A stretch of 64,000 bases of DNA from an uncultured virus (IMG/VR IMGVR_UViG_3300031133_000403) (taxonomy: Duplodnaviria > Heunggongvirae > Uroviricota > Caudoviricetes). A program made the position numbers and the translations under genes. The notes beneath the pieces were generated by a model, which saw only the letters and a list, made by a program, of their open reading frames with translations, did not search any database and was not told where the DNA came from. Positions 1 to 64,000 of this stretch are shown piece after piece. How positions within the stretch are numbered: position 1 is the first letter of the stretch; each line of letters begins with the position of its first letter. The DNA lies in IMG/VR virus record IMGVR_UViG_3300031133_000403; one strand, given 5' to 3'.

Positions 1-59
1 TCGGCATCATGGCTTTCTCCATCTCTTTTCCCCTCTGTCCGAGGGATCGGACCACCGTC

Positions 60-659
60 TCATCGGATCTCCACGAGTTCTCCGGGATCCACCACGAGCA
101 TGACGTGCCCCGTCATGTCCCGCACCTGCCTGATGACGGGGTCGTCCGGGAGCCCGTGCCCGATCACGGCCGACAATCGCTTGCCGACGAGAGTCGCCTT
201 GACGCTCTCGGGCAGATCGTGGACCTTGGCGTCCAGCACGTAGTGGAGGTACAGAGGCTCGGTCGCGTCGTATCGGATTCCCGACGCCATCGGCGTGACG
301 CCCGTGAGACGTGGAGCCCGATCGTCCTTCAGGGTCGTGCGCTCGGTCCACCTGTCGCCGTGCACCAGGTCCACGCCGAATCCCAGGCCCAGCTGCGACG
401 CGTGGACGAGACGACGGACGTCCGCGCCGTGCATCCGCAGGATGGCGAGGTGGTTGCGCTCCATCGCGAGCTTCCGGTTGGGCGGACCTTGGCCATCGAC
501 GCCTCGCACATAGGCCTCGATGGTCGCCGCCGTGGAATGGAGCGGCTCCATGCCGAGCGTGCCCGCGACCAGCTGGTTCGTCTCCTGCGTGAACGCGTCC
601 GAACGCGCGCCGGTCAGCTTGGCGTTCCAGCGGCGCAGCGTCACGAGGCTCTCCCGCAT
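60..659 (-). CDS. Hypothetical protein, LPDT-domain paralog family
   Basis: 199-aa ORF; C-terminal HDLPESVKATLVGKRLSAVI matches the recurrent family motif. Confidence 0.7.
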   Translation of the reverse strand: MRESLVTLRRWNAKLTGARSDAFTQETNQLVAGTLGMEPLHSTAATIEAYVRGVDGQGPPNRKLAMERNHLAILRMHGADVRRLVHASQLGLGFGVDLVHGDRWTERTTLKDDRAPRLTGVTPMASGIRYDATEPLYLHYVLDAKVHDLPESVKATLVGKRLSAVIGHGLPDDPVIRQVRDMTGHVMLVVDPGELVEIR

Positions 660-732
660 CCGTCCCGATCCGGGATCGCAATCGTTAATTCGGCGCTTAC
701 CATTCGCCTTTTCCCCATCCTACAATCACGTC

Positions 733-939
733 ATGCGATGGATCGGCCTCTTCAACGTGTGCTACGGTGGGTTGGGCCTGGCGGCCGCCCTCTATCTGGG
801 TCGCCCCGAGGGCGTGGTCCTGTGCGCATGGGTCATGTCCGTCGGCATCGCGATGCGCTTCGCATCGCCGCTCCTGGCGCGATTCAGGTCCGCGCGACGT
901 CGACGTCGCATAGTGTCGAGAGCGCGCGCCGCCTACTGA
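733..939 (+). CDS. Small membrane protein, probably leaderless
   Basis: MRWIGLFNVCYGGLGLAAALYL..., two hydrophobic segments and a basic tail; ATG lies 6 nt after a TACAAT -10-like hexamer (721-726). Confidence 0.5.
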   Translation: MRWIGLFNVCYGGLGLAAALYLGRPEGVVLCAWVMSVGIAMRFASPLLARFRSARRRRRIVSRARAAY

Positions 940-1208
940 GGGGCCGTCGCGCGCAGCCGCTTCGGCATGTGCCCTTCCGGAACGACGACGCCGTGCAGAT
1001 CGCGCATTCCCCGCGTGAACGTCTCCCAGTCCGAGACCGTCGTCATGCCGTGCGTGCAAAGCAGGCACTCGCCCAGACCGGCGATCTGGTCCGTCATGCT
1101 GCGATGGATGTCGATGCCCATCATGCCGAATCGACCGATGCAGCTGCCGTCGACCGCCTCGGCCACCCACACGGTGCGCCCGTCGCTTTCGATGCCCGCG
1201 GTCTTCAT
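933..1208 (-). CDS. Hypothetical protein
   Basis: MKTAGIESDGRTVWV...CLLCTH; ATGA overlap with the upstream gene. Confidence 0.6.
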   Translation of the reverse strand: MKTAGIESDGRTVWVAEAVDGSCIGRFGMMGIDIHRSMTDQIAGLGECLLCTHGMTTVSDWETFTRGMRDLHGVVVPEGHMPKRLRATAPQ

Positions 1209-1402
1209 GCGCGACCACCCGTGTACAGCCGCGCCGCATGTCCCATGCATCGTCGGACGTCCGCCTCGGCGGCGTCGGGATGCGATCTCCAGACGACGTC
1301 GGCGATGTCGCAGGCCCGCGTGTCTTCGTCCGCCGCCCGCAAAGCGCGCACCACCGTCTCGGTCATGGCGAGATCGTCGCCCGGCACGTCACGCGCGTTC
1401 AT
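1205..1402 (-). CDS. Small hypothetical protein
   Basis: MNARDVPGDD..., translationally coupled on both sides. Confidence 0.5.
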   Translation of the reverse strand: MNARDVPGDDLAMTETVVRALRAADEDTRACDIADVVWRSHPDAAEADVRRCMGHAARLYTGGRA

Positions 1403-2211
1403 CCCGCCGATTTCGGCACGGGGCCCGTTCCTTGCGTCCATTGGGCGAGTTCCTCGACTGTGAAGTAGCCATGATTGTTGCGTCGGCCGTCGACGGGATT
1501 GAGCCAGAAGATCACGGGATGCACCGTGTCGGAGCGTCTGTCCTGCGGGGTCCACCGCGGCGACAGCGCCATGTAGGGCCTGATCGACATGTGCGCGACG
1601 CGCATTTCCGCCAGCTTCAGCTCGATGCCGGTCTCCAGCGCGGCGTTCGTCAGGGCCCGTCTGTCGGCCTGCGCCGCGTCGAACGTCGCGATGAGCGGGG
1701 CCGGCACCAGCGACGGCCGCGCGATGACGAGTCCACCTCGCGCGAAGGGGTTCGGGTTCGATCCCATCCAGATGGCGATGTCCCGATCGCGCACGCCTTG
1801 GTGGATCGTCTCGATGTGCCTGGCGGCATCGCCGTAGCCTACGACCGCCAGGGCGTCCGGGCCCCAGGCGCCGATCAGCGAGGTTTCCGCGTCGTACCTG
1901 TGCAGCAGGCCGTCGACATGGCCCGCTCCCTCCTCGTCCATGATCATGGCCATTCCGTCGTCGACGACTTTGCGGCGGCCCTCGCGTCGCTCGCTGCGGT
2001 GCGGACGCAGCCTGAGGCGGTCGCTCGCGTCCCATGCGGCGGTGTGGGCGGCGAAGTCGCCATCGCCGCCCGTCATGCCGAGCGTGGAATGCACGCGTCG
2101 CAGCGGCATTTCGTGATCGGCGGTGTATGATCCGGCGAGCACCAGCCCGTACACGACGCCGCCGTCCTCGAGGAACGCGTTCTCCGCGGTGTTCGATCTC
2201 TTCAAGTCCAT
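1399..2211 (-). CDS. Hypothetical protein
   Basis: MDLKRSNTAEN...; normal globular composition; ends FWLNP...GYFTVEELAQW. Confidence 0.7.
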   Translation of the reverse strand: MDLKRSNTAENAFLEDGGVVYGLVLAGSYTADHEMPLRRVHSTLGMTGGDGDFAAHTAAWDASDRLRLRPHRSERREGRRKVVDDGMAMIMDEEGAGHVDGLLHRYDAETSLIGAWGPDALAVVGYGDAARHIETIHQGVRDRDIAIWMGSNPNPFARGGLVIARPSLVPAPLIATFDAAQADRRALTNAALETGIELKLAEMRVAHMSIRPYMALSPRWTPQDRRSDTVHPVIFWLNPVDGRRNNHGYFTVEELAQWTQGTGPVPKSAG

Positions 2212-2669
2212 CGCTCCGTTCTGGAGATGCGCAACGCTGTTTCCGCGTGATCGCGTCGCACGCGTCTCCAGGCGGCGAGATGCGCGGCGAGGCCCGCCGG
2301 TGAATATGCCGCCTCGTCCAGATGCAGGACCGGGTTCTCGCCGTCGAGCAGGCATCGTTCGATCACGATTTCCGCGCCCAGCCCCTTGCCCCGATGGCGT
2401 TCGTCGAGACTGAGGTCGCACGACAGGTATCCGCCGATCGGCTGGTCGCCATCGTACAGCATGACGCCCGCCGGCACCTGCCGATAGTGCAGCATCGGCG
2501 AAACCACGGAAGGCCAGGATGGTCCTCGTGGAATCAGGTCGTCTGGAGCGGCGATCGCGAATTCGTCAAGCACGCGTCGGAAGTCCTTGGCGAAGATCCG
2601 GTCGACGTCCAGTTCGCCCGTACCCGACAGGAATTCGTCGAGTGTCCTGTCGAAGGGCGCTGGGATCAT
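2202..2669 (-). CDS. GNAT-like acetyltransferase
   Basis: Acetyl-CoA-binding motif LDERHRGKGLG and downstream YSPAG. Confidence 0.55.
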   Translation of the reverse strand: MIPAPFDRTLDEFLSGTGELDVDRIFAKDFRRVLDEFAIAAPDDLIPRGPSWPSVVSPMLHYRQVPAGVMLYDGDQPIGGYLSCDLSLDERHRGKGLGAEIVIERCLLDGENPVLHLDEAAYSPAGLAAHLAAWRRVRRDHAETALRISRTERWT

Positions 2670-2680
2670 GTGCGGGTTCC

Positions 2681-3292
2681 TCAGTGCATGGGCCGATGCG
2701 ATGCGATCTGCTCTATGGTGAGTGACGGGCGCTTTCCCTCCAGCACGATCATCGTGTCGGTGTCGTGCCATGTGTCCACCCTCGATATCCGCAGATCGAA
2801 TCGGTCCAGCACGGAATGCCGCACCAGCTGCGTGAGTGGTCCCGTCTCTATGCTTCCCACGAGGCTTTCGGGAAGCTCCACGTCGATCTGCCCCTTGAAT
2901 CGCCAGTGCACGCCGCTGCCGAGCTTGAGGTGGCTGCGCGACCAGTCGTCCGAGTCCAGGCCCGCGTGCGCGCCAGCTTCGTCCTCCTCGTCCTGGCCGG
3001 GAGTCAGCAGGAGCACGTAGGACGCGTGGATCGCCAGCGCGGCGACGGCGAGGGGGTCTATGCCCTGGGATGCCAGCAGCGCGGCGTCGATCTCCGACAT
3101 TCCCGGCGGCTTCCTCTCGCGCTGGAGTCGGGTGATCAGCCTGTCGCGTATTGAATCGTGTCGCCCCGACAGCGCCTCCCGTATCTGCGTCATGCCTTCG
3201 TCGGGTCCCGTCGAGTAGATCGCGAAGATGTCGTCGGTGCGCGACATGGCGCTGATGGCGTCGTAGCTCGTCGCGTCTATGCGCAGATCCAT
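2681..3292 (-). CDS. Hypothetical protein, LPDT-domain paralog family
   Basis: ELPESLVGSIETGPLTQLVRH motif; upstream IDAALLASQGIDP. Confidence 0.65.
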   Translation of the reverse strand: MDLRIDATSYDAISAMSRTDDIFAIYSTGPDEGMTQIREALSGRHDSIRDRLITRLQRERKPPGMSEIDAALLASQGIDPLAVAALAIHASYVLLLTPGQDEEDEAGAHAGLDSDDWSRSHLKLGSGVHWRFKGQIDVELPESLVGSIETGPLTQLVRHSVLDRFDLRISRVDTWHDTDTMIVLEGKRPSLTIEQIASHRPMH

Positions 3293-4194
3293 CAGGATTC
3301 CCTTTTCCGGTACATGGCGTGAGCCACCACCCGCGCTTCCTCGATCTCCATCTCGGGGAACTTGGCTCCATCGGTGTCCCGCACGTCGAGCCGCACCCAG
3401 TCGCGGCCTCGTGATCCGGGCGTGGACGTGTTGCGTCCGATGCCGACGATGTCCATCTCGTCGAAGCCCGGGATCTCGACGACCTGTCCCAGACGCCGGC
3501 GCTGCTTGCCGAGGATCGCCAGGCGCACCGTTTCCGGCAGGTTGGGTATCTCGATCCCGTCGGAGCGCATCTCGACGCCGTCGTGCGTGAACGCGGTCGT
3601 GATCCGCCCCTCGCTCGTCTTGACGATCCTCACCCCGCGGTAGCGCGTCGTCCCGCCCCTGAAGACCGTGTCCACGATCCGGTCGAGGTCTTCGGGTCCG
3701 TCGGCGGCGAGGGCGAGCGTCATGGCGCCGAGGCTGCTCAGCGTGTGGCCTTCGGAATCGAGCCGCCGGTTGCGCGCTATGCGGCGAAGTTCGCGCGCGA
3801 CGTCCTCGTTCTCGTCGATGCGCATCGTCACGCGGCCGATGCCCGCGGCGGTGAAGGACACCTCCGGTTCCCGGTCCGCCTCGTGCACCACCAGATCGAG
3901 GTCCTCGATGTTGCCGTGGCTTTCCAGAGCCGCGAGATGCGCGTCCACCGTGGCTGCCGAGACCGCGCCGTAGTGTCCCAGGTCGATGTTCTGGAGGGCG
4001 CCCATCACGGTCGGCTCGTCGAAGCCGATGTAGACGTCGAAGGGAGGACCCTCGCGCTGGCCCTTCACGTGCAGCATGATCTTGTCCGCCGTCCGGGGAC
4101 CCGAGTCCAGCACCGCTATGGAGCAGCCCTCGACCCACGGCAGCGCTCTGGTGGCCGCGTCGGTCTCGTCCGTCTGGATGCGTCTGATCTGCAT
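3292..4194 (-). CDS. Hypothetical protein, LPDT-domain paralog family
   Basis: NLPETVRLAILGKQRRRLGQVVEIPGF motif. Confidence 0.7.
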   Translation of the reverse strand: MQIRRIQTDETDAATRALPWVEGCSIAVLDSGPRTADKIMLHVKGQREGPPFDVYIGFDEPTVMGALQNIDLGHYGAVSAATVDAHLAALESHGNIEDLDLVVHEADREPEVSFTAAGIGRVTMRIDENEDVARELRRIARNRRLDSEGHTLSSLGAMTLALAADGPEDLDRIVDTVFRGGTTRYRGVRIVKTSEGRITTAFTHDGVEMRSDGIEIPNLPETVRLAILGKQRRRLGQVVEIPGFDEMDIVGIGRNTSTPGSRGRDWVRLDVRDTDGAKFPEMEIEEARVVAHAMYRKRES

Positions 4195-4226
4195 GTGCGT
4201 CTTGTCCGGTTCGTGGTGGTGATGGG

Positions 4227-4589
4227 TCAGACGAGTGTCCAGGAGATCTTCGTCGACACCTCGGCGATCATGCGCAGCCGTTCGGCGGCGTCGGCGATCG
4301 CGGGGTCCGCGTGGTCGCACAGCGTGGACCACAGACGGTCGATGCGCTGCACCACCATCGCCGCGTTGGTCGAATGGGGCCGGAACGCGCGCGTCTTGGG
4401 TTCGAACGCGAGTTGCTGCATCTGGAGCACCGACAGCAGCTCTCGGAAGAGATCGCCGCCGAGTTCCAGTCGCTGCCCCGTCGCGTCCCCGGTCGTCACC
4501 ACGTTCAGCGCGGAGACGTATGCGTCCCCGGCGAGGCTCGCCGCGTGTCGCATCGTGTCGTCGCTGGTCTGGGTCATCGTGGCCTGCAT
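4227..4589 (-). CDS. Hypothetical protein
   Basis: 120-aa ORF with GGAG RBS. Confidence 0.55.
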   Translation of the reverse strand: MQATMTQTSDDTMRHAASLAGDAYVSALNVVTTGDATGQRLELGGDLFRELLSVLQMQQLAFEPKTRAFRPHSTNAAMVVQRIDRLWSTLCDHADPAIADAAERLRMIAEVSTKISWTLV

Positions 4590-4837
4590 GTCGTCGTCTC
4601 CCTGTTCTGGTTCGAATTCCGATGTCGTTCAAGTATGCGTTTCATGCGCTGCTACGGCGTCCTCATGGGAAACGTTCGTCTTCGTTCGACACCGCGTTTA
4701 CCTTCGCATGAAGTGGTGAATCAGTTGATCGAATGATTAACAAGTGCAAATCGTCTATAGGGGTCTGGTAATTCGGATTGATCGCGTATATCTCCAGTTA
4801 CGCGCCGAAGCAGGGCGTCACACCGAAGGAAGAAAAC

Positions 4838-5374
4838 ATGTCGAATGAAAACCCCACGCTGAACTCGGTCGAATTGGCGACGGAACTCACGATGGCGTGG
4901 TTGTCGAACCCCAACACCCGCGCAGACGCCGACGAGGCGACGTCCTTCCTGCTTCGGATGAAGGGCGAGATCGAGAAGATCGACGCGCCCGCCGATGTCG
5001 CTTCGACCGACCAGTCTTCGGCCGAGAAGCCGGTGGGCGCCGTTTCGTCGAGGAAGTCGCTTGCGTCGAACGACCACATCCTGTCGATGATCGACGGCAA
5101 GCCCTACAAGACGCTTCGTCGCCACATCGCCACCCACGGCATGACGCCGCAGCAGTACCGCGAGCGCTTCGGTCTGCGGCACGACTATCCCATGGTCGCC
5201 AGCACCTATTCGGAAGCGCGGCGCGAGATGGCCAAGAAGATCGGTCTCGGCACGAAGCGCGGTCAGCAGGGTTCGGCACCCTCGGTCGCGGCCGCTGCGG
5301 CTCCCGCCACCGAGGCCGCTCCGGCTCCCGCACCCCGTCGTCGCGGGCGTCCGCCGGTCAACAAGGCCCAGTGA
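4838..5374 (+). CDS. mucR: MucR/Ros family transcriptional regulator with C-terminal AT-hook-like tail
   Basis: RKSL...DHILSMIDGKPYKTLRRHI..HGMTPQQYRERFGL..DYPMVA..YS..R..MAKKIGLG is the MucR signature; RBS GAAGGAAG; AT-rich upstream region ~4720-4800; tail PRRRGRPP. Confidence 0.92.
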   Translation: MSNENPTLNSVELATELTMAWLSNPNTRADADEATSFLLRMKGEIEKIDAPADVASTDQSSAEKPVGAVSSRKSLASNDHILSMIDGKPYKTLRRHIATHGMTPQQYRERFGLRHDYPMVASTYSEARREMAKKIGLGTKRGQQGSAPSVAAAAAPATEAAPAPAPRRRGRPPVNKAQ

Positions 5375-5415
5375 TCGCGGGCGTCCGCCGGTCAACAAGG
5401 CCCAGTGATCGCGGG
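5341..5415. repeat. 34-bp tandem direct duplication spanning the mucR stop codon
   Basis: TCGCGGGCGTCCGCCGGTCAACAAGGCCCAGTGA at 5341-5374 and 5375-5408, then a partial TCGCGGG. Confidence 0.95.
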
Positions 5416-5482
5416 GGGCTAATTTTCCGGATGGCGCGGGAACCACTTCGGCGTCCGTCCGTTATGAATGATGCCCCCCCGC

Positions 5483-5584
5483 AAGGGCCGGTCCACCCCC
5501 CTAGCTCTCCCGCGCTACGGACCGGCCCTTTTTCAATGCCGCGATGAGAGATGCCGCCGTCATTCGTGACGCGCGGCATTTTTC
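5483..5584. terminator. Two adjacent hairpins between convergent genes (likely intrinsic terminators)
   Basis: AAGGGCCGGTCC...GGACCGGCCCTT+TTT and AATGCCGCG...CGCGGCATT+TTT. Confidence 0.6.
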
Positions 5585-5598
5585 ATGTCCGGACTTGT

Positions 5599-6156
5599 TC
5601 AGGGCAGCAGTCTCCACGGCAGTTCCACGCGTTCGTGGCATGCGGTCAGGCCGATGACGGTTCTCACCGGCGTATCGGCCTCCGGGTCCTCGACCCGCTC
5701 GCACGTGGTGACGACCGCCCCCGTCAAGGCGGCATGCGTCAGGACCATGCCGACGTCCCTGCCCGGCAGCACCGCCATCATGGTCGCAGGCATGGCGGTC
5801 GGCATCATGACCATCGCGTCGTCGTTCCTCGATGCGGGATGCCGATGCTCGTCGCCCTTCATCTGGTACGTCACGCCCCCGCCGATGTTCACTCTGTCGA
5901 AGATCGTGTGCGCTCTTCCGTCCGATCTGACCACCAGGGTCAGCTTGGAGAACCACGCCCCCGAAGGCGAGGCTCCGACCGTCTGGCGCCATGTGGCGAA
6001 CGCGACGTCCTCGCCGGGTACGACCCCGTCCTCCACCAGACGCAGCTGATGCAGCCATTCCTCGGGGTGCCAACCGGCCTGGCGCAGACGCCATGCGGCC
6101 ACCGTGTCGAAATCGATCGCGTCGAACATTCCGGGGGCCTCCCGTCCGGTCGACAT
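5599..6156 (-). CDS. Hypothetical protein, LPDT-domain paralog family
   Basis: AMPATMMAVLPGRDVGMVLTH motif. Confidence 0.65.
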   Translation of the reverse strand: MSTGREAPGMFDAIDFDTVAAWRLRQAGWHPEEWLHQLRLVEDGVVPGEDVAFATWRQTVGASPSGAWFSKLTLVVRSDGRAHTIFDRVNIGGGVTYQMKGDEHRHPASRNDDAMVMMPTAMPATMMAVLPGRDVGMVLTHAALTGAVVTTCERVEDPEADTPVRTVIGLTACHERVELPWRLLP

Positions 6157-6795
6157 CTAGTGCAGCACGGTCTCGAGTCGCCACGCGTCGCCGTCGCGCA
6201 CGATGACCGAACCCGGGGGCGCCATGAGCATGTGGGCGTAACCGTCCTCGCGGCGCAGCGGCACCACCAGCGCGTACGTCTCGACCTTCATGCCGGCCTC
6301 GAACCCCGCCGCCTCGACCCGCCATCCCGACCAGCCGAAGTTGTCCTTGCCGTGGAAGTCCGCCGGCTCCGGTTCGTCGCGCACCAGACGCGAGATGGGC
6401 ATGCCGTCGTCGATCCGCGCGTCCATGTGGCAGCGCTCGAACAGATGGTCGTTGGTGTCCGTCTCCGGGGGATCGTCGGCGCGCGTCGTGTGGATGTCGA
6501 TCACGTGGTGCCGCATCAGTTCGACCTCGTCGCCGTGCGACAGCGGGAACTCGCCGAACGGCTGGTTCGCGAGCGTGCCGTGCAGCACGTCCCCGTCGAT
6601 CGACGACACCTCCACCCACATGCGCTCCACCTCCTCGGTGCCCTCGAGCACGAAGAGCGCCTTGACGTAGTCGGCTCCGGCGATGGCGGCCAACCGTTCG
6701 GCGCACGGCAGGTGGAAGCTGTGCGGATTTTCGGCCTTGATCGGTCGTGGGTCACGGATCGTGTATCCCGTCCGCTTCGCGTCCTGGCTGGTCAT
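6157..6795 (-). CDS. DUF2314/DUF2185 (Imm33-like) protein
   Basis: ERMWVEV...GTLANQP and C-terminal EP...SGWRV resemble these families (recognised by eye). Confidence 0.55.
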   Translation of the reverse strand: MTSQDAKRTGYTIRDPRPIKAENPHSFHLPCAERLAAIAGADYVKALFVLEGTEEVERMWVEVSSIDGDVLHGTLANQPFGEFPLSHGDEVELMRHHVIDIHTTRADDPPETDTNDHLFERCHMDARIDDGMPISRLVRDEPEPADFHGKDNFGWSGWRVEAAGFEAGMKVETYALVVPLRREDGYAHMLMAPPGSVIVRDGDAWRLETVLH

Positions 6796-6816
6796 GAACT
6801 TCGTCCTTGCTGGTGG

Positions 6817-7338
6817 TTAGAGGGCTTGGCCGACTCTTGCGGCCATCGTCGAAAGCGTGTCGTGGACCGTCGCCACGGCGAGGCATGCCGCGATGACGAT
6901 AGCGGTGACGAGAACGCCGTACTGCATGACCGCCGACTGTTCGCGGCTCCTGTCCGCTCGTCCCGCCGCGTCCGCGCCTGGCCGCCTTGCCGCCGAACGC
7001 CGTTCGTCCGCAAGGGTGCGGGGCTGGTATGGCGAGCCGGTGGCGTGGGTTATGGTGTCCACGTCCACCTTGTCCTGCGCCCGTATCCCGATCCTCCGGC
7101 CCCGTCGCCAGATCACCCGTCCGACGATCGCGAGACCGCTTCCCTTGCGTATCTCCACGTAGCTGCGCGGTTCGACGTCCGCCGACGCCGACAGCATCAG
7201 GCCCCGGTCCGACACGTTCAGGATCGTGACGTCCGACCAGGCGGAATCGACCTTCATCCGCGCCGCGACCGCCACCTTGCGTCTGGGATCGCGCTTGCGT
7301 CCGCCGACCGGCACCGTTTCGATCGTTGTCGTCATCAT
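6817..7338 (-). CDS. PilZ-domain protein with C-terminal TM helix
   Basis: RDPRR (RxxxR) and NVSDRG (D/NxSxxG) c-di-GMP motifs; hydrophobic GVLVTAIVIAACLAV. Confidence 0.8.
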   Translation of the reverse strand: MMTTTIETVPVGGRKRDPRRKVAVAARMKVDSAWSDVTILNVSDRGLMLSASADVEPRSYVEIRKGSGLAIVGRVIWRRGRRIGIRAQDKVDVDTITHATGSPYQPRTLADERRSAARRPGADAAGRADRSREQSAVMQYGVLVTAIVIAACLAVATVHDTLSTMAARVGQAL

Positions 7339-7440
7339 AGCCCCCTCTGGATGCGCGTGTCCTCGCGTCCTTCGACCACGGGTCGTCTTTTCACCGACCT
7401 TCGGGTCCTCCCCGCCTCTCACGCCGTTCTTCCATCGGAC

Positions 7441-7944
7441 CTACGGGTCGATGACGCCGGCCCAGCCGCCGCCTGCAGCCGCGGCGGCGTCGACGAATTC
7501 GATCCTGTCCCCGCTGAACGGCGCCGCTTCGGGATGCGCCGCCGTCAGTGCGCCGAGCGCCTGCTCACGCGTGTCGCCGATGCCGAATGCGGCCGCGGAT
7601 TCTCCGGTCCAGCACATCGCCAGCACGAGTCCCGTCGTCTTCGGCGTATCCACCGACGGCGCCGCGTCCGGCATGAGTTGCGCCGCGACGATCGCGTCGA
7701 CGAGCTGTCCGATCGTCTTGGCTCCGTCGCGCACCGCCTCCGTGACCGTGACGCCGATGCCCTCCTCGCAGCTTTCGACCACGGCGAGCACGTCGCGGGG
7801 CGACCATCCGGTGCCCGGCACGTCCACCACGTCCTGGAGCTGGCTCCGTTCGTCCAGCATGCCCGCCGTCTCCGTCCCGAGTTCGGCGGCGTATCCTTCG
7901 CAGACGGCCATCACCGTTTCCAGCGTCTCCGCACGGTCCGTCAT
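7441..7944 (-). CDS. Protein with N-terminal acyl-carrier-protein-like domain
   Basis: SPRDVLAVVESCEEGIGVTVTEAVRDGAKTIGQLVDAI aligns by eye with ACP helices II-IV. Confidence 0.5.
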   Translation of the reverse strand: MTDRAETLETVMAVCEGYAAELGTETAGMLDERSQLQDVVDVPGTGWSPRDVLAVVESCEEGIGVTVTEAVRDGAKTIGQLVDAIVAAQLMPDAAPSVDTPKTTGLVLAMCWTGESAAAFGIGDTREQALGALTAAHPEAAPFSGDRIEFVDAAAAAGGGWAGVIDP

Positions 7945-7994
7945 TTCGTATTCCCTTCCATTCATTCGTGATTCGATGATTGGCGCGCCCGACG

Positions 7995-8921
7995 TCACGC
8001 CGCCCGCAGCACGCGTCCCATGCGTTCGACGTACTCGTTCCACAGGTGCATGGGGCGAGGCGCGAAGCAGTCGACGTGCACGATCGCCTTCGCGTGCAGA
8101 TCGCGGCCGCGCGGCGTCACCGCGTAGTCCTCCCGCCTCGTGCCCGGAATCGTCGGCAAGGCGGCGATCATGCCGAACCGCAGCAGGATGTTGCGCGCGT
8201 CCGACGAGGCCGACGCGCTCACCGTCCCGCATGCGCTCTCGATGTGCGTATGGCCGCCCTGGAAGTAGAGCCTGTGGTTCATGGCGCCGTCGAGCGCCAT
8301 GAGTACCATGACGCTCATGCCGTGGCTGGCGGCGTCGGTGTGGCGGCCGAACCTCCCCATCGTGCATATGTCGACGGGACACGGGTTCCATGTCATCAGA
8401 CGCTCGCCGTGCGGGTTGACGTAGGCTTCGACGTCGACCGTGCGCTGGTAGACGTCCATCGCGACGTCGCCTTCGAATTCCGGGTCGGCCGGCCTGTGCT
8501 CGCGGGTCCAGACCTCCGTCGGATAGTCCGGGCGATCCTCGCCCGCGGCGTGGTGGCGTCTATCCTTGACCGGCACGACGACGATGTCGCCGTCGCGGTG
8601 GAACGATTCGTCCAGGCGCATGGCGACCATTGCGTTCTCCGCGGACGCGAAGCGCCATTCCAGTCGCCCGAGCTCCGTCGCGACGAGGCGCCGGCGACCC
8701 CGCGCCGGGTCGGCCTCGAGATCCCCTTCGGCGTCCATGAGGAACCCTTCGTCGACCAGCGCCTGGAGCCGCGCAGGATCGAATTCGAGGCGCGTCCGCG
8801 TTCCGCGGCTGTAGCCGACGCGTTCCCTGCCGTACTTGTTGAGATGCGTGTGCGTGGTGGTCCGCAGGACCGTCTGCTCGGCCACGCGCATCGCGATCAG
8901 GTCGTCGATCGTCGGGATCAT
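7995..8921 (-). CDS. Hypothetical protein
   Basis: MIPTIDDLIAMRV... 308-aa ORF coupled to upstream gene. Confidence 0.65.
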   Translation of the reverse strand: MIPTIDDLIAMRVAEQTVLRTTTHTHLNKYGRERVGYSRGTRTRLEFDPARLQALVDEGFLMDAEGDLEADPARGRRRLVATELGRLEWRFASAENAMVAMRLDESFHRDGDIVVVPVKDRRHHAAGEDRPDYPTEVWTREHRPADPEFEGDVAMDVYQRTVDVEAYVNPHGERLMTWNPCPVDICTMGRFGRHTDAASHGMSVMVLMALDGAMNHRLYFQGGHTHIESACGTVSASASSDARNILLRFGMIAALPTIPGTRREDYAVTPRGRDLHAKAIVHVDCFAPRPMHLWNEYVERMGRVLRAA

Positions 8922-9349
8922 GCCGCATGTCCTTGTCCAAGTGGTTGCACGCCGATGCAGGTGTCCGTTCCCGTGGCGTGCGACGTCACGCTGCTCCACG
9001 TCATCTCCATGGCGTCGGCACCCGGTATCTCGACGAGATCCGAAAGGCGTCGCCCCCTCGACCATATGAGCATGGACTCCGACACGGCGGTGCCTTCGAG
9101 ACGCATGCAGGCGCCGGCCGCGTCGATGTCGTACGTGACGGTCCGTCCGGGTGCGGGCGAGTACCAGCGTATCGATCCGCAGCTGGTCGAGTCGAGGATG
9201 ATCGACGGCATGCCGTCCTTCTCCGAGCGTACGCATTCCATGGTGGACATCTCCTCGGGCTCCCACGGGAGCGCCTCCATGTCCAGACCATGCTGGGCGA
9301 TGGCGGCGGCCACGACGGGATCGCAGGAGAATCTGTCTTCGGGTCGCAT
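8918..9349 (-). CDS. Hypothetical protein, LPDT-domain paralog family
   Basis: DPVVAAAIAQHG...AVSESMLIWSRGRRLSDLVEIPGAD. Confidence 0.7.
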   Translation of the reverse strand: MRPEDRFSCDPVVAAAIAQHGLDMEALPWEPEEMSTMECVRSEKDGMPSIILDSTSCGSIRWYSPAPGRTVTYDIDAAGACMRLEGTAVSESMLIWSRGRRLSDLVEIPGADAMEMTWSSVTSHATGTDTCIGVQPLGQGHAA

Positions 9350-9392
9350 GGCGTTTTCTCCTCGACGTTCCACTTCGTCTCGCCGCTACGCG

Positions 9393-9827
9393 CTATCCGG
9401 CGCATCCTGCGGACCGCGCGACCTGGATCCTCGTGTCGTATTCGTCAAAGGACGTGCGCCGGCTGTTCACCACCTGCTCGACGCGCATGGCATCCGCACC
9501 TTCGACGTCGATCGTCTCCGACAGAAGCGTCCCGATCATCGCGGTCATCATCGTGTCCGGCGTCTCGTGGGAGATGATCGTCATGATGCTCATGTCGGGA
9601 TCCACCGTGTAGGTCGCCACCTGCCGCATGTCCCGCGACCAGTTGATCACGACCCGGCCCTCGTCGTTGACGTAGACCGAGGGATGGTCGCGGGTCGCGT
9701 GGATCGAGACCTCCTTGCATCCCGTTTCGAAGTTCTCCTCGCGAGACGCGGTTTCCGGCGTGAGACCGTGACGCCTCAGCGCTCCGACGACGATCGGATC
9801 CGCCAGGGCCTCGTCGATGGCGTTCAT
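9393..9827 (-). CDS. Hypothetical protein, LPDT-domain paralog family
   Basis: DPIVVGALRRHG...ETPDTMMTAMIGTLLSETIDVEGAD. Confidence 0.7.
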   Translation of the reverse strand: MNAIDEALADPIVVGALRRHGLTPETASREENFETGCKEVSIHATRDHPSVYVNDEGRVVINWSRDMRQVATYTVDPDMSIMTIISHETPDTMMTAMIGTLLSETIDVEGADAMRVEQVVNSRRTSFDEYDTRIQVARSAGCAG

Positions 9828-10087
9828 GGTTCCACCAGGTCCGTCAGCGCCGCTCGCACGGCGCCGTAGGCGTAGAGCGGCACGGTGGACGAGCGACCCG
9901 TGAGTTCGTCCACCACGACCATCGCCGGACGGTCCGGGTGCGGCACTGCGCTGAAGCGGGCGGGCAGAGGCGCCTTCTCCGCAGCCTCGACCATGCCGCC
10001 CCGCAGCGATCCCAGTTGGCGTGCCAGGGCGGGAGCGAGCAGGCCGTCGGCCGAATTGGCGATCGGTGGAGTCGTCTTGCCGTTCAC
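9824..10087 (-). CDS. Small hypothetical protein
   Basis: Coupled ORF with GTGA/ATGA overlaps. Confidence 0.5.
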   Translation of the reverse strand: MNGKTTPPIANSADGLLAPALARQLGSLRGGMVEAAEKAPLPARFSAVPHPDRPAMVVVDELTGRSSTVPLYAYGAVRAALTDLVEP

Positions 10088-10611
10088 GAGGGCCACTCCA
10101 CCGAATACGCGCCGTCGTTCTCGATGCGTCTCATGCCCGAGGCTCCTCCCGGATAGGGAACGGTCGACCCGCCCACCAGGCGCACGACCCTGCCGCCGCG
10201 CACGGTGAAGTCGCCCTTCAGCCCGTCGACGTCCGACGACACCACGGCGGTCGGATCGCCGTTCGTCATCCGCTTGAACGCCTCGACCGATTCCTTGTCG
10301 CCCAGGAGCGGCCTGAGCCGGCCCGTCGCCATGCGCTTCAGCACGTCGATGATCCCCACCTCGTCCGAACGCGGACTCAGCCGGTCCGCGAGCAGCCGAA
10401 GATACGCCGGGTCGTCGCCCACCGCCGCCGCGTTCGCCATCACGACGCGCAGGAGGTCGTCCCCTCCGGTCGGCAGCGCCGGCATGTCGGCGAAGAGCCT
10501 CAGACGTTCGGCGACGGCGGCCCTGGCGGCTTCGCGCTCGTTCGCCGCGAGGTCGAGGTTGACCAGTGCGGCCGTCCTCATCGCGTCGTCCGCGAGCATG
10601 TCGAATGCCAT
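10084..10611 (-). CDS. Hypothetical protein
   Basis: MAFDMLADD... preceded by GGAG RBS. Confidence 0.6.
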   Translation of the reverse strand: MAFDMLADDAMRTAALVNLDLAANEREAARAAVAERLRLFADMPALPTGGDDLLRVVMANAAAVGDDPAYLRLLADRLSPRSDEVGIIDVLKRMATGRLRPLLGDKESVEAFKRMTNGDPTAVVSSDVDGLKGDFTVRGGRVVRLVGGSTVPYPGGASGMRRIENDGAYSVEWPS

Positions 10612-10646
10612 CGTGTCTTCTCCGTGCTGTTGGTGTTCGTCCGGGA

Positions 10647-11483
10647 TCAGCGTCGCTGCTTCAGCAGACCGATCGCCCACCATGCCGCCTCGAAGCTCGC
10701 GCGGCGCATGATGTTGGCGGTCTCCGAGCTCGAGGTGCTGGCGACCTGCGCCGCCGCCTCGGAGACGGTGCGCTCCCACATGCCGAGCACGTAGTCGAAG
10801 GTCACGAGCGCCTGGTCTCCGCCCTGGACCGTCGTGCCGATGGCGTCCAGACTCTGCATGAGACGCGACGCCGCCGTCCTGCGCGCCGCCGCCTTGTACA
10901 CGCGCGTCGACGTTTCGAGCGCGTGATCGGCGTCCTCGACGAAGCTGCCGATGAAGTCGGACATCACGGCGTTCGCGTGTGCGATCTCGTGACGCAGCGC
11001 GTTGCGGATGCCGGCCAGCGGTGCCGGTTCCCATGTCGAACGATCTGGAACGGGCAGCACGGCCATGCCGTTCGCACGGCTGTTGGATGCGATGTCGCGG
11101 ATATGCCTTTCCGCACGCTCGTCGTCCAGCGTCGAGACGTCGATGCGCACGACGTTGCCCTGCCGGGACCCGCTCTGGGCCATGATGTGCAGTACCGCAT
11201 CGATGTCCTCGAGATATCCGTCCGTGTACAGGATCGTGGTCATGGAGGTGTCGGCGACGTCCATCACCTCCATCATGCCACGCGACAATTCGGGTCCGGC
11301 GAGAAGCTTCTGCAGCGCCTCGTTCGACATGGAGCGCACGGTTCCGTCCCACGCCACGGCGCCGCCGCCGAGGACGACCACGCGCACGCCGCCTTCCTCG
11401 AAGGCCTGCGCATGGGCGATCGCGTTCTCGAGCGGAGCGCCGCTCATGGACATGGATCCGTCGATGATGATGGTGCGGTTCAT
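10647..11483 (-). CDS. vWA-like (MIDAS) domain protein
   Basis: IIIDGSMSM (DxSxS) and ILYTDG motifs. Confidence 0.55.
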   Translation of the reverse strand: MNRTIIIDGSMSMSGAPLENAIAHAQAFEEGGVRVVVLGGGAVAWDGTVRSMSNEALQKLLAGPELSRGMMEVMDVADTSMTTILYTDGYLEDIDAVLHIMAQSGSRQGNVVRIDVSTLDDERAERHIRDIASNSRANGMAVLPVPDRSTWEPAPLAGIRNALRHEIAHANAVMSDFIGSFVEDADHALETSTRVYKAAARRTAASRLMQSLDAIGTTVQGGDQALVTFDYVLGMWERTVSEAAAQVASTSSSETANIMRRASFEAAWWAIGLLKQRR

Positions 11484-11507
11484 GTGTTCGTCCTCGTATG
11501 GAATGTG

Positions 11508-11540
11508 GAAAGGGCCGCCCGATCGGTTCGGACGGCCCTT
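11508..11540 (-). terminator. Intrinsic terminator-like hairpin
   Basis: AAGGGCCG...CGGCCCTT stem, short U run on the minus strand. Confidence 0.5.
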
Positions 11541-11572
11541 GGAATCATGATGGGTAGGGAGTTGCGTGCTCG

Positions 11573-11965
11573 TCAGTCGAGTTGCGGTGCCGTGACCATG
11601 ATCACGGCGTAGCGCCGGCGTCCCTGTCGTTCGACGAGCACGGCATGGGCCTCCACTTCGCACCATTCCGCCCCCTTGGACGCGATGCAGCGGTCCGCCA
11701 CCCCGCGCACGACGCGCCAGGGCGTGTCGATGGCGAAGGTGCATACGGGAAGCGCGCGGCTTCGCGGAAGGAACGCGGCCATCGCCATGCGCTCCATGTC
11801 GCGCGCCGCGCCGACGTCGTCCGTCGCGCACAGTCCCACCGCGTCGGAACTCCCGACGACCCGCCCGGGGTTGGTCGGCTCGGTGTACATCGAAGCGTCC
11901 GATGCGACAGGCGCCGACGCGGTCAGCAGCTGGAGCGCGAGAAGAACTGCGGATACGGTGCCCAT
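11573..11965 (-). CDS. Secreted hypothetical protein
   Basis: Signal peptide MGTVSAVLLALQLLTASA; four Cys. Confidence 0.55.
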   Translation of the reverse strand: MGTVSAVLLALQLLTASAPVASDASMYTEPTNPGRVVGSSDAVGLCATDDVGAARDMERMAMAAFLPRSRALPVCTFAIDTPWRVVRGVADRCIASKGAEWCEVEAHAVLVERQGRRRYAVIMVTAPQLD

Positions 11966-12155
11966 GACTGATTCCCCCTTGGTGACGATTGCGATTCGCG
12001 GTCCGTCGTCACGCTCCGGATGATGCCACGATCGCGTGATCGCGCAAGACGGAGCGAGCCTCGCATGCGACGAACGGAGCCGAGAACCTGCGTTCCCTTC
12101 TCTTTTTTCCCCAACCATGCACGGATCGTCGTGCATCAATTCCGAAACATGCCCG

Positions 12156-12908
12156 TCAGCCGGTGCGCATCGCCGTGTCCATCATCCAGTCCGACGGCGG
12201 ATCCGCGAGGATGTTGGGGATCTCCCCCAGGCGGACGTAGGATGGTCCGTCCAGCAGGAGCGTCATGGCCAGACCCTCGAACTTGTCGTCGTACCGGGCC
12301 ACGTGAAGCCCCATGCCGTCGGTCAGCGGCGACGACACGATCGCGTCCAGAGGCGTGTCGCGCACGAGTCCCGAGACCATGTCGGGCAGCGACCGTCCTA
12401 TGATCGTGATGTCGTTCTCCTCGCTGTCCCACATGTAGTCCTCGGTGAGCATGAACGTCGGCAGCAGGTCGAAGCCCCGTTCTCGTCTCACCGCCTCGGC
12501 GCACTCCATCTTCAGCCCCCGCAGAGGGCCGGCGTGCAGTACGATGCCGGGCAGTTCGAGTTGCGCGAGCACCGCGAAGCAGAGTGGGTTCAGCCCGAGC
12601 GTCGCCATTCTCCTGACGACGGACAGCGGCATCCGCGCGTTCGGCATGTCGATCCGCGTGAAGGCGGCCATGCGGCTCGTCAGGATGCGCTTCGAGGTCT
12701 CCGCGTCTATTGACAGGCACCCGACGACGGCGCGTTCCACGCAGTCGAACGCCTCGTACCTCTCATCGTCGCCCATGTCCGTGAATTCGTGCGTCGCGAT
12801 GGGCACGTCCAGCATGTCGAGCAGCGCTTGGCGCTTGCGGGGGCCTTCGTCGAGCAGTTCCTCGAGGCGCTTCGTGGCTTCGCTGAGGGCGGGTCCGTGT
12901 TCGATCAT
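12156..12908 (-). CDS. Hypothetical protein, LPDT-domain paralog family
   Basis: SLPDMVSGLVRDTPLDAIVSSP motif. Confidence 0.65.
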   Translation of the reverse strand: MIEHGPALSEATKRLEELLDEGPRKRQALLDMLDVPIATHEFTDMGDDERYEAFDCVERAVVGCLSIDAETSKRILTSRMAAFTRIDMPNARMPLSVVRRMATLGLNPLCFAVLAQLELPGIVLHAGPLRGLKMECAEAVRRERGFDLLPTFMLTEDYMWDSEENDITIIGRSLPDMVSGLVRDTPLDAIVSSPLTDGMGLHVARYDDKFEGLAMTLLLDGPSYVRLGEIPNILADPPSDWMMDTAMRTG

Positions 12909-12920
12909 GCCGCGGATCCT

Positions 12921-13316
12921 CTAGATGTAGGTGATGTGTCCCAGGCGTCGATCGGCGTTGCGGCGCACGCCGTTCGGATCGTAGCACGCCATGATGACGC
13001 CCATCTCGCGGCCCGATGCCAGTTCGGCGACGGGCGACAGATCGTCGCCGTCGTCCGTGCACAGGATGGGCCTCGTGCCGGGCGCGAATGCGAGGTCCAT
13101 GCCCTCGAGGATTTCGCTGGGTCCCCCCATTATGTCCAGCACGTCCTTGGCGTCGGCCAGTCTGCCGCGGTGCAGCTTGCGCATCGCGACGCACAGCCAC
13201 GGTGTGTCCGGCGGATACGTGGCCACCGCGTGGTCCAACAGCTTCTCGAGGGGGGATTTTCCGGAATAGCCTCCCGTCATGCTCCCAGAGCAGTCGAACA
13301 CCAGTATGTCTCGCAT
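12921..13316 (-). CDS. Small vWA-like protein
   Basis: ILVFDCSGSM (DxSxS) and ILCTDD. Confidence 0.5.
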   Translation of the reverse strand: MRDILVFDCSGSMTGGYSGKSPLEKLLDHAVATYPPDTPWLCVAMRKLHRGRLADAKDVLDIMGGPSEILEGMDLAFAPGTRPILCTDDGDDLSPVAELASGREMGVIMACYDPNGVRRNADRRLGHITYI

Positions 13317-13407
13317 GGTCCGTCTCCGTTCTTCCGGCTGTCCGAAGCCGTTTTCCTCTTCCTCGCGGAAGCCTGGTCGCCAGTCCGGACATCGGGATGC
13401 CCGGGGT

Positions 13408-14037
13408 CTATTCCTTCTTCGCCGCAGGGCGGTCCATGCCCGGTCTGGTCGAACCGCCCTTCGCCGTCGCCGGTTTGCCCGCGTCCCTCTTCGGCCTGGA
13501 AGTCGTCAGACTTCCCCTGGATGGCGGCACCATCCTCGCATCGCCGGGTTTGAACGCGGATCTCCGCTGGGCGTCCGCCTTCGACACGGCGGCGAGGCGC
13601 CGTTTGGCTTCGGCGGCCGCGTGCGCCGTCTGGGCCGCGATCGTCCGGCGGCGGCGCATCTCCGCCTGCTTGACGACTTCATCCATTTCGCGCTTGCGCA
13701 TCGCGATGGCGGTCTTCGAACCAGCCGGCCCGATCGCGCGCGGAGGTCGCGTCGGGTCCGCTGCGTCGGTTGGCCCGGTCCTCCGGTCCGTCACCGTCGA
13801 TGCCCGCGGTTCCTCGCGCTCCGACGAGCCGCGCATGTCGATCGTGCCCGGCTCGACCACGTAGCCGCCGTTGGTGAGCGCCGGCGGTTTGACCAGGCGC
13901 GTCTTCAATCGTGCCTCCGCCGCGCGGTCCGCGCGGGTGCGCTCTGCGTTGAACTCACGCGCCTGCGGGCCGACCTCCTGTCCGCAGGCGCACAGCATCA
14001 TGGTGGCCGCCATGCACGCGGTGATTGCGATCCTCAC
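13408..14037 (-). CDS. Putative lipoprotein, low-complexity basic
   Basis: Lipobox MLCAC after hydrophobic stretch. Confidence 0.55.
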   Translation of the reverse strand: MRIAITACMAATMMLCACGQEVGPQAREFNAERTRADRAAEARLKTRLVKPPALTNGGYVVEPGTIDMRGSSEREEPRASTVTDRRTGPTDAADPTRPPRAIGPAGSKTAIAMRKREMDEVVKQAEMRRRRTIAAQTAHAAAEAKRRLAAVSKADAQRRSAFKPGDARMVPPSRGSLTTSRPKRDAGKPATAKGGSTRPGMDRPAAKKE

Positions 14038-14098
14038 GTCGTCGTCCCTTTCCCGGCGTCGGCCGGTGCTCGTTGCATGTCGGTCCCGCGTCGTATTG

Positions 14099-14893
14099 TC
14101 AGTCGACCGCTCCGCGTTCGCCTTCCACCACCGGCTTGTCGACGATGTGGCCGTCCTCGCGGTGTTCCTGACGCGTCTCCTTGATGTGCTCGAAGCCCTC
14201 GAAGATGCGCTTCTGGCTCCACCCGCGCCCCATCTCCCCCTCGATCGTGGTGATCGAGCAGTTGTGCGGATTCACCGACTTCTCGCACCATTCCCACGGC
14301 AGGTGCAGCCATTCCTTCAGGAAGCACCGGATCGAGACCCCGTGGCTGACGACGATCATGTCGGTCACCGGCGGCATGTGCCTTCCCGACATGTCGCGCA
14401 GGATGGTGCCGAACGCGCCCCGGATGCGGTCGCAGACCATCGAACGGGACTCCCCCAGCGGCATCGACGCGAAGTACTCTCCTTCGAACGCGACGTGCTT
14501 CTGGTAGTGCGCGTAGTGGTCCGGGTACCGCTTCTCCAGCTCGACCCTGGTCAGGCCGTCGAACATGCCGAAGCTCTGCTCGCGGATGAGGTTGTCCTCG
14601 CGTTCGTCGAAGTGCAGGTCGTGCTTGCGCAGACCCTCCTTGATGCCGGCCGCGGTCTGGCGGGTTCGCGTGTAGGGCGAGATCAGCAGCCGTACGCGAC
14701 GGTGATGGAAGCCGCCCTCCACCTCGGGCTCGAGACCCGCGATGTGCCGTCCGAGGAATTCCCCGGCCTTCTTCGCCTGCTTGTGCCCCTGAGGTGCGAG
14801 TTCGACCGCATGGTCCGGCATGCGGCGGTTGACCGCCAGGTCGAGGTTGGCCTGGCTCAGGCCGTGCCGCACGAGGTGTATGCGCGTCTTCAT
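14099..14893 (-). CDS. Histidine phosphatase (phosphoglycerate mutase family)
   Basis: LVRHG, SPYTRTRQTA, REQSFG, GES, VSHG, NCSI motifs. Confidence 0.92.
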   Translation of the reverse strand: MKTRIHLVRHGLSQANLDLAVNRRMPDHAVELAPQGHKQAKKAGEFLGRHIAGLEPEVEGGFHHRRVRLLISPYTRTRQTAAGIKEGLRKHDLHFDEREDNLIREQSFGMFDGLTRVELEKRYPDHYAHYQKHVAFEGEYFASMPLGESRSMVCDRIRGAFGTILRDMSGRHMPPVTDMIVVSHGVSIRCFLKEWLHLPWEWCEKSVNPHNCSITTIEGEMGRGWSQKRIFEGFEHIKETRQEHREDGHIVDKPVVEGERGAVD

Positions 14894-14970
14894 TGGAAAT
14901 TCCGGGTCGCTCCGTTGATCTTTCCGTCCTTATAGGATGGAAGGCCGGATGTCGCCCGTTCCGCCCGTCC

Positions 14971-15375
14971 TCACCGGGCCGGGTCGACGCCGTCCATCTC
15001 GGCCAGCATCTCGCCGATGATTCCTTGCGCTCGCGAAAGCGCGCTGCGGCGGGTCTGTCCGCCCATCTTCCCGATGTCACCCGTGTGAAGTCCCGGGCAC
15101 ACCCGCGCGGCCTCCATCATGGTGCGAGCGGCCTTCGCCATCTCCTGCGGCAGATCGAAGCCCATGATCAGGAGCGCCGCCGCCAGCCGCTGGCGTCGGT
15201 CCAGCTCGACGCCGTCCGCGAGGTCGTGCGAATCCCACCGCACGCGGAAGCCGTCCACTTCGACCGTGCCGGAATCGTCGTCGTGGTCGTCCGCGATCGC
15301 CCGCAGGACGGCGGCCTGGTCCACGTCGCTGCCGTCGGGCAGTTCGTAGGTCACGGTGCGTCGGATCGTCGTCAT
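14971..15375 (-). CDS. Hypothetical protein
   Basis: 134-aa ORF with GAGG RBS. Confidence 0.55.
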   Translation of the reverse strand: MTTIRRTVTYELPDGSDVDQAAVLRAIADDHDDDSGTVEVDGFRVRWDSHDLADGVELDRRQRLAAALLIMGFDLPQEMAKAARTMMEAARVCPGLHTGDIGKMGGQTRRSALSRAQGIIGEMLAEMDGVDPAR

Positions 15376-15397
15376 ACTGTTTTCCTCTCGGCATCCA

Positions 15398-16429
15398 TCA
15401 TTCGCATCTGCTCGCCTCGGGTCGGGGATCGTCCCTGCCGTTCCATCCTATCGACAGGCATGGCATTCCCGGAGGCTTGGCGCCGACGATCTGGCTCAGG
15501 AGATAGTGCAGGCGCGGGTCGGCTTCGATGGCCATCGGCGCAGGCCGCTTCTCGTGCGGAAGCCAGGTGCGTCCGTCGTCGGCGGCGATCGCCGCGAGAT
15601 CGAAGCGCGCCGCCTCGCGGTGGAACAGCGCGGCGTAGGCATGCTGTTCTAGGAACAGGATGTCCGCCGAAAGGTATGTTATCCCCAGCGCGAGGAGATG
15701 GCCGTCTACCGCCATGCCGTCCATGTGGTCGAGGTCGACGCGGCGGTGCGGATCGCTCGCCACGGGAAGCGACGATACGCCTCTTCTGCCCACGACGTAG
15801 CGGGTGATCGGACTGCGCCCCGCCTGCATCGCCACGACCACGTTGCGCACGACGAGCAGTCCCGATCCGAGCGGCAGCACCGTGTACGCGTCGCATGCCC
15901 TGGGGCCGCCTCTGACGAACAGTCCGGACGCCACGGCGAAGGCCAGCGTGCGGTCGGCTTCGGCCAGGTCGTCGAGCAGCCTCGCGTGGATCTCGGCGTG
16001 GCAGCACTGCTCGCGCTCGTACAGCCGCTCGAGCGCGTGGCGGGTGACCGCGATGCCGGATGGAGAGGACCGTTCCTCCAGATGGTCGGCGCGCGCCTCG
16101 ACGGTTTCGCGTCGCAGCACCAGCACGTCCTGCTGCGGGCCCCATCCCGAGCGCATGCGCGCCAGGAACCGGTCCGCCACGAGTCGTCCGATGCGGAACG
16201 TGCTGGAGGGTCGTCCCAGTCTGCGTCCGTCGATGCGCTCGAAGCTCGTCAGCGACGACGCCGAAGGTCCCTCCCTGATGGCCTTCTCGACCGTGGCGAC
16301 GTCGAGCCGCTTGCGGGCTATGCCGTCCCTTGACGTCTGCAGCCAGTGGTCGTCCGATCCGTTGCAGGCCGAGGCCGCGTCTATCGTGCGCATCGCGTGG
16401 TTTATGGCGTGCCTGGGAGGGATGATCAC
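15398..16429 (-). CDS. Hypothetical protein, paralog of 43405..44502
   Basis: Shared motifs IPxRHAI, HA.xRLYERE, LGITYL, WLPHEK. Confidence 0.7.
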   Translation of the reverse strand: MIIPPRHAINHAMRTIDAASACNGSDDHWLQTSRDGIARKRLDVATVEKAIREGPSASSLTSFERIDGRRLGRPSSTFRIGRLVADRFLARMRSGWGPQQDVLVLRRETVEARADHLEERSSPSGIAVTRHALERLYEREQCCHAEIHARLLDDLAEADRTLAFAVASGLFVRGGPRACDAYTVLPLGSGLLVVRNVVVAMQAGRSPITRYVVGRRGVSSLPVASDPHRRVDLDHMDGMAVDGHLLALGITYLSADILFLEQHAYAALFHREAARFDLAAIAADDGRTWLPHEKRPAPMAIEADPRLHYLLSQIVGAKPPGMPCLSIGWNGRDDPRPEASRCE

Positions 16430-16647
16430 GAGGCCGCCGCCCGCATCCCAGGCGCATCGTTCGCAGCCGATCGGTCCGCCCGGCGCGGGTGCATCCGTCT
16501 GCCGAGGCGATCCGTCGTTTCCACTCCTTCGATATAGGATCTGCTCCGCGAGCTTGTCCAGCGTGCCGGAGCTTCATCGATCCCGCTCCGGCACGTCCGG
16601 CCTGCCTCCCAGGAATGCAACGTGTCGAAGGGCCGGCGACCCCGCGC

Positions 16648-17637
16648 TCAATGCGTCGCGGACAGCCATCCCTCCGAGATCACGCCTCGGTTCGCCATCG
16701 ACGCCCACGTCCCCGGCGTCGCCGCCTCCGCGCGCGCCATGGTCTCGCGCAGCAGGGGGCCGAACGGTTCGGTCGTCGGTTTGGTGGTGACGCGTATCGT
16801 CCTGGCTTGGCGCGACGTCGTGGTGATGACCGCGTCCGTCGGCAGGAGATCGTGCCGCAGCAGATCGGACAGCGGTCTGCCCCTCAGCGCCGTCAGCACC
16901 GTGTCCGGCATGTCGGACCTGATGCTCAGCACGCCGCGGTTCCACGTCATGCCGTCGGGCAGGTTCACCGCGCGTGCCAGCACGCCGTTCCTGAAGTGCG
17001 GGAAGTCCGGCGTGTTGCAGTCCGCCAAGCCGTTCACCAGCATGTCGCACCACGTCGTCGGGTTCCATGCCGTGCGCACGCGTGTCGCCAGCACCGGACA
17101 CACGGTCAGAACGTCCTCCCGGCATCCGCCTTCCAGCATTGCTCGTCGGCGGCGCTGCTCGGTGACGAGTCGTCGCAACCCCCCGTCGATCGTGGTCTCG
17201 TGCGGCCTGAACGTCATGTGCGTCCTTCTGTGGCGCAGCGAGTCGCTCAGCAGATCGGCATGGACGGAGAATCGCATGAAGCCGTCGCGCTGGCCGTCCA
17301 TGTGGTCGTGCAGATGCACGGTCACCGGTCCTCGCGAATAGGGGCCCAGCACGTCCTGCATGCGTTCCTGCGCCTTCGTCGTCTCGTGCCGCAGGATGAC
17401 CCGGTGCTTGTGATGGGACGCCATCGCGTTGACGACGCCTCGCACCCCCGCGTCCTCCGTGCATTCCGTCACCAGCCCGTTCAGGTCGGTGACGAGAAGC
17501 GCCGTGCGGTGCTTCGGGTGCGATGGCGCCGTGCGTTCGACTCCGGCAAGGCCGAACCGCAGACCCCGGTGGGCGATCAGTTCGGCGACGTCGTGTTCGA
17601 ATTCCTCCCGTCCGCCGTTCGCCATGCCCGTCTCCAT
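16648..17637 (-). CDS. Hypothetical protein, LPDT-domain paralog family
   Basis: DMPDTVLTALRGRPLSDLLRHDLLP motif. Confidence 0.7.
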   Translation of the reverse strand: METGMANGGREEFEHDVAELIAHRGLRFGLAGVERTAPSHPKHRTALLVTDLNGLVTECTEDAGVRGVVNAMASHHKHRVILRHETTKAQERMQDVLGPYSRGPVTVHLHDHMDGQRDGFMRFSVHADLLSDSLRHRRTHMTFRPHETTIDGGLRRLVTEQRRRRAMLEGGCREDVLTVCPVLATRVRTAWNPTTWCDMLVNGLADCNTPDFPHFRNGVLARAVNLPDGMTWNRGVLSIRSDMPDTVLTALRGRPLSDLLRHDLLPTDAVITTTSRQARTIRVTTKPTTEPFGPLLRETMARAEAATPGTWASMANRGVISEGWLSATH

Positions 17638-18038
17638 CAGTTCCGCAGATCGGCGAGCCGCCATCCCCGCGTCCGCGCCGGGGGCCCGTCCATCGACAGC
17701 ACCACCTTCACCATGCTCGCCAATCGTGCCAGCTTGCGTTCGTACTCATCGTCCTCGAGCGCCTCCGGACGGAAGTCGCGCAGGATGAGCACGTACGTCA
17801 GATCCGACGACACGGCGTGTCGCACCGTCCTGGAGAGCGGGCTTTCCGGGTGTTCCAGATCGTTGAGGTTCATGCGCGGCGCCTCGAGCTTCTCGACCCG
17901 CCAGTCGAGCGCCTCCGCGATTTCCTGCACCGCACTGGTGACGTCCATCGGCCCCGACTGCATGGCGATGGTGCCCTGGTGCGCGTGGCGTCCCTGCAGC
18001 ATCGCCGCCAGAAGGCGGATCGCATTTCTGTTCTGCAT
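17637..18038 (-). CDS. Hypothetical protein
   Basis: 133-aa ORF coupled to downstream gene. Confidence 0.55.
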   Translation of the reverse strand: MQNRNAIRLLAAMLQGRHAHQGTIAMQSGPMDVTSAVQEIAEALDWRVEKLEAPRMNLNDLEHPESPLSRTVRHAVSSDLTYVLILRDFRPEALEDDEYERKLARLASMVKVVLSMDGPPARTRGWRLADLRN

Positions 18039-18051
18039 GTCTCTTCGTCCT

Positions 18052-18513
18052 TCAGGGGTTCGTTGGTGGCGCGAGCGTGAACGTGTGCTGTCCGTCGATC
18101 GCGCTGTGCTCGGTCGATGCGATCATCCAGTCGCCTAGGCCGGGGAGGTCGATCACGTCCAGCAGGGGTCGCCCCTGCGATGCGGCCGCTAGCGTATCGG
18201 GCAGGAGCTCGTCCATGATCGACACCCGCGCGACGCCGTCCTGTCGCCAGTACGTGATTTCGCCCGATGTGCCGAACCAGGCGTGGACGTGCAGGTCGCG
18301 TTTGGGGCCCGTCCGTTCGCCGGTCGAGATGCTCCGCGCGAACAGCTCCCGCAATCCGCAGGGAGCTCCGGTGCCGTAGTTGAGTCTGATTTCGCGTCCG
18401 CTCTTCGGGATGACGATGTCGTCTCCCTGCATGGCGGCGATCGCCGCGACCAGCGCGTCGTCCATGGCCCGGTGCGTCGGTGTCAGCTTCTTCAAGCTTT
18501 TCCTCCTCCGCAT
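18052..18513 (-). CDS. Hypothetical protein, LPDT-domain paralog family
   Basis: LLPDTLAAASQGRPLLDVIDLPGL motif. Confidence 0.7.
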   Translation of the reverse strand: MRRRKSLKKLTPTHRAMDDALVAAIAAMQGDDIVIPKSGREIRLNYGTGAPCGLRELFARSISTGERTGPKRDLHVHAWFGTSGEITYWRQDGVARVSIMDELLPDTLAAASQGRPLLDVIDLPGLGDWMIASTEHSAIDGQHTFTLAPPTNP

Positions 18514-18572
18514 GCTTCACGCATCGTCTCGCCACCATTGGATCCGGTGGACCCCGGCCGGTCGTCACCGCG

Positions 18573-18827
18573 TCAGTCGAACGTCGGTTCTTCGATGTCG
18601 CCCTCGTAGATCGGCTGCAGCAGCAGTCGCCAGCCGGGATGCTCCTCGAGCACCCTCTGCGCCTCGGCCGCGTCCATGACGTGGTGCGAAGGATGGCCGC
18701 TCGGGTCCTCGTCGTCCCCCTGCACGTTCTCGCCGCGCGAGTTGGCGATCTGGAATCCCAGCAGCTTCGGCTTGGTCGACATGTCGGGTGCTTTCGTGCT
18801 GTTGGTTCGGTGCGCGGTCATGGTCAC
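18573..18827 (-). CDS. Small hypothetical protein
   Basis: Ends PIYEGDIEEPTFD; coupled to upstream gene. Confidence 0.5.
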   Translation of the reverse strand: MTMTAHRTNSTKAPDMSTKPKLLGFQIANSRGENVQGDDEDPSGHPSHHVMDAAEAQRVLEEHPGWRLLLQPIYEGDIEEPTFD

Positions 18828-19156
18828 TGCGTGGGAGCGCCCTGCGCCTTCTTCTTGGCGTTCACTTCCGCCATGTCCACCGTCACGCCTCGCGCGATCG
18901 CGTCGCGTTCGACCGCATATGCGGGGATCGTCTTGTCTTCGATCATCGAGTCGATGATCGCCCTGCTGGCGGCCTTGCGGTCCTCGTCCGTCGATCCCGC
19001 CGGCATGACCATGTGCGGACCCTGCACGCCCGGCGGGAGTGGTTTGGGAGCGGAGGCCGCTGTCTTCGCCGGTGGCGCGGCTGGAGCGTCACTGGGTTTC
19101 TCGCCGCAAGCGCTTAGCAGGCCGACCAGGGCCGTTGCGATGTAGATGCTCTTCAT
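18824..19156 (-). CDS. Lipoprotein
   Basis: MKSIYIATALVGLLSAC lipobox; AAAGGA RBS. Confidence 0.7.
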   Translation of the reverse strand: MKSIYIATALVGLLSACGEKPSDAPAAPPAKTAASAPKPLPPGVQGPHMVMPAGSTDEDRKAASRAIIDSMIEDKTIPAYAVERDAIARGVTVDMAEVNAKKKAQGAPTQ

Positions 19157-19167
19157 GGATGGTCCTT

Positions 19168-19515
19168 TCACGAGTTGGTAGTCTGCCTGGCCTCTCGGCG
19201 CGCCACGCATTTCTGCGCCGCTTGGGGATCGGCCTTGAGCTGGTCCGCCACGTCGGCGATGCGCGCCACCGTGAGTTCGGGTACGCGTCGGCCGGTGGCG
19301 GCGGCTTCGTCGCCGAGACACGTGCGCAGCATGTTGAAATCCGCCGTCATCGATGGCGGGACGGCCTTCAGGGCATCGGGGACGGACGCGTAGTCCCGCC
19401 TGAATCCCGCCTTTTCCCCTCTCGTGTCCATCACGCCGGAAAGCGTCGCGACGATGATGATCAGAACGACCGCGGCCATCGCCATGCCGACCACGATCCA
19501 TTTGCTTCTGGTCAT
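19168..19515 (-). CDS. Membrane-anchored hypothetical protein
   Basis: N-terminal TM WIVVGMAMAAVVLIIIV; AGGAGG RBS. Confidence 0.65.
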   Translation of the reverse strand: MTRSKWIVVGMAMAAVVLIIIVATLSGVMDTRGEKAGFRRDYASVPDALKAVPPSMTADFNMLRTCLGDEAAATGRRVPELTVARIADVADQLKADPQAAQKCVARREARQTTNS

Positions 19516-19620
19516 TGTTCCCTCCTGATTCGCGTTTCCGCCGACATGCGAAGGCCCCGCACGATCCCATTACGGTCCTGCGGGGCCTGCGTCGAACCTC
19601 CTACCGGTGATTGGCTTTCG

Positions 19621-22600
19621 TCACGGAGCGTCCGCCGGATTGCAGCTGGCCGTCCACTGCTGCTGCGAACCCTGCGGCCCGACGGCGTACTTCCTGGTGC
19701 ACGCGTCGTTCACGTACTGGTCGATCATGTGGGGAAACGCCTGCTGGACCTCGGCCTTGTCCATCACCAGCTTCATCGTCGCCGCATTGTATCTGACTCT
19801 GATCGACTTGACGCTGTACGTCTGCGGACCATTCGGCAGATACGTGCATTTCGACGCGTCGCTGGCGATGGCGCCGGTTCGCGTGTCCCAGCACTGGATG
19901 TTGACCGTGCCGATGACCAGCGCCGTCGGAGTCATGCTGGAGTTGGCGTATCGGTTTGCACCGAAGCCGCTGTAGCTCGACACGTCGACGACGCTGTATG
20001 CGTAGCGTTCGTAGTGGTTGACGATCTCGTCCGGGTTGCACCGCAGTTTCCAGGCGGCCAACGTGGCCTCGCTGCCGAGGCTGTACGAGCTGGTGCACAT
20101 GTTGTTTATCACGCTGGTCGTGAATCTGGGGAACGCCGCCTGGATGTCGGCCCGGCTGGCGTACATGGTGCGCAGATCGGGATTGGACTGCACGGGGATG
20201 GTGGTGATGGCATACCTCGTCGGCCCCGCGAGATAGTTGCATTTCGACTGGTCGGCCGCGTCCGCGTTGATCGACGTGTCCCAGCACGCGAGGATGTGAT
20301 TTCCGACGTTCAGCGACGTTGGAGACGTCGAGGTGTTGCCATAGCGGTTGGCCCCGTAGTTCGAGTACGATGCGGGATCCGCGAAGTTCGATACGTATCT
20401 CTCGTAGGTGTTGACGATTTCGGAGGCATCGCACTTCACCTTCCAGTCCTGGAATCCGGTCGATGGCGAGAAGCCGTAGGTTTCCGCGCACAGGGCGTTC
20501 ACGGCAGACGTCGCCAGACGCGGTGCCGCCGCGATCAGATCCTCTCGCTTCACGTACATGGTGCGCAGGTCCGTGTTCGACTGAGCCGGAATCGTCAGCA
20601 TGTCGTACATCACCGGCCCGCCGGGAAGATACGTGCACTTGCTCTGGTCCGTCGCCCGCGCGTTCGTTGCCTTGTCCCAGCACTGCACGCTCCATATGCC
20701 GATGTTCAGGCTCGTCGGTGGCACCACCTTGTTTATGGTGCTGTTGGCTCTGAACTGGGTGCTGTAGTCGGAGGGGTCGACGATGGAAGCCACGTACTTC
20801 TCGTACGTGTTGACGATCTCCGACGCGTTGCAGCGCACCTTCCAGTCCTGGAAGCCGCTTGCTGCGGAAATGCCGTAGGTGTCGTTGCACACGTCCGCGA
20901 TGTAGCTCTCCGGCAGGCGGGGTGCCGCCGCGAGGAGATCCTCGCGCTTGAGATACATGGTGCGCAGTTCAGCGTTCGGCTGAACCGGCACTGTGATCAT
21001 GTCGTACATGACCGGTCCTGTCGGAAGATACGTGCATTTCGACTGATCGGTCGCTCTGGCGTTGGTGAGCGTGTCCCAGCAGCCCACGCTCCAGATGCCG
21101 ATGTTGAGGCTGGTGGGCGGCGTCACCTTGTTGATCGTCGAGTTGCCCTTGAACTGCGTGCTGTAGTCGGAGGGGTCCTGGACCGCCGCCACGTACTTCT
21201 CGTAGTGGTTGTCGATCTCCGCTTCGTCGCATCGCACCTTCCAGGCTTGCGCGGCATCGGTGCTCTTGCCGAACGTGTAGCTGGACGTGCAGAGCGCGTT
21301 GAGCTGCGCCACCGACAGGCGGGGCAGAGCCGCCTGCACGTCCGAACGCTTTATCGCCACGGTGCGCAGGGCGACGCTGGATTTCGCCGGCACGACGATG
21401 CTGTCGTACATCCTCGGCCCCGTCGGAAGGTACGTGCACATCGAGGCGTCGGTCGAGACGGCGTTGGTTGAGGTGTCCCAGCACCCGATGTCCGATATCC
21501 CGATCGTCAGCGACGTCGGGTTGAAGCTGTCGTTGGCGTACCGGTTGGGGTAGCTGGTGCCGCCGCGTGGATCCGATACCGCCGTCGCGTACTTCTCGTA
21601 GTGCTCTTCGACCTCCCTGGGGTCGCATCGCACCTTCCAGGTCCCGCCGGCGATCGTGTAGGACGTCGTGCACAGCGCCGTCAGCTGGGCGTCCGTCAGA
21701 TTCGGCGCGTAGGCCTGCACGTCGGCCCTGTCGATCACGACGGTGCGCATGTTGGCGCTGTAGGCCGCAGGCACGTCGAAGCTGCCGCGGTGCACTGGGC
21801 CGTCGGCGAGATAGGTGCACTGCGCCTGGTCGACCGCCTTCTTGTCGTTGGCCTTGTCCCAGCACGTGATGCTGTATATTCCGATCGTCATCGCGGAACG
21901 GTTCGTGGTGTACGTCTTGGCGCGGATCGCGTCCGAATAGTTGCTGGGGTTTGACCAGCCGCCGGCGGTTCCCATCGGGTCGGATATCTCGGCGACGGTC
22001 TTCTCGTACTGGCGGTTCACGTCGTCGATGCCGCATCGCATGTACCAGCTCTGCTTTGCTCCGGCCGCGATGACGGGGGTCCTGCCCATGCAGAACTGGT
22101 CGAGGTTGGTCACGCTCGGCGCCAGCGCCAGGATGTCCTGACGGTTGACCGCCACCGTGCGGGTCGTCGCGTTGCTCGCCATCGGCACGGGCAGCAGACC
22201 GATGTTGGACGGAGCCGGCAGATAGTCGCACTTCGACTGGTTCGCGGCGAGCTGTCCGGTGTCCGTGTCGAGGCAGCGCACGCCCGAGGACGCCGTGTCG
22301 ACCAGATACCGCGTTCCGGGAACGACGGTCTCGGTTACGTAGGCCATCGTCGGATACTTCTGGTAGTGCACCGTGATCTCGGCCGGATCGCAGCGCACCT
22401 TCCACGTCTGCGATCCCTGCGCCGTGCTCATCCGCACGCTGCTCGAGCATATGGTCTGCGTGTCCACCGGCCACGACGCCGCCGACACCTCGTCCGGATC
22501 GATCAGCAGGGTGCGCAGCTCCTCCCGCATGGTCGCCTTCAGCGTCGCGGCGCCTACCGTTCCGCCGATTGGCATCGTGGAGCAGTCGCCGGTGACGATC

Positions 22601-23208
22601 GCGTTGTCGCGGTCGTAGCACCGGATGCCGTCGAACAGCACGCCGAGCGTTCCGTTCGTCATGGTCTGATCGGCGACCGCCGTGACGCTGGTGGCCAGCC
22701 GGACGGCATCGGGGATCGTGCGGTCGTCCGGATTGCAGCTGACCTTCCAGACCTGGGACCCTCTTCTGGTCGTCGCCGCGCATGCGTTGCCGGTCAGTCC
22801 GGCGGTGACGGCCGTCACCGCCGATTCGTCGATCACGACCGTGCGCTTCACCGGGTTGAGGAACGCCGGCACCGCCCGGTTGCCCGTCCCCTGTGCGGGC
22901 GCGCTGTTGGCGCATTGGCCGGCGTTGACGACCTGTCCCGCGTTGTAGCACTTCACGCCACCCACGATCAGCGTGATGGCGGTGTCGCTGGTCATTGGGC
23001 TCGCGACCGTGTAGCTCGTGGCCTTGTAGGATGCGTTGCCCGACGGAACGGTCGAATCCACGTCTAGCTTCTTGACGGGCTTCGCGATGATGCGTCGCAT
23101 GACCACGACGTCGCCGGTGGCTTGCGCCAGGGCACCGACCGGAATGAGCGTGCCGCAGAGCGCCGCGGTCAGCACGGCCATCCGCGCCGACGATGTCATT
23201 TTTCTCAT
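19621..23208 (-). CDS. Large secreted Cys-rich repeat protein (about 9 repeats of ~125 aa), VVMRR motif
   Basis: Signal peptide ending ALA-Q, then DVVVMRR; repeated unit C[WY]D...SKCTYLP.GP...LRT...LC...WK[VL]RC. Confidence 0.85.
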   Translation of the reverse strand: MRKMTSSARMAVLTAALCGTLIPVGALAQATGDVVVMRRIIAKPVKKLDVDSTVPSGNASYKATSYTVASPMTSDTAITLIVGGVKCYNAGQVVNAGQCANSAPAQGTGNRAVPAFLNPVKRTVVIDESAVTAVTAGLTGNACAATTRRGSQVWKVSCNPDDRTIPDAVRLATSVTAVADQTMTNGTLGVLFDGIRCYDRDNAIVTGDCSTMPIGGTVGAATLKATMREELRTLLIDPDEVSAASWPVDTQTICSSSVRMSTAQGSQTWKVRCDPAEITVHYQKYPTMAYVTETVVPGTRYLVDTASSGVRCLDTDTGQLAANQSKCDYLPAPSNIGLLPVPMASNATTRTVAVNRQDILALAPSVTNLDQFCMGRTPVIAAGAKQSWYMRCGIDDVNRQYEKTVAEISDPMGTAGGWSNPSNYSDAIRAKTYTTNRSAMTIGIYSITCWDKANDKKAVDQAQCTYLADGPVHRGSFDVPAAYSANMRTVVIDRADVQAYAPNLTDAQLTALCTTSYTIAGGTWKVRCDPREVEEHYEKYATAVSDPRGGTSYPNRYANDSFNPTSLTIGISDIGCWDTSTNAVSTDASMCTYLPTGPRMYDSIVVPAKSSVALRTVAIKRSDVQAALPRLSVAQLNALCTSSYTFGKSTDAAQAWKVRCDEAEIDNHYEKYVAAVQDPSDYSTQFKGNSTINKVTPPTSLNIGIWSVGCWDTLTNARATDQSKCTYLPTGPVMYDMITVPVQPNAELRTMYLKREDLLAAAPRLPESYIADVCNDTYGISAASGFQDWKVRCNASEIVNTYEKYVASIVDPSDYSTQFRANSTINKVVPPTSLNIGIWSVQCWDKATNARATDQSKCTYLPGGPVMYDMLTIPAQSNTDLRTMYVKREDLIAAAPRLATSAVNALCAETYGFSPSTGFQDWKVKCDASEIVNTYERYVSNFADPASYSNYGANRYGNTSTSPTSLNVGNHILACWDTSINADAADQSKCNYLAGPTRYAITTIPVQSNPDLRTMYASRADIQAAFPRFTTSVINNMCTSSYSLGSEATLAAWKLRCNPDEIVNHYERYAYSVVDVSSYSGFGANRYANSSMTPTALVIGTVNIQCWDTRTGAIASDASKCTYLPNGPQTYSVKSIRVRYNAATMKLVMDKAEVQQAFPHMIDQYVNDACTRKYAVGPQGSQQQWTASCNPADAP

Positions 23209-23340
23209 GTGTCCCGAAACCCGATTTTAACGATCCATCCTGAAACCCCTAGATGACATGGTTTTCATTTTCAACCGTGTATGCCCGCGTCGAGCACGGC
23301 GCGGGCGTACGCTCCGTCCCTCGATGAGGCGTGTCCGTCG

Positions 23341-23913
23341 TCAGGTCAGGATGCGCGCCAGCATTCCCGCGTGATCGTTGTGCCCCTGGAAGCGCGACAG
23401 CATCACCGCCTCGTCCGGGTGGTAGCCGTGCTCCTCGAGCATCTGCGCGACGAGCGCGGCATGGGGAGCTTCGGCGATCTCGAAGTGCCGTCGGCGTTCG
23501 CCGCTGAGTGCCCACCCGCCCGTGGTCGCGTAGACGGCCAAGGCGCACGCCTCCGCAGTCTGATCCACGATTTCGAAGAAGTGCGAATCGCCGAGCATGT
23601 CGGTCACGTTGTCGTGCACCGACTGAAGATCCACGTCGTCGTTCTTGCGGCGCGTCGTCTGCTCCTCGATCAGGGTGAGCATCATGGCGCCCTTGGCTAC
23701 CGAGGCCTCGACGGGGTGGTCGGGCGCCGCCGCCATGGCGACGCGCGCCATCACGGGCATGTCCTTCATGAGGGCGTGGTAGCGGGCGGTCACGCGGTCG
23801 GCGGCGTCCGACACGCGTTCGGCGGTGGCCTGGTCGAGCTTGTCGACGTAGGTGTCCAGATCGAGATGCTCGAGCTTCTCAGCTTCACGCAGGGTGGCGG
23901 TGTCCTGGTCCAT
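23341..23913 (-). CDS. Hypothetical protein
   Basis: MDQDTATL... AAAGGA RBS. Confidence 0.6.
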   Translation of the reverse strand: MDQDTATLREAEKLEHLDLDTYVDKLDQATAERVSDAADRVTARYHALMKDMPVMARVAMAAAPDHPVEASVAKGAMMLTLIEEQTTRRKNDDVDLQSVHDNVTDMLGDSHFFEIVDQTAEACALAVYATTGGWALSGERRRHFEIAEAPHAALVAQMLEEHGYHPDEAVMLSRFQGHNDHAGMLARILT

Positions 23914-24095
23914 GGTCTTGTCCTTTCGACGTGGCGAAGCAGGCGGCGGGAGGGTCCCGTCGCCTGCTTCGTGTTTGTTTCTTTTCATGGTTTGATCGGT
24001 GGCCGCGCATTGGTTGCTTGCCCAATAGCATCCGCGACCCGGTGAGGCTCGTTGTCAGCGGATCATCATGCACACGGCCTTTGTCAGCGTTGCTC

Positions 24096-25994
24096 CTACC
24101 CGCCGGTGCACGTCGACGACCAGAACGTGTATCCGTCGCTGGCGGCGAGGTCTGTTATCTTCGTTGCGGTCGAAGCGTACACGATACCGCTTCCGCTCCC
24201 CGTGGATCCGCTTTTGTACGTTGTCGTCAGCAGGCAGGATGATGCTCCCGCCTGTCTCGTTTTTGCTTCGCAGACCGCCTTGGCCTTGGTCTGCATTTCC
24301 GTGGGGTTTGTCCAGGCGATGCTGGTGTATGATCCCAGACTGCCGCCACTTGGGAACTTCCCCGCGACTAGCTTCTCGCACATGAACGTGGCGGAGCACG
24401 TCTCCACCGAGGTCTGACTGGAGCATAATCCATTGTCCACCTTCGTGCCGTCCGATCTCACGCATGACGCTATGGCGGCTGTCTTGTATCCGTTCGTGCA
24501 GGTGCCGTATGATCCGTACGTCGGCGTGTACGAGCAGCCGCTGTAGTCGGTGATCGGCTGCGACGCCTTCGGCTTGGCGCCCTTGGCCGAGCACAGCGAA
24601 TCGTCGACCGGACTCGAGTTCGACCTCTGGCAGTAGACGTTGCGCGTCTGCGTGACGGTCTGACCGCACTGCGTGCTGCCGTTCCACGGTCCCACGTACC
24701 AGTCGTAGGTGCAGGTGCCGTAGTCCGTGGTCGGTTCGGTGCTGATCGGCTTCTTGGCCGCATCGCACTTGTCCGCGTCCGCCGGATTGCCATCCGACCT
24801 CTTGCAGATCACGCCCCGCGTATGCGTCGACGCGCCGCAGGCCGGGGTCGCCGGTTCGTACGCCCCAGCATCCCAGGCGAACGTGCAGCCCGACGTCTGG
24901 TAGCTGCTCTGGCCGTTGGCGGGCTTCGTGCCCGAGCACTTCGCGTCGTCCGCGTCGTTGCCGTCGGAACGCTGGCAGTACACCGTGCGTGACTGGTTCA
25001 CGGTTCCGCAGGTCGTGTTGGGAGCGTTGAAGGCTCCGACCGACCAGGCGTAGGTGCATGTTCCGTAGTCCGTCGCCGACCGGCTGGTCGCGGGTTTGGT
25101 GCCAAGTGGCTGGCAGGCTGAGTCCGACGCGGGCTGCCCGTCCGAACGTAGGCACGTGACCGCGCGCGTCTGCGTCGTCGCTCCGCACGATGCGACGGGA
25201 TTGTCCCACTCGCCTTGGTGCCATGCATGTCCGCATCCGCTCGTCTCGTACGTTCCCTGCGTCTCGGACGGTCTCCCGCCTGCATTGCACTGGTCCGGGC
25301 TCGCCGGCGCTCCGTCGGAACGCTGGCAGGACACGATCCTGGTGCTGGTCGATGATCCGCATGTGGAGGACGGTGCGGAATACGGTCCGACGGTCCAGCC
25401 ATACGTCAGCGGCGCAGGTGCTCCGGGAGTCGGCGTCGAACCCGGACTGGGGGTCGATCCCGGAGCGGGCGTGGGTGTCGATCCTCCCGACGGCGTCGGG
25501 GTCGGCGTCGTGCCCGGGGCGGGAGTCGGCGTGGAGCCGGGGCTGGTTCCTGGGGTCGGTGTGCCTCCACCTCCCGAACCGCCGCCCGATCCGCCCGCCG
25601 ATCCGGTGCCGCTGCCCGTTGGTGGCAGTTCCGAGACCGTCCCGGCGCTGCTGCCGCATCCGCCTTCGACGTCGCGTTGCGGTTCGGGCTTGCCTCCTGC
25701 GCCGTTCCCCGTGCAGAACCGGTCCTCTGCGGTCGAGCCGTCGGTGCGTTCGCATCGCACCGACCGGTTCGAGACGCCGACCGCGCCGCAGGCCAGCGGC
25801 GGATCGATCCATGGCGTGGCTTCCCAGCTGTAGTAGCCGACCGGTGGATTGACGGGGTCCACGGGAGCCGCTCTTCTGGGTGGCGCTATGGAGCGCCTCA
25901 TGACGACGACGTCCTGCGCGACGGCCATTGTCGGGGTCACGACCGCCAGGCCGACCGTGCCCAGCATCATCTTCCTCAATCCGCGCATATTCAT
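24096..25994 (-). CDS. Secreted thrombospondin type-1 (ADAMTS-like) repeat protein, VVMRR motif
   Basis: Signal peptide AVA-Q, DVVVMRR; about 7 modules W..G.[WYF]......CG....[TS]R.V.C.RSDG......C....KP......C; Pro/Thr/Gly linker. Confidence 0.85.
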   Translation of the reverse strand: MNMRGLRKMMLGTVGLAVVTPTMAVAQDVVVMRRSIAPPRRAAPVDPVNPPVGYYSWEATPWIDPPLACGAVGVSNRSVRCERTDGSTAEDRFCTGNGAGGKPEPQRDVEGGCGSSAGTVSELPPTGSGTGSAGGSGGGSGGGGTPTPGTSPGSTPTPAPGTTPTPTPSGGSTPTPAPGSTPSPGSTPTPGAPAPLTYGWTVGPYSAPSSTCGSSTSTRIVSCQRSDGAPASPDQCNAGGRPSETQGTYETSGCGHAWHQGEWDNPVASCGATTQTRAVTCLRSDGQPASDSACQPLGTKPATSRSATDYGTCTYAWSVGAFNAPNTTCGTVNQSRTVYCQRSDGNDADDAKCSGTKPANGQSSYQTSGCTFAWDAGAYEPATPACGASTHTRGVICKRSDGNPADADKCDAAKKPISTEPTTDYGTCTYDWYVGPWNGSTQCGQTVTQTRNVYCQRSNSSPVDDSLCSAKGAKPKASQPITDYSGCSYTPTYGSYGTCTNGYKTAAIASCVRSDGTKVDNGLCSSQTSVETCSATFMCEKLVAGKFPSGGSLGSYTSIAWTNPTEMQTKAKAVCEAKTRQAGASSCLLTTTYKSGSTGSGSGIVYASTATKITDLAASDGYTFWSSTCTGG

Positions 25995-26162
25995 CGTCGA
26001 CCTCTTCTCGGGAGATCGTCTACTGATTTTCAGGATGGATTGAAAGTCGCAACCATGCCGTTTCTGCATCCTGTTTGATGCTGGCGCCACAAGCGAAACC
26101 CCGTGGCTTCGTATTCCGTTGGTCGATCGACGTCCGTCACTGTCAGTCCGCGGCGTCCGCGC

Positions 26163-26513
26163 TTACCCTCGACGGTATGCGTTGTTCATGCCGGCGATCC
26201 AGCCCGCCTTGGGTGTCGCCTTCACGGCTCCGCTTTTCCTGGCGTCGTCGAGATCGACCTTGCGCTCGAAGCGCACGCCGGCGAGCTTTTCGCGCGTCCA
26301 GACGATCTCGGCCTTCATGTCCGTCACGGCGCCCATCGTCATCGTGACGACGTCCCCGGTGCGCAGGCCGCCGTCGTTGTCGATGCACGCGCCCGTCGCC
26401 GACAGGTTGCGCACCCGGCTCGTGCCCGCTTCGCGACCCTCGGCGCGTATCTCGGCGCGGATGATCACGCTGCTGCGCTTCTCCCGCTCCGCGACGATCG
26501 GGTCCATCATCAT
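26163..26513 (-). CDS. Single-domain PilZ protein
   Basis: EREKR and RNLSATG motifs; IVW....AGVRF. Confidence 0.8.
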   Translation of the reverse strand: MMMDPIVAEREKRSSVIIRAEIRAEGREAGTSRVRNLSATGACIDNDGGLRTGDVVTMTMGAVTDMKAEIVWTREKLAGVRFERKVDLDDARKSGAVKATPKAGWIAGMNNAYRRG

Positions 26514-26579
26514 CAGGCTGCTCCTCGTTGCGTTTCATGTGTGGTCGGCATTCCGGGTCGGTCGCCGGACGCATCGTCG

Positions 26580-27392
26580 CTACGCCGCCGTCGGCCGTCG
26601 CGTGAGCGTCTGAAGGTGCTGATCGACCGCAAGCCGCACGATCGGTCTTCCGTCCGACCAGCTGTTTTCGGCCTTGCGCACGATGCGGTCGTCCAGCGTC
26701 GGATCGATGCTCGCGATCTTGTCCACCCGCGATCCGACGAGCGCCGCCAGGACAGTATCGGGCAGATGGTCGTGCACGAGTTCCAGGTGCGGCGCGTTGT
26801 GGTACAGCACCACCCGTCGCCGGACGTCCCGTGCCGCGGTGCGCATCGTCGCGAACCGCGTGGCCGCGGCGCCGTCGCCCGGTCGTTCCGCCACCATCGC
26901 GCCGCCGTTGTCCATGCTGGGGCCGCCCAGATGGCGGACATGGTCCGCGTGCAGCCCTCCGACGGCGTTTCGCACGTGGTCGCGGATGTCCTGGCCCTTT
27001 CGCGCCACGATCGCGACCAGGCCGCTGTCCACGAGCAGATGATCGATCTCCGCCTTCGGCAGGGGACGGTCGCATCCCAGCGTGCCGGCGTCCCGTGCGC
27101 GTGAGATCTGCCGTTCCAGCACGTCGATCATCTGCCCGATCACGCCGCTGACCAGCTGCTCCTGCGTCAGGTCCGGATCCACGTTCTGCGGCACCGTTCC
27201 GCGCATGTCGATCGTGACGCGGTGCAGAGACGGCGACCACCCATGGACGGTGAACAGCACGTTCTGCACGCCTGTCCTCTCGATGCGCGACGAGACGTCG
27301 TGGAAATCCGCACCGGGAATGCGCGCCGCGGCGGCCTCGAAGGGCTTCCGCAGAGCGCTTCCTGGATTGAGATCGAGTGCCTTGGTGGTCAT
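26580..27392 (-). CDS. Hypothetical protein, LPDT-domain family (GWSxSLH subfamily)
   Basis: HGWSPSLHRV; HLPDTVLAALVGSRVDKIASIDP. Confidence 0.7.
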   Translation of the reverse strand: MTTKALDLNPGSALRKPFEAAAARIPGADFHDVSSRIERTGVQNVLFTVHGWSPSLHRVTIDMRGTVPQNVDPDLTQEQLVSGVIGQMIDVLERQISRARDAGTLGCDRPLPKAEIDHLLVDSGLVAIVARKGQDIRDHVRNAVGGLHADHVRHLGGPSMDNGGAMVAERPGDGAAATRFATMRTAARDVRRRVVLYHNAPHLELVHDHLPDTVLAALVGSRVDKIASIDPTLDDRIVRKAENSWSDGRPIVRLAVDQHLQTLTRRPTAA

Positions 27393-28171
27393 GGGCGTCT
27401 CCCTTGATCGCCGGTGCCATGGGCACGGCCTTGTCGTCCGATCGTCACGCCGACGTCGACGCAGCGCTCCTTGTCCATCATCTCGACGTCGGTGATCACG
27501 GCGTCCTCCAGTCCAGGCACTTCCACCAGCGTCCGCAGCGGCCGCCCTGGGAGGCCGTCGCGCAACGTGTCGGGAAGGTCCGCCGTCACCGTGACCCTCA
27601 TCGCCGAGCCCATCCTCAGATACTGCGCTTCGCGCCATTTGACGCTGTAGTGATCGTCCTGTTCACCCGTTATCGCGCTTCTCACCAGAATGCCCGGAAG
27701 CCCCGTCGGAAGACCCGTGTAGCGGAGCGGCACTTCCGGGATGCCGACGTAGGCATCGTGCATCCATGATGCCTCGGCTCCCGGTGGCGGCTTGGGAAGC
27801 GACATCCCCGTCGCCCCGATCGCCGCCAGGACCACCGGGTCGTCGACCGTTTCCGCACTGGCGTCGGTGACCACCGGAAGGTCGCATGTCACGTAGACCA
27901 GCCGTTCCGTGGCCGGCGTCCTGAGCCGTTCCGACAGCTCCACTTGCGACATTGCGCGCGCGTGCGCGACGAGACGCTCCGAGGCGTGCGGTCTCCCCTG
28001 CTTGTCGGTCGCCATCTCGACGAGCTGCCTGGCGGACATGAAGCAGTGCGCACGTTGGTGGTCGCGTCCGAGCGCCGGACCCCTGTCCCTGATGATCGGC
28101 CACAGCTCCTCGGCGTCGAACTGCGCATCGTCCATGAGAGCGTGGACCATCGTGAATCGTCCCATCTTCAT
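27389..28171 (-). CDS. Hypothetical protein, LPDT-domain paralog family
   Basis: DPVVLAAIGATG; DLPDTLRDGLPGRPLRTLVEVPGL. Confidence 0.7.
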   Translation of the reverse strand: MKMGRFTMVHALMDDAQFDAEELWPIIRDRGPALGRDHQRAHCFMSARQLVEMATDKQGRPHASERLVAHARAMSQVELSERLRTPATERLVYVTCDLPVVTDASAETVDDPVVLAAIGATGMSLPKPPPGAEASWMHDAYVGIPEVPLRYTGLPTGLPGILVRSAITGEQDDHYSVKWREAQYLRMGSAMRVTVTADLPDTLRDGLPGRPLRTLVEVPGLEDAVITDVEMMDKERCVDVGVTIGRQGRAHGTGDQGRRP

Positions 28172-28270
28172 TTTTTCTGCACCCTCCGGAGTCTTCTCAG
28201 GGGTCCGGTCCCGATCGGGTCTTCGTGCATTCCGCCGGGAACGCTTGCCTGGAAGCATTCCCGGCTTCGT

Positions 28271-30061
28271 TCACGCGGTGAAGCGCGGTCCCGGCCGCCA
28301 CGCCATGATCGCCGCGCGCATCGTGCTTCGATAGCCGTTGATGATCGGGTATCGCCGGTCGTTTCCGAGCTGCCGGTCGGTCACCTTGACGCCCGGAGCG
28401 CTCTGACGGCGTTTGTATTCAGCCGTGAACACGCTGTTCTCCATGGCCGTCGCGATGGCCGCCGTCGTGATGCCCTGGCGCACGACGTCCTCGGTCGAAG
28501 CCTCCTCGTCGACGATCTGCTCGAGCATGGGATCGAGTATCTCGTACGGTTCCAGGCTGTCGGTGTCCTGCTGCTCCTCCCGGAGTTCCGCGGATGGTGC
28601 CTTCGATATGATCTCCTCCGGAACCACGACGGCTTCCGGGCCGTAGTATCCAAGGCGTTCGATTTCCGAAAGCGTGAGCGAATTCCTGTATCGGCAGAGT
28701 TTCCAGACCAGAGTCTTGGGGACGTCCTTGATCACCGCGTAGCCGCCGCTCAGATCGCCGTACAACGTGCCGTATCCCACCTGGGCTTCCGATTTGTTCG
28801 TCGTGTTCAGCAGCATGTGGCCCTCCTGGTTGGAGATCGCCATCAGGATGTTGCCGCGTGCCCTGGCTTGGATGTTCTCGTCGGCGACGCCGCTGAGTTC
28901 GGGCAGCTCCTTGCCCGGAGACACCGGGGCCTTGGGCCCGAAGTCCGTCTGCTGGGTCGAATACGCGAGCCGCAGAGCGTCCACGATCGGTTCGATCGCG
29001 ATCGTCCTCATCGGGCATCCCAGCGCCTTCGCGCCGACCATGGCGTCGTCGAGAGAACCGGCGCTGGAGTACTTCGAAGGAAGCCTCACCAGCAGCACGT
29101 TGTCCGATCCCAGCGCATCGACTCCGAGACCCGCGACCAGCCCGCTGTCGACGCCGCCGGAATACCCGAGCATGGCCCGTTCGAACCTGCTCTTGCCCAG
29201 GTATCCGCGAAGTCCCGTGACGATGGCTCCGTAGATCTCGGGGACCCCGGTCGGTTCGACCGTCGGCATGCGACCGGCTCCCGGCCCCCTGACCGCTTGT
29301 CCGCGTTGCAGATCGAACGTCACGATCTGGACGGTCTCCCGGAACAGGCGCGTCTCCACGTACCGCGTGCCGTCGAAGGCGAAGCAGTCGCCGTCGAACG
29401 CCAGCTCGTCCTGCCCGCCGACCATGTTCACGTACGCGAACGGCACCTGCGCCTCATCGTGCCGGTTCTGCGCGTGCGCGCGGCGCTTGACGTTCTTGCC
29501 CTTCGAGAATGGCGAGCCGTTGATCCACAGGAGCGCGTCGGCGCCCTGTGCCGCGAGCGTGCGCGTGACGTTGGGAAACCAGCCGTCCTCGCACACGAGG
29601 ATTCCATATCGAAGCCCCCTGTGATTCACCACAAGTGGTTGATTTCCTTGGAGATAGTTGCGCTTCTCGTCAAAGACCCCGTAATTCGGAAGCTCGACCT
29701 TGTGCACGACCTGGGCGGTGTCGGTCTCGGGGTCGTAGAAGGTGGCCGAGTTGTACACGAGCCGCCGGTTGCCGTCGTGCCGGCCGGTGTCGGTGGGGTG
29801 TCCGAACACCAGCGCCGCCTTGTGGCCGGTCGCCCGCACGGCCTCGCACAGGCGTTTGCGCATCAGCGCCACGTCTGCGAGGAATCCCGGTCGCTGCGTC
29901 AGGTCCTGCAGCGGGTATCCGGCGAGGCTCATCTCGGGGGTGAGCACGATGTCGGCGCCCTGCGCCGCGGCCTCGTTGTACGCCGCCAGGATGCGGTCCG
30001 CGTTGGCGACGAGCGCGCCGACGGTCGGATTCAGGCTTACGAGTGCGATGTTGGTCTTCAT
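28271..30061 (-). CDS. nadE: Glutamine-dependent NAD+ synthetase
   Basis: Nitrilase domain (PE, KxxLPNYGVFDEKR, VCED) fused to synthetase domain (SGGVDS, ENIQARARG, NKSE, GYGTLYGD, KAPSAEL, EYKRRQ). Confidence 0.96.
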   Translation of the reverse strand: MKTNIALVSLNPTVGALVANADRILAAYNEAAAQGADIVLTPEMSLAGYPLQDLTQRPGFLADVALMRKRLCEAVRATGHKAALVFGHPTDTGRHDGNRRLVYNSATFYDPETDTAQVVHKVELPNYGVFDEKRNYLQGNQPLVVNHRGLRYGILVCEDGWFPNVTRTLAAQGADALLWINGSPFSKGKNVKRRAHAQNRHDEAQVPFAYVNMVGGQDELAFDGDCFAFDGTRYVETRLFRETVQIVTFDLQRGQAVRGPGAGRMPTVEPTGVPEIYGAIVTGLRGYLGKSRFERAMLGYSGGVDSGLVAGLGVDALGSDNVLLVRLPSKYSSAGSLDDAMVGAKALGCPMRTIAIEPIVDALRLAYSTQQTDFGPKAPVSPGKELPELSGVADENIQARARGNILMAISNQEGHMLLNTTNKSEAQVGYGTLYGDLSGGYAVIKDVPKTLVWKLCRYRNSLTLSEIERLGYYGPEAVVVPEEIISKAPSAELREEQQDTDSLEPYEILDPMLEQIVDEEASTEDVVRQGITTAAIATAMENSVFTAEYKRRQSAPGVKVTDRQLGNDRRYPIINGYRSTMRAAIMAWRPGPRFTA

Positions 30062-30180
30062 GGTGGGGACCTTTCCGGGTCTCTTCGACGGCGGCGCTTT
30101 TCGCCTGTGTCGGGATTGTCTTCGCGTCGCCGGGCCTCGCTATGGTCCGGCGATGCGATCGGTGTCGGGCTCTTCTAGGT

Positions 30181-30966
30181 CTAGCCCTCGTCGCCCTTTG
30201 CGGCAATCGCACCGTTCCCGTCGGACTTCGCAGGTTCCGGCGGCGCATCGGGGACGTTGGCCGGCACGAGCTCCACCTGTCCGGGGAACTCGCGTGCGAT
30301 CGTCTCGATCATCGTCATGCCGATGCCGGCCGTGACCTCCTCGATCACCTCGACCTTCAGGTCGCGTGCGAGCAGACCCCTGATCTGATCCTTGACGCAG
30401 TAGTCGGACGCGACGCCGACGACGGTCGCCGTGTCGACCCCCATGGCCTGCAGCCGGTCGAAGAAGTCGTCGCGCGGCATGCCGCTTCCGGTCAGACGCT
30501 CGCGCTGCGCGTTGGTCTGGTAGACGAGCGTCTGGTCGCTGGGCTTCTCCCAGGCGTCGAACACCGTCTTTTCGAGTTCGAACACCGGGATCGCGCTCGG
30601 CACGAGACGCGCGTTGAACACGTTCTCCCATCCCGGGGTGCCCTTCTCGCAGTGCAGCCGGAAGCCCGGGATGCCCTTGTCGGGCTGTCCGAGATGCTCG
30701 ATGCTGCCGAGATATTCGCGTCGCGTGTGCGTGTCGTAGGTGAAAAGCACGGCCGCGTACTCGTCCGACGCCAGGTTCGACAACAGCCCGAGGCCGGGCA
30801 CGATGATCGATTCCGCGCCGGCGATGGCGAGCAGTCCGTAGCGCATCACGAAGTCTGCCTGGGTGTCGACCACCACGAGGATCTTGCGGCGGCGCAGTTC
30901 GCGACTCAGGTCGTCGGTGGCGTTCGTGGCGGCGATGCCGCGCGCCATGGTCTTCAGGTCGGTCAT
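30181..30966 (-). CDS. pncA: Nicotinamidase/pyrazinamidase (isochorismatase family)
   Basis: VVDTQADF, DTH, HC..GT.G, EK, GVASDYCV catalytic motifs; directly upstream of nadE. Confidence 0.85.
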   Translation of the reverse strand: MTDLKTMARGIAATNATDDLSRELRRRKILVVVDTQADFVMRYGLLAIAGAESIIVPGLGLLSNLASDEYAAVLFTYDTHTRREYLGSIEHLGQPDKGIPGFRLHCEKGTPGWENVFNARLVPSAIPVFELEKTVFDAWEKPSDQTLVYQTNAQRERLTGSGMPRDDFFDRLQAMGVDTATVVGVASDYCVKDQIRGLLARDLKVEVIEEVTAGIGMTMIETIAREFPGQVELVPANVPDAPPEPAKSDGNGAIAAKGDEG

Positions 30967-31089
30967 GTTCGACTCCTCCGGTCGTTGTCGCGTCGGGCCT
31001 GTTGCCCTGTGCGATGTCTCAGGTGATGCGCTCGACCGGTCTCGCGATCAAGAGCTTTTCCACAATCATCCCAATTTCGCACGAAGCCC

Positions 31090-31515
31090 CTACGCGGCCT
31101 TGCGACCGGAACCCGGGAAGCGGTGCTGCACGCGCATGGGTCGCACCTTGCCCGTGAACTTGCCCTTGCCGTTCTTGAGTTCGCGGTAGGTGCCGTCGAA
31201 GCGCCAGAGCCGGAACTCGGTGGCGTCCTCGGGCACCTTGCTGCACACGAACTCCATCATGTGCTCGGGGAACCACGGCCCGCCCGACAGGTCCTCGAAC
31301 TTCCAGTCCAGGATCGTGATCTGGCGGTAGCAGCTGTGCGTGAAGAGGATGAACCCCTCGTAGGTGCGACCGGCTTCCGCCCTCATGTGCCCCCAGGTGT
31401 CCTGCAGGATGTGCTCGACCTGCCCGGCCGGCATGCCGGTCTCGGCGGAGCGGCGCTCCGATGCGGGCGTCGGCGGAAGGCTGGGTCGGCGTGCGGATAT
31501 CATGGCGATGGTCAT
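31090..31515 (-). CDS. Hypothetical protein
   Basis: MTIAMISARR... GAGG RBS. Confidence 0.55.
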   Translation of the reverse strand: MTIAMISARRPSLPPTPASERRSAETGMPAGQVEHILQDTWGHMRAEAGRTYEGFILFTHSCYRQITILDWKFEDLSGGPWFPEHMMEFVCSKVPEDATEFRLWRFDGTYRELKNGKGKFTGKVRPMRVQHRFPGSGRKAA

Positions 31516-31532
31516 TTCCTCGGGTCTCCTTG

Positions 31533-32726
31533 TCAGAATGGATGCGTGACGACGGGCGTCGCCGAACCGTATGCCGCCTTGACGGCCATCGCGGCCGCCT
31601 CGCTCACCGTTGTCTTTCCGTGGACCGTCAGGTCGAGCGCCGCGAGTACGTTCAGAAGCGTCTCCAGTTCGCGTACGCGCGGCCCGTTCTCGACTACGCG
31701 CGCATTCGTCGCGTCTGCGAGCTTGACGATCTGCGCCCTCGACGGTGACGTCACGTCGATGGGACCGTGATCGGGACGCATGACGAGGGCGCGGATGCGC
31801 ATCAGCGCCCTGGCGTGGTCGAGTCCGGCTGCATGCTCCACCCACAGGCCCCGTGGCTCGTCGCCGCGCGGTGCACGCGACAGCGTCCAGCCGTTCTCCA
31901 ACTCCACTAGGAGCGATCTTTCGGGTTCTCCGGTCTCCAGAAGCCAGTGGTCCTGACGCGGAGCGTCCCGGTCCTCCTCGAGCACGTGTTCGAAGCCGAT
32001 CTCGGCGAGCATGGTCTCCACCGTGCCCTTCGAGGCCTCGTCGTGGGTCTTCCCGAACACCCTGATCTCCGCGGCGCGTATCCGCGCCAGCAGCGGCGCG
32101 CGCGGCACGTCGTCGCGGTGGACGACCGTGGGCAGTCCGAGAGCCCGTTCGATACCGAGCATCATGTCGCCCGTGGGACGCTCGCTTTCGGCGAACGTGC
32201 TCCAACGCATGTCGAGGAGCGACGCCAGCATGTGCAGGCGCGTGATGGCGGCTGTGGGCTGTCTGGAGATCTGCGCGATCCAGTCGAAGTCCTCCTTCGT
32301 GTAGGATGCCTGCTCGGCCATGCCGGCCCTGGTGATGTCGATGCCGCGTGTGGGATGCGTGGTGACGGGGGACGTCGCGCCGACCTGCATCGTCCCGGCG
32401 TAGTGGCCTCCGATCCTCCAGACGTGGGGCGCGCCGTTCGTCTCGATCTGCCATTTCGGACCTTCGGCGAAGAGCGCCATGCGCACGCCTTCCACCAGCG
32501 TCAGCACGATGCTGTTCGACGGGTCCGCGTAGCTGCGCATCTGCAGCCCGCCGTAGCGTTGCACCGCCAGGCGGCTGGTGCTGATCTGGCGCCATCCGCC
32601 GGTTGGTTCGAAGTCGATCGACTCGCCGTCGTGGTCCGATGGCAGGGCCAGCTTCGCGATCATCCCGCCCAGGATCTCCGGGTCCTCCGACAGATGCAGC
32701 AGTTGATCTCGGTCCAGCTTGAACAT
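31533..32726 (-). CDS. Hypothetical protein
   Basis: MFKLDRDQLL... 397 aa, GAGGA RBS. Confidence 0.65.
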   Translation of the reverse strand: MFKLDRDQLLHLSEDPEILGGMIAKLALPSDHDGESIDFEPTGGWRQISTSRLAVQRYGGLQMRSYADPSNSIVLTLVEGVRMALFAEGPKWQIETNGAPHVWRIGGHYAGTMQVGATSPVTTHPTRGIDITRAGMAEQASYTKEDFDWIAQISRQPTAAITRLHMLASLLDMRWSTFAESERPTGDMMLGIERALGLPTVVHRDDVPRAPLLARIRAAEIRVFGKTHDEASKGTVETMLAEIGFEHVLEEDRDAPRQDHWLLETGEPERSLLVELENGWTLSRAPRGDEPRGLWVEHAAGLDHARALMRIRALVMRPDHGPIDVTSPSRAQIVKLADATNARVVENGPRVRELETLLNVLAALDLTVHGKTTVSEAAAMAVKAAYGSATPVVTHPF

Positions 32727-32779
32727 GGCTTCAGTTCCTCGAATGCGTTCGTGATGGAGGGGTTTCGTGATCGAAGGGT

Positions 32780-33442
32780 CTACTCCCACGTGCCGCCCAG
32801 GTTCGACCACTGCCTGCTGCCGGCATCGCGTGCGCCGTACGCCTTCGCGCGCACGCCCTCCCACTCATGGGCGAGCACCGAGTATCTGTGCTGGTCGGTG
32901 CTGGTGCCGTCGGGCAGCAGGGTTTCCTCCCGCAGCACTCCCTCCCTGAACAGGAGGTTCGAGATGAAGGCGTTCGAGGCCCTGTTCGAGGCCAGCACGT
33001 GCACCACGGTCTTGCGCACGTGGCGGTCCGTGAAGAGCCAGTCCATCACGCGGGTCACGACGTGGCCCATGAAGGCGTTGCCGTGCACCGTCCTGTCGCC
33101 GAGGATCGCGTCGAGTCGCGCGACTCCGTTGGGCGCGATCATGATCGACACGTAGCCGATGGTCTGCCCCGTCTTCGGCACCGATGCGAACAGCACCCAG
33201 GCGCTGCGCCCGTCGTGCTGGTCCATGATCGCCTGTACCTGCTGCATTGGCATGGGTCCGGCGCGTCGTCCGAGCGACCGCGCCACGACCGGATCGGCCA
33301 TCCATGTCGAGAAGGCCTCCAGGCGGTCCGGCGTGCGCTGCGCATCCAGTCGCCATGGTCCAGCATCCATCGCGAGGGCTTCCGACTGTGGGAGTGTCGT
33401 GGTCATGGTGGTCTCCGGGGTTGTCGTTCCTGCCTTCGTCAT
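32780..33442 (-). CDS. GNAT acetyltransferase (RimJ/RimL-like)
   Basis: W..DP.V, IGYV, N.AS, F.EG.LRE, Y.VL..EW pattern. Confidence 0.75.
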   Translation of the reverse strand: MTKAGTTTPETTMTTTLPQSEALAMDAGPWRLDAQRTPDRLEAFSTWMADPVVARSLGRRAGPMPMQQVQAIMDQHDGRSAWVLFASVPKTGQTIGYVSIMIAPNGVARLDAILGDRTVHGNAFMGHVVTRVMDWLFTDRHVRKTVVHVLASNRASNAFISNLLFREGVLREETLLPDGTSTDQHRYSVLAHEWEGVRAKAYGARDAGSRQWSNLGGTWE

Positions 33443-33483
33443 CCTAGAACGTGAATGACTGCGATAGGAAGGATGTGTCGTCG

Positions 33484-33957
33484 ATGAGGGGTGTGTTGCC
33501 GATTGTCGTTCTCGCAGGGGCGCTGTCCGCTTGCGGATCGCCCGAGGAGCGGACGGCTCCGCCGCCCGCCGCCAAGGGCATGGCCCTCCAGGATCTTTCC
33601 AAGGTCTCAGCGGCGGTCTACAAGGACGCGGGCGGGATCAAGGCCGATGCGGCGGTGCTGCGCACCCGCCGCATCGTCGGCAGATGGTCGGGAATGTCCG
33701 ACGCCACGCGGGTCAACGTCGTCTTCGGGTCGGACGGCACCTCCACCATCGAGGCGTTGCGCGCCGACGGCGCCATGATCGCCGGCGGATCGGGGCGTTA
33801 CGCCTGGCAGCCCGACGGCACTCTGAAGGGCACCTTTTCCGGTCTCTCCGGAACCCTCGCGGGTTTCGCCTCCTGGTCGGGAGGCTTTCCCACGACGTCC
33901 TCGATGCTCCTGTCCGGCTCCGGCGTCACGGCGTCCTTGTCGAAGGGGGGCATGTGA
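33484..33957 (+). CDS. Lipoprotein A (cassette copy 1)
   Basis: Lipobox LSAC; paralog of 40101..40598 (AL.D.SKV.AA, R..GRW.G, SGRY.W.PDG.L.GT). Confidence 0.8.
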   Translation: MRGVLPIVVLAGALSACGSPEERTAPPPAAKGMALQDLSKVSAAVYKDAGGIKADAAVLRTRRIVGRWSGMSDATRVNVVFGSDGTSTIEALRADGAMIAGGSGRYAWQPDGTLKGTFSGLSGTLAGFASWSGGFPTTSSMLLSGSGVTASLSKGGM

Positions 33958-34439
33958 CGCGCCGGCTTTCCGTGGCGCTGTCGTTCCTGGGCGTCCTATG
34001 CGCCGGGTGCTCGTCCGCCGATTCAGAGAACCAGGAACGCAAGCGGGAACTATCCGAGTTCTCGAAGTCCCGCGCCACGCAGGTCAAGGTGGCCAAGGCG
34101 ATCGAACAGCGCGCGGCGCGCACGGATCGCGATCCGGTGGGATCACGGAATCTGGCCGAATTGAATGGTCGATGGCGCACGGGCGCGTTGGAGACCGATA
34201 GGCATCTCGAACTGTCGTTCGGCATGGACGGCGTGGTGGTCGTCGACATGATGACGCCTCGCGGATCGCTCGCGTCCGCGCAGGGCAAGTTCGTCTTTCT
34301 TCCGACTGGTCCCGTATCGGTCAGGCTGGCTTCCCCTCGACCCGCGCTCAGGCCGTATGCGACGTTCGTCGTTACCAGGCAGAGCGGCAAGCCGGCCATC
34401 GTCGTCGACGGAAAGAATGTTGCGATTTACAGGATGTAG
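33954..34439 (+). CDS. Lipoprotein B (cassette copy 1)
   Basis: GTG start overlapping previous TGA; lipobox CAGC; paralog of 39610..40104. Confidence 0.75.
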   Translation: MTRRLSVALSFLGVLCAGCSSADSENQERKRELSEFSKSRATQVKVAKAIEQRAARTDRDPVGSRNLAELNGRWRTGALETDRHLELSFGMDGVVVVDMMTPRGSLASAQGKFVFLPTGPVSVRLASPRPALRPYATFVVTRQSGKPAIVVDGKNVAIYRM

Positions 34440-34507
34440 CTATTGTCATTTCATGGGAAGGAGAGCTATTCATCCTGCAAATCTTCTTAAAAGGGGTCTG
34501 CAGGTCT

Positions 34508-34960
34508 ATGCGTGGTTCAGTATTGAAGAGATGCCTGATGGCCGGGGTCGTCGCTCAGACGGTTCTGCTGGCGGCCTCTCCTGCTTTCTCGCAGGAGGTC
34601 GTGATGCGTCGCCCTCTTCCGCGCGATGCACAGCCCTCCACCGGCGTCACGCCACCCGACGTCCCGCCGGTCACCGATCTCGACGATGACGGTCCTGTCA
34701 CTCCGGTCGTCGATCCCGTTGCGGTCTGTGATTCCTCTCCGGGCTCGCCCAAGCCGCAGCTCGTGAGCGCGAACTGGGTGCTCAGTCGTCCCGTGGATAC
34801 CCCCAGCGATTCGCCGAACTGCAAGACGCGCGTCGAGGGCTACCATTGCGAGGCCTACTACACCTGCGTCGCCAGCGGCGACAACGTGGTGTCGGGCGGC
34901 GTGGTGGACGACCAGATCTGCCGCGAGAACGCCCCCGAAATCATCATGCCCAACACGTAA
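34508..34960 (+). CDS. Secreted VVMRR protein C (cassette copy 1)
   Basis: Signal peptide AFS-Q then EVVMRRPLPRDA; paralog of 38820..39473. Confidence 0.8.
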   Translation: MRGSVLKRCLMAGVVAQTVLLAASPAFSQEVVMRRPLPRDAQPSTGVTPPDVPPVTDLDDDGPVTPVVDPVAVCDSSPGSPKPQLVSANWVLSRPVDTPSDSPNCKTRVEGYHCEAYYTCVASGDNVVSGGVVDDQICRENAPEIIMPNT

Positions 34961-34972
34961 GGGGGAATCGTC

Positions 34973-36892
34973 GTGAAGTCACCAATGTTCAAACTGGCGC
35001 TTTTCGCGTCCGTCGCCCTCATGGGCACGCCTGTCGCCAGCTTCGCCCAGAGCCCGATCTTCGATTTGCCCGATGGGCCCAGAGGCAGCGAGAAGCCCGA
35101 GGCGTATTCGTACGACGTGTGCACCACCGACGCCCAGTACAAGCTGGAGCTCGCCGGAGCGTTCGGTCCGTGGCGCAACAATCCCGGCGGGTACACCAAC
35201 TACTCGGAGAGCAATGCCGTCGTCAGCTGCGGCGCGGCGTCCCGTTCCGCACCTCTGAAGTGCGTCAACATCGCCACTCAGCAGGTCATGCCGGGGTCCG
35301 AGTGCAATGGCGCCGCCGTGAACAACTTCAACACGGCCTATGCCAATTACTGGGTTACCGGCGTCGGCGCCATGATGGGCAAGCAGGGGCCCGTGGTGTG
35401 GAGCGCTCTCGAGAAGACTGACCTCGGTGCATGCGGCTACGACTCCTACGAATGGCGCGAGCTGCATCCGGAGGAGGGCATCTGCGGCACGCAGACCGTC
35501 GACAAGATCGCGCAGTGCGTCGACAAGATCACCGGCGAGTTCGTCAGGGAGTCCCTTTGCAGCCCCGCCGGCAAGCCCACCGGCAAGGTCGAGATCACCA
35601 GCACCGCAGGCTGCACCTACGACTATTCGATCGGCACGGCGACGGTTCCGGAACCGTCGTGCGGCACCGCCGAGAAGACCAGGACCGTCGCGTGCCAGCG
35701 CGGCGATGGTCAGGTTGCTGGCGATGGCGACTGCCTTGCGTACTTCAGGGGCGGCTACGACTATCCCATGGTCGAGTACGGCACCGAGCCTCCCTACCAG
35801 GAGGTCTATCCCAGCAGGATTCCGTCGGCATGCGCTGGCCTCAGCGGAAGGGCGCTCTACGACGAATGCGAGCTCTTCTTCGGCGAGGGCGGACAGGCCC
35901 AGTTGAAGCCTCGTTCGGTCGTGACCTTCAACGACGCTCGTTCATGCCAGTCTGACCTGCCCTCGGACTACGAATGGCGCACCGGTGCCTATTCGCCCGA
36001 TCGCACCGGCATCTGCGGCACGAACACCCGGACCGCGTCCGTCTCGTGCTTCAGCAAGACCTCGAACCTCGAGGTGACCTCGTCGTTGTGCGATCCAGCG
36101 GCCAAGCCTCAGACCACCCAGCAGTTCGACGACGTGTCGGGCTGCGTTCCGCAGACGACCGGCGCGTCGTGCGGCGATGCTCCCAGTTCGTCCGACTCGT
36201 CCCAGTTCCAGTCGTGCCTGAGCGGGGCCGGGATCGGCGGCGCCGACAAGCGCTGGAACGTCGAACTGTCGCGCGCGGTCACGCTGACCGACGGCGCCAA
36301 GGTGTTCTGCGTGAAGTCGGAGGGCCCCGCCTTCGGTGGTTCTCAGCAGCCGGACCACCAGCTCTGTTCGCCATCCGATTGGAATGGCGGGGACGGCGTT
36401 TCGAACGACCCGCGTCCAACGTCCTACATCGCCCTCGAGGGCACCGGTGTCTGCGCTTCGGAGTCCCTGCCTTCCTGCACGCCTGCGCCAGCACCGACTC
36501 CGGCCCCGGCTCCGGCGCCGACGCCGGCTGGTCCTCCCAAGGAGTTCCGTCTGGGCACCTGCAACTACACGAGCGGCAGCAGCAAGTACGCTTGCGGTCC
36601 CCGTGCCAACTACAGGCCCGGTCCTGCGGCTCCGTACCCGCATGACATCTGCTCCGGCACCATCCTCGCCGGTAGCGAGACGGACTTCACCGAGGCCTAC
36701 CAGACTCCGAACGCGGGACCGAACTGGAACAAGGCTCCCAACCCGATCGTCAACGTGCCAGGCGCCCAGTGCGTGGTGCATTGGCGCTCGTACGGCTACT
36801 CGAATCAGACGCAGCAGGGTTGGGAGACTGTGTACTTCAGCGGCCCGCCGACCGGCGTGGCTGATGGCCTGTTCATCGGACCCAAGCCTTAG
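34973..36892 (+). CDS. Secreted TSP1-like repeat protein D (cassette copy 1)
   Basis: Signal peptide ASFA-Q; three TSP1-like modules; PAPT linker; C-terminal domain very similar to that of 37133..38782. Confidence 0.85.
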   Translation: MKSPMFKLALFASVALMGTPVASFAQSPIFDLPDGPRGSEKPEAYSYDVCTTDAQYKLELAGAFGPWRNNPGGYTNYSESNAVVSCGAASRSAPLKCVNIATQQVMPGSECNGAAVNNFNTAYANYWVTGVGAMMGKQGPVVWSALEKTDLGACGYDSYEWRELHPEEGICGTQTVDKIAQCVDKITGEFVRESLCSPAGKPTGKVEITSTAGCTYDYSIGTATVPEPSCGTAEKTRTVACQRGDGQVAGDGDCLAYFRGGYDYPMVEYGTEPPYQEVYPSRIPSACAGLSGRALYDECELFFGEGGQAQLKPRSVVTFNDARSCQSDLPSDYEWRTGAYSPDRTGICGTNTRTASVSCFSKTSNLEVTSSLCDPAAKPQTTQQFDDVSGCVPQTTGASCGDAPSSSDSSQFQSCLSGAGIGGADKRWNVELSRAVTLTDGAKVFCVKSEGPAFGGSQQPDHQLCSPSDWNGGDGVSNDPRPTSYIALEGTGVCASESLPSCTPAPAPTPAPAPAPTPAGPPKEFRLGTCNYTSGSSKYACGPRANYRPGPAAPYPHDICSGTILAGSETDFTEAYQTPNAGPNWNKAPNPIVNVPGAQCVVHWRSYGYSNQTQQGWETVYFSGPPTGVADGLFIGPKP

Positions 36893-36914
36893 GGCTTTGA
36901 TGCATTGGTCCTTG

Positions 36915-36947
36915 AAAGGGCGGCGGTCGAACCGCCGCCCTTTTTTT
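36915..36947. terminator. Intrinsic terminator between the convergent cassettes (probably bidirectional)
   Basis: AAAGGGCGGCGGT-CGA-ACCGCCGCCCTTTTTTT. Confidence 0.9.
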
Positions 36948-37132
36948 GTACCGCTTCCAGGTGATCGCGTTGTCGTCGTCGCTGTGTGGCATTGCTGCCC
37001 GTCGGGCTTTCTTCGCACTGCCGTGCGATGCCCTGCCCAGGTCCTGTCTCAACATCTCGTGGCAAGGAAAAGGGACCGGGTTGCTCCCCCGATCCCTTCG
37101 TTCTTCCTGTCTTTTCCCGTTTGCGTCGGGTG

Positions 37133-38782
37133 TCAGGGCTTCTTGCCGATGAAGAGACCCCCAGGCACGCCTGACGGCGGACCGCTGAAGTAGACGCTCT
37201 GCCAACCGGCGTTCCCGTCGTTGGAATAGCCGTAGCGCATGTGCACGACGCAACGTGCTCCGGCGATGTTGTCGAGTCGAGGCGGGGTGGCCCATCCTGC
37301 GCCCGCCCTCGGCGTGCCCAGGACCTCGCCCACCGCATCGCCTTCGGCGCCCGCGACGACGGTCCCGGTGCACATCTCGCGCGGATACGGAGCCGCCGGA
37401 CCAGGACGGTAGTTGTCACGCACGCCGCAGGCGTAGCGACCGCCACCCGAACTTGTGTAGTTGCAGTAGCCAACTTGGATCTGTGCCGGAGGTCCTGCAG
37501 CCGGCACCGGAACGATCTCGGGTTCGGGTGGTGGCGGCGTCGGCGTGGGTGCCGGCGTCGGGGCTGGCGCGCATCCCGATTCGTCCTGGAATGTGATCTG
37601 CGTTTGCGGCTTCTTGGACGGATCGCACAGCGTCGAATCGACCTCGGCGCCGTCCTCGTTCTTCATGCAGAACACGCGGCCCGTCTTGGTGTTCGATCCG
37701 CAGACGTTCTCCTTGTCGACCACGTAGGTCGGATCGTTCCAGTGGTACTCGTCGTACGTCGCGGTCGGGTCGGCCACGCATGAACGCGCATCGGTCACGA
37801 TCCTCGACGACTTCGGGAAGATGTACGGCTGCATGCCGCCGCCTTCCGTGTTGTACTTCATGTCGCACTCGGCGTGGACTTCCTCGGGACCGCCGACGTT
37901 GCATGCCGACGGCATGCGGTAGATGAGGATGTTGTTGCCCGACGCGATGGGGCTGCCGAGCGGCCATGGATACATGCCCTGGCTCCAGAACTCCGAGACG
38001 GGAACGCCCTGCGGCGAATGGTACTTGTCGACGCCGATGGTCAGGTAGCTCGCGCACTTTGCTTCGGGGACCTCGACGCCGTCCGGACCCACGCACTTGA
38101 CCTCGCGCGTCTGCGTGACCTGGCCGCAGCTCGGCGGAATCTCGGACCATGGACCGGCGGTGAAGTCGTATCCGCAGCCTTGGGTGCTTGTGATCGTCTT
38201 CGTTCCCGTTGGTTTCGTCGCGGCATCGCACAGCGACGGATTCCAGGTGTTCTCGCCCGTGTCTACCTTGATGCATGTGACGGTGACGGGCACGTCCTGC
38301 GTCCCGCAGACCCCCGAGATGTCGGGTGCGGAGGACTTCCAGGTGTACGTTCCAGCCGGGCATGAACCCAGGTTCTTCTGTTCGGTGGCGTAGAGCGTGT
38401 TGTTGCCGTAGTTCTGCAACAGCCTGAGGTTCTGGTTGGCGACGCGCCACTTCTCCGCCGCGCTGTTGCCACCGCCGCTCTGGCACTTTTCTATGTCGGC
38501 CGTGGCGCCCTTCTGGTCGACGCACTTGAGCGGGATCTGGCGAATGCCGTTGTTGCAGATGGCGACCGGGTATGTCGGGTCGTACTCCGGTGCACCGACC
38601 TCGGGATACCGCACGTCGCGCCATATGCTCGGCGGGCCGTCGCCGACCACCTGATAGGTGTTCGTGGCGTCGGGTCCGCACTGCGTCAGCTGATCCGTCG
38701 GTTTCGCGTTCTGGGCCTGCGCGGCCGCTGGCGTGATGGCGAGCATCGTGAACGCGACGCCGCACAGCAGGGTCTTCTTCAT
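37133..38782 (-). CDS. Secreted TSP1-like repeat protein D' (cassette copy 2)
   Basis: Signal peptide AQA-Q; three TSP1-like modules; C-terminus ...NYRPGPAAPYP...VYFSGPP.GV..GLFIG.KP shared with 34973..36892. Confidence 0.85.
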   Translation of the reverse strand: MKKTLLCGVAFTMLAITPAAAQAQNAKPTDQLTQCGPDATNTYQVVGDGPPSIWRDVRYPEVGAPEYDPTYPVAICNNGIRQIPLKCVDQKGATADIEKCQSGGGNSAAEKWRVANQNLRLLQNYGNNTLYATEQKNLGSCPAGTYTWKSSAPDISGVCGTQDVPVTVTCIKVDTGENTWNPSLCDAATKPTGTKTITSTQGCGYDFTAGPWSEIPPSCGQVTQTREVKCVGPDGVEVPEAKCASYLTIGVDKYHSPQGVPVSEFWSQGMYPWPLGSPIASGNNILIYRMPSACNVGGPEEVHAECDMKYNTEGGGMQPYIFPKSSRIVTDARSCVADPTATYDEYHWNDPTYVVDKENVCGSNTKTGRVFCMKNEDGAEVDSTLCDPSKKPQTQITFQDESGCAPAPTPAPTPTPPPPEPEIVPVPAAGPPAQIQVGYCNYTSSGGGRYACGVRDNYRPGPAAPYPREMCTGTVVAGAEGDAVGEVLGTPRAGAGWATPPRLDNIAGARCVVHMRYGYSNDGNAGWQSVYFSGPPSGVPGGLFIGKKP

Positions 38783-38819
38783 GGTCTTGAATCCTTTCTG
38801 TTTCTGGAAGTGCGTCGCG

Positions 38820-39473
38820 TTACATCGGAGTGGGGCCGCTGTCGGGCGGCAGGAGAATTTCCGGATATCCGCATGCGCTGCCGAATTCCACGTAACCGTC
38901 TATGACGCAGCCGAATCCCGCGATCGTGCTCTCATCGAATGCGCCGCAGACCCTGTAGCGAGGCCCCGGTTCTTCGCAGATGCCGGGCGGCAGTCCGCCA
39001 TTCCCTCCGCCGCCACCGCCGCCGTCGCCGATTTGCGGCGGATACGAAACGTTTCCGTCGTAGTTTTCGCAGACCGAGTCCGGTGCGTCGCTGGTGAAGC
39101 TGGTGTTCTGCCCCTGTGCCTGGCACGTGAACGTGGCCTGGCAGACGTATGCCATCTTCTGGACGACGCATGAGTTCGCGGGATCCATCGGCCCCGCGCT
39201 CCAGCCCGTTGCCACCCATGCCACGTCCGAGATCACTGGCTGGGGCGATCCGGGTTGCCCGTCGCACAGCGCCAGCGGATCGGGCACGACTTCGTCGGGC
39301 GTGCTCGGATCCGGGTTCGTCACGGGTGGCGTCGGGGTTCCTGGCGTGGTGACCGCGTCGCGCGGCAATGGGCGCCGCATGACCAGTTCGGTCTGCGCCA
39401 TCGCCGGACAGATCGCCCCGATCTGCAGTCCCGCCATCGCCATCAGCGCGATCTTGAACTTCCTGTGATTCAC
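38820..39473 (-). CDS. Secreted VMRR protein C' (cassette copy 2)
   Basis: Signal peptide AMA-Q then TELVMRRPLPRDA; DP.A.CD..PGSP.P shared with 34508..34960. Confidence 0.8.
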   Translation of the reverse strand: MNHRKFKIALMAMAGLQIGAICPAMAQTELVMRRPLPRDAVTTPGTPTPPVTNPDPSTPDEVVPDPLALCDGQPGSPQPVISDVAWVATGWSAGPMDPANSCVVQKMAYVCQATFTCQAQGQNTSFTSDAPDSVCENYDGNVSYPPQIGDGGGGGGGNGGLPPGICEEPGPRYRVCGAFDESTIAGFGCVIDGYVEFGSACGYPEILLPPDSGPTPM

Positions 39474-39609
39474 TGCCTGCCGCCCCGTAATGGTTTTCCG
39501 GATGGAACCATTACATATCGACCTCTATCCTGCAACCTCTAGATGATTTGGTTTCGGTCGTCGTCGATGAGAGCGCCGCATGAATGGTCTTCCTCCATGT
39601 CCAGCGTGT

Positions 39610-40104
39610 TCAACCATTCCTGGTTAACGCAATCGACGTCTTTCTGCCCATCATCGTCCAGGTTCCACCGGATCGCGGCACCATCGTCCACTTGGAGAAC
39701 GGGATCAGGCTCTTGCGCGCATTCGTCAGGGTGCCCGAGAAACCGAAGGCGCTGCCGTTCATGGTTCCCTGGGCGTGGTTGACCGAAGCCCCGTCGGCGT
39801 TGATCTCCTCCATCACGACGATGCCGTCCCGGCTGAACGACACCCTCATGGTCGTTCCTCTTACCGCCGTCTGCGCCGTCCACGTCCCCTCGATGGTCCT
39901 CTTGCGTCGATCCGCCGCCGCCAGCGGCGCCACCGCTGGGTGCCGCTTCGCAGCCGCCTCCTTGGACCGGGCGATCTGACGCCGCCCCTCCGCCGATGCC
40001 GCGTAGGCCTCGAGCGACCCCGTGTCCCTGCCCGTCTTGTCCTCGTTGGAACCACAGGCGGACAGCAGCGCCGCCGCCAGCATGGACATTCCGGCCGACC
40101 TCAC
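39610..40104 (-). CDS. Lipoprotein B' (cassette copy 2)
   Basis: GTG start overlapping previous TGA; lipobox LLSAC. Confidence 0.75.
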   Translation of the reverse strand: MRSAGMSMLAAALLSACGSNEDKTGRDTGSLEAYAASAEGRRQIARSKEAAAKRHPAVAPLAAADRRKRTIEGTWTAQTAVRGTTMRVSFSRDGIVVMEEINADGASVNHAQGTMNGSAFGFSGTLTNARKSLIPFSKWTMVPRSGGTWTMMGRKTSIALTRNG

Positions 40105-40598
40105 TTCGCGGTCCCCGGGCGCACGGGGTTGCGCATGGGCTCCGCCTTCTGCCTGGTCAGCGCCAAGGTCGTTCCCGCGCCGGACACGTTGAGGACGTCC
40201 CCTGTGAACGCCCCGTTCCACGTCGCGTACGGCGACAGCGCGGAGCCGCCGCCCGTCGTCGTTCCCGACAGCTTTCCGTCCGGGGTCCAGTCGTATCGGC
40301 CCGACGCCATGTCCGTCAGGCTTCCATTCCTCGTGATCTGCAGCGACATGGTCTTCGCAGCGCCAAGCGTGACGTCGACCTTGTCCTCTCCGATCCGTCC
40401 GACCCAGCGCCCGGCCACCGACCGGTTGCGCATGACGCCCGCGTCGACCTTCCTGCCGTCCGGCACTTTCGCGGCGGCCACCTTGGAGACGTCGGGCAGC
40501 GCGACGCCTTCGCCCTTCGCTGGGTCGGCCTTGCTGCCGCAGGCCGACGCCAGCATGCAGCACCCGATCAGCGTCATTGCGGCAGTGCTTCTCTTCAT
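40101..40598 (-). CDS. Lipoprotein A' (cassette copy 2)
   Basis: Lipobox ASAC; paralog of 33484..33957. Confidence 0.8.
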   Translation of the reverse strand: MKRSTAAMTLIGCCMLASACGSKADPAKGEGVALPDVSKVAAAKVPDGRKVDAGVMRNRSVAGRWVGRIGEDKVDVTLGAAKTMSLQITRNGSLTDMASGRYDWTPDGKLSGTTTGGGSALSPYATWNGAFTGDVLNVSGAGTTLALTRQKAEPMRNPVRPGTAK

Positions 40599-40678
40599 GG
40601 TCCAGTCCTAAGTCGTTTCGTCCTTGTAGGATGGAATCGCGCCGAGGTCATCCCGCCTGCGCCCATGTGCTTCCGACG

Positions 40679-41830
40679 TCACCAGGGTCGCAGGACGCCT
40701 AGCCGCTCCATGGCCTGATCGATGATGATGGCGTGGTCGGCGTAGATCTCCGAGCGCATCAGCCGAACTTCGTCGAAGGTGAAGAAGCCGACGTCCGCCG
40801 AGGCGCGCACCCGCGGCAGCGCCATGGACTTGCGTCGCTGCTCGATCGTCTGGCCGCGCGGCGTCGGCGTCAGCAGGAACACGCTGGGGAAGGCGATGGT
40901 GCGTCCCTTGGTCGTGCGGTGCGGATCGGTGCGCGTCCAGCTGTCGCGCAGCGCCCGGCGCAGCGCCGTCTCGCTCAGGTCTATTCCGGTCCGGGCGATC
41001 GCGATGCGCACGGCCGCCTGCACCTCGCCCTCTCGCAGGTCGATAGGACCTTCCGGCAGCGACCAGTATCCCATGCCGGGATGGGACGGTCTGCGGTGCA
41101 GCAGCACGCGGTTGCCCTGCACGACCACCGCCGTCGCGTCGTTGAAGATGACGTCGTGCGGCAGGCCGGGTCCGTCCGGGCTCGTTCGGCGCCTCCACGC
41201 CAGAGCCGTCGCATCCTGCCTACTCGCCTCCTCGACCAGGCGCGCATAGGCCGGATCCCGTCGGAATCCGCGCAGCCAGTCGATCACGCCTTCCGGCACG
41301 CGGTCGCTTGCGCTCTGGGCCCACTCGTCCATGTCCGGCGTGCGGAAGTACGTGTCTCGCAGATCGGAGGCGTTGATGCCGTCGACGTTGGGCAGCTGCT
41401 CGAGGATGTAGTTCGGAAAATCGTCCAGGTAGAACGACGTCGCGTCCTTGCGATGCCCGAACAGCGCCACCGCCGCCGTGTCGGGATCGAGTCCCTCCTC
41501 GACCAGCACCTTCGACATGCGGTTCTCCACCGCCGACGCCCAGCGCAGCGGGTTGCCGAGATCCTCCTGCCCGAAGAATCTCACCCGTCCGAGCAGGTCG
41601 GTGGGAATCGCCGCCTCCCACATCTCGCGCCGTTCGCCGAACGTCCAGGCGTTGCGGGTGTCGCGCGACTGGTTCGCCGAGCCCACGCCTACAACGCCGA
41701 GACGCGCAGCCTCGATCGCGGCGAGCACGCCTGCCAGATGTCCGTTGGTGACCAGTTGGAACCGGCCCAGCATGAGGCCTGCGGCGTATTCGTGGGATGC
41801 GGGTCTTGGCCGCATGGTCAGCGTGGTCAT
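40679..41830 (-). CDS. nadM: NadM-type NMN/NaMN adenylyltransferase fused to a degenerate Nudix domain
   Basis: GRFQLVTNGH, GSAN..R..RN.WTF.ER, GHRKDATSFYL..FP, NAS.LR; Nudix-fold C-terminal half (LLHRR...PG.G.WSLP, R..KGRTI, DH..II) lacking RExxEE. Confidence 0.88.
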   Translation of the reverse strand: MTTLTMRPRPASHEYAAGLMLGRFQLVTNGHLAGVLAAIEAARLGVVGVGSANQSRDTRNAWTFGERREMWEAAIPTDLLGRVRFFGQEDLGNPLRWASAVENRMSKVLVEEGLDPDTAAVALFGHRKDATSFYLDDFPNYILEQLPNVDGINASDLRDTYFRTPDMDEWAQSASDRVPEGVIDWLRGFRRDPAYARLVEEASRQDATALAWRRRTSPDGPGLPHDVIFNDATAVVVQGNRVLLHRRPSHPGMGYWSLPEGPIDLREGEVQAAVRIAIARTGIDLSETALRRALRDSWTRTDPHRTTKGRTIAFPSVFLLTPTPRGQTIEQRRKSMALPRVRASADVGFFTFDEVRLMRSEIYADHAIIIDQAMERLGVLRPW

Positions 41831-41937
41831 GGTCGACTCTCCGGTCGTTGTCGCGGCGGGCCTCTTGCCCTGTGCGATCACGTCTTTTTCTACGTCATCC
41901 GGTCGGGATGTCCATCCCTTCCCATGATCGGGTCTCT

Positions 41938-42351
41938 CTATGCCTTCTTCATCGGCATCGCGTCGTCCACGACGATCAGCGTTCTCTTGGGATCGATGAG
42001 CGCGGCCGTGCCCGGTCCGAAGGTCCGGTCGATCTTCTCGGCGTGCTCCAGCAGTCGCGCGACCGTGACGCGTCCCTCCTCGAAGAAGCTCTGCACCCAG
42101 TAGCCCCGCGCCGTCACCGCCGTGAGGTGCGCGGGCGAATAGACGTGCCCGAAGCCCCGTATGCCGGCTGCGGGCCTCATGTGGCCCTTGAACCAGGCCA
42201 GGCGCGCGTTGATCTCGTTGCCCCGCCGCAGCTCGACCAGCACGTGCGCGCTCGATCCATGGTCGACACCGCCCATCCCGGGTTCGTGTCGGGCCTGCAC
42301 GATGCGATCCTCGTACCAGTGGCGTCGCGGACTGGTGGCGTTCTCGGTCAT
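41938..42351 (-). CDS. Hypothetical protein
   Basis: MTENATS... GAGGAG RBS. Confidence 0.55.
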   Translation of the reverse strand: MTENATSPRRHWYEDRIVQARHEPGMGGVDHGSSAHVLVELRRGNEINARLAWFKGHMRPAAGIRGFGHVYSPAHLTAVTARGYWVQSFFEEGRVTVARLLEHAEKIDRTFGPGTAALIDPKRTLIVVDDAMPMKKA

Positions 42352-42866
42352 GTCGTCTTCTCCTCGGTCGGTGTCAGATCCAGTTCGACGTATCCGTCGC
42401 CCTGCATTCTGACTTCGGTCACGCTCACGTCCTTCAGACCCGGAACTTCGATCAGGTCGATCAGGGGCATGCCGGGATTCATGGCCGCGACGACGGTTGC
42501 GGGAAGCATGTCCTCCGGCATCGTCAGTCTTCTGGACGAACCCCATCTCAGGTACGTGACCGCACCGATGTTCATCACCAGATGCGGTGGATCGAAGTGC
42601 TCGAAGCTGAATCCGGGCATGGTCGGCGGAAAGCCGCTCATCCTGTAGTATCCGGTCGTTCCGGGTTCGCCGGGCTCCCACAGCCATCCATCGACGTCCA
42701 CGTCGGCGTCGCATTCCAGAAGGGTCACGTCCACCTCGTGGATTGCCGCCTGCGCCGTGAAGACCTCGTCGTCCCAGGGATGCCGCATCCCGGCGCCGAT
42801 CGCCTGCGCCCCGTGGAGTGCCAGCGCCTGCGCTATGGTCTCGCGGTCTCCGTCCCCCGTAGTCAC
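42348..42866 (-). CDS. Hypothetical protein, LPDT-domain paralog family
   Basis: MLPATVVAAMNPGMPLIDLIEVPGL motif. Confidence 0.65.
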   Translation of the reverse strand: MTTGDGDRETIAQALALHGAQAIGAGMRHPWDDEVFTAQAAIHEVDVTLLECDADVDVDGWLWEPGEPGTTGYYRMSGFPPTMPGFSFEHFDPPHLVMNIGAVTYLRWGSSRRLTMPEDMLPATVVAAMNPGMPLIDLIEVPGLKDVSVTEVRMQGDGYVELDLTPTEEKTT

Positions 42867-43372
42867 GCCGCCCGCGACCGCTTGATGCCTTCGATCGACG
42901 CCGCCAGCACCGTCCACCACATGTCGTGCGCCAGCTGCAGGTGGCTTCGCTTGTCCGGGTGCATGATGTTGACGGTGAAGACGATCTGCGGATCCTCGGA
43001 CATCGCCGGCACCGTCGTCCAGTGCGCGTCGAACACGTCGATCTCGTACAGGTCTCCGGCGCTCAGCGGCAGGCCCTCGGTGATGCCGGCGGCATGCAGG
43101 GCGTCCGAATGCAGACGGTGCCCATCGGAGCGCAGCACCAGGCCGTAGATGCGCATGCCGGCGAGCATGGCGGGATCCTTGCCCTCGGCGTCGGTGTGCC
43201 GGCCCACCGCCTGGTTCGCGGCGCAGACCTCGACGGCTTCCGTCTCGAGACCTTCCTCCCCCATGCGGATTCTCAGGTACGCGGCGTCCGCCTTCCCCTG
43301 CGCCCATGCCAGCATGGCGGACGATGGAGCGTGCTTGGTCCTGGTGACCTTCGGAATGAACGGCTTGGGCAT
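42863..43372 (-). CDS. Hypothetical protein
   Basis: MPKPFIPK... AGGAG RBS. Confidence 0.6.
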   Translation of the reverse strand: MPKPFIPKVTRTKHAPSSAMLAWAQGKADAAYLRIRMGEEGLETEAVEVCAANQAVGRHTDAEGKDPAMLAGMRIYGLVLRSDGHRLHSDALHAAGITEGLPLSAGDLYEIDVFDAHWTTVPAMSEDPQIVFTVNIMHPDKRSHLQLAHDMWWTVLAASIEGIKRSRAA

Positions 43373-43404
43373 TGATGGTCTCCTGTCGATGTGGGTGCGC
43401 CGGG

Positions 43405-44502
43405 TCAGCCGCCGCGGTAGCGCTGGATGTCCCAGTTCAGATGGTGATGGCCCGAAGGACGCGCGATCGGGTCGGGGTCCTTGTTCTCGTACCAGTTCTT
43501 GGTCGTGTAGACGGCCTGTCTGCCGCCGATCCTGATCCAGCTCCGCAGCAGATCGTGCAGGCGCGGCGGCACGTCGACCTTCGGCATCGGCGTGGGCTTC
43601 TCGTGCGGCAGCCACAGGCGCCCGATGTCCGATGCGATGGCGGCCAGGTCGTGATCGGCCATGGCGTCCTCGAACACCGCGAGATAGTCCCGCTGCTCCG
43701 GTCTCAGATCGTCGTAGGCGAGATAGGTGATGCCCAGCGTCAGACGGTGCGTCGTCTGTTCGACGCCGTCCACCTGGTGACGATTCACGACGTCCGGGTG
43801 CGGCGCTCCCGCCATCCGGATGGCTCCGCGTTCCACGAGGTCCACCCGCGCCGTGCTGGCGTTGCGCGCCGCCACCTCGATCGCGCGTATGATGAGTATG
43901 CCCTCCCCCAGGGGGATGGCACCCGCGGACCCGGGCGCATGCGTGTCTCCGTCGCAGGAGATCAGGAGACCGGCCGCGTGCGCGAACGCCGTGCTCGTCT
44001 CGATGCGCGCCAGGTCGACCCTGAGCCTGTCGATGATGTCGCCGTGCCCGAGCTGTTCGCGTTCGTACAGCCGTCCGATGGCGTGCTGGTGCAGTGCGAT
44101 GCCCGCGATGGTCGACCGGTACTCGACGTTCCGGCGATGCACTTCGCAGATCTCGCGCCGCATGACGATCACGCGCTCCTCGACGTCGTCGGCGACGAAG
44201 ATGTCCGGACACATGCGCGTCACGTCGAACGTGGTCGTGGTCCGCGAGCCCCGCTTGCGCAGCCTCTCGTCGCAGGTCACCAGCGTGTCGCGCTGCATGC
44301 CCTCATGCAGTATCCGTCGCATGTCGCCGACCGTCAGACGGTTTCGTCGGATCATGTCCCAGGCCTGTCGCGTCCAATGCTCGTCCGAATCCGGTCGCCA
44401 TCCCGCTTCGATGCGCCGCAGCGCCGTGCTGATCGCGTGCCTGGTGGGAATGAGCTCGGCGCCGCCGTCGAAGATCTCCATCGGCGCGGGTGCGCTCGCC
44501 AT
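43405..44502 (-). CDS. Hypothetical protein, paralog of 15398..16429
   Basis: IPTRHAI, HAIGRLYERE, LGITYL, WLPHEK. Confidence 0.7.
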   Translation of the reverse strand: MASAPAPMEIFDGGAELIPTRHAISTALRRIEAGWRPDSDEHWTRQAWDMIRRNRLTVGDMRRILHEGMQRDTLVTCDERLRKRGSRTTTTFDVTRMCPDIFVADDVEERVIVMRREICEVHRRNVEYRSTIAGIALHQHAIGRLYEREQLGHGDIIDRLRVDLARIETSTAFAHAAGLLISCDGDTHAPGSAGAIPLGEGILIIRAIEVAARNASTARVDLVERGAIRMAGAPHPDVVNRHQVDGVEQTTHRLTLGITYLAYDDLRPEQRDYLAVFEDAMADHDLAAIASDIGRLWLPHEKPTPMPKVDVPPRLHDLLRSWIRIGGRQAVYTTKNWYENKDPDPIARPSGHHHLNWDIQRYRGG

Positions 44503-44793
44503 GGCTTTTCTCCCCTCTATGTGTTCCTCGCCGCTCCGACTTCCGTCGGGCGTCTCGTGCGGATTCTCAGCCGAACGTTCCCGCCGGCATCGCGACGATG
44601 GCCAGCATCGCCGCCAGCGTCGCGAGCACGGGCAGCACGAACATCCACAGCCAGATCTCCTCGGCCTTCACCGCGCTCCTGGACGCATCCCCCTGGATGC
44701 CGGCGACGACGTCGATGCGCCGCTCGACCATCGTCAGCTTGTCCATCAGCGCGTCGAACCCGGCGTCCGCACCGTCTGGCGCATGATTCGTCT

Positions 44794-45393
44794 TCACGAT
44801 TCGCCTCCCGCGGGACCGAGATCCTCGATCGTGACGCGGATGCGACGTCCAAGCAGCGAGCGCAGCGTTGCGTGAGACGTCCCGTCCGCCCTCTTCGCGC
44901 CGTCCTGCCATGACTGCAGTCGCACGAACATGTGCGGATCGTCGGCGCCCACGACGGTGGTGATCTCCGCGATCATCGCCTGGCCACCGTCCTCGATCGA
45001 GTCCGCGTCGGTCGGCAAGTCGCCCTCCACGCGGTAGGCCACGCGATTGACGGCGCCGCTCCACGGCGTATGACCGCGCAGCATCTCCGTCAGCTCCGCC
45101 TTCGCCTCCGCCGACCGCGCCTGGATGACGTACGACCACCAGGCCGAGCCCGACAGCCGGTCGTGATCGAGCCCGTCGATGAGCCAGTCGTCGTCGTTCA
45201 CGCCGTCGAACTTCTTGAAGACGCGATTGTGCTCGTCGGCCGCCGCCGCCCGTTCGTCGTCGGTCCCGTTCCCGGCCGGAAGCGTGAAGACGACGTGCGC
45301 GCCCATCTCGTCTCCGGCTCCGAAGGTCATTTTGACGACCCGGACGTCCAGGACGTCGAACAGGATCGCCGGGTTGTTCCTGGTGATGCTCAT
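44794..45393 (-). CDS. Hypothetical protein
   Basis: MSITRNN... 199 aa. Confidence 0.6.
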   Translation of the reverse strand: MSITRNNPAILFDVLDVRVVKMTFGAGDEMGAHVVFTLPAGNGTDDERAAAADEHNRVFKKFDGVNDDDWLIDGLDHDRLSGSAWWSYVIQARSAEAKAELTEMLRGHTPWSGAVNRVAYRVEGDLPTDADSIEDGGQAMIAEITTVVGADDPHMFVRLQSWQDGAKRADGTSHATLRSLLGRRIRVTIEDLGPAGGES

Positions 45394-45409
45394 TCTGCCT
45401 ATCCTTCGG

Positions 45410-46189
45410 TCAGGCCGCGATCGGCGCGTAGGTGCCCGCGGGGAATTCGCGGACCTTAAGGTCGTCGGGGAACGTGTCCCACTCCTCGTAGGTCCTGGGG
45501 TGATCCGCCTCGGACAACTGCTTGAAGTGGTACGCCGTGCCGCCCGTTCGCGCCTGTCCAAGCAGGTCTCGCGCCCATGCGATGTCGAAGTGCCGCGCGT
45601 TGCCGCCGCTTTCTCCGCCCACCACGATCATGTCGAGCGCGCGCATCTGGTCGGGCTGGATCGCGACGGCCTCGATCAGTGGCTCCATCGACAGCCAGCG
45701 CACGCGCGCCGGCACCGCCAGCAGCTTGGCTATGTCGCGGTCGGCCTCCGCCTGCGTGACGATCGACGCTCCGAGCCACACGTTGCCGGGCAATGCGCCG
45801 CCGAAGTCCTCCGCGATCATGCGCTGGACGTTCCCGATGCGCTTGGTGAGGAGCATCCAGTCCAGCATCGGCGTCTCGCGGATCAGCTGGGCCAGATCGC
45901 GACGCCACTGCGGATCGATGGCGTTGTCGAATACGTCGGCCAGCGATGCGCAGAACACCCGACTGCGCAATCCCGAAGACAGTGCCTCGCGCTGCCACTT
46001 GCGCACCTTGTTCCAGTTGGATTCGACGGTTCTGCGGCGCGGGGCTCCCGGCCCCCAGTGCTCTCCGGCGCTGAACCTCTGATCCCAGGTCTCCGCATAG
46101 CAGTTGTCGCAGCCTGGTCCGACCTTCTGACATCCGATCCATGGGTTGAAGGTACGCATCGCCCAAGAAATAGTGGTATTGTCGCCCAT
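45410..46189 (-). CDS. DUF5131 / phage Gp37-Gp68 family protein
   Basis: TFNPWIGC.KV.PGCDNCYA, VFCASLADVF, LLTKR, NVWLG, SMEPL, IVVGGESG, FKQ motifs. Confidence 0.9.
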   Translation of the reverse strand: MGDNTTISWAMRTFNPWIGCQKVGPGCDNCYAETWDQRFSAGEHWGPGAPRRRTVESNWNKVRKWQREALSSGLRSRVFCASLADVFDNAIDPQWRRDLAQLIRETPMLDWMLLTKRIGNVQRMIAEDFGGALPGNVWLGASIVTQAEADRDIAKLLAVPARVRWLSMEPLIEAVAIQPDQMRALDMIVVGGESGGNARHFDIAWARDLLGQARTGGTAYHFKQLSEADHPRTYEEWDTFPDDLKVREFPAGTYAPIAA

Positions 46190-46204
46190 TGTCCGTCCCT
46201 TGTA

Positions 46205-46972
46205 TCAAAGTACTAGTATGTTGCCAACTCTCACGTTGTCAGAAGCAAGTCTAAACCAAGTGTGACCTGAATCTCCATCAGGTGTTTCGGCTGTTAATAT
46301 ACGACGATTGTCGAGTGCAGGAATGATGCTCGCGACTTCACCGAGTCTGCGTCCCGCCACGTGCATCAGCACGCTCTGCGGCAGTTCCTGGGGAAGCACC
46401 AGCATGCAGCCGGTCATCTCCATCGATCCGATGCGCACGCTCGGACTGATCACCGTGCCCTTCAGCGCGTGCAGGTGACGCAGACCGCCGTTGGCGTGCC
46501 GCACGGCGTCTCGCAGTTCGTCCGCCACCGCCCACGTGTCGCCGCCGTGCCTGTCGAGCAGCATCTGCAGCCCGGCGCGATCGCATTTCAGATGGCCTAT
46601 CTCGGTCAGGGGCCCGTCGCCTTCCGGCAGCCGCACGTCGCGCAGCGCGAAGGGGTGGTGCGACCCGTGCCGGATCCCCTCTTTGCGACGCGAGCGCTGC
46701 GACGTCGCGAACCTCTCGATGTCCTCCTCCGGCGCATCCACGTCTCTGATGGTCACGAGCTGCACGACGCCGTGCAGGCTGGCGCTCCAGCCATGCATGA
46801 GCAGGTGCGCCCCCTTCAGGATCCTCGGATGCGCGTGGCGTCCCGTTGCGGACGCGCGCGCCATCGTCCGGCGCGTCTCGGCGCGTATCACCTCCACGCC
46901 GCCTATGCCCGACAACGTGCGTCGTCCGATCTCGGCGATGCGCTCGAGTTGCGCCACGCTTGGTGCGTTCAT
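46205..46972 (-). CDS. Hypothetical protein, LPDT-domain family (GWSxSLH subfamily)
   Basis: HGWSASLH; ELPQSVLMHVAGRRLGEVASIIP; 3' end AT-rich. Confidence 0.7.
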   Translation of the reverse strand: MNAPSVAQLERIAEIGRRTLSGIGGVEVIRAETRRTMARASATGRHAHPRILKGAHLLMHGWSASLHGVVQLVTIRDVDAPEEDIERFATSQRSRRKEGIRHGSHHPFALRDVRLPEGDGPLTEIGHLKCDRAGLQMLLDRHGGDTWAVADELRDAVRHANGGLRHLHALKGTVISPSVRIGSMEMTGCMLVLPQELPQSVLMHVAGRRLGEVASIIPALDNRRILTAETPDGDSGHTWFRLASDNVRVGNILVL

Positions 46973-47058
46973 GGGAAACCTCCGGTATCGGGTTCTGGGA
47001 TGGGGCTTTTCACCCTCCAACCCCTTCTCGCGATCCTTCGATCAGTCGGGGTTCGTGT

Positions 47059-48039
47059 TCAGGTCGCTGGAAACAGCACGGTCACGACCGTCTCGTCGCC
47101 CACGCGCTGCATCGAATAGGTGCCGCCGATCTGCGCCGCCATGGCGCGAAGCAGGCGCGTGCCCATGCCGGTGCCTTTCGGCTTTCCGCCGTCGGGGCCC
47201 ACGCCGTCGTCCCTGATCTCCAGACGCATCATGTTGTCCGGCACCCGACTCAGGTGCGCCTGTATGGTCCCGACCCTGTCCTCCGGGAACGCGTACTTGA
47301 TGGCGTTGGCGACCGCCTCGTTCACCGTCAGGCCGACGACGGATGCGGTGCGCAGCGGCAGCGATGCCTCCTCCACGTGAGCCTCGATCGATATCGGTCG
47401 CATGCCGAGATGGGTCGCCCTCAGATCCTGCACCACCTCGTTGAGGAACGATTCCATCTCGACGTCCGCGCCCTCCTTGTCCGGCATGTGCAGGCGCTGG
47501 TACAGGCGGCTCAGCACGGCGATCCGCTCCGACATGGCCCGCGTGGCGGCCTGCGGATCCGAACTGTTGCGCCCGTATATCGACATGACGGCGGCCAGCG
47601 CCCCGAGATCGTTCCTGATGCGGTGCACGATCTCGGCGTACTGACCGTCGCGCATCTCGGCGGCCCGCTCCATCGACTCGATCCTCGCGGCCATGCCGTC
47701 GCGTCCGCGTCTGGCCGACCTCACCGACCATATGGTCGCCGACCCGACGGACAGCATGATGGCCAGGCCCATCGCCTGTTCGGGCTTGGCGATCGCGACG
47801 CCCTCGCCTTCGAGAACGAAGTAGGCGAGGCCCACGGCCGTCGTACCGAGCGTCGCGCCCGCCGTGACCGGACCGCAGCGCCACGAGATCGCCGCGACCG
47901 TCGCGAGAATGACCGGGTAGGTCTGGCCCGGATAGCCGTGGAAGCCGTAGTACGCGATGGCGACCAGCGCGATCGTCGCCACGCAGGCGGTGGCGATGCA
48001 CGGTGCCATTGTCTTCATGAGGGGCCAGTGTCTGCGCAT
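47059..48039 (-). CDS. Membrane sensor histidine kinase (HisKA_2/HWE-type), no adjacent response regulator
   Basis: N-terminal TM helices; EIVHRIRND H-box, NEAVANAIKYAF N-box, DDGVG, GMG; AGGAGG RBS. Confidence 0.88.
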   Translation of the reverse strand: MRRHWPLMKTMAPCIATACVATIALVAIAYYGFHGYPGQTYPVILATVAAISWRCGPVTAGATLGTTAVGLAYFVLEGEGVAIAKPEQAMGLAIMLSVGSATIWSVRSARRGRDGMAARIESMERAAEMRDGQYAEIVHRIRNDLGALAAVMSIYGRNSSDPQAATRAMSERIAVLSRLYQRLHMPDKEGADVEMESFLNEVVQDLRATHLGMRPISIEAHVEEASLPLRTASVVGLTVNEAVANAIKYAFPEDRVGTIQAHLSRVPDNMMRLEIRDDGVGPDGGKPKGTGMGTRLLRAMAAQIGGTYSMQRVGDETVVTVLFPAT

Positions 48040-48171
48040 TCGACCTCCTTCTATGTTCACTCGACGCGGATTCCTAGCCGCCTCCGAAGGGGTGATTCGA
48101 ATGGCGGTGCGCCTCGTCCGCCGGCATGACCCTTCATCGGGTGTCATGCCGGCGTCGATGACTTCGACCCC

Positions 48172-49767
48172 TCAGTCCTGCGACTTGATCATCGTCAGGT
48201 CGCGCGTCTCGAGGAACTCCACGAAGCCGTCCTCGCGGTCCTCCTCGGTCGGATCCGTACGGGCCTGGATGACGAAGTACGTCTCGCCGTCCTCCGTGCA
48301 ACTGCCGTTCCCTTCGCCGATGGCGTCGGCCTTGAGCTTGTACGGGCCTCCCCAGTTGAACTCATCCTCGTTCGGACCGACCCACCATCCCCATCCGTCC
48401 ACGGTGCCCTTCATGGCCGCCATGATCGCCTGTTCGCGTTCGATGCGCGCCTTGCCGGCCGCGATCTCCACGGGGTCGGTGGTCTGCGGGCTGGCGAGCA
48501 GATCCTCGATGCGTTCCACGAGCGCCTGCCGATCCGTGTGCACCTCGTCCCATTGGTCCGTCCTGTCGACGTCCGTCCAGCTTCCACGCAGTCCGAATGC
48601 GCCCTCGTGCGGCCAGCGCGCGTTCACCACGTATCCGGCATGATTCTCGCGAGGCGCGTACCCCACCACGTCCAGCGTCCACGCGCCCTTTTCGTCGGGA
48701 CCCTTGAGCTTCACCTCGTGATGTCCGCGAACCACCGAACGCACGGCGAGCTCGAGATCGTGAGCCGGCGTGGCATGGTCGTCGTGCGCCCACAGGGGAT
48801 AGGCCTCGCCCATGATGCGGCACGCCGCGACCGGCAGATCGAAGTGCCGACCGTCCACGAGGGTGTACCTGCCCCCCATGCCCCCGACGCCTTCGGGGCC
48901 ACGCGACGCGCCCGATGCCACCCTGGACTCGTCGTTGGCGGCCATGAACGCGTCGGCGAGAGTCCTCATCGTCCTCACGCGCACCACGATCGCGTCCTCG
49001 ATCTCGTTCGCGTCGCAGCCCGACATGCAGGTCATCGCTATGCCATTGCCGATCGCGCCCCTGAACGCGGACAGCCGCAGCGAGGGGTTCGCGTCGTCGT
49101 GCAGTGGGCACCGCACCATCTGCGTGCCGTCGCCCTGGAACGCTCGGTCCGGTTCCAGCACCCCGGCGATCACGGACGGCGTCAGGTCCGGAGACCGGAT
49201 GGCATGCCGCAGTTTCCGTCCGCGTTCCGCGTATCGTATTCCGCGGCGCACGGACTCGCTCTTCATCGACCAGAAGAGCGTTTCGAGATCGAGCCCGGGG
49301 CGACGCCGCCGCGGTGCCGTCGAGGAGGCCGCGGCCGCGACCGTGGGCATGGTTTCCACGGTTCGTGGCGACTTCGATTCCGCGTACCGTCTGATGGCTT
49401 CGGTCATGACGGTGCGCTGGGCCTCGTTGGGCACGTGGTCGAAGCCGTCTCCGCGGAACTCGTAATTGTCCACGAATTCGGCGACGTTCCGCGGGGCGTC
49501 CGCCAGATAGCCGTGGATCGCGTCCTCCAGAAGGGCATGCGTGTCGTGGTCGATGCGCCGTCCGTCGTGCCTGTATGCGTCGACGAAGGCCCTCACGTCG
49601 TCATGCGCAGCCGGGGGAGCGGCATGCGCCGTGGCCATCGCCGACCAGTGCTCATGTCCGGCTTCGCGCGCGACGGCGTCCAGCGCCTGCTGATGCGTGA
49701 CGCCACCGGTCCTGGAGCGCAGCTTGGCTTCGCGGCGCGCGGCCGCGATCGTGTCGTGTGTAGGCAT
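48172..49767 (-). CDS. Multidomain protein with a primase-type Zn-finger-like segment
   Basis: N-terminal AK......THQQALDAVAREAG..HW helical domain; internal CPLHDDANPSL...CMSGC. Confidence 0.6.
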   Translation of the reverse strand: MPTHDTIAAARREAKLRSRTGGVTHQQALDAVAREAGHEHWSAMATAHAAPPAAHDDVRAFVDAYRHDGRRIDHDTHALLEDAIHGYLADAPRNVAEFVDNYEFRGDGFDHVPNEAQRTVMTEAIRRYAESKSPRTVETMPTVAAAASSTAPRRRRPGLDLETLFWSMKSESVRRGIRYAERGRKLRHAIRSPDLTPSVIAGVLEPDRAFQGDGTQMVRCPLHDDANPSLRLSAFRGAIGNGIAMTCMSGCDANEIEDAIVVRVRTMRTLADAFMAANDESRVASGASRGPEGVGGMGGRYTLVDGRHFDLPVAACRIMGEAYPLWAHDDHATPAHDLELAVRSVVRGHHEVKLKGPDEKGAWTLDVVGYAPRENHAGYVVNARWPHEGAFGLRGSWTDVDRTDQWDEVHTDRQALVERIEDLLASPQTTDPVEIAAGKARIEREQAIMAAMKGTVDGWGWWVGPNEDEFNWGGPYKLKADAIGEGNGSCTEDGETYFVIQARTDPTEEDREDGFVEFLETRDLTMIKSQD

Positions 49768-49994
49768 GGGGGTATGGTCCTTCCTTCCCATGTCGAGAAG
49801 CACGTCGTCCGCTCACGTGCCCGACATGTGGTTGGTCGGGCCTGTGCAGTTGGCATTGCGAATTGCGCTCCCATGGGGTTCGTCATGGCGGACGACCGGC
49901 CGGCGCTTGGCGGCACGAACACTGGACTGCCCCCGATCGCGTCGAGGGTCAATCCTTAAACCAAAAGGGGAGGTCGGACGTCGCCGATCGTCCG

Positions 49995-50702
49995 TCAGGC
50001 CGCGAGCGCGAGCTTCAGCGCGGCCTTGCCGACGATCTCGCGCACGACGTACGTCGTGAGCTGTTCGGGCGTCGCGTGCGGCATGTTGGGCGGATCGTAC
50101 TCCATCCACACCGTGATGCGCTTCTCGCTGCTCGTCCAGCCGTTCTCGGCCTTGGTCTCCTGCCACAGCTGATCGAAGCTGCTGCCGATCGACTCCAGGT
50201 GCGCCTGCTTGACGTCCGTCCAGTCGGACACCGACATGTCCAGCACGTCGTAGGTGCGCGCCTCGTGGATGACGCCCTCCGGGGTCATGAACTGCGTCAC
50301 CCACGCTCCGCGGATGGTCTGCCAGGTCCCTCTGGGCCCTTCGAACTGCGTCCAGCCCTTCCTCGGCTCGACCTGCATGCGGTGTCCGGGACTTCCCTTG
50401 GGATAGCCGATGCCGTCGTCGTATCCGTGGACGTTGCGGTGTATGTAGTCCCTGATGGTCGATGGCTCGACCTTGAGGCGACGGTCGTAGTGCGCCTCCT
50501 CGATGTTTTCCCAGCTGGTGTTCAGGAGATCGCACAGCGACACGTGCATGGTCTCGCCCGACGGAGGCCTGATCTGCACCGTGCGGCCGTACCGCCAGAG
50601 CCACTGTTCGCCGAAGATGGTCAGCTTGCGCATGCCGCGTGGAACCGGGGCCGCCGTGAACTTCGGGTCGTCGCCCCGTACGCGCTGCTTCCTGTCGCCC
50701 AT
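49995..50702 (-). CDS. Hypothetical protein
   Basis: 235-aa ORF, AAAAGGGA RBS. Confidence 0.6.
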   Translation of the reverse strand: MGDRKQRVRGDDPKFTAAPVPRGMRKLTIFGEQWLWRYGRTVQIRPPSGETMHVSLCDLLNTSWENIEEAHYDRRLKVEPSTIRDYIHRNVHGYDDGIGYPKGSPGHRMQVEPRKGWTQFEGPRGTWQTIRGAWVTQFMTPEGVIHEARTYDVLDMSVSDWTDVKQAHLESIGSSFDQLWQETKAENGWTSSEKRITVWMEYDPPNMPHATPEQLTTYVVREIVGKAALKLALAA

Positions 50703-50749
50703 CGTGAAATCCCTTTTCTACAATCCAACCCTGTCAATACCGCATCCGA

Positions 50750-50778
50750 TTGACGGATCGCTTCTGTTTCACCATCCT
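50750..50778 (+). promoter_or_regulatory. Sigma70-like promoter
   Basis: TTGACG-N17-CATCCT upstream of DUF805 gene. Confidence 0.6.
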
Positions 50779-50806
50779 GAAACCTGGGAAGAAAAGGGGA
50801 AGTCGC

Positions 50807-51265
50807 ATGGATCCGTTTACGCTGGCGTTCGTCCCGGGAGGTCGCATCGGCCGCCTGAACTACTTCCTGGTGTTCCTGGCGCTCTTCCTCGTCTCGCTCC
50901 TCGCCCTGATCGTCATGATCTTCACCGTCGGGTTCTCGATCCTGGCGTCGGGAAATCCCGGCGCGGCGGGTATGGGCATGGCCATGGGCATGACCTTTCT
51001 GTCCATCGTCGCGCTGTACCTGGTGTCCCAGTACGTATCGGTCGTGGTGACGGTGAAGCGGCTCCACGACATCGGCCTGTCGGGTTGGCATGCCGCCTGG
51101 ATATACGCCATCGGTCTTCTCGACGGCATTCTCCTGTCGTCGGACGGCATCGTCTCGTCGCTTCTGGGAGTCCTTCTGGGCCTCGTGTGGCTTGGTGCCT
51201 GGATCTGGCTGCAGGCGACCCCCGGCGAGGCGACGGCGAACGAGTACGGCTACGCGCCCTCCTGA
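50807..51265 (+). CDS. DUF805 inner-membrane protein
   Basis: GRIGRLNYF, VKRLHDIGLSGW, PG....N.YG. Confidence 0.88.
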   Translation: MDPFTLAFVPGGRIGRLNYFLVFLALFLVSLLALIVMIFTVGFSILASGNPGAAGMGMAMGMTFLSIVALYLVSQYVSVVVTVKRLHDIGLSGWHAAWIYAIGLLDGILLSSDGIVSSLLGVLLGLVWLGAWIWLQATPGEATANEYGYAPS

Positions 51266-51272
51266 CGGCCGC

Positions 51273-51524
51273 TCAGGCGGCCAGTCGTCGCTCGATGGCC
51301 CGCCGTATGCTTTCCTCGCTGCAGCCGCCCGAGCAGTGGAACGCGACGTCGCCGGGTTCGATCTCGCACATGATCAGCGTGCCCCAGCGGTCGTCGTGCG
51401 CCGGGCATCGGCATCCGCCGAAGTCGCCATGTACCGCGGTCATGTCCAGGACCTCGCCTATGCGTTGCAGCGTGAGATTCTGCGCAGGCGGCAGGGGGCG
51501 TGGGACCAGTCGGAGTGCCGTCAC
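51273..51524 (-). CDS. Small stand-alone primase-type Zn-finger-like protein
   Basis: CRCPAHDD...FHCSGGC. Confidence 0.55.
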   Translation of the reverse strand: MTALRLVPRPLPPAQNLTLQRIGEVLDMTAVHGDFGGCRCPAHDDRWGTLIMCEIEPGDVAFHCSGGCSEESIRRAIERRLAA

Positions 51525-51615
51525 GGTCGTTTCTCGATCATGATTTCAGTGGATGCCCCTCAACGTGTTGCAGCGCGGCGTGTTCCATGTCCGAATCGGA
51601 CCAATGCCTCGCATG

Positions 51616-51644
51616 TTGACGATCCAGGCCCTCGGCGTCATCCT
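51616..51644 (+). promoter_or_regulatory. Sigma70-like promoter
   Basis: TTGACG-N17-CATCCT upstream of second DUF805 gene. Confidence 0.6.
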
Positions 51645-51674
51645 CAAATCCCTAATGCACATCGGGAAACGCGC

Positions 51675-52157
51675 ATGGATCTGAAATTTCGCCACGAACT
51701 GCGCCACGATCTGCTCGATCTGAACCTGCGCGGCATCTTCCTGAACTGGCATGGTCGCCTGTCCAGGGTCGCGTTCGTGGGCATGCTTGTCGTCATGTCC
51801 CTCGTCGCCGTTCCCGCGTGGTACGGCATGGTCGTCATGTGGAGCGTGGTCGCCCGCATGGCAGGGCCTGGAAGTCTCGTGGTCGCCCTGCCGGTGATGG
51901 GCGTCGTCCTTGCGGCCAACGCCTTCGTGGCCGGGTGTCTGGTCGCCAAGCGTCTCCACGACGCCGAGCGGTCGGGCGTTCACGTGTGGTGGCTGATGAC
52001 TGTGCTCGTGCCGGCGGCTCTCGTCTGGGCCATGGAGGTTCCCGGCGGATGGAGTCTGGCGCTGCGCATCGTCGGCGGCGTGCTCGCCGCAGCCCTCGTC
52101 ATGATGCCGGGCAGCCGGGACGTGAACCGATACGGAACCGTCGACTACTGGGGCTGA
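51675..52157 (+). CDS. DUF805 inner-membrane protein
   Basis: GRLSR, AKRLHDAERSG, PG....NRYG. Confidence 0.85.
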   Translation: MDLKFRHELRHDLLDLNLRGIFLNWHGRLSRVAFVGMLVVMSLVAVPAWYGMVVMWSVVARMAGPGSLVVALPVMGVVLAANAFVAGCLVAKRLHDAERSGVHVWWLMTVLVPAALVWAMEVPGGWSLALRIVGGVLAAALVMMPGSRDVNRYGTVDYWG

Positions 52158-52169
52158 GTGCACACTGCA

Positions 52170-52244
52170 TGGTGGCCCCTACGGGGATCGAACCCGTGCT
52201 TGCGCAGTGAAAGTGCGCCGTCCTAACCACTAGACGAAGGGGCC
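52170..52244 (-). tRNA. tRNA-Glu (anticodon UUC)
   Basis: GGCCCCTTCGTCTAGTGGTTAGGACG-GCGCA-CT-TTC-AC-TGCGC...GGTTCGATCCC...GGGGCCACCA; 75-nt cloverleaf with encoded CCA. Confidence 0.95.
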
Positions 52245-52264
52245 TTTTCCGGCTTCTTCGATGC

Positions 52265-52339
52265 TGGTGACTCCAACGGGATTCGAACCCGTGTTCCGGC
52301 TGTGAGAGAGCCGTGTCCTGACCACTAGACGATGGAGCC
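52265..52339 (-). tRNA. tRNA-Glu (anticodon CUC)
   Basis: GGCTCCATCGTCTAGTGGTCAGGACA-CGGCT-CT-CTC-AC-AGCCG...GGTTCGAATCCC...GGAGTCACCA; 75 nt. Confidence 0.95.
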
Positions 52340-52498
52340 GTCGGCATCTGCCGTGCGGGCTTCCCTGGTGGATGGGTCTCGTCGTCTTCGTCGGGAGGTC
52401 TTGATCCGAAGCGCGCCGTGAACCGGACGCGCCAATGCACGCCGGGTTCAGCCCAGTCGTTCGCGTTCCGAGAAGATTGCGTAGCGGATCATGGAGTG

Positions 52499-52527
52499 AT
52501 CATGCTTCACCGCGCGCCGTGCGTCAA
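52499..52527 (-). promoter_or_regulatory. Sigma70-like promoter for the tRNA pair
   Basis: Minus-strand TTGACG-N17-CATGAT. Confidence 0.6.
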
Positions 52528-53303
52528 GGTGCTAATTCACCACGGGCCACCATGGCGTCCAGATGCGCGCCGATCCGCACCCTGTTCGGGATCATGTCCA
52601 CGGTCAGCAGCGGATGGAGTTCGTCGTCCTCGACCCTCGCCGACAGGATCGTCCGCTTCGCCAGAGTGGCAGGGACCGCGATCAGATCGCCAAGCGATCT
52701 CCCCTCCAGCGTGACGGCCATTGTCTCCGGCATGCGTCTGGCGACGAACAGTCGATCGTCGTCCAGCGCCACGTCGTGGTGGAGCATGATCCGCCGTCCG
52801 TACACGAGGTGGTTCAGCCAGCCGCCGTTGCCGTCGCCGTCAGTCACGTCGTACACGCTCCGACCGATCTCGTACCGCGCATCCGTCGCGCTGCCCTGCT
52901 CGAGCGCTATGGTCTCCAGCGAGTGGAGATCCTGCATCAGGTGCTCCACGGTCATGACGCCATCCTTGCCGTCGAGAAGCCCCCACGGCGTCACGCGCCC
53001 CGGGTCCAGATCCCACGCCTCCTTGACGAGTCGCCGCTGTCGCGAGGCGAACGCCGTGATCGCCGGCCGTGAATTCTCCACGGCCGCACCGATCGACAAC
53101 GCTCTGGCGAAACGGCAATGCACCTTCATCACGTGCCTGTGCAGACTGCCCGTCCAGCCTTCTATCTGCAGGGCCACGTCGGCGATTCCGGTGGCGTGAT
53201 CGTCCTCTTCGACCATCGCCCGAAGCACGCTCACCGCCGGGATGCCGTGCAGCAGCGTCCGCGCCTCGTCGATCAACGCGTTTCTGATCCTCGAACCGAT
53301 CAT
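52524..53303 (-). CDS. Hypothetical protein, LPDT-domain family (GWSxSLH subfamily)
   Basis: EGWTGSLHRH; RMPETMAVTLEGRSLGDLIAVP. Confidence 0.7.
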   Translation of the reverse strand: MIGSRIRNALIDEARTLLHGIPAVSVLRAMVEEDDHATGIADVALQIEGWTGSLHRHVMKVHCRFARALSIGAAVENSRPAITAFASRQRRLVKEAWDLDPGRVTPWGLLDGKDGVMTVEHLMQDLHSLETIALEQGSATDARYEIGRSVYDVTDGDGNGGWLNHLVYGRRIMLHHDVALDDDRLFVARRMPETMAVTLEGRSLGDLIAVPATLAKRTILSARVEDDELHPLLTVDMIPNRVRIGAHLDAMVARGELAP

Positions 53304-53611
53304 GATTTTTCCCGTCCTTCTGGATTCATGCCGTCGCATCGTCCTTCGGGAACCAGCCAGGGCTCGGAGTGCCACCGTTCTGGTGGTCCGCCTACCTCGA
53401 AGGGATAATACCCCCGATCCGGTCTTTTTGGTATCGAGCTGCCGCGACCCGAAGGCCGCGGTCCTCACCGCGTCCTTCCCTGGCGGAGGCGTCGCGGTCC
53501 GTGCGATCGCGTCGCTTCCGCCGCTTTTTGGGGCGTGCGGCGCGACTTCGCGGGAATGGTCCCATGCTTCGCGTTCCAGGCAATGCCATCAGCGTCCCAG
53601 GAGCGTCATGG

Positions 53612-53641
53612 AAAGGCCTCCCCCGCACGGGCGGGGGAGGC
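53612..53641 (-). terminator. Terminator-like hairpin after terB
   Basis: GCCTCCCCCGC-ACGG-GCGGGGGAGGC, short U run on the minus strand. Confidence 0.65.
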
Positions 53642-53649
53642 TGGTCACG

Positions 53650-54102
53650 TCAGAGGAATTCCGACGGGTTGAGGCCGAGCTCGTTGACGATCTGCGTGGC
53701 CGCGTTCCGTTCGTTCTGGTCGAACTCGCCGTCGGCCTTGCCGATCATGACGCACAGCCGCGCGATCGCGCGCGCGGTTTCGACGTTCGCGCGCTGCTTC
53801 GAGATGATGCGGAGCGCCTCGCTGCGGCCCACGTCGGCGTCGAACGAGAAGCGATCCGCATGGTCCGTGAAGGTCTTGATCACCTGGTCCGTCGAGTACG
53901 CCTTGGTCAGCGCCGAGTTCTTGAGGAAGCCCAGCAGCTTGGTCTTCTCGTCGCCGCTGATGTCGCCGTCGGCCGCCGCGATCATGACCGATGCGCCGAC
54001 GAGCGCGTCCAGCGCGCCCTTGTTGGTCAGGCGCGAGAATTCGCCTTCCAGTGCGGCTCCCGCGCCCTGGGCCATGCCCTTTAGCTTGTCGATGAAGCTC
54101 AT
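53650..54102 (-). CDS. terB: TerB-family (tellurite resistance) protein
   Basis: IAAADGDISGDEK, IGKADGEFDQNE, ELGLNPSEF motifs. Confidence 0.85.
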   Translation of the reverse strand: MSFIDKLKGMAQGAGAALEGEFSRLTNKGALDALVGASVMIAAADGDISGDEKTKLLGFLKNSALTKAYSTDQVIKTFTDHADRFSFDADVGRSEALRIISKQRANVETARAIARLCVMIGKADGEFDQNERNAATQIVNELGLNPSEFL

Positions 54103-54177
54103 GTGTTCGTCCTCGTGTTGCCCGTCCGGATGGATCTTCCACGATGCGGCGCCGGACGGTCCGCCGCATCGCTATTC

Positions 54178-54609
54178 CTACCAGCCCTCGGGGAGGGTCA
54201 GGATTATCTCGGTCGTCTCGTCGTCCGCGGAATACGGCCTGACCGCCCTTATCGGCAGATGGCCGACATGCGGCATGTCCACCAGAGCTCCGCAGGGCCT
54301 GCCCACCGCTCCGGCCATCACCGTGTCGGGGAGCAGCATGGGCACGGTTATGATGGCGTGTCCCGTGTGTGCACGACGGTACTCGTAGTCGCCGAAGCGT
54401 CCGAAGTATATGATCATGACGCCGTGCCACGACCCGTCGCCGCACAGGTAGCTGAACAGCGGCATGCCCGGCAGATCCTCGCTCACCCCGTCGTTGCCCC
54501 ATTCCGTGCCTGGTTCGAACGAGGATGGGACGTCGCTCCTCTCCATCCCCCTCTCCGACGCCAGGGCCGCGAAGAGCCCGTCGTCGAAGGGGTTGGACAG
54601 ATGGCCCAT
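54178..54609 (-). CDS. Hypothetical protein, LPDT-domain paralog family
   Basis: LLPDTVMAGAVGRPCGALVDMP. Confidence 0.7.
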   Translation of the reverse strand: MGHLSNPFDDGLFAALASERGMERSDVPSSFEPGTEWGNDGVSEDLPGMPLFSYLCGDGSWHGVMIIYFGRFGDYEYRRAHTGHAIITVPMLLPDTVMAGAVGRPCGALVDMPHVGHLPIRAVRPYSADDETTEIILTLPEGW

Positions 54610-54625
54610 CGCGAGATCTCCGGTG

Positions 54626-54895
54626 TCAGCGGACCGGCGTTGCGGTCGTCAGGTTGGCGGGGGGCACGTCGGCATCGTCCACCTCCTCGAACAGCGAGGA
54701 GCCGAACATCGACTTTCCGAAGGTTTTGATGAGCGCGCCTGCGAGCGTCGCCGCCATCACGCCCGTGTCGACCGGACTGTTTCCGAGGCCGTTGTGTACG
54801 TCGTGCGTCGTGTCGAGCCGCATCTTGATCTGATCGGTCAGGAGCACCGCCTCGGTGATCATCCTGTTGCCGGCATCCGTCGTGCGTATCACCAT
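54626..54895 (-). CDS. Small hypothetical protein
   Basis: AGGAGG RBS, 89 aa. Confidence 0.55.
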   Translation of the reverse strand: MVIRTTDAGNRMITEAVLLTDQIKMRLDTTHDVHNGLGNSPVDTGVMAATLAGALIKTFGKSMFGSSLFEEVDDADVPPANLTTATPVR

Positions 54896-54958
54896 GTCGT
54901 CCTCCTTGGTTGGAGGATGGACAACGCGCGGATCGCCGATGCGTGCCGGACTTCGTCG

Positions 54959-55624
54959 TCAGATGCTGTACGGCTTGTCCACGTGGACCACGATGTCGAT
55001 CTGGATGACGCCCGTGTCGACGATGACCTGGGTGCCCTCCTTTGTGGCGTAGCGCTCCAGGACCGCCGCCAGGGCCAGGGCCTTCTGCATCTGATCGGCG
55101 CGGAACACGTCGCGGTGGGTGAAGGCGTACATGCCGTCCCACCCCATCCGCACGCCTTCGAGGCGATCGGCCCCGAGAACCGCGCACAGCGCCGCGTGCG
55201 CGTCGCCGTAGTGGAAGACCTCGCTTCCCACCGCCGGGACGATCGTCGTCCTCTCCACGCTCGTCGACGCCATCTCCTGTGCGAGATCGCCGACGGGCTT
55301 CATGTGGATCACGCCCCTCTCGTCGCGGGTGGTGAGGATGCCGTTCCTGAACGAGAGCGTCATGCGGTCGTGGGCCTTCGAACGCCAAAGCGTCTGTCCG
55401 TGATCGTGCTTCTCCGCGACCAGCGTTCCCGACTGGGCGAACCGGTGCAGCAGCGGCAGCATTTCGGCGAGCGTCTCCGGCGCCAGCACGACGCTGCCCT
55501 CCGGCGTGGCGATGGTGATGCCGCCCTGCCCCTGCGCTTCCGCCGGCGATTCCAGGACGACGTCCCCGGGCAGCGTGATCGTGGCCACGCCGTCCACGAT
55601 GGTCGCGGGATGCTTATGGGTCAC
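54959..55624 (-). CDS. Hypothetical protein
   Basis: GTG start coupled to upstream stop. Confidence 0.55.
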   Translation of the reverse strand: MTHKHPATIVDGVATITLPGDVVLESPAEAQGQGGITIATPEGSVVLAPETLAEMLPLLHRFAQSGTLVAEKHDHGQTLWRSKAHDRMTLSFRNGILTTRDERGVIHMKPVGDLAQEMASTSVERTTIVPAVGSEVFHYGDAHAALCAVLGADRLEGVRMGWDGMYAFTHRDVFRADQMQKALALAAVLERYATKEGTQVIVDTGVIQIDIVVHVDKPYSI

Positions 55625-55908
55625 GCGGTCTTCCCCTTGCTGGCGTCGATGTACGAATACCGGGTGCGGCAGGCGAGCACGTTGGCGGCCTTGATGTAGG
55701 CCAGGGCCGCCGCCCTGCTTTCGAAGGAGTGGTCCCCGGCGTTCCCGGCGTCGATCGCGACGTGCGGCTCGCAGGCCGGAACCACGACGTGGTCGGCCGT
55801 TCCCATGGCGTGGGCGTGTCCCATGGCCGGGCCGAGGCTGTCGAATCGGGTGACCACGCCCGTTCGTCTGTGCATGCACAGGTGCGACAGGTCGGTGCGC
55901 GGCCTCAT
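55621..55908 (-). CDS. Small hypothetical protein
   Basis: Coupled on both sides. Confidence 0.5.
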   Translation of the reverse strand: MRPRTDLSHLCMHRRTGVVTRFDSLGPAMGHAHAMGTADHVVVPACEPHVAIDAGNAGDHSFESRAAALAYIKAANVLACRTRYSYIDASKGKTA

Positions 55909-56612
55909 GCCTGAGGCACCGGCGTTTCCAGTTCGATCACCGCCGCGTCGAGCGCCTGCAGAAGTCGTTCCTCGAGACCCGGCTTCGGGTTGCCGCGTGC
56001 GTTGCGGTCATCCAGATAGATCTTGAAGCGTCGACCGAATGCATATCCGCTGAGATCGCGCTTGGCGTCCGCGGGCCTGCCGAGCAGGTGGTGCACGCCG
56101 CAGATCGCGTACACGCCTTCGGTCGTCAGCTTGGTCGTGGGCAGTGCCAGGCTGCGCACCACCGCGTCGACCGCCGGCTCGTCGCCGATGTTCATGGGGA
56201 TGGTGCCCGAGGCCATCCAGGCGAAGAGCTGCAGCAGCGTCGACACCGACGCGTCCAGACGGTCGTCGCTGGTCGAACCCCATGCCAGCCGGATCGGATG
56301 GCGCACGCGACCTCCATCCTCCCTCACCCATCCGACGGGGTTGGGGATGGCCACGAACTGCGGCTTCACCAGTTCGACGTGCGCCCTGACCATGTCGCGC
56401 AGCGCGATCACGTCGCGCAGCGGCGCGTATCCCGTCAGGTTGTGGATGGGCGTCACGTCGTAGCCGCGTTGCCCCTTGGCGCCGAGCAGCACCTTCTTCA
56501 TGGCCAGCCGCGCGTTGTAGCGTCGCGCATCCATGTCGGAGTTCCAGTGCTGACCGTCCTTCGCCACGTGGATCGTCCGTTCCTGGCGGCCAACCGCGAA
56601 CAATGCGTTCAT
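55905..56612 (-). CDS. Hypothetical protein
   Basis: MNALFAVG... GGAG RBS. Confidence 0.6.
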   Translation of the reverse strand: MNALFAVGRQERTIHVAKDGQHWNSDMDARRYNARLAMKKVLLGAKGQRGYDVTPIHNLTGYAPLRDVIALRDMVRAHVELVKPQFVAIPNPVGWVREDGGRVRHPIRLAWGSTSDDRLDASVSTLLQLFAWMASGTIPMNIGDEPAVDAVVRSLALPTTKLTTEGVYAICGVHHLLGRPADAKRDLSGYAFGRRFKIYLDDRNARGNPKPGLEERLLQALDAAVIELETPVPQA

Positions 56613-56951
56613 TTTTTCTTCTCCCAACCGGAAATGCCGAGGGCCGCGCCCACCAGTCAAGGCGGACGCGGCCCTCGGCCGCTTCTCGTCGTTTCGTCGT
56701 CTGGACGGCTTCGGGTTACCTCGCGGAGGCGCGCGCCTCGACGATCTCGTCCCAGAGACGCTCCTCCTCCGCATCCTCGAACGGCATGACGACCAGCGTG
56801 GGCGAGCGCGGGATCATCCGGTCCTCGTCCATCGCACGTCCGGTCTGCGCGTTCCTGGTATGCGTCGTCGTCATCGCCCATCTCCCGCCCCACCGTGACC
56901 GTGGTGCATGCCCATCCTGAAAGTTTACGGGATGTTAGGCATTTGGGCAAG

Positions 56952-58097
56952 TCACTGCGAAGGCGGGATTCTGGACAACAGATCGTCCCGCGTCAGCGTG
57001 TAGTCCGACGCGGTCCAATCCTCCCTGAGGCGCCTCAGCGTGTCGCCGACGATCGTGCCGGCCTTCATGCCGGAGGCGAGCAGATCGCGTCCCTGGATCG
57101 GGAACGCGGGTGCGTCCCAGTCCGCGACGGCTCGGTATTCGTCCCTCATGCCGCGAAGCTTCAGGATCGGCATGATCCACGCTTTCGGCACGCCGCGCAC
57201 CAGATCCGCCTTCACGTCGGCGAGCGCGTAGGGCGACGTCATCCGCGAGCTCGCGAAGGCGATCTCCTCGCGTTCGTCGGCCGACGTCTTCCAACGCTGC
57301 GCGACGTCCGGGGCCGCATCGCCCATCCACGCCGCCAGCAGCAGGCGCGGATCGTCGGTGTGCGGCCGCATGTCCGCAAGCCGGTCGGTGTCGCCGCCTT
57401 CGATTCCGATCGCCGCGAGCACGCCCGCGCGCTTCATCAGGTCGATCACGCCGTACGGACGCGGTCCCGACAGGATGCGCTGCATCTCGAGCCACACCCG
57501 TTCGACGCTGATTCTCGACAGGCCCTTCGCGCCTGCCGCGATCGCCTCGACGTCGGGGCCGGTCTGATCCAACGCATCGGCGAACCGGCCCATGAACCGG
57601 AACCACCGCAGGATTCGCAGATAGTCCTCGGCGATGCGCTCGGCGGGCCGTCCCACGAACCGGACGTGCCGCGCGAGGGCGTCGTGCACGCCGCCGAACG
57701 GGTCGATGACCTTCCCGTCGAACGACATGGCGATCGCGTTGATGGTCAGATCGCGTCGTGCCAGATCCGTCTCGAGATCGCGCGTGTACGCGACCGTCGC
57801 GTGGCGCCCGTCGGTCTCGACGTCGGTCCGGAATGTGGTGATCTCGTAGGGAACCCCGCCCGCCAGTACGGTCAGCGTGCCGTGCTGCAGACCCGTGCCG
57901 TACCAGCGGTATCCGCCCGCCTCGCAGATGGCGACCTGCTCCTCGGGTGTCGCCGACGTCGCCAGGTCGACGTCCTTGCAGGGAAGTCCCAGCACGTGGT
58001 CCCGTACGCAGCCGCCGACCAGCCAGATCTCGTGCCCGGCGGCTTCGTACCGCGCGCCCAGTTCCGCCAGTGCGGTCGGGATCGTGATCGCGTCCAT
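56952..58097 (-). CDS. cca: CCA tRNA nucleotidyltransferase (class II)
   Basis: LVGGCVRD...DVDLAT, GLQHGT, EITTFR, DGRHA, DLARRDLTINA, DPFGG, EDYLRILR, SVER motifs. Confidence 0.92.
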   Translation of the reverse strand: MDAITIPTALAELGARYEAAGHEIWLVGGCVRDHVLGLPCKDVDLATSATPEEQVAICEAGGYRWYGTGLQHGTLTVLAGGVPYEITTFRTDVETDGRHATVAYTRDLETDLARRDLTINAIAMSFDGKVIDPFGGVHDALARHVRFVGRPAERIAEDYLRILRWFRFMGRFADALDQTGPDVEAIAAGAKGLSRISVERVWLEMQRILSGPRPYGVIDLMKRAGVLAAIGIEGGDTDRLADMRPHTDDPRLLLAAWMGDAAPDVAQRWKTSADEREEIAFASSRMTSPYALADVKADLVRGVPKAWIMPILKLRGMRDEYRAVADWDAPAFPIQGRDLLASGMKAGTIVGDTLRRLREDWTASDYTLTRDDLLSRIPPSQ

Positions 58098-58144
58098 CTC
58101 TTTTCCCCTGTCCCATCGTATTCCAAGACGTCCACCGTTTCCGG

Positions 58145-59068
58145 TCAGAAGCCCTGCTCCTCGCGCTTCTTCTCGACCCAGTCGACGAATGCTCCGTGCG
58201 TCGTGTATTCCGCGCCGAACGGCAGTCCTCCCCGCACCAGTCCCGGAAGCATCATGATTGTCCAGCCGATGAACATGCCCTTCAATGCGCCCATCGCGAA
58301 GCTCCAGGCGGTCGTCAGGACCTCCGCCGCCGATGCGGGATGGGCTAGCGTGAGGCCCGCCAGTATCACGGCGCACACGCCGGCCATGATCACCGACGTC
58401 TTGACCGCGACCGGCACGGCGTACTTCATGAAGACGCCGACGCTCGCCCTGTCGCTCCACGCCATCGCCAGTGGGTGCCACAGCGCCCGTAAGCCCCTTC
58501 CCCCCAGAGGCACCGGCGCCGCGTCCGTGCGGATCATGTCGTGGTCGTCGTCGTTGTATCCGGCGTTCGTGCAGAAGTCCCCGTCGTACGAGTTCTCCTC
58601 GACGTCCGTGATGCCGGCATCCGGTGGCAGGAGTGGATGGTCGATCAACGCGGAGACGGGTCGTCCCGGCAGCAGTTCGATCACGGTCTCCGGTATCTGC
58701 ACGCCGCGTCTGGAGATGCGCAGATTACCCCCGCACCAATGCATGCCGTACGCCACGTTCACCGTTCCGACCAGCATTCCGTCGTACGTCACGGCCGCGT
58801 TGCCCGTCGTGATGCGTCCGATGCGCCGCACCGCCCGCTTGTCGCCCCGAACCACGCTGCGGTGGAGACAGGCGACCTCCCTCGACGTCACGCCCGCCTC
58901 GGCGAGCACCTTCATCAGCACGGGGTCGATCGTCGCGGGCTTGGCGAGGATCCGCCCCTGCATGTCCCGCGTCGACTTCCACACCCGCAGCTTGGTGGCG
59001 AGGCGTCTGCCGCGCGCGCGCAGGGCCTCCATACGTCGGTGCACGTCGAGATTCTGAAGCGTCACCAT
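58145..59068 (-). CDS. LPDT-domain family protein with C-terminal TM helices
   Basis: DPVLMKVLAEAG; QIPETVIELLPGRPVSALIDHPLLP; hydrophobic C-terminal segments. Confidence 0.7.
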   Translation of the reverse strand: MVTLQNLDVHRRMEALRARGRRLATKLRVWKSTRDMQGRILAKPATIDPVLMKVLAEAGVTSREVACLHRSVVRGDKRAVRRIGRITTGNAAVTYDGMLVGTVNVAYGMHWCGGNLRISRRGVQIPETVIELLPGRPVSALIDHPLLPPDAGITDVEENSYDGDFCTNAGYNDDDHDMIRTDAAPVPLGGRGLRALWHPLAMAWSDRASVGVFMKYAVPVAVKTSVIMAGVCAVILAGLTLAHPASAAEVLTTAWSFAMGALKGMFIGWTIMMLPGLVRGGLPFGAEYTTHGAFVDWVEKKREEQGF

Positions 59069-59994
59069 TGCGCGGGCATTGGCTGCATGAAGTCCTTCAT
59101 CGTCAGCGCTACGCCGGCACGGCCCTGCTTGGAAACTGCGGTCTGCGAGGTGATCCTCATGTCCCCGTCGAACAGCCTGTGCTCGATGAGCGAGCCGAAC
59201 CGCTGCCCCGTGCAGCCGGTCAGGACCACGTCCGGCAGCGGCGCCTCGAGGATCGTCAGCCCGCCCTTCGACCAGACGAACCCGACGCCCTGCGCCTCGG
59301 TCGTGAACGAGCCGCGCACCCTGGTTCTGGCGAAGTCGACGTCGATGTTCTCGACGAGCTGCTTCCTGCTGCCCGAGCGGCCCTCGATCGTCTCGTCGCC
59401 ACGGTCGTACAGCGCGCTCCTGTCGCCGATCGCGAGGCGCCTCAGCACCATGCCCGCCTTCGAGCCGTACCGCTCCCGCAGGGCCGCAGCGAGTGGACGT
59501 TCGATCTCCATGTGCGACAGATCGACCTCGTCTGGCTTGAACAGTCGCGCCGTGCCGCGCGTCGCCGCGTGGTCGGCCTGCACTCCGATCAGCCTGGCGA
59601 ACCTGCCCCTGACCATCCGGTCGATCTTCTCATCCGACAGAACCTGCATGTACGTCTTGCGGGGCAGACGCAGCTCGTGCTTCTCCAGCCCTCCCACGCC
59701 GTACGAACGCCATTGCAGCAGCGTCACGTCGAACACTTCGCCGTACCGGATCTCGACCTTCTCGACGACCACGGGCGAGCCCGCCTCCTCGACCATGGCG
59801 CGCACCGAACGCTCTACGATCTCGAGCTCGCGTGCTTCGTGCTTCTCCCGTTCGATCTGATGAGGCGACTTCCTGTGCGCCGTCTGCCGCGCGGCCTCGA
59901 TGATGGACGACATCAGGGTGTCCACCATGGAGGACTTCGGCGCCGGGGTGGTCAGCGCGATGGCACTCCGCAGCAGTCTGGTCTTCTTCGTCAT
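59062..59994 (-). CDS. Hypothetical protein, LPDT-domain paralog family
   Basis: PLPDVVLTGCTGQRFGSLIEH. Confidence 0.7.
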   Translation of the reverse strand: MTKKTRLLRSAIALTTPAPKSSMVDTLMSSIIEAARQTAHRKSPHQIEREKHEARELEIVERSVRAMVEEAGSPVVVEKVEIRYGEVFDVTLLQWRSYGVGGLEKHELRLPRKTYMQVLSDEKIDRMVRGRFARLIGVQADHAATRGTARLFKPDEVDLSHMEIERPLAAALRERYGSKAGMVLRRLAIGDRSALYDRGDETIEGRSGSRKQLVENIDVDFARTRVRGSFTTEAQGVGFVWSKGGLTILEAPLPDVVLTGCTGQRFGSLIEHRLFDGDMRITSQTAVSKQGRAGVALTMKDFMQPMPAQW

Positions 59995-60054
59995 GTCGCA
60001 CCTTTCATCCGTCCGACGCTCGTCGTCGCGTCTTTTCCCCCTGGGGAACGTTCT

Positions 60055-60561
60055 CTATGCCGTCTGCCACCCATCGGGCCGCCATGTGGGCACGTCCAGC
60101 TCCAGTCTCACGTCGCGCTCGGCGAGGGGTCTGCGGATCCCTCCCGTGTTCATCGCTTCCACGACGACCGCTTCCGCTATGATGCGCGGCAGCGATTCGG
60201 CGATCTCCACGATTTCCGCCACGCGTCTTCCGACCATCGCCGCCAGCATCGTCTGCGGCAGCACGGTCGCCGAAAGCCAGAGCGTGGACATCTGGTACGA
60301 CATTCCCGGAGAGATCTGCAGATGCGCCGTGGCCCCGGGCATGGCGTCCTGGCGCACGATCAGCGTTCCGCATGGCAGATGCGCTTCGACGACTTCGTCG
60401 ACGCGGTTCTCCCGTCGCGCCTCCGCCGCTTCCTCCGCCAGTCGAAGCGCCTCCTGCACGAAGCCGTCCGGTGCCATTTGGAGCAGATGGAGCGTTCCGA
60501 TGCAGCCCCCGGTCATGCGCAGCATCGCCTGCTCGATCGTTGTGGATTCCCGCTTCGGCAT
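60055..60561 (-). CDS. Hypothetical protein, LPDT-domain paralog family
   Basis: VLPQTMLAAMVGRRVAEIVEI. Confidence 0.65.
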   Translation of the reverse strand: MPKRESTTIEQAMLRMTGGCIGTLHLLQMAPDGFVQEALRLAEEAAEARRENRVDEVVEAHLPCGTLIVRQDAMPGATAHLQISPGMSYQMSTLWLSATVLPQTMLAAMVGRRVAEIVEIAESLPRIIAEAVVVEAMNTGGIRRPLAERDVRLELDVPTWRPDGWQTA

Positions 60562-60730
60562 TGTTGTTCTCCGCTCGTTCCGTACCTGTTCGACCTCGTC
60601 GTTGCTCCAGGTCAATCGATGAACGCATCGACATGGAACCACTGCGCCACCTTGGGACTTGGCGTCGTGCGTTGTCGGAGATTCAGGATGGTTGTCCTAC
60701 GGCGCGTCATCGTGTTTCGGAGTTCAAGTG

Positions 60731-61003
60731 ATGTTGGCTGACGGTTTGGATCTGAGCGACGTGGACGTTGCGCCCGAGACGGACATCGTCTCGATGACGA
60801 GGGCCATGGCCAAGGTCAGGGACGTGCTTGGCGTGACGCAGAGCGATGCGCGCGCCGCGGTGTCCCACAAGCTCCCGGGCGGCGTTCTGCCGGACGTGAG
60901 TCTGGCCCAGCTCGAGGCCCTGGCGTCGGCCGGCAACGCCCGCGTCTGCGTGACCATCGAGACCGAAGACGGCCGCACGCTCAATCTCGCCCATCTCGTC
61001 TGA
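60731..61003 (+). CDS. Small putative XRE-like HTH protein
   Basis: R..LGVTQ...VSLAQLEALA...G..V.VTIE pattern. Confidence 0.45.
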   Translation: MLADGLDLSDVDVAPETDIVSMTRAMAKVRDVLGVTQSDARAAVSHKLPGGVLPDVSLAQLEALASAGNARVCVTIETEDGRTLNLAHLV

Positions 61004-61017
61004 CGTCCGCTCGCGAT

Positions 61018-61899
61018 TCAGCGTGCGTGCCGTGCCATCCACTCCTCCAGCCAGGCGGTGTCGATGCCCTCGGGTGCCGTGGCGAGTGGTTCCAGCCCGC
61101 ATGACACGGTGATCACGAGCGCCTCGTCGGTCTGGAAGGCGTCGCGTATCGGCGCGTCCCCCGCCGCCGTGCCCGGCTCCAGCCCGGGGAAGGCGACGAT
61201 GCGTGACAGCGGCTGGCCCGGAAGCCCCGCGGTCATCGTGTCCGGGTAGGTCCCCACGATCCTGATGCGCGCCATGTCGTTCGCGGCGTCGATGCTGAAT
61301 CTGCATCCCGCATGCGACAGGCGCACGCCGGTGTGCGAAAGTCTCAGGTCGTGCACCGAGGCGCTGATCTTCACCTCCGGCTGCCAGTCGGCGCGGTCCA
61401 GCGGACGGTAGGTGGAAGGGTCGGCCACCAGAGCCGCTATCACGCCGCGCATCACCGGATGACCGATGAACGCCCATGCTGGAGGAGACGAGGGCTTGCC
61501 ACCGGCCTGCAGGATGGCCTGGTTGCGACGCCTCGCGATCGAGGACAGATCGGCCAGCTTCGCGCCCGCCTCCAGGATCTCCTCCCGCGTCGCGGTGCGC
61601 AGGGGCGTCTTGCCGCTCGCTCTCGCGCCCACGTCGATCGTGAACAGCCGCTCCATGATGCCCATCTGCCGATCGACCGACACTTGGTACAGCCCGGGCG
61701 TGCTCGTCGCGGCGAGACGGACCGTTCCGTCGTGCCCCAGATCGTGCATGGTCTGCCGCAGGGCCCGCAGATGCTCCCGGCGTTCGGTCTCCCAATCGCG
61801 TCTCCCGCGTATGACCGCGATCGTCGCGGCCGCCCTGTCGGCACGCTGCGACTTCATGGCCTCCCGCATTGCCGCCGAAATCGGTGCTCGTCTGGCCAT
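61018..61899 (-). CDS. Hypothetical protein, LPDT-domain paralog family
   Basis: TYPDTMTAGLPGQPLSRIVAFPGL. Confidence 0.7.
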   Translation of the reverse strand: MARRAPISAAMREAMKSQRADRAAATIAVIRGRRDWETERREHLRALRQTMHDLGHDGTVRLAATSTPGLYQVSVDRQMGIMERLFTIDVGARASGKTPLRTATREEILEAGAKLADLSSIARRRNQAILQAGGKPSSPPAWAFIGHPVMRGVIAALVADPSTYRPLDRADWQPEVKISASVHDLRLSHTGVRLSHAGCRFSIDAANDMARIRIVGTYPDTMTAGLPGQPLSRIVAFPGLEPGTAAGDAPIRDAFQTDEALVITVSCGLEPLATAPEGIDTAWLEEWMARHAR

Positions 61900-61915
61900 G
61901 GGCCGTCTCCTTGAT

Positions 61916-62350
61916 TCAGTGGCTGCAGATGTCCGGGCCGGCGACTTCGACCGCAGGCGCTTCGGACAGCAGCGTCAGCAGACGTCGGTGCGTCTCGGGC
62001 GTGTCCCCGAGCATGTTCTGCAGCGCCATCACATGCGCGTGCGCCTTGTGGCCGAACATGCCGGTCATGCACGTGCTGCGCTGCTGCACGACAAGCGCCG
62101 CCTCCGACAGTTCGGCGCCGGACATGTCCTTCGACAGCGTCTGTGCCAGGCCGTTGCCGTAGGATCGCAGCGCCGGAAGCCTGCTGTCGTCGGGGCTGAG
62201 ATCGGTATTCTCGATGTATTCCTCCACGCGTCCGATGCCGGACGCCGCGTGCTCGTGCCTGTGGCAGGCCGACGTCAGAAGGAGAAGCGTCGTGGCGACG
62301 AGGCGCATCGTCGCATTGGCCGGAAGCGTTCCGGAATCACGCCTCTTCAT
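61916..62350 (-). CDS. Putative lipoprotein
   Basis: LLLLTSAC lipobox. Confidence 0.6.
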   Translation of the reverse strand: MKRRDSGTLPANATMRLVATTLLLLTSACHRHEHAASGIGRVEEYIENTDLSPDDSRLPALRSYGNGLAQTLSKDMSGAELSEAALVVQQRSTCMTGMFGHKAHAHVMALQNMLGDTPETHRRLLTLLSEAPAVEVAGPDICSH

Positions 62351-62410
62351 AAGTCTCTTTTCCTCCAGATGTGCCGTTCAACGAGCACGCCCGGAGCGTT
62401 CACCCATCGC

Positions 62411-62815
62411 TCACGCCGAGCGCATGGCCTCCTCGGCCGCCGCGATCCTCACTCCCACCGTCGGCCGGCCCCGTCGCGCGTAGCATATGCCGAGATCGCG
62501 TTCGACCAGACGAAGGGGACCGTCGAGTCCTTCGCGCAGGGAGACGTGTTCGTCGATGCACAGCGCCTCCATCAGCGCGATGACCCGGTTTGACGACAGC
62601 GCCGGATGTCCCTGGATGCGCGGACGGCGTCGGCCCGGGAGGCCGCGGCGAGATGCCGCCTCCACCTTGGCGGCCTCCGCCTGCAGCCGCCATGCGGCCT
62701 GTTCCGCGGCTTCCGCCTGCTGGCGCAGATCCTCGGCCCGTTCCAGCAGACGTGCGGCTTCGGCCCGCAGATCGCGCGCCTGGTCCTGGGGGTCTGCGGT
62801 TGCGACGACGTCCAT
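62411..62815 (-). CDS. Coiled-coil hypothetical protein
   Basis: MDVVATAD... AAAGGA RBS, heptad-like helix; upstream CCATCC motif. Confidence 0.5.
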   Translation of the reverse strand: MDVVATADPQDQARDLRAEAARLLERAEDLRQQAEAAEQAAWRLQAEAAKVEAASRRGLPGRRRPRIQGHPALSSNRVIALMEALCIDEHVSLREGLDGPLRLVERDLGICYARRGRPTVGVRIAAAEEAMRSA

Positions 62816-63067
62816 GATCGGTCCTTTGGCCAAAACGTTTCCTGAAAGCGACGAATGACGATTTTCAGGATGGACTTCAACCCCGAATCGGACGATTATG
62901 ACCTCGTTCCCTAGTTGCATGCGGCGCCTCGCATCGTCGCATGCCTCACTCGCCCACCGGTGGACTGCGCGGCCCGCCGGTGGGTGTTTTACCGTCGTTA
63001 CCAGACGTGGAAAAGGGAGACTCGCGAGGGCCGCCCTTTCCGTTTCCGATCTCTTCGCGGTCCGCAT

Positions 63068-63502
63068 TCAGGCGGCGAGCGCCATGTCCTGTTCCGTCAG
63101 GGTCTTCCGGGCGGTCAGCGTGTGCATGGTGGCCGTGCGGGGCGCGTTGACGTCGATGTAGTCGCGGATGCGTCCGCTCATGTCCGCGGCGACGACCTCG
63201 GCGCCCATCACCCTGAACATCTGCACGACGTAGTCGGTGTCCGGCGCCCCGCTGTGCGCGGCCGCGTCTATGCCGCACGCCGTGATGGGCGTGGTGGCCA
63301 CCCGGAACCGGTCGACGATGTCGCAGGGGACTTCGATGGCGACGATCTCGCTTGCACCCTCGAGAATCCTCCTGTGCGCGATGGCCTGCTGAAGATCGCT
63401 CGTGAACCAGCGTCCGGCCACGCGCACAGCGGCGTCGTTGCCCTGGTACTGGGTGCGTCGTGCGGGTCGCGAGGCGATCGTGCGGGCGCGGTAGAGTATC
63501 AT
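63068..63502 (-). CDS. Hypothetical protein
   Basis: MILYRAR...GRWFT; GGAG RBS. Confidence 0.55.
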   Translation of the reverse strand: MILYRARTIASRPARRTQYQGNDAAVRVAGRWFTSDLQQAIAHRRILEGASEIVAIEVPCDIVDRFRVATTPITACGIDAAAHSGAPDTDYVVQMFRVMGAEVVAADMSGRIRDYIDVNAPRTATMHTLTARKTLTEQDMALAA

Positions 63503-63848
63503 GTGCAATCTCCAAGGACGTTGGGCGACATCAGCCCTTGGGAAGAAATTGTCCCACTTTGCGGATGGGAACGAAAGCGGAAAATCGACGCGTCGCGCAT
63601 GTTTTCGCAGTCCGCCTAGACGCTTTCGATCTTGTCTTTCGAATAGATCGGTGAATTTGCGGGCTGGCCCGGACATTCTTCCGGTGTTATGATCCCCACC
63701 ATGGTCCGCAGCATGTCAGCAATCTTTGCCGTCGATACGGCTTATCTCCCGGAAGGGGGATGGTTGCGCGCAACGGCGTGATGTCCGGCCCTTTCGGCCG
63801 GCGGGTCGGAAGGGGAATTGGTCCCCGGGAGGTTGAAGGGGATCGGCG

Positions 63849-64000
63849 ATGGTGTTTCTGACGGACGAGCTCAGGCGAAGACAGGCGAAGGATCAGAGGG
63901 GACTCTGCTTCTACTGCCATCTGCGCATGCACGAGGACATGACCTGGGAGCACATGGTCGCCAGGCACCACGGCGGCGACAACCGGCTGTCCAATCTGCG
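63849..64000 (+). CDS. HNH endonuclease (3'-truncated by window end)
   Basis: Manual translation MVFLTDELRRRQAKDQRGLCFYCHLRMHEDMTWEHMVARHHGGDNRLSNL: CxxC + EH...GG.....NL; not in ORF track. Confidence 0.8.
   Translation, partial: MVFLTDELRRRQAKDQRGLCFYCHLRMHEDMTWEHMVARHHGGDNRLSNL

Follow-up and report, generated by a model that had tools for sequence, protein, structure and literature searches.

Nineteen diverged copies of a previously undescribed domain, candidate cytoplasmic binding modules, in a 64-kb window of a putative giant accessory or phage-like replicon

Results

Nineteen minus-strand ORFs encode one domain family

Nineteen minus-strand open reading frames (ORFs) of the window, which here means the whole 64-kb stretch of DNA that was analysed, constitute one real and previously undescribed domain family, for which a role as a diversified set of binding modules is tentatively proposed below. 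An earlier note on this DNA had described 19 minus-strand paralogs of one domain, and all 19 ORFs were found at the stop-proximal coordinates given there. Its upstream limits for 2681, 3292, 26580, and 42348 proved to be those of over-extended first-start ORFs (as with the end at position 4138 for 2681), and GC3-guided starts give proteins of about 203, 300, 270, and 172 aa, respectively. SD-like motifs precede most of the family genes. Members are named by their first coordinate, and the E-values in the list were obtained with the external-only profile described below.

60..659, minus strand: 199 aa; domain at about residues 58-190, preceded by a 57-aa N-extension with one relative, P0068; E 1.5e-9
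2681..3292, minus strand: about 203 aa, starting MDLRIDAT; divergent type ending in HP/VLD; E 1.1e-5
3292..4194, minus strand: about 300 aa, GC3-guided start; domain C-terminal; E 6.5e-7
5599..6156, minus strand: 185 aa; essentially standalone; E 3.8e-10
8918..9349, minus strand: 143 aa; standalone, in tandem with 9393, 100% identical to P0005; E 1e-23
9393..9827, minus strand: 144 aa; standalone; E 8.3e-26
12156..12908, minus strand: 250 aa; weakest member, probably a divergent copy; E 5e-4
16648..17664, minus strand: 338 aa; 148-aa N-extension, good alignment for the C-terminal half of the domain only; E 5.2e-12
18052..18513, minus strand: 153-aa ORF, standalone; database form P0001 of 147 aa; E 3.7e-22
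26580..27392, minus strand: 270 aa; N-terminal 'GWSPSLH' domain followed by the family domain; E 3.5e-13
27389..28171, minus strand: about 253-260 aa; N-extension of about 100 aa in common with P0012; E 1.5e-20
42348..42866, minus strand: 172 aa; near-standalone, GTG start as in P0007 (97% identical); E 1.1e-21
46205..46972, minus strand: about 255 aa; two-domain type; E 1.3e-8
52524..53303, minus strand: about 259 aa; two-domain type, N-domain in the 26580 cluster; E 7e-8
54178..54609, minus strand: 143 aa; standalone; E 1.3e-24
58145..59068, minus strand: 307 aa; domain and 140-aa C-extension with a TM-like segment; E 8.2e-16
59062..59994, minus strand: 310 aa; 160-aa N-extension; E 2.4e-8
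60055..60561, minus strand: about 168 aa; near-standalone; E 5.7e-10
61018..61899, minus strand: 293 aa; 139-aa N-extension; E 2.6e-11

The 754 six-frame ORFs of the window and 754 reversed decoys were searched with a profile built from 145 domain stretches of 142 non-window proteins (external-only profile); the search that yielded these proteins had used a profile made from 8 sequences of the window, and the contig of the window itself encodes one or more of them (P0020). The 19 ORFs took the top 19 places among 1,508 entries with E-values from 8e-26 to 5e-4, 17 of them lying between 8e-26 and 6.5e-7, followed by 2681 (1e-5) and 12156 (5e-4). The best decoy appeared at 0.091 and the next real ORF at 0.092, and a 20th member was not detected by this profile among the six-frame ORFs of the window. 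When 6 window sequences were used as seed against the same 754 ORFs and 754 decoys (window-seeded profile), the first iteration added 8 further candidates, the total reached 17 from the second iteration, and no decoy or plus-strand ORF appeared at E<=10. After convergence and with filters off, the 17 ORFs were found at E<=4e-13, followed by 12156 (0.073), the first decoy (0.85), and 2681 (0.89). Another profile placed 12156 at 0.0047, and this ORF is probably a divergent family copy. The ORF at 2681 was missed by the window-only profile and is matched by P0143 (phmmer, 1.2e-4) and by ORF2 of the metagenome locus L046 (8.9e-5).

Chance recurrence of a motif is excluded by the decoy controls. 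Reciprocal profile matches were significant with decoys controlled, and neither the lack of a common fold nor the known Pfam domain that the earlier note had named, beside a failure of such matches, as grounds for abandoning the family was observed. As the 19 members stand among about 80 genes obtained by a crude GC3-guided call on the window (about 24%), the estimate that they make up roughly a quarter of the genes stands.

A constant element, a variable sheet, and three architectures

In the domain, which comprises about 135 aa, a helix (DPxhxAAhxxHG) lies on the N-terminal side; next come a beta-sheet of about 5 strands, variable and poorly conserved in sequence, and a constant element (LP[DE]T..G[RK]PL..hh.hPG), in which a strongly conserved helix-turn, LP[DE]T..AL.G[RK]PL.[DE]hh[DE].PG, is followed by two strands. 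Accordingly distributed conservation was observed, with 3 positions above 1.6 bits in residues 31-100 (P60, V76, and Y88) and 24 such positions in residues 97-134. The motif proposed earlier was found in part, its core [LMI]P[DEAQ][TS] being present in 14/19 ORFs and off by one position in 8918, 9393, 12156, 59062, and 61018; the full regular expression is too strict, because it matches literally in 3/19, and the underlying homology is real. The upstream helix D[PR]xhxxxhxxxG, also noticed earlier, recurs across the family with D19 at 70%, P20 at 54%, H29 at 46%, and G30 at 73%.

Conserved positions are mostly hydrophobic core residues, Pro, and Gly, and G114 is invariant in the family alignment. 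The few conserved polar residues are D19, H29, E/D106, T107, R115, D119, and D122, the last five being conserved at 39-80% in 164 aligned stretches. The conserved positions of the family alignment contain no enzyme signature and no Cys/Ser/His triad. Window domains have a median pI of 4.9 (11/19 below 6), and standalone copies carry a net charge of -7 to -17. A signal-like N-terminus was detected in 1/142 non-window members, on which basis a secreted family was rejected, and the acidic domain copies are predicted to be cytoplasmic.

Three architectures recur, namely the standalone domain, an N-terminal partner followed by the domain, and the domain followed by a TM anchor. As had been noticed before, some window members are nearly the domain alone (7/19 with N- and C-extensions below 50 aa), while others carry variable N-terminal extensions (11/19) or a C-terminal TM anchor (58145). 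The N-domain of 26580 clusters with 17 non-window proteins and with 52524, and 46205 aligns by BLAST with both 26580 and 52524 over about 155 aa. Among the 142 non-window members, 9 have a C-extension of at least 50 aa (7 of these with 1-2 TM-like windows) and 3 are tandem two-domain proteins; a dedicated search for longer fused forms returned none, which is weak evidence. Domain-only forms account for 94 of the 142, and therefore the domain must be more than the cargo tag that one suggestion of the earlier note had made of it; the adaptor part of that suggestion is a possible logic, since one half of the domain is constant and the other variable.

The domain has no match among known families and solved structures

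In agreement with the earlier statement that the domain was not recognised, Pfam hits above curated cut-offs were obtained for 0/19 window and 0/59 non-window members. NCBIfam matched 0/25 members, PHROGs 0/19, and PADLOC 0/18 (in a scan without 2681). Comparison of the family profile with 177,635 distinct PDB sequences gave a best E-value of 0.14. The AlphaFold2 model of 18052 reached a pLDDT of 89.1 and a pTM of 0.83, so that the fold of the domain is confidently predicted, on the strength of this model, and is without a clear match among solved structures. A first model (pLDDT 75) had returned no usable match in PDB, BFVD, or VIA-wide, the comparison with BFVD having been made with this model only. 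In the ESM Atlas, the top score for 18052 was 0.76, under the noise level stated for that resource, and the N-domain of 26580 gave no usable feature match, its structural rows having TM<0.5 with a poor Atlas model. In the accessible parts of the literature, neither the family nor a comparable element of the phyllosphere was found to be described, and nothing was found on the double-wing domain of YdcD.

Copies appear to be old, and the family recurs beyond the window

The best BLAST hit of each of the 19 window domains lies outside the window (for 27389, 117 vs 47 bits). Judged from this comparison, in which 148 non-window sequences, some of them possibly paralogs from the same replicon, were set against 18 window sequences, the window copies appear to be old paralogs and not a recent burst. 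Recent tandem amplification was rejected, because for every copy some non-window protein is nearer than any sibling. The family comprises at least 171 sequence clusters; P0166, from other metagenomes, is 75% identical to 27389, L046 encodes 3 members within 4.4 kb, and P0020 lies beyond the window on its 1.27-Mb contig.

No family match was obtained by tblastn with two members in 50,697 phage records or in 72,556 plasmid records, nor in IMG/VR with two proteins and a motif pattern. Among huge-phage records sharing the NAD/NadE module, the family was present in 0/5, 3 of which are complete. With this absence from the phage records, IMG/VR, and these huge phages, the family is none of the known phage families, and the replicon itself may be no phage. 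Single-protein scans of viral contigs returned nothing and those of genome contigs returned solely L001, the end of an Opitutus MAG contig; this weak single-protein match was rejected by both family profiles, and the genome was without a match. A degenerate DNA motif pattern, itself absent from the window and hence unable to recover the source contig, retrieved 1 viral and 49 metagenome loci, of which one (L046) encodes the family and the other 49 are chance matches.

The window lies on a mostly unannotated element

The window belongs to a leaf-metagenome contig of 1.27 Mb that shows alphaproteobacterial features. About 85% of the window is coding, and of its approximately 80 genes, which are mostly without annotation, 69 lie on one strand: Pfam matches at E<0.01 were obtained for 15/45 non-family ORFs (13 above curated cut-offs) and PHROGs matches for 9/61 window ORFs. 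Genes for NadE, a NadR-like protein, and an isochorismatase have their nearest relatives on viral contigs of 149-517 kb, with 43-52% identity in the case of NadE, and two tandem tRNA-Glu genes are also present. Phage structural, replication, or conjugation genes were not detected in the window with Pfam and PHROGs. The PilZ, HWE-type kinase, Ros/MucR, and TerB proteins encoded here would be equally at home on an accessory replicon of a bacterium. A defence island was rejected (PADLOC, 0/41). Contigs from two metatranscriptome runs of different studies cover 30/30 bins of positions 42000-61999, and those of a third run 26/30; coverage by contigs from RNA libraries is no proof of transcription.

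Discussion

By analogy, the family may be a diversified set of non-enzymatic cytoplasmic binding modules, carried by a giant replicon of accessory or phage-like type, a reading that we hold tentatively, at somewhat less than an even chance. The N-terminal helix and the constant helix-turn element would serve as an unvarying scaffold, or as a contact site common to all paralogs, and through the variable sheet each paralog would recognise a target of its own. With this set, the element would bind factors of the (host) cell and modulate them, and some paralogs would do so as fusions with an effector-like N-domain or while anchored in the membrane. The functional part of this reading draws on anatomy and analogy. 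For an effector or anti-defence arsenal, as suggested in the earlier note, no counterpart was seen, no defence, secretion, or toxin family having been detected in the window with Pfam, PHROGs, and PADLOC and no PADLOC or PHROGs match to the domain having been obtained.

As roughly one gene in four belongs to the family, in a window that otherwise mostly resists annotation and is represented in metatranscriptome libraries, the role of the family is probably central to the biology of the replicon. With a confidently predicted fold and many sequence clusters, but without a Pfam, NCBIfam, or PHROGs model or a solved relative, the family lends itself well to structure determination and to a new entry in domain databases. 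If the replicon is an autonomous giant element or phage of phyllosphere Alphaproteobacteria, no other feature would mark it as distinctively as this family, through which its strategy of host interaction could be approached directly.

An alternative that we consider unlikely is that the constant LP[DE]T-GR-PG element docks all paralogs on one partner, which could be a polymerase, a protease, or a machine for secretion or packaging, while the variable sheet or the fused N-domain picks clients, as in F-box and other substrate-receptor families. Such docking would agree with the division into a constant and a variable half, with the conservation of the exposed-type residues E/D106, T107, R115, D119, and D122, and with the variable N-terminal partners and the membrane-tethered form; however, no candidate machine was found in the window, and the conserved polar residues may be mere helix caps or salt bridges. 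An extended version of this idea is quite unlikely. In it, the family would supply the substrate receptors of a new adaptor system, docking by this element and the N-terminal helix into one machine of host or element and recruiting clients by the hypervariable sheet or N-domain. The family would at the same time be the signature of a class of replicons, not described so far, in leaf-surface Alphaproteobacteria; these would be extrachromosomal or phage-like, of megabase scale, strand-polarised, and rich in ORFans. The strongly conserved polar residues may also lie at a ligand site common to all paralogs, which would speak for a ligand-binder family and against target-specific binders. Phage sponge proteins act against defence signalling, and the conserved T-x6-G-R...D..D site might bind a nucleotide-derived signal, with different paralogs covering different ligands. 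The small, standalone, acidic members in many copies, the NAD-salvage genes and two PilZ (c-di-GMP-binding) proteins nearby, and the invariant G114, which along with T107 and R115 would be suited to phosphate binding, are compatible with this idea, which we nevertheless regard as very unlikely.

That the copies are an array of diverged small immunity or antitoxin-like proteins directed against polymorphic toxins is less probable still. The immunity proteins of the SUKH / SMI1-KNR4 superfamily are small alpha+beta domains with an 'LP...' motif, standalone or fused, forming multi-copy arrays and also found in phages, and the present family would resemble them in these respects; no Pfam SUKH-family match was obtained for the 19 members at E<1 or for 59 non-window members at E<0.01, and no SUKH structure is among the 50 fold matches listed. 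DNA-binding regulators with a MotA-like double-wing domain in common and differing N-terminal interaction domains are the least probable of these readings. The fold scores of double-wing domains (T4 MotA C-terminal domain, 5jlt and 6k4y; E. coli YdcD, 8wj5) are within the chance range, the 3-8% identity amounts to no sequence similarity, and DNA binding predicts a basic surface whereas the family is acidic, charge being a proxy only. Scores for class I type III secretion chaperones (SycN-YscB, 1xkp; Spa15, 2xga) and the chaperone-like DR_1245 (4h5b) are within noise; the window has no T3SS genes and the model of 18052 lacks a C-terminal helix. The reading as binding modules leads to the expanded small-protein families of very large phages and giant mobile replicons, which are thought to modulate host factors. 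The present alpha/beta family differs from those of giant phages in its absence from every phage collection searched and in that the phage nature of its element is only putative, but it likewise lacks database annotation and likewise consists of many deeply diverged copies of a small domain, dispersed over a large, strand-polarised, ORFan-rich element.

A shared domain family in the window

All 19 ORFs that the earlier note had assigned to one domain family, named here by their lower coordinate, were found on the minus strand. The set of ORFs was confirmed but the upstream limits of four of them had been drawn too far; as first-start ORFs, 2681, 3292, 26580 and 42348 overrun into adjoining genes, and GC3-guided starts together with database forms give corrected sizes of about 203, 300, 270 and 172 aa, respectively. 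The core [LMI]P[DEAQ][TS] of the motif described earlier occurs in 14 of the 19 ORFs and is off at one position in the remaining 5, but the full regular expression fits only 3/19, and homology was therefore examined by profiles and decoys, using a search set of 754 six-frame ORFs (≥40 aa) and 754 reversed copies as decoys. A profile seeded with 6 window sequences gave 8 more candidates in iteration 1 and a total of 17 from iteration 2, and neither a decoy nor a plus-strand ORF appeared at E ≤ 10 in this iterated search. At convergence and with filters off, 17 ORFs had E ≤ 4e-13, followed by 12156 (0.073), the first decoy (0.85) and 2681 (0.89).

A profile check had been proposed in the earlier note, and an external-only profile of 145 domain stretches from 142 proteins encoded outside the window, which had been recruited by a profile of 8 window sequences and of which at least one lies on the window's own contig, placed the 19 candidates exactly as the top 19. 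In this search 17 candidates had E-values from 8e-26 to 6.5e-7, followed by 2681 (1e-5) and 12156 (5e-4), while the best decoy was at 0.091 and the next real ORF at 0.092. Independently, phmmer tied 2681 to the cluster representative P0143 (1.2e-4) and linked it reciprocally to a member encoded on the metagenome contig L046 (8.9e-5). Eighteen ORFs are firm family members and 12156 is probably a divergent one; no further member was found among the six-frame ORFs (≥40 aa) of the window. The observation of a shared domain family is thereby confirmed and somewhat strengthened.

Comparison with Pfam agreed with the description of the domain as unrecognised, as none of the 19 window members and none of 59 non-window members scored above curated cut-offs. 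No matches were obtained in NCBIfam (0/25 members), PHROGs (0/19 window members) or PADLOC (0/18 members scanned), the best E-value of the profile against PDB sequences was only 0.14, and Foldseek with a confident model of 18052 retrieved nothing from the PDB at E ≤ 1e-3. The family is real and previously undescribed.

Structure and conservation of the domain

The AlphaFold2 model of the 153-aa protein 18052, based on an 80-sequence alignment, is confident (pLDDT 89.1, pTM 0.83) and predicts helices at residues 20-32 and, as a short helix in the LPDT element, 106-111, and strands at 41-45, 54-62, 73-80, 86-91, 94-100, 130-137 and 142-148. Among 164 aligned stretches, conservation is focused on two places, the N-terminal helix (D19 70%, P20 54%, H29 46%, G30 73%) and a C-terminal element comprising L104, P105 (95%), E/D106 (78%), T107 (80%), V108, L112, G114 (98%), R115 (73%, K in 9%), P116, L117, D119, V120, V121, D122, P124 (85%), G125 and I131. 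Only three positions of the sheet residues 31-100 exceed 1.6 bits in the same alignment, and no catalytic-looking residue set was found among its conserved positions. Window domains are mostly acidic, with a median pI of 4.9 (<6 in 11/19, >8 in 5/19), and the median is 5.7 in non-window members, of which only 1/142 has a hydrophobic, signal-like N-terminus. The domain is thereby shown to be compact, cytoplasmic and alpha/beta, to consist of a constant and a variable half, and to lack an enzyme signature.

Architectures and partner domain

Three architectures recur in the family.

Table. Architectures of family members, given as window (of 19); non-window (of 142)
N- and C-extensions both <50 aa: 7; 94
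N-extension: 11 (≥57 aa); 39 (≥50 aa)
C-extension ≥50 aa: 1 (58145, 140 aa with one TM-like segment); 9 (7 with 1-2 TM-like windows)
Two tandem domains: 0; 3

One family accounts for 19 of the 50 N-extensions, those of 26580 and 52524 among them, and the N-part of 46205 is linked to it by BLAST; the other N-extensions are singletons or pairs. The window members of this 'GWSPSLH' N-domain (alignment A4) are:

26580-27392, minus strand, 'GWSPSLH' N-domain
46205-46972, minus strand, 'GWSPSLH' N-domain
52524-53303, minus strand, 'GWSPSLH' N-domain

The N-domain has no match in Pfam, PDB sequences or the ESM Atlas. Its polar residues S53, H57, Q95, R98, H118, D122 and H148, set in the context of a GWSPSLH motif, are near-invariant, a pattern that suggests a catalytic or metal site.

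Age and distribution of the copies

When 167 domain stretches were compared all against all by BLAST, every window domain (19/19) scored highest against a protein from outside the window, often far ahead of any sibling.

Table. Best non-window match versus best window sibling (bits)
27389: 117 vs 47
42348: 119 vs 45
54178: 104 vs 36
8918: 88 vs 35

A FastTree tree of the same stretches gave the same pattern, though most of its forks are unresolved, and a 75%-identical counterpart of 27389 is present in other metagenomes. That all 19 best matches fall outside the window indicates that the copies are old paralogs, whose closer relatives reside in related elements or in other parts of this replicon, and argues against recent local amplification.

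A profile of 8 window domains, run against 1.84 billion cluster representatives, retrieved 171 proteins at E ≤ 1e-3, of which 29 reached E ≤ 1e-10. Among the 150 proteins listed, 8 were the window's own or near-identical (85-100% identity), and an LP[DE]T..G[RK]..PG motif is apparent in most of the non-window ones. All 20 non-window representatives that were looked up trace to metagenome-type collections (Logan, JGI/IMG, ENA), and for two of their clusters there is an NCBI copy as well; 'hypothetical protein' was the sole name attached to them and their longest contigs ranged from 1 kb to 447 kb. The Logan contigs that carry P0046, P0190 and P0017 measure 447 kb, 202 kb and 143 kb. Searches of IMG/VR for the family found nothing, and tblastn with 18052 and the central member P0032 gave no match in 50,697 phage records or 72,556 plasmid records. 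The representative P0020 (156 aa, 30% identical to the nearest window ORF) lies outside the window on the window's own 1,270,031-bp contig, and the replicon therefore has at least one further copy, which brings the copy number above 19. On L046 (positions 1-4372, 4.4 kb, 70% G+C) three family members flank a DUF1345 membrane protein and an unannotated 300-aa ORF, so clustering is not unique to the window.

The carrier element

Eight of 10 window proteins were found by exact sequence in the collection, all eight on that 1,270,031-bp contig, and window DNA is present in phyllosphere and plant metagenome runs. Between 42000 and 61999, two metatranscriptome libraries, each from a separate study, have contigs covering 30/30 bins and a third has contigs covering 26/30, mostly at 95-99% identity, which is consistent with transcription and strain variation. 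Such contigs are no proof of transcription, and RNA libraries may include DNA. The 64-kb window has a G+C content of about 66% and steadily negative GC and AT skews, and a crude GC3-guided gene call, which includes a few antisense artefacts, places about 80 genes on it, 69 of which lie on the minus strand, at a coding density of 85%. Most family genes are preceded by an SD-like motif. Pfam matches at E < 0.01 are limited to 15 of the 45 non-family ORFs, 13 of these above curated cut-offs, and 9/61 ORFs match PHROGs. The NAD module comprises a glutamine-dependent NAD synthetase (NadE), an isochorismatase-family protein and a NadR-like NMNAT-Nudix protein; other recognisable genes encode DUF5131 (Gp37/Gp68), two PilZ proteins, TerB, an HWE/HisKA_2 kinase, a histidine phosphatase, GNAT and DUF2314, and, on the plus strand, Ros/MucR and DUF805.

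28271-30061, 30181-30966 and 40679-41881, minus strand, NAD-salvage genes
4778-5374, plus strand, Ros/MucR
6817-7338 and 26163-26513, minus strand, two PilZ-domain paralogs
15398-16429 and 43405-44502, minus strand, two unannotated paralogs of about 343-365 aa
19621-23208, minus strand, 1195-aa protein with a signal-peptide-like N-terminus and about 8 repeats of about 115 aa
33954-36892, plus strand, and 37133-40598, minus strand, three-gene module present twice, inverted about ~37,000 (pairs 33954/40101, 34523/38820 and 34973/37133)
52170-52244 and 52265-52339, minus strand, tandem tRNA-Glu genes (anticodons TTC and CTC) within an ORFan-rich block

Every repeat of the 1195-aa protein has conserved Cys and Trp (CWD...C.YLP...WKVRC), its gene has an unusually low GC1 of 0.53, and its CHORD and PHROG matches are sub-threshold only. 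The large proteins of the inverted module carry TSP1_ADAMTS-like repeats, which are unusual for bacteria. One RNA-library contig connects 52247 to 52315, omitting 67 bases between the two similar tRNA-Glu genes.

On IMG/VR contigs of 149-517 kb, NadE has counterparts at 43-52% identity, with NadR-like, isochorismatase and Ros/MucR homologues close by; among isolate phages the identity reaches only about 40%. The domain family is missing from 5/5 of these viral records, of which three are rated complete. Ros/MucR regulators and kinases of the HWE type are characteristic of Alphaproteobacteria, and the best plasmid match of the window kinase is from Methylobacterium (35%). The window showed no defence system (PADLOC, 0/41), nor any conjugation, replication or virion gene. 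The carrier can therefore be described as an accessory or phage-like replicon, or else an island, from a leaf-surface alphaproteobacterium; it is very large, strand-polarised and rich in ORFans.

Possible working of the family and comparison with known systems

Deep paralogy, local clustering, presence in RNA libraries and the three architectures are established observations. We tentatively propose, and hold it possible rather than probable, that the domain is a binding module without enzymatic activity. The constant element would act as a scaffold or a common contact site, and the variable sheet would give each copy a separate target, some copies being joined to an N-domain that may be catalytic, or anchored in the membrane. 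The arsenal or cargo tag suggested in the earlier note is a candidate reading. An adaptor or substrate-receptor logic, with one docking partner common to all copies, is compatible with the domain-only majority because the constant/variable split sits inside the domain, and we regard it as rather unlikely. A small-molecule binder or sponge appears improbable, and immunity proteins are a still poorer candidate; MotA-like DNA binders, against which the acidic charge counts, are very improbable.

Huge phages have the NAD module in common with the window but not the domain family. Expanded families of small proteins are, as a phenomenon, already known from giant elements.
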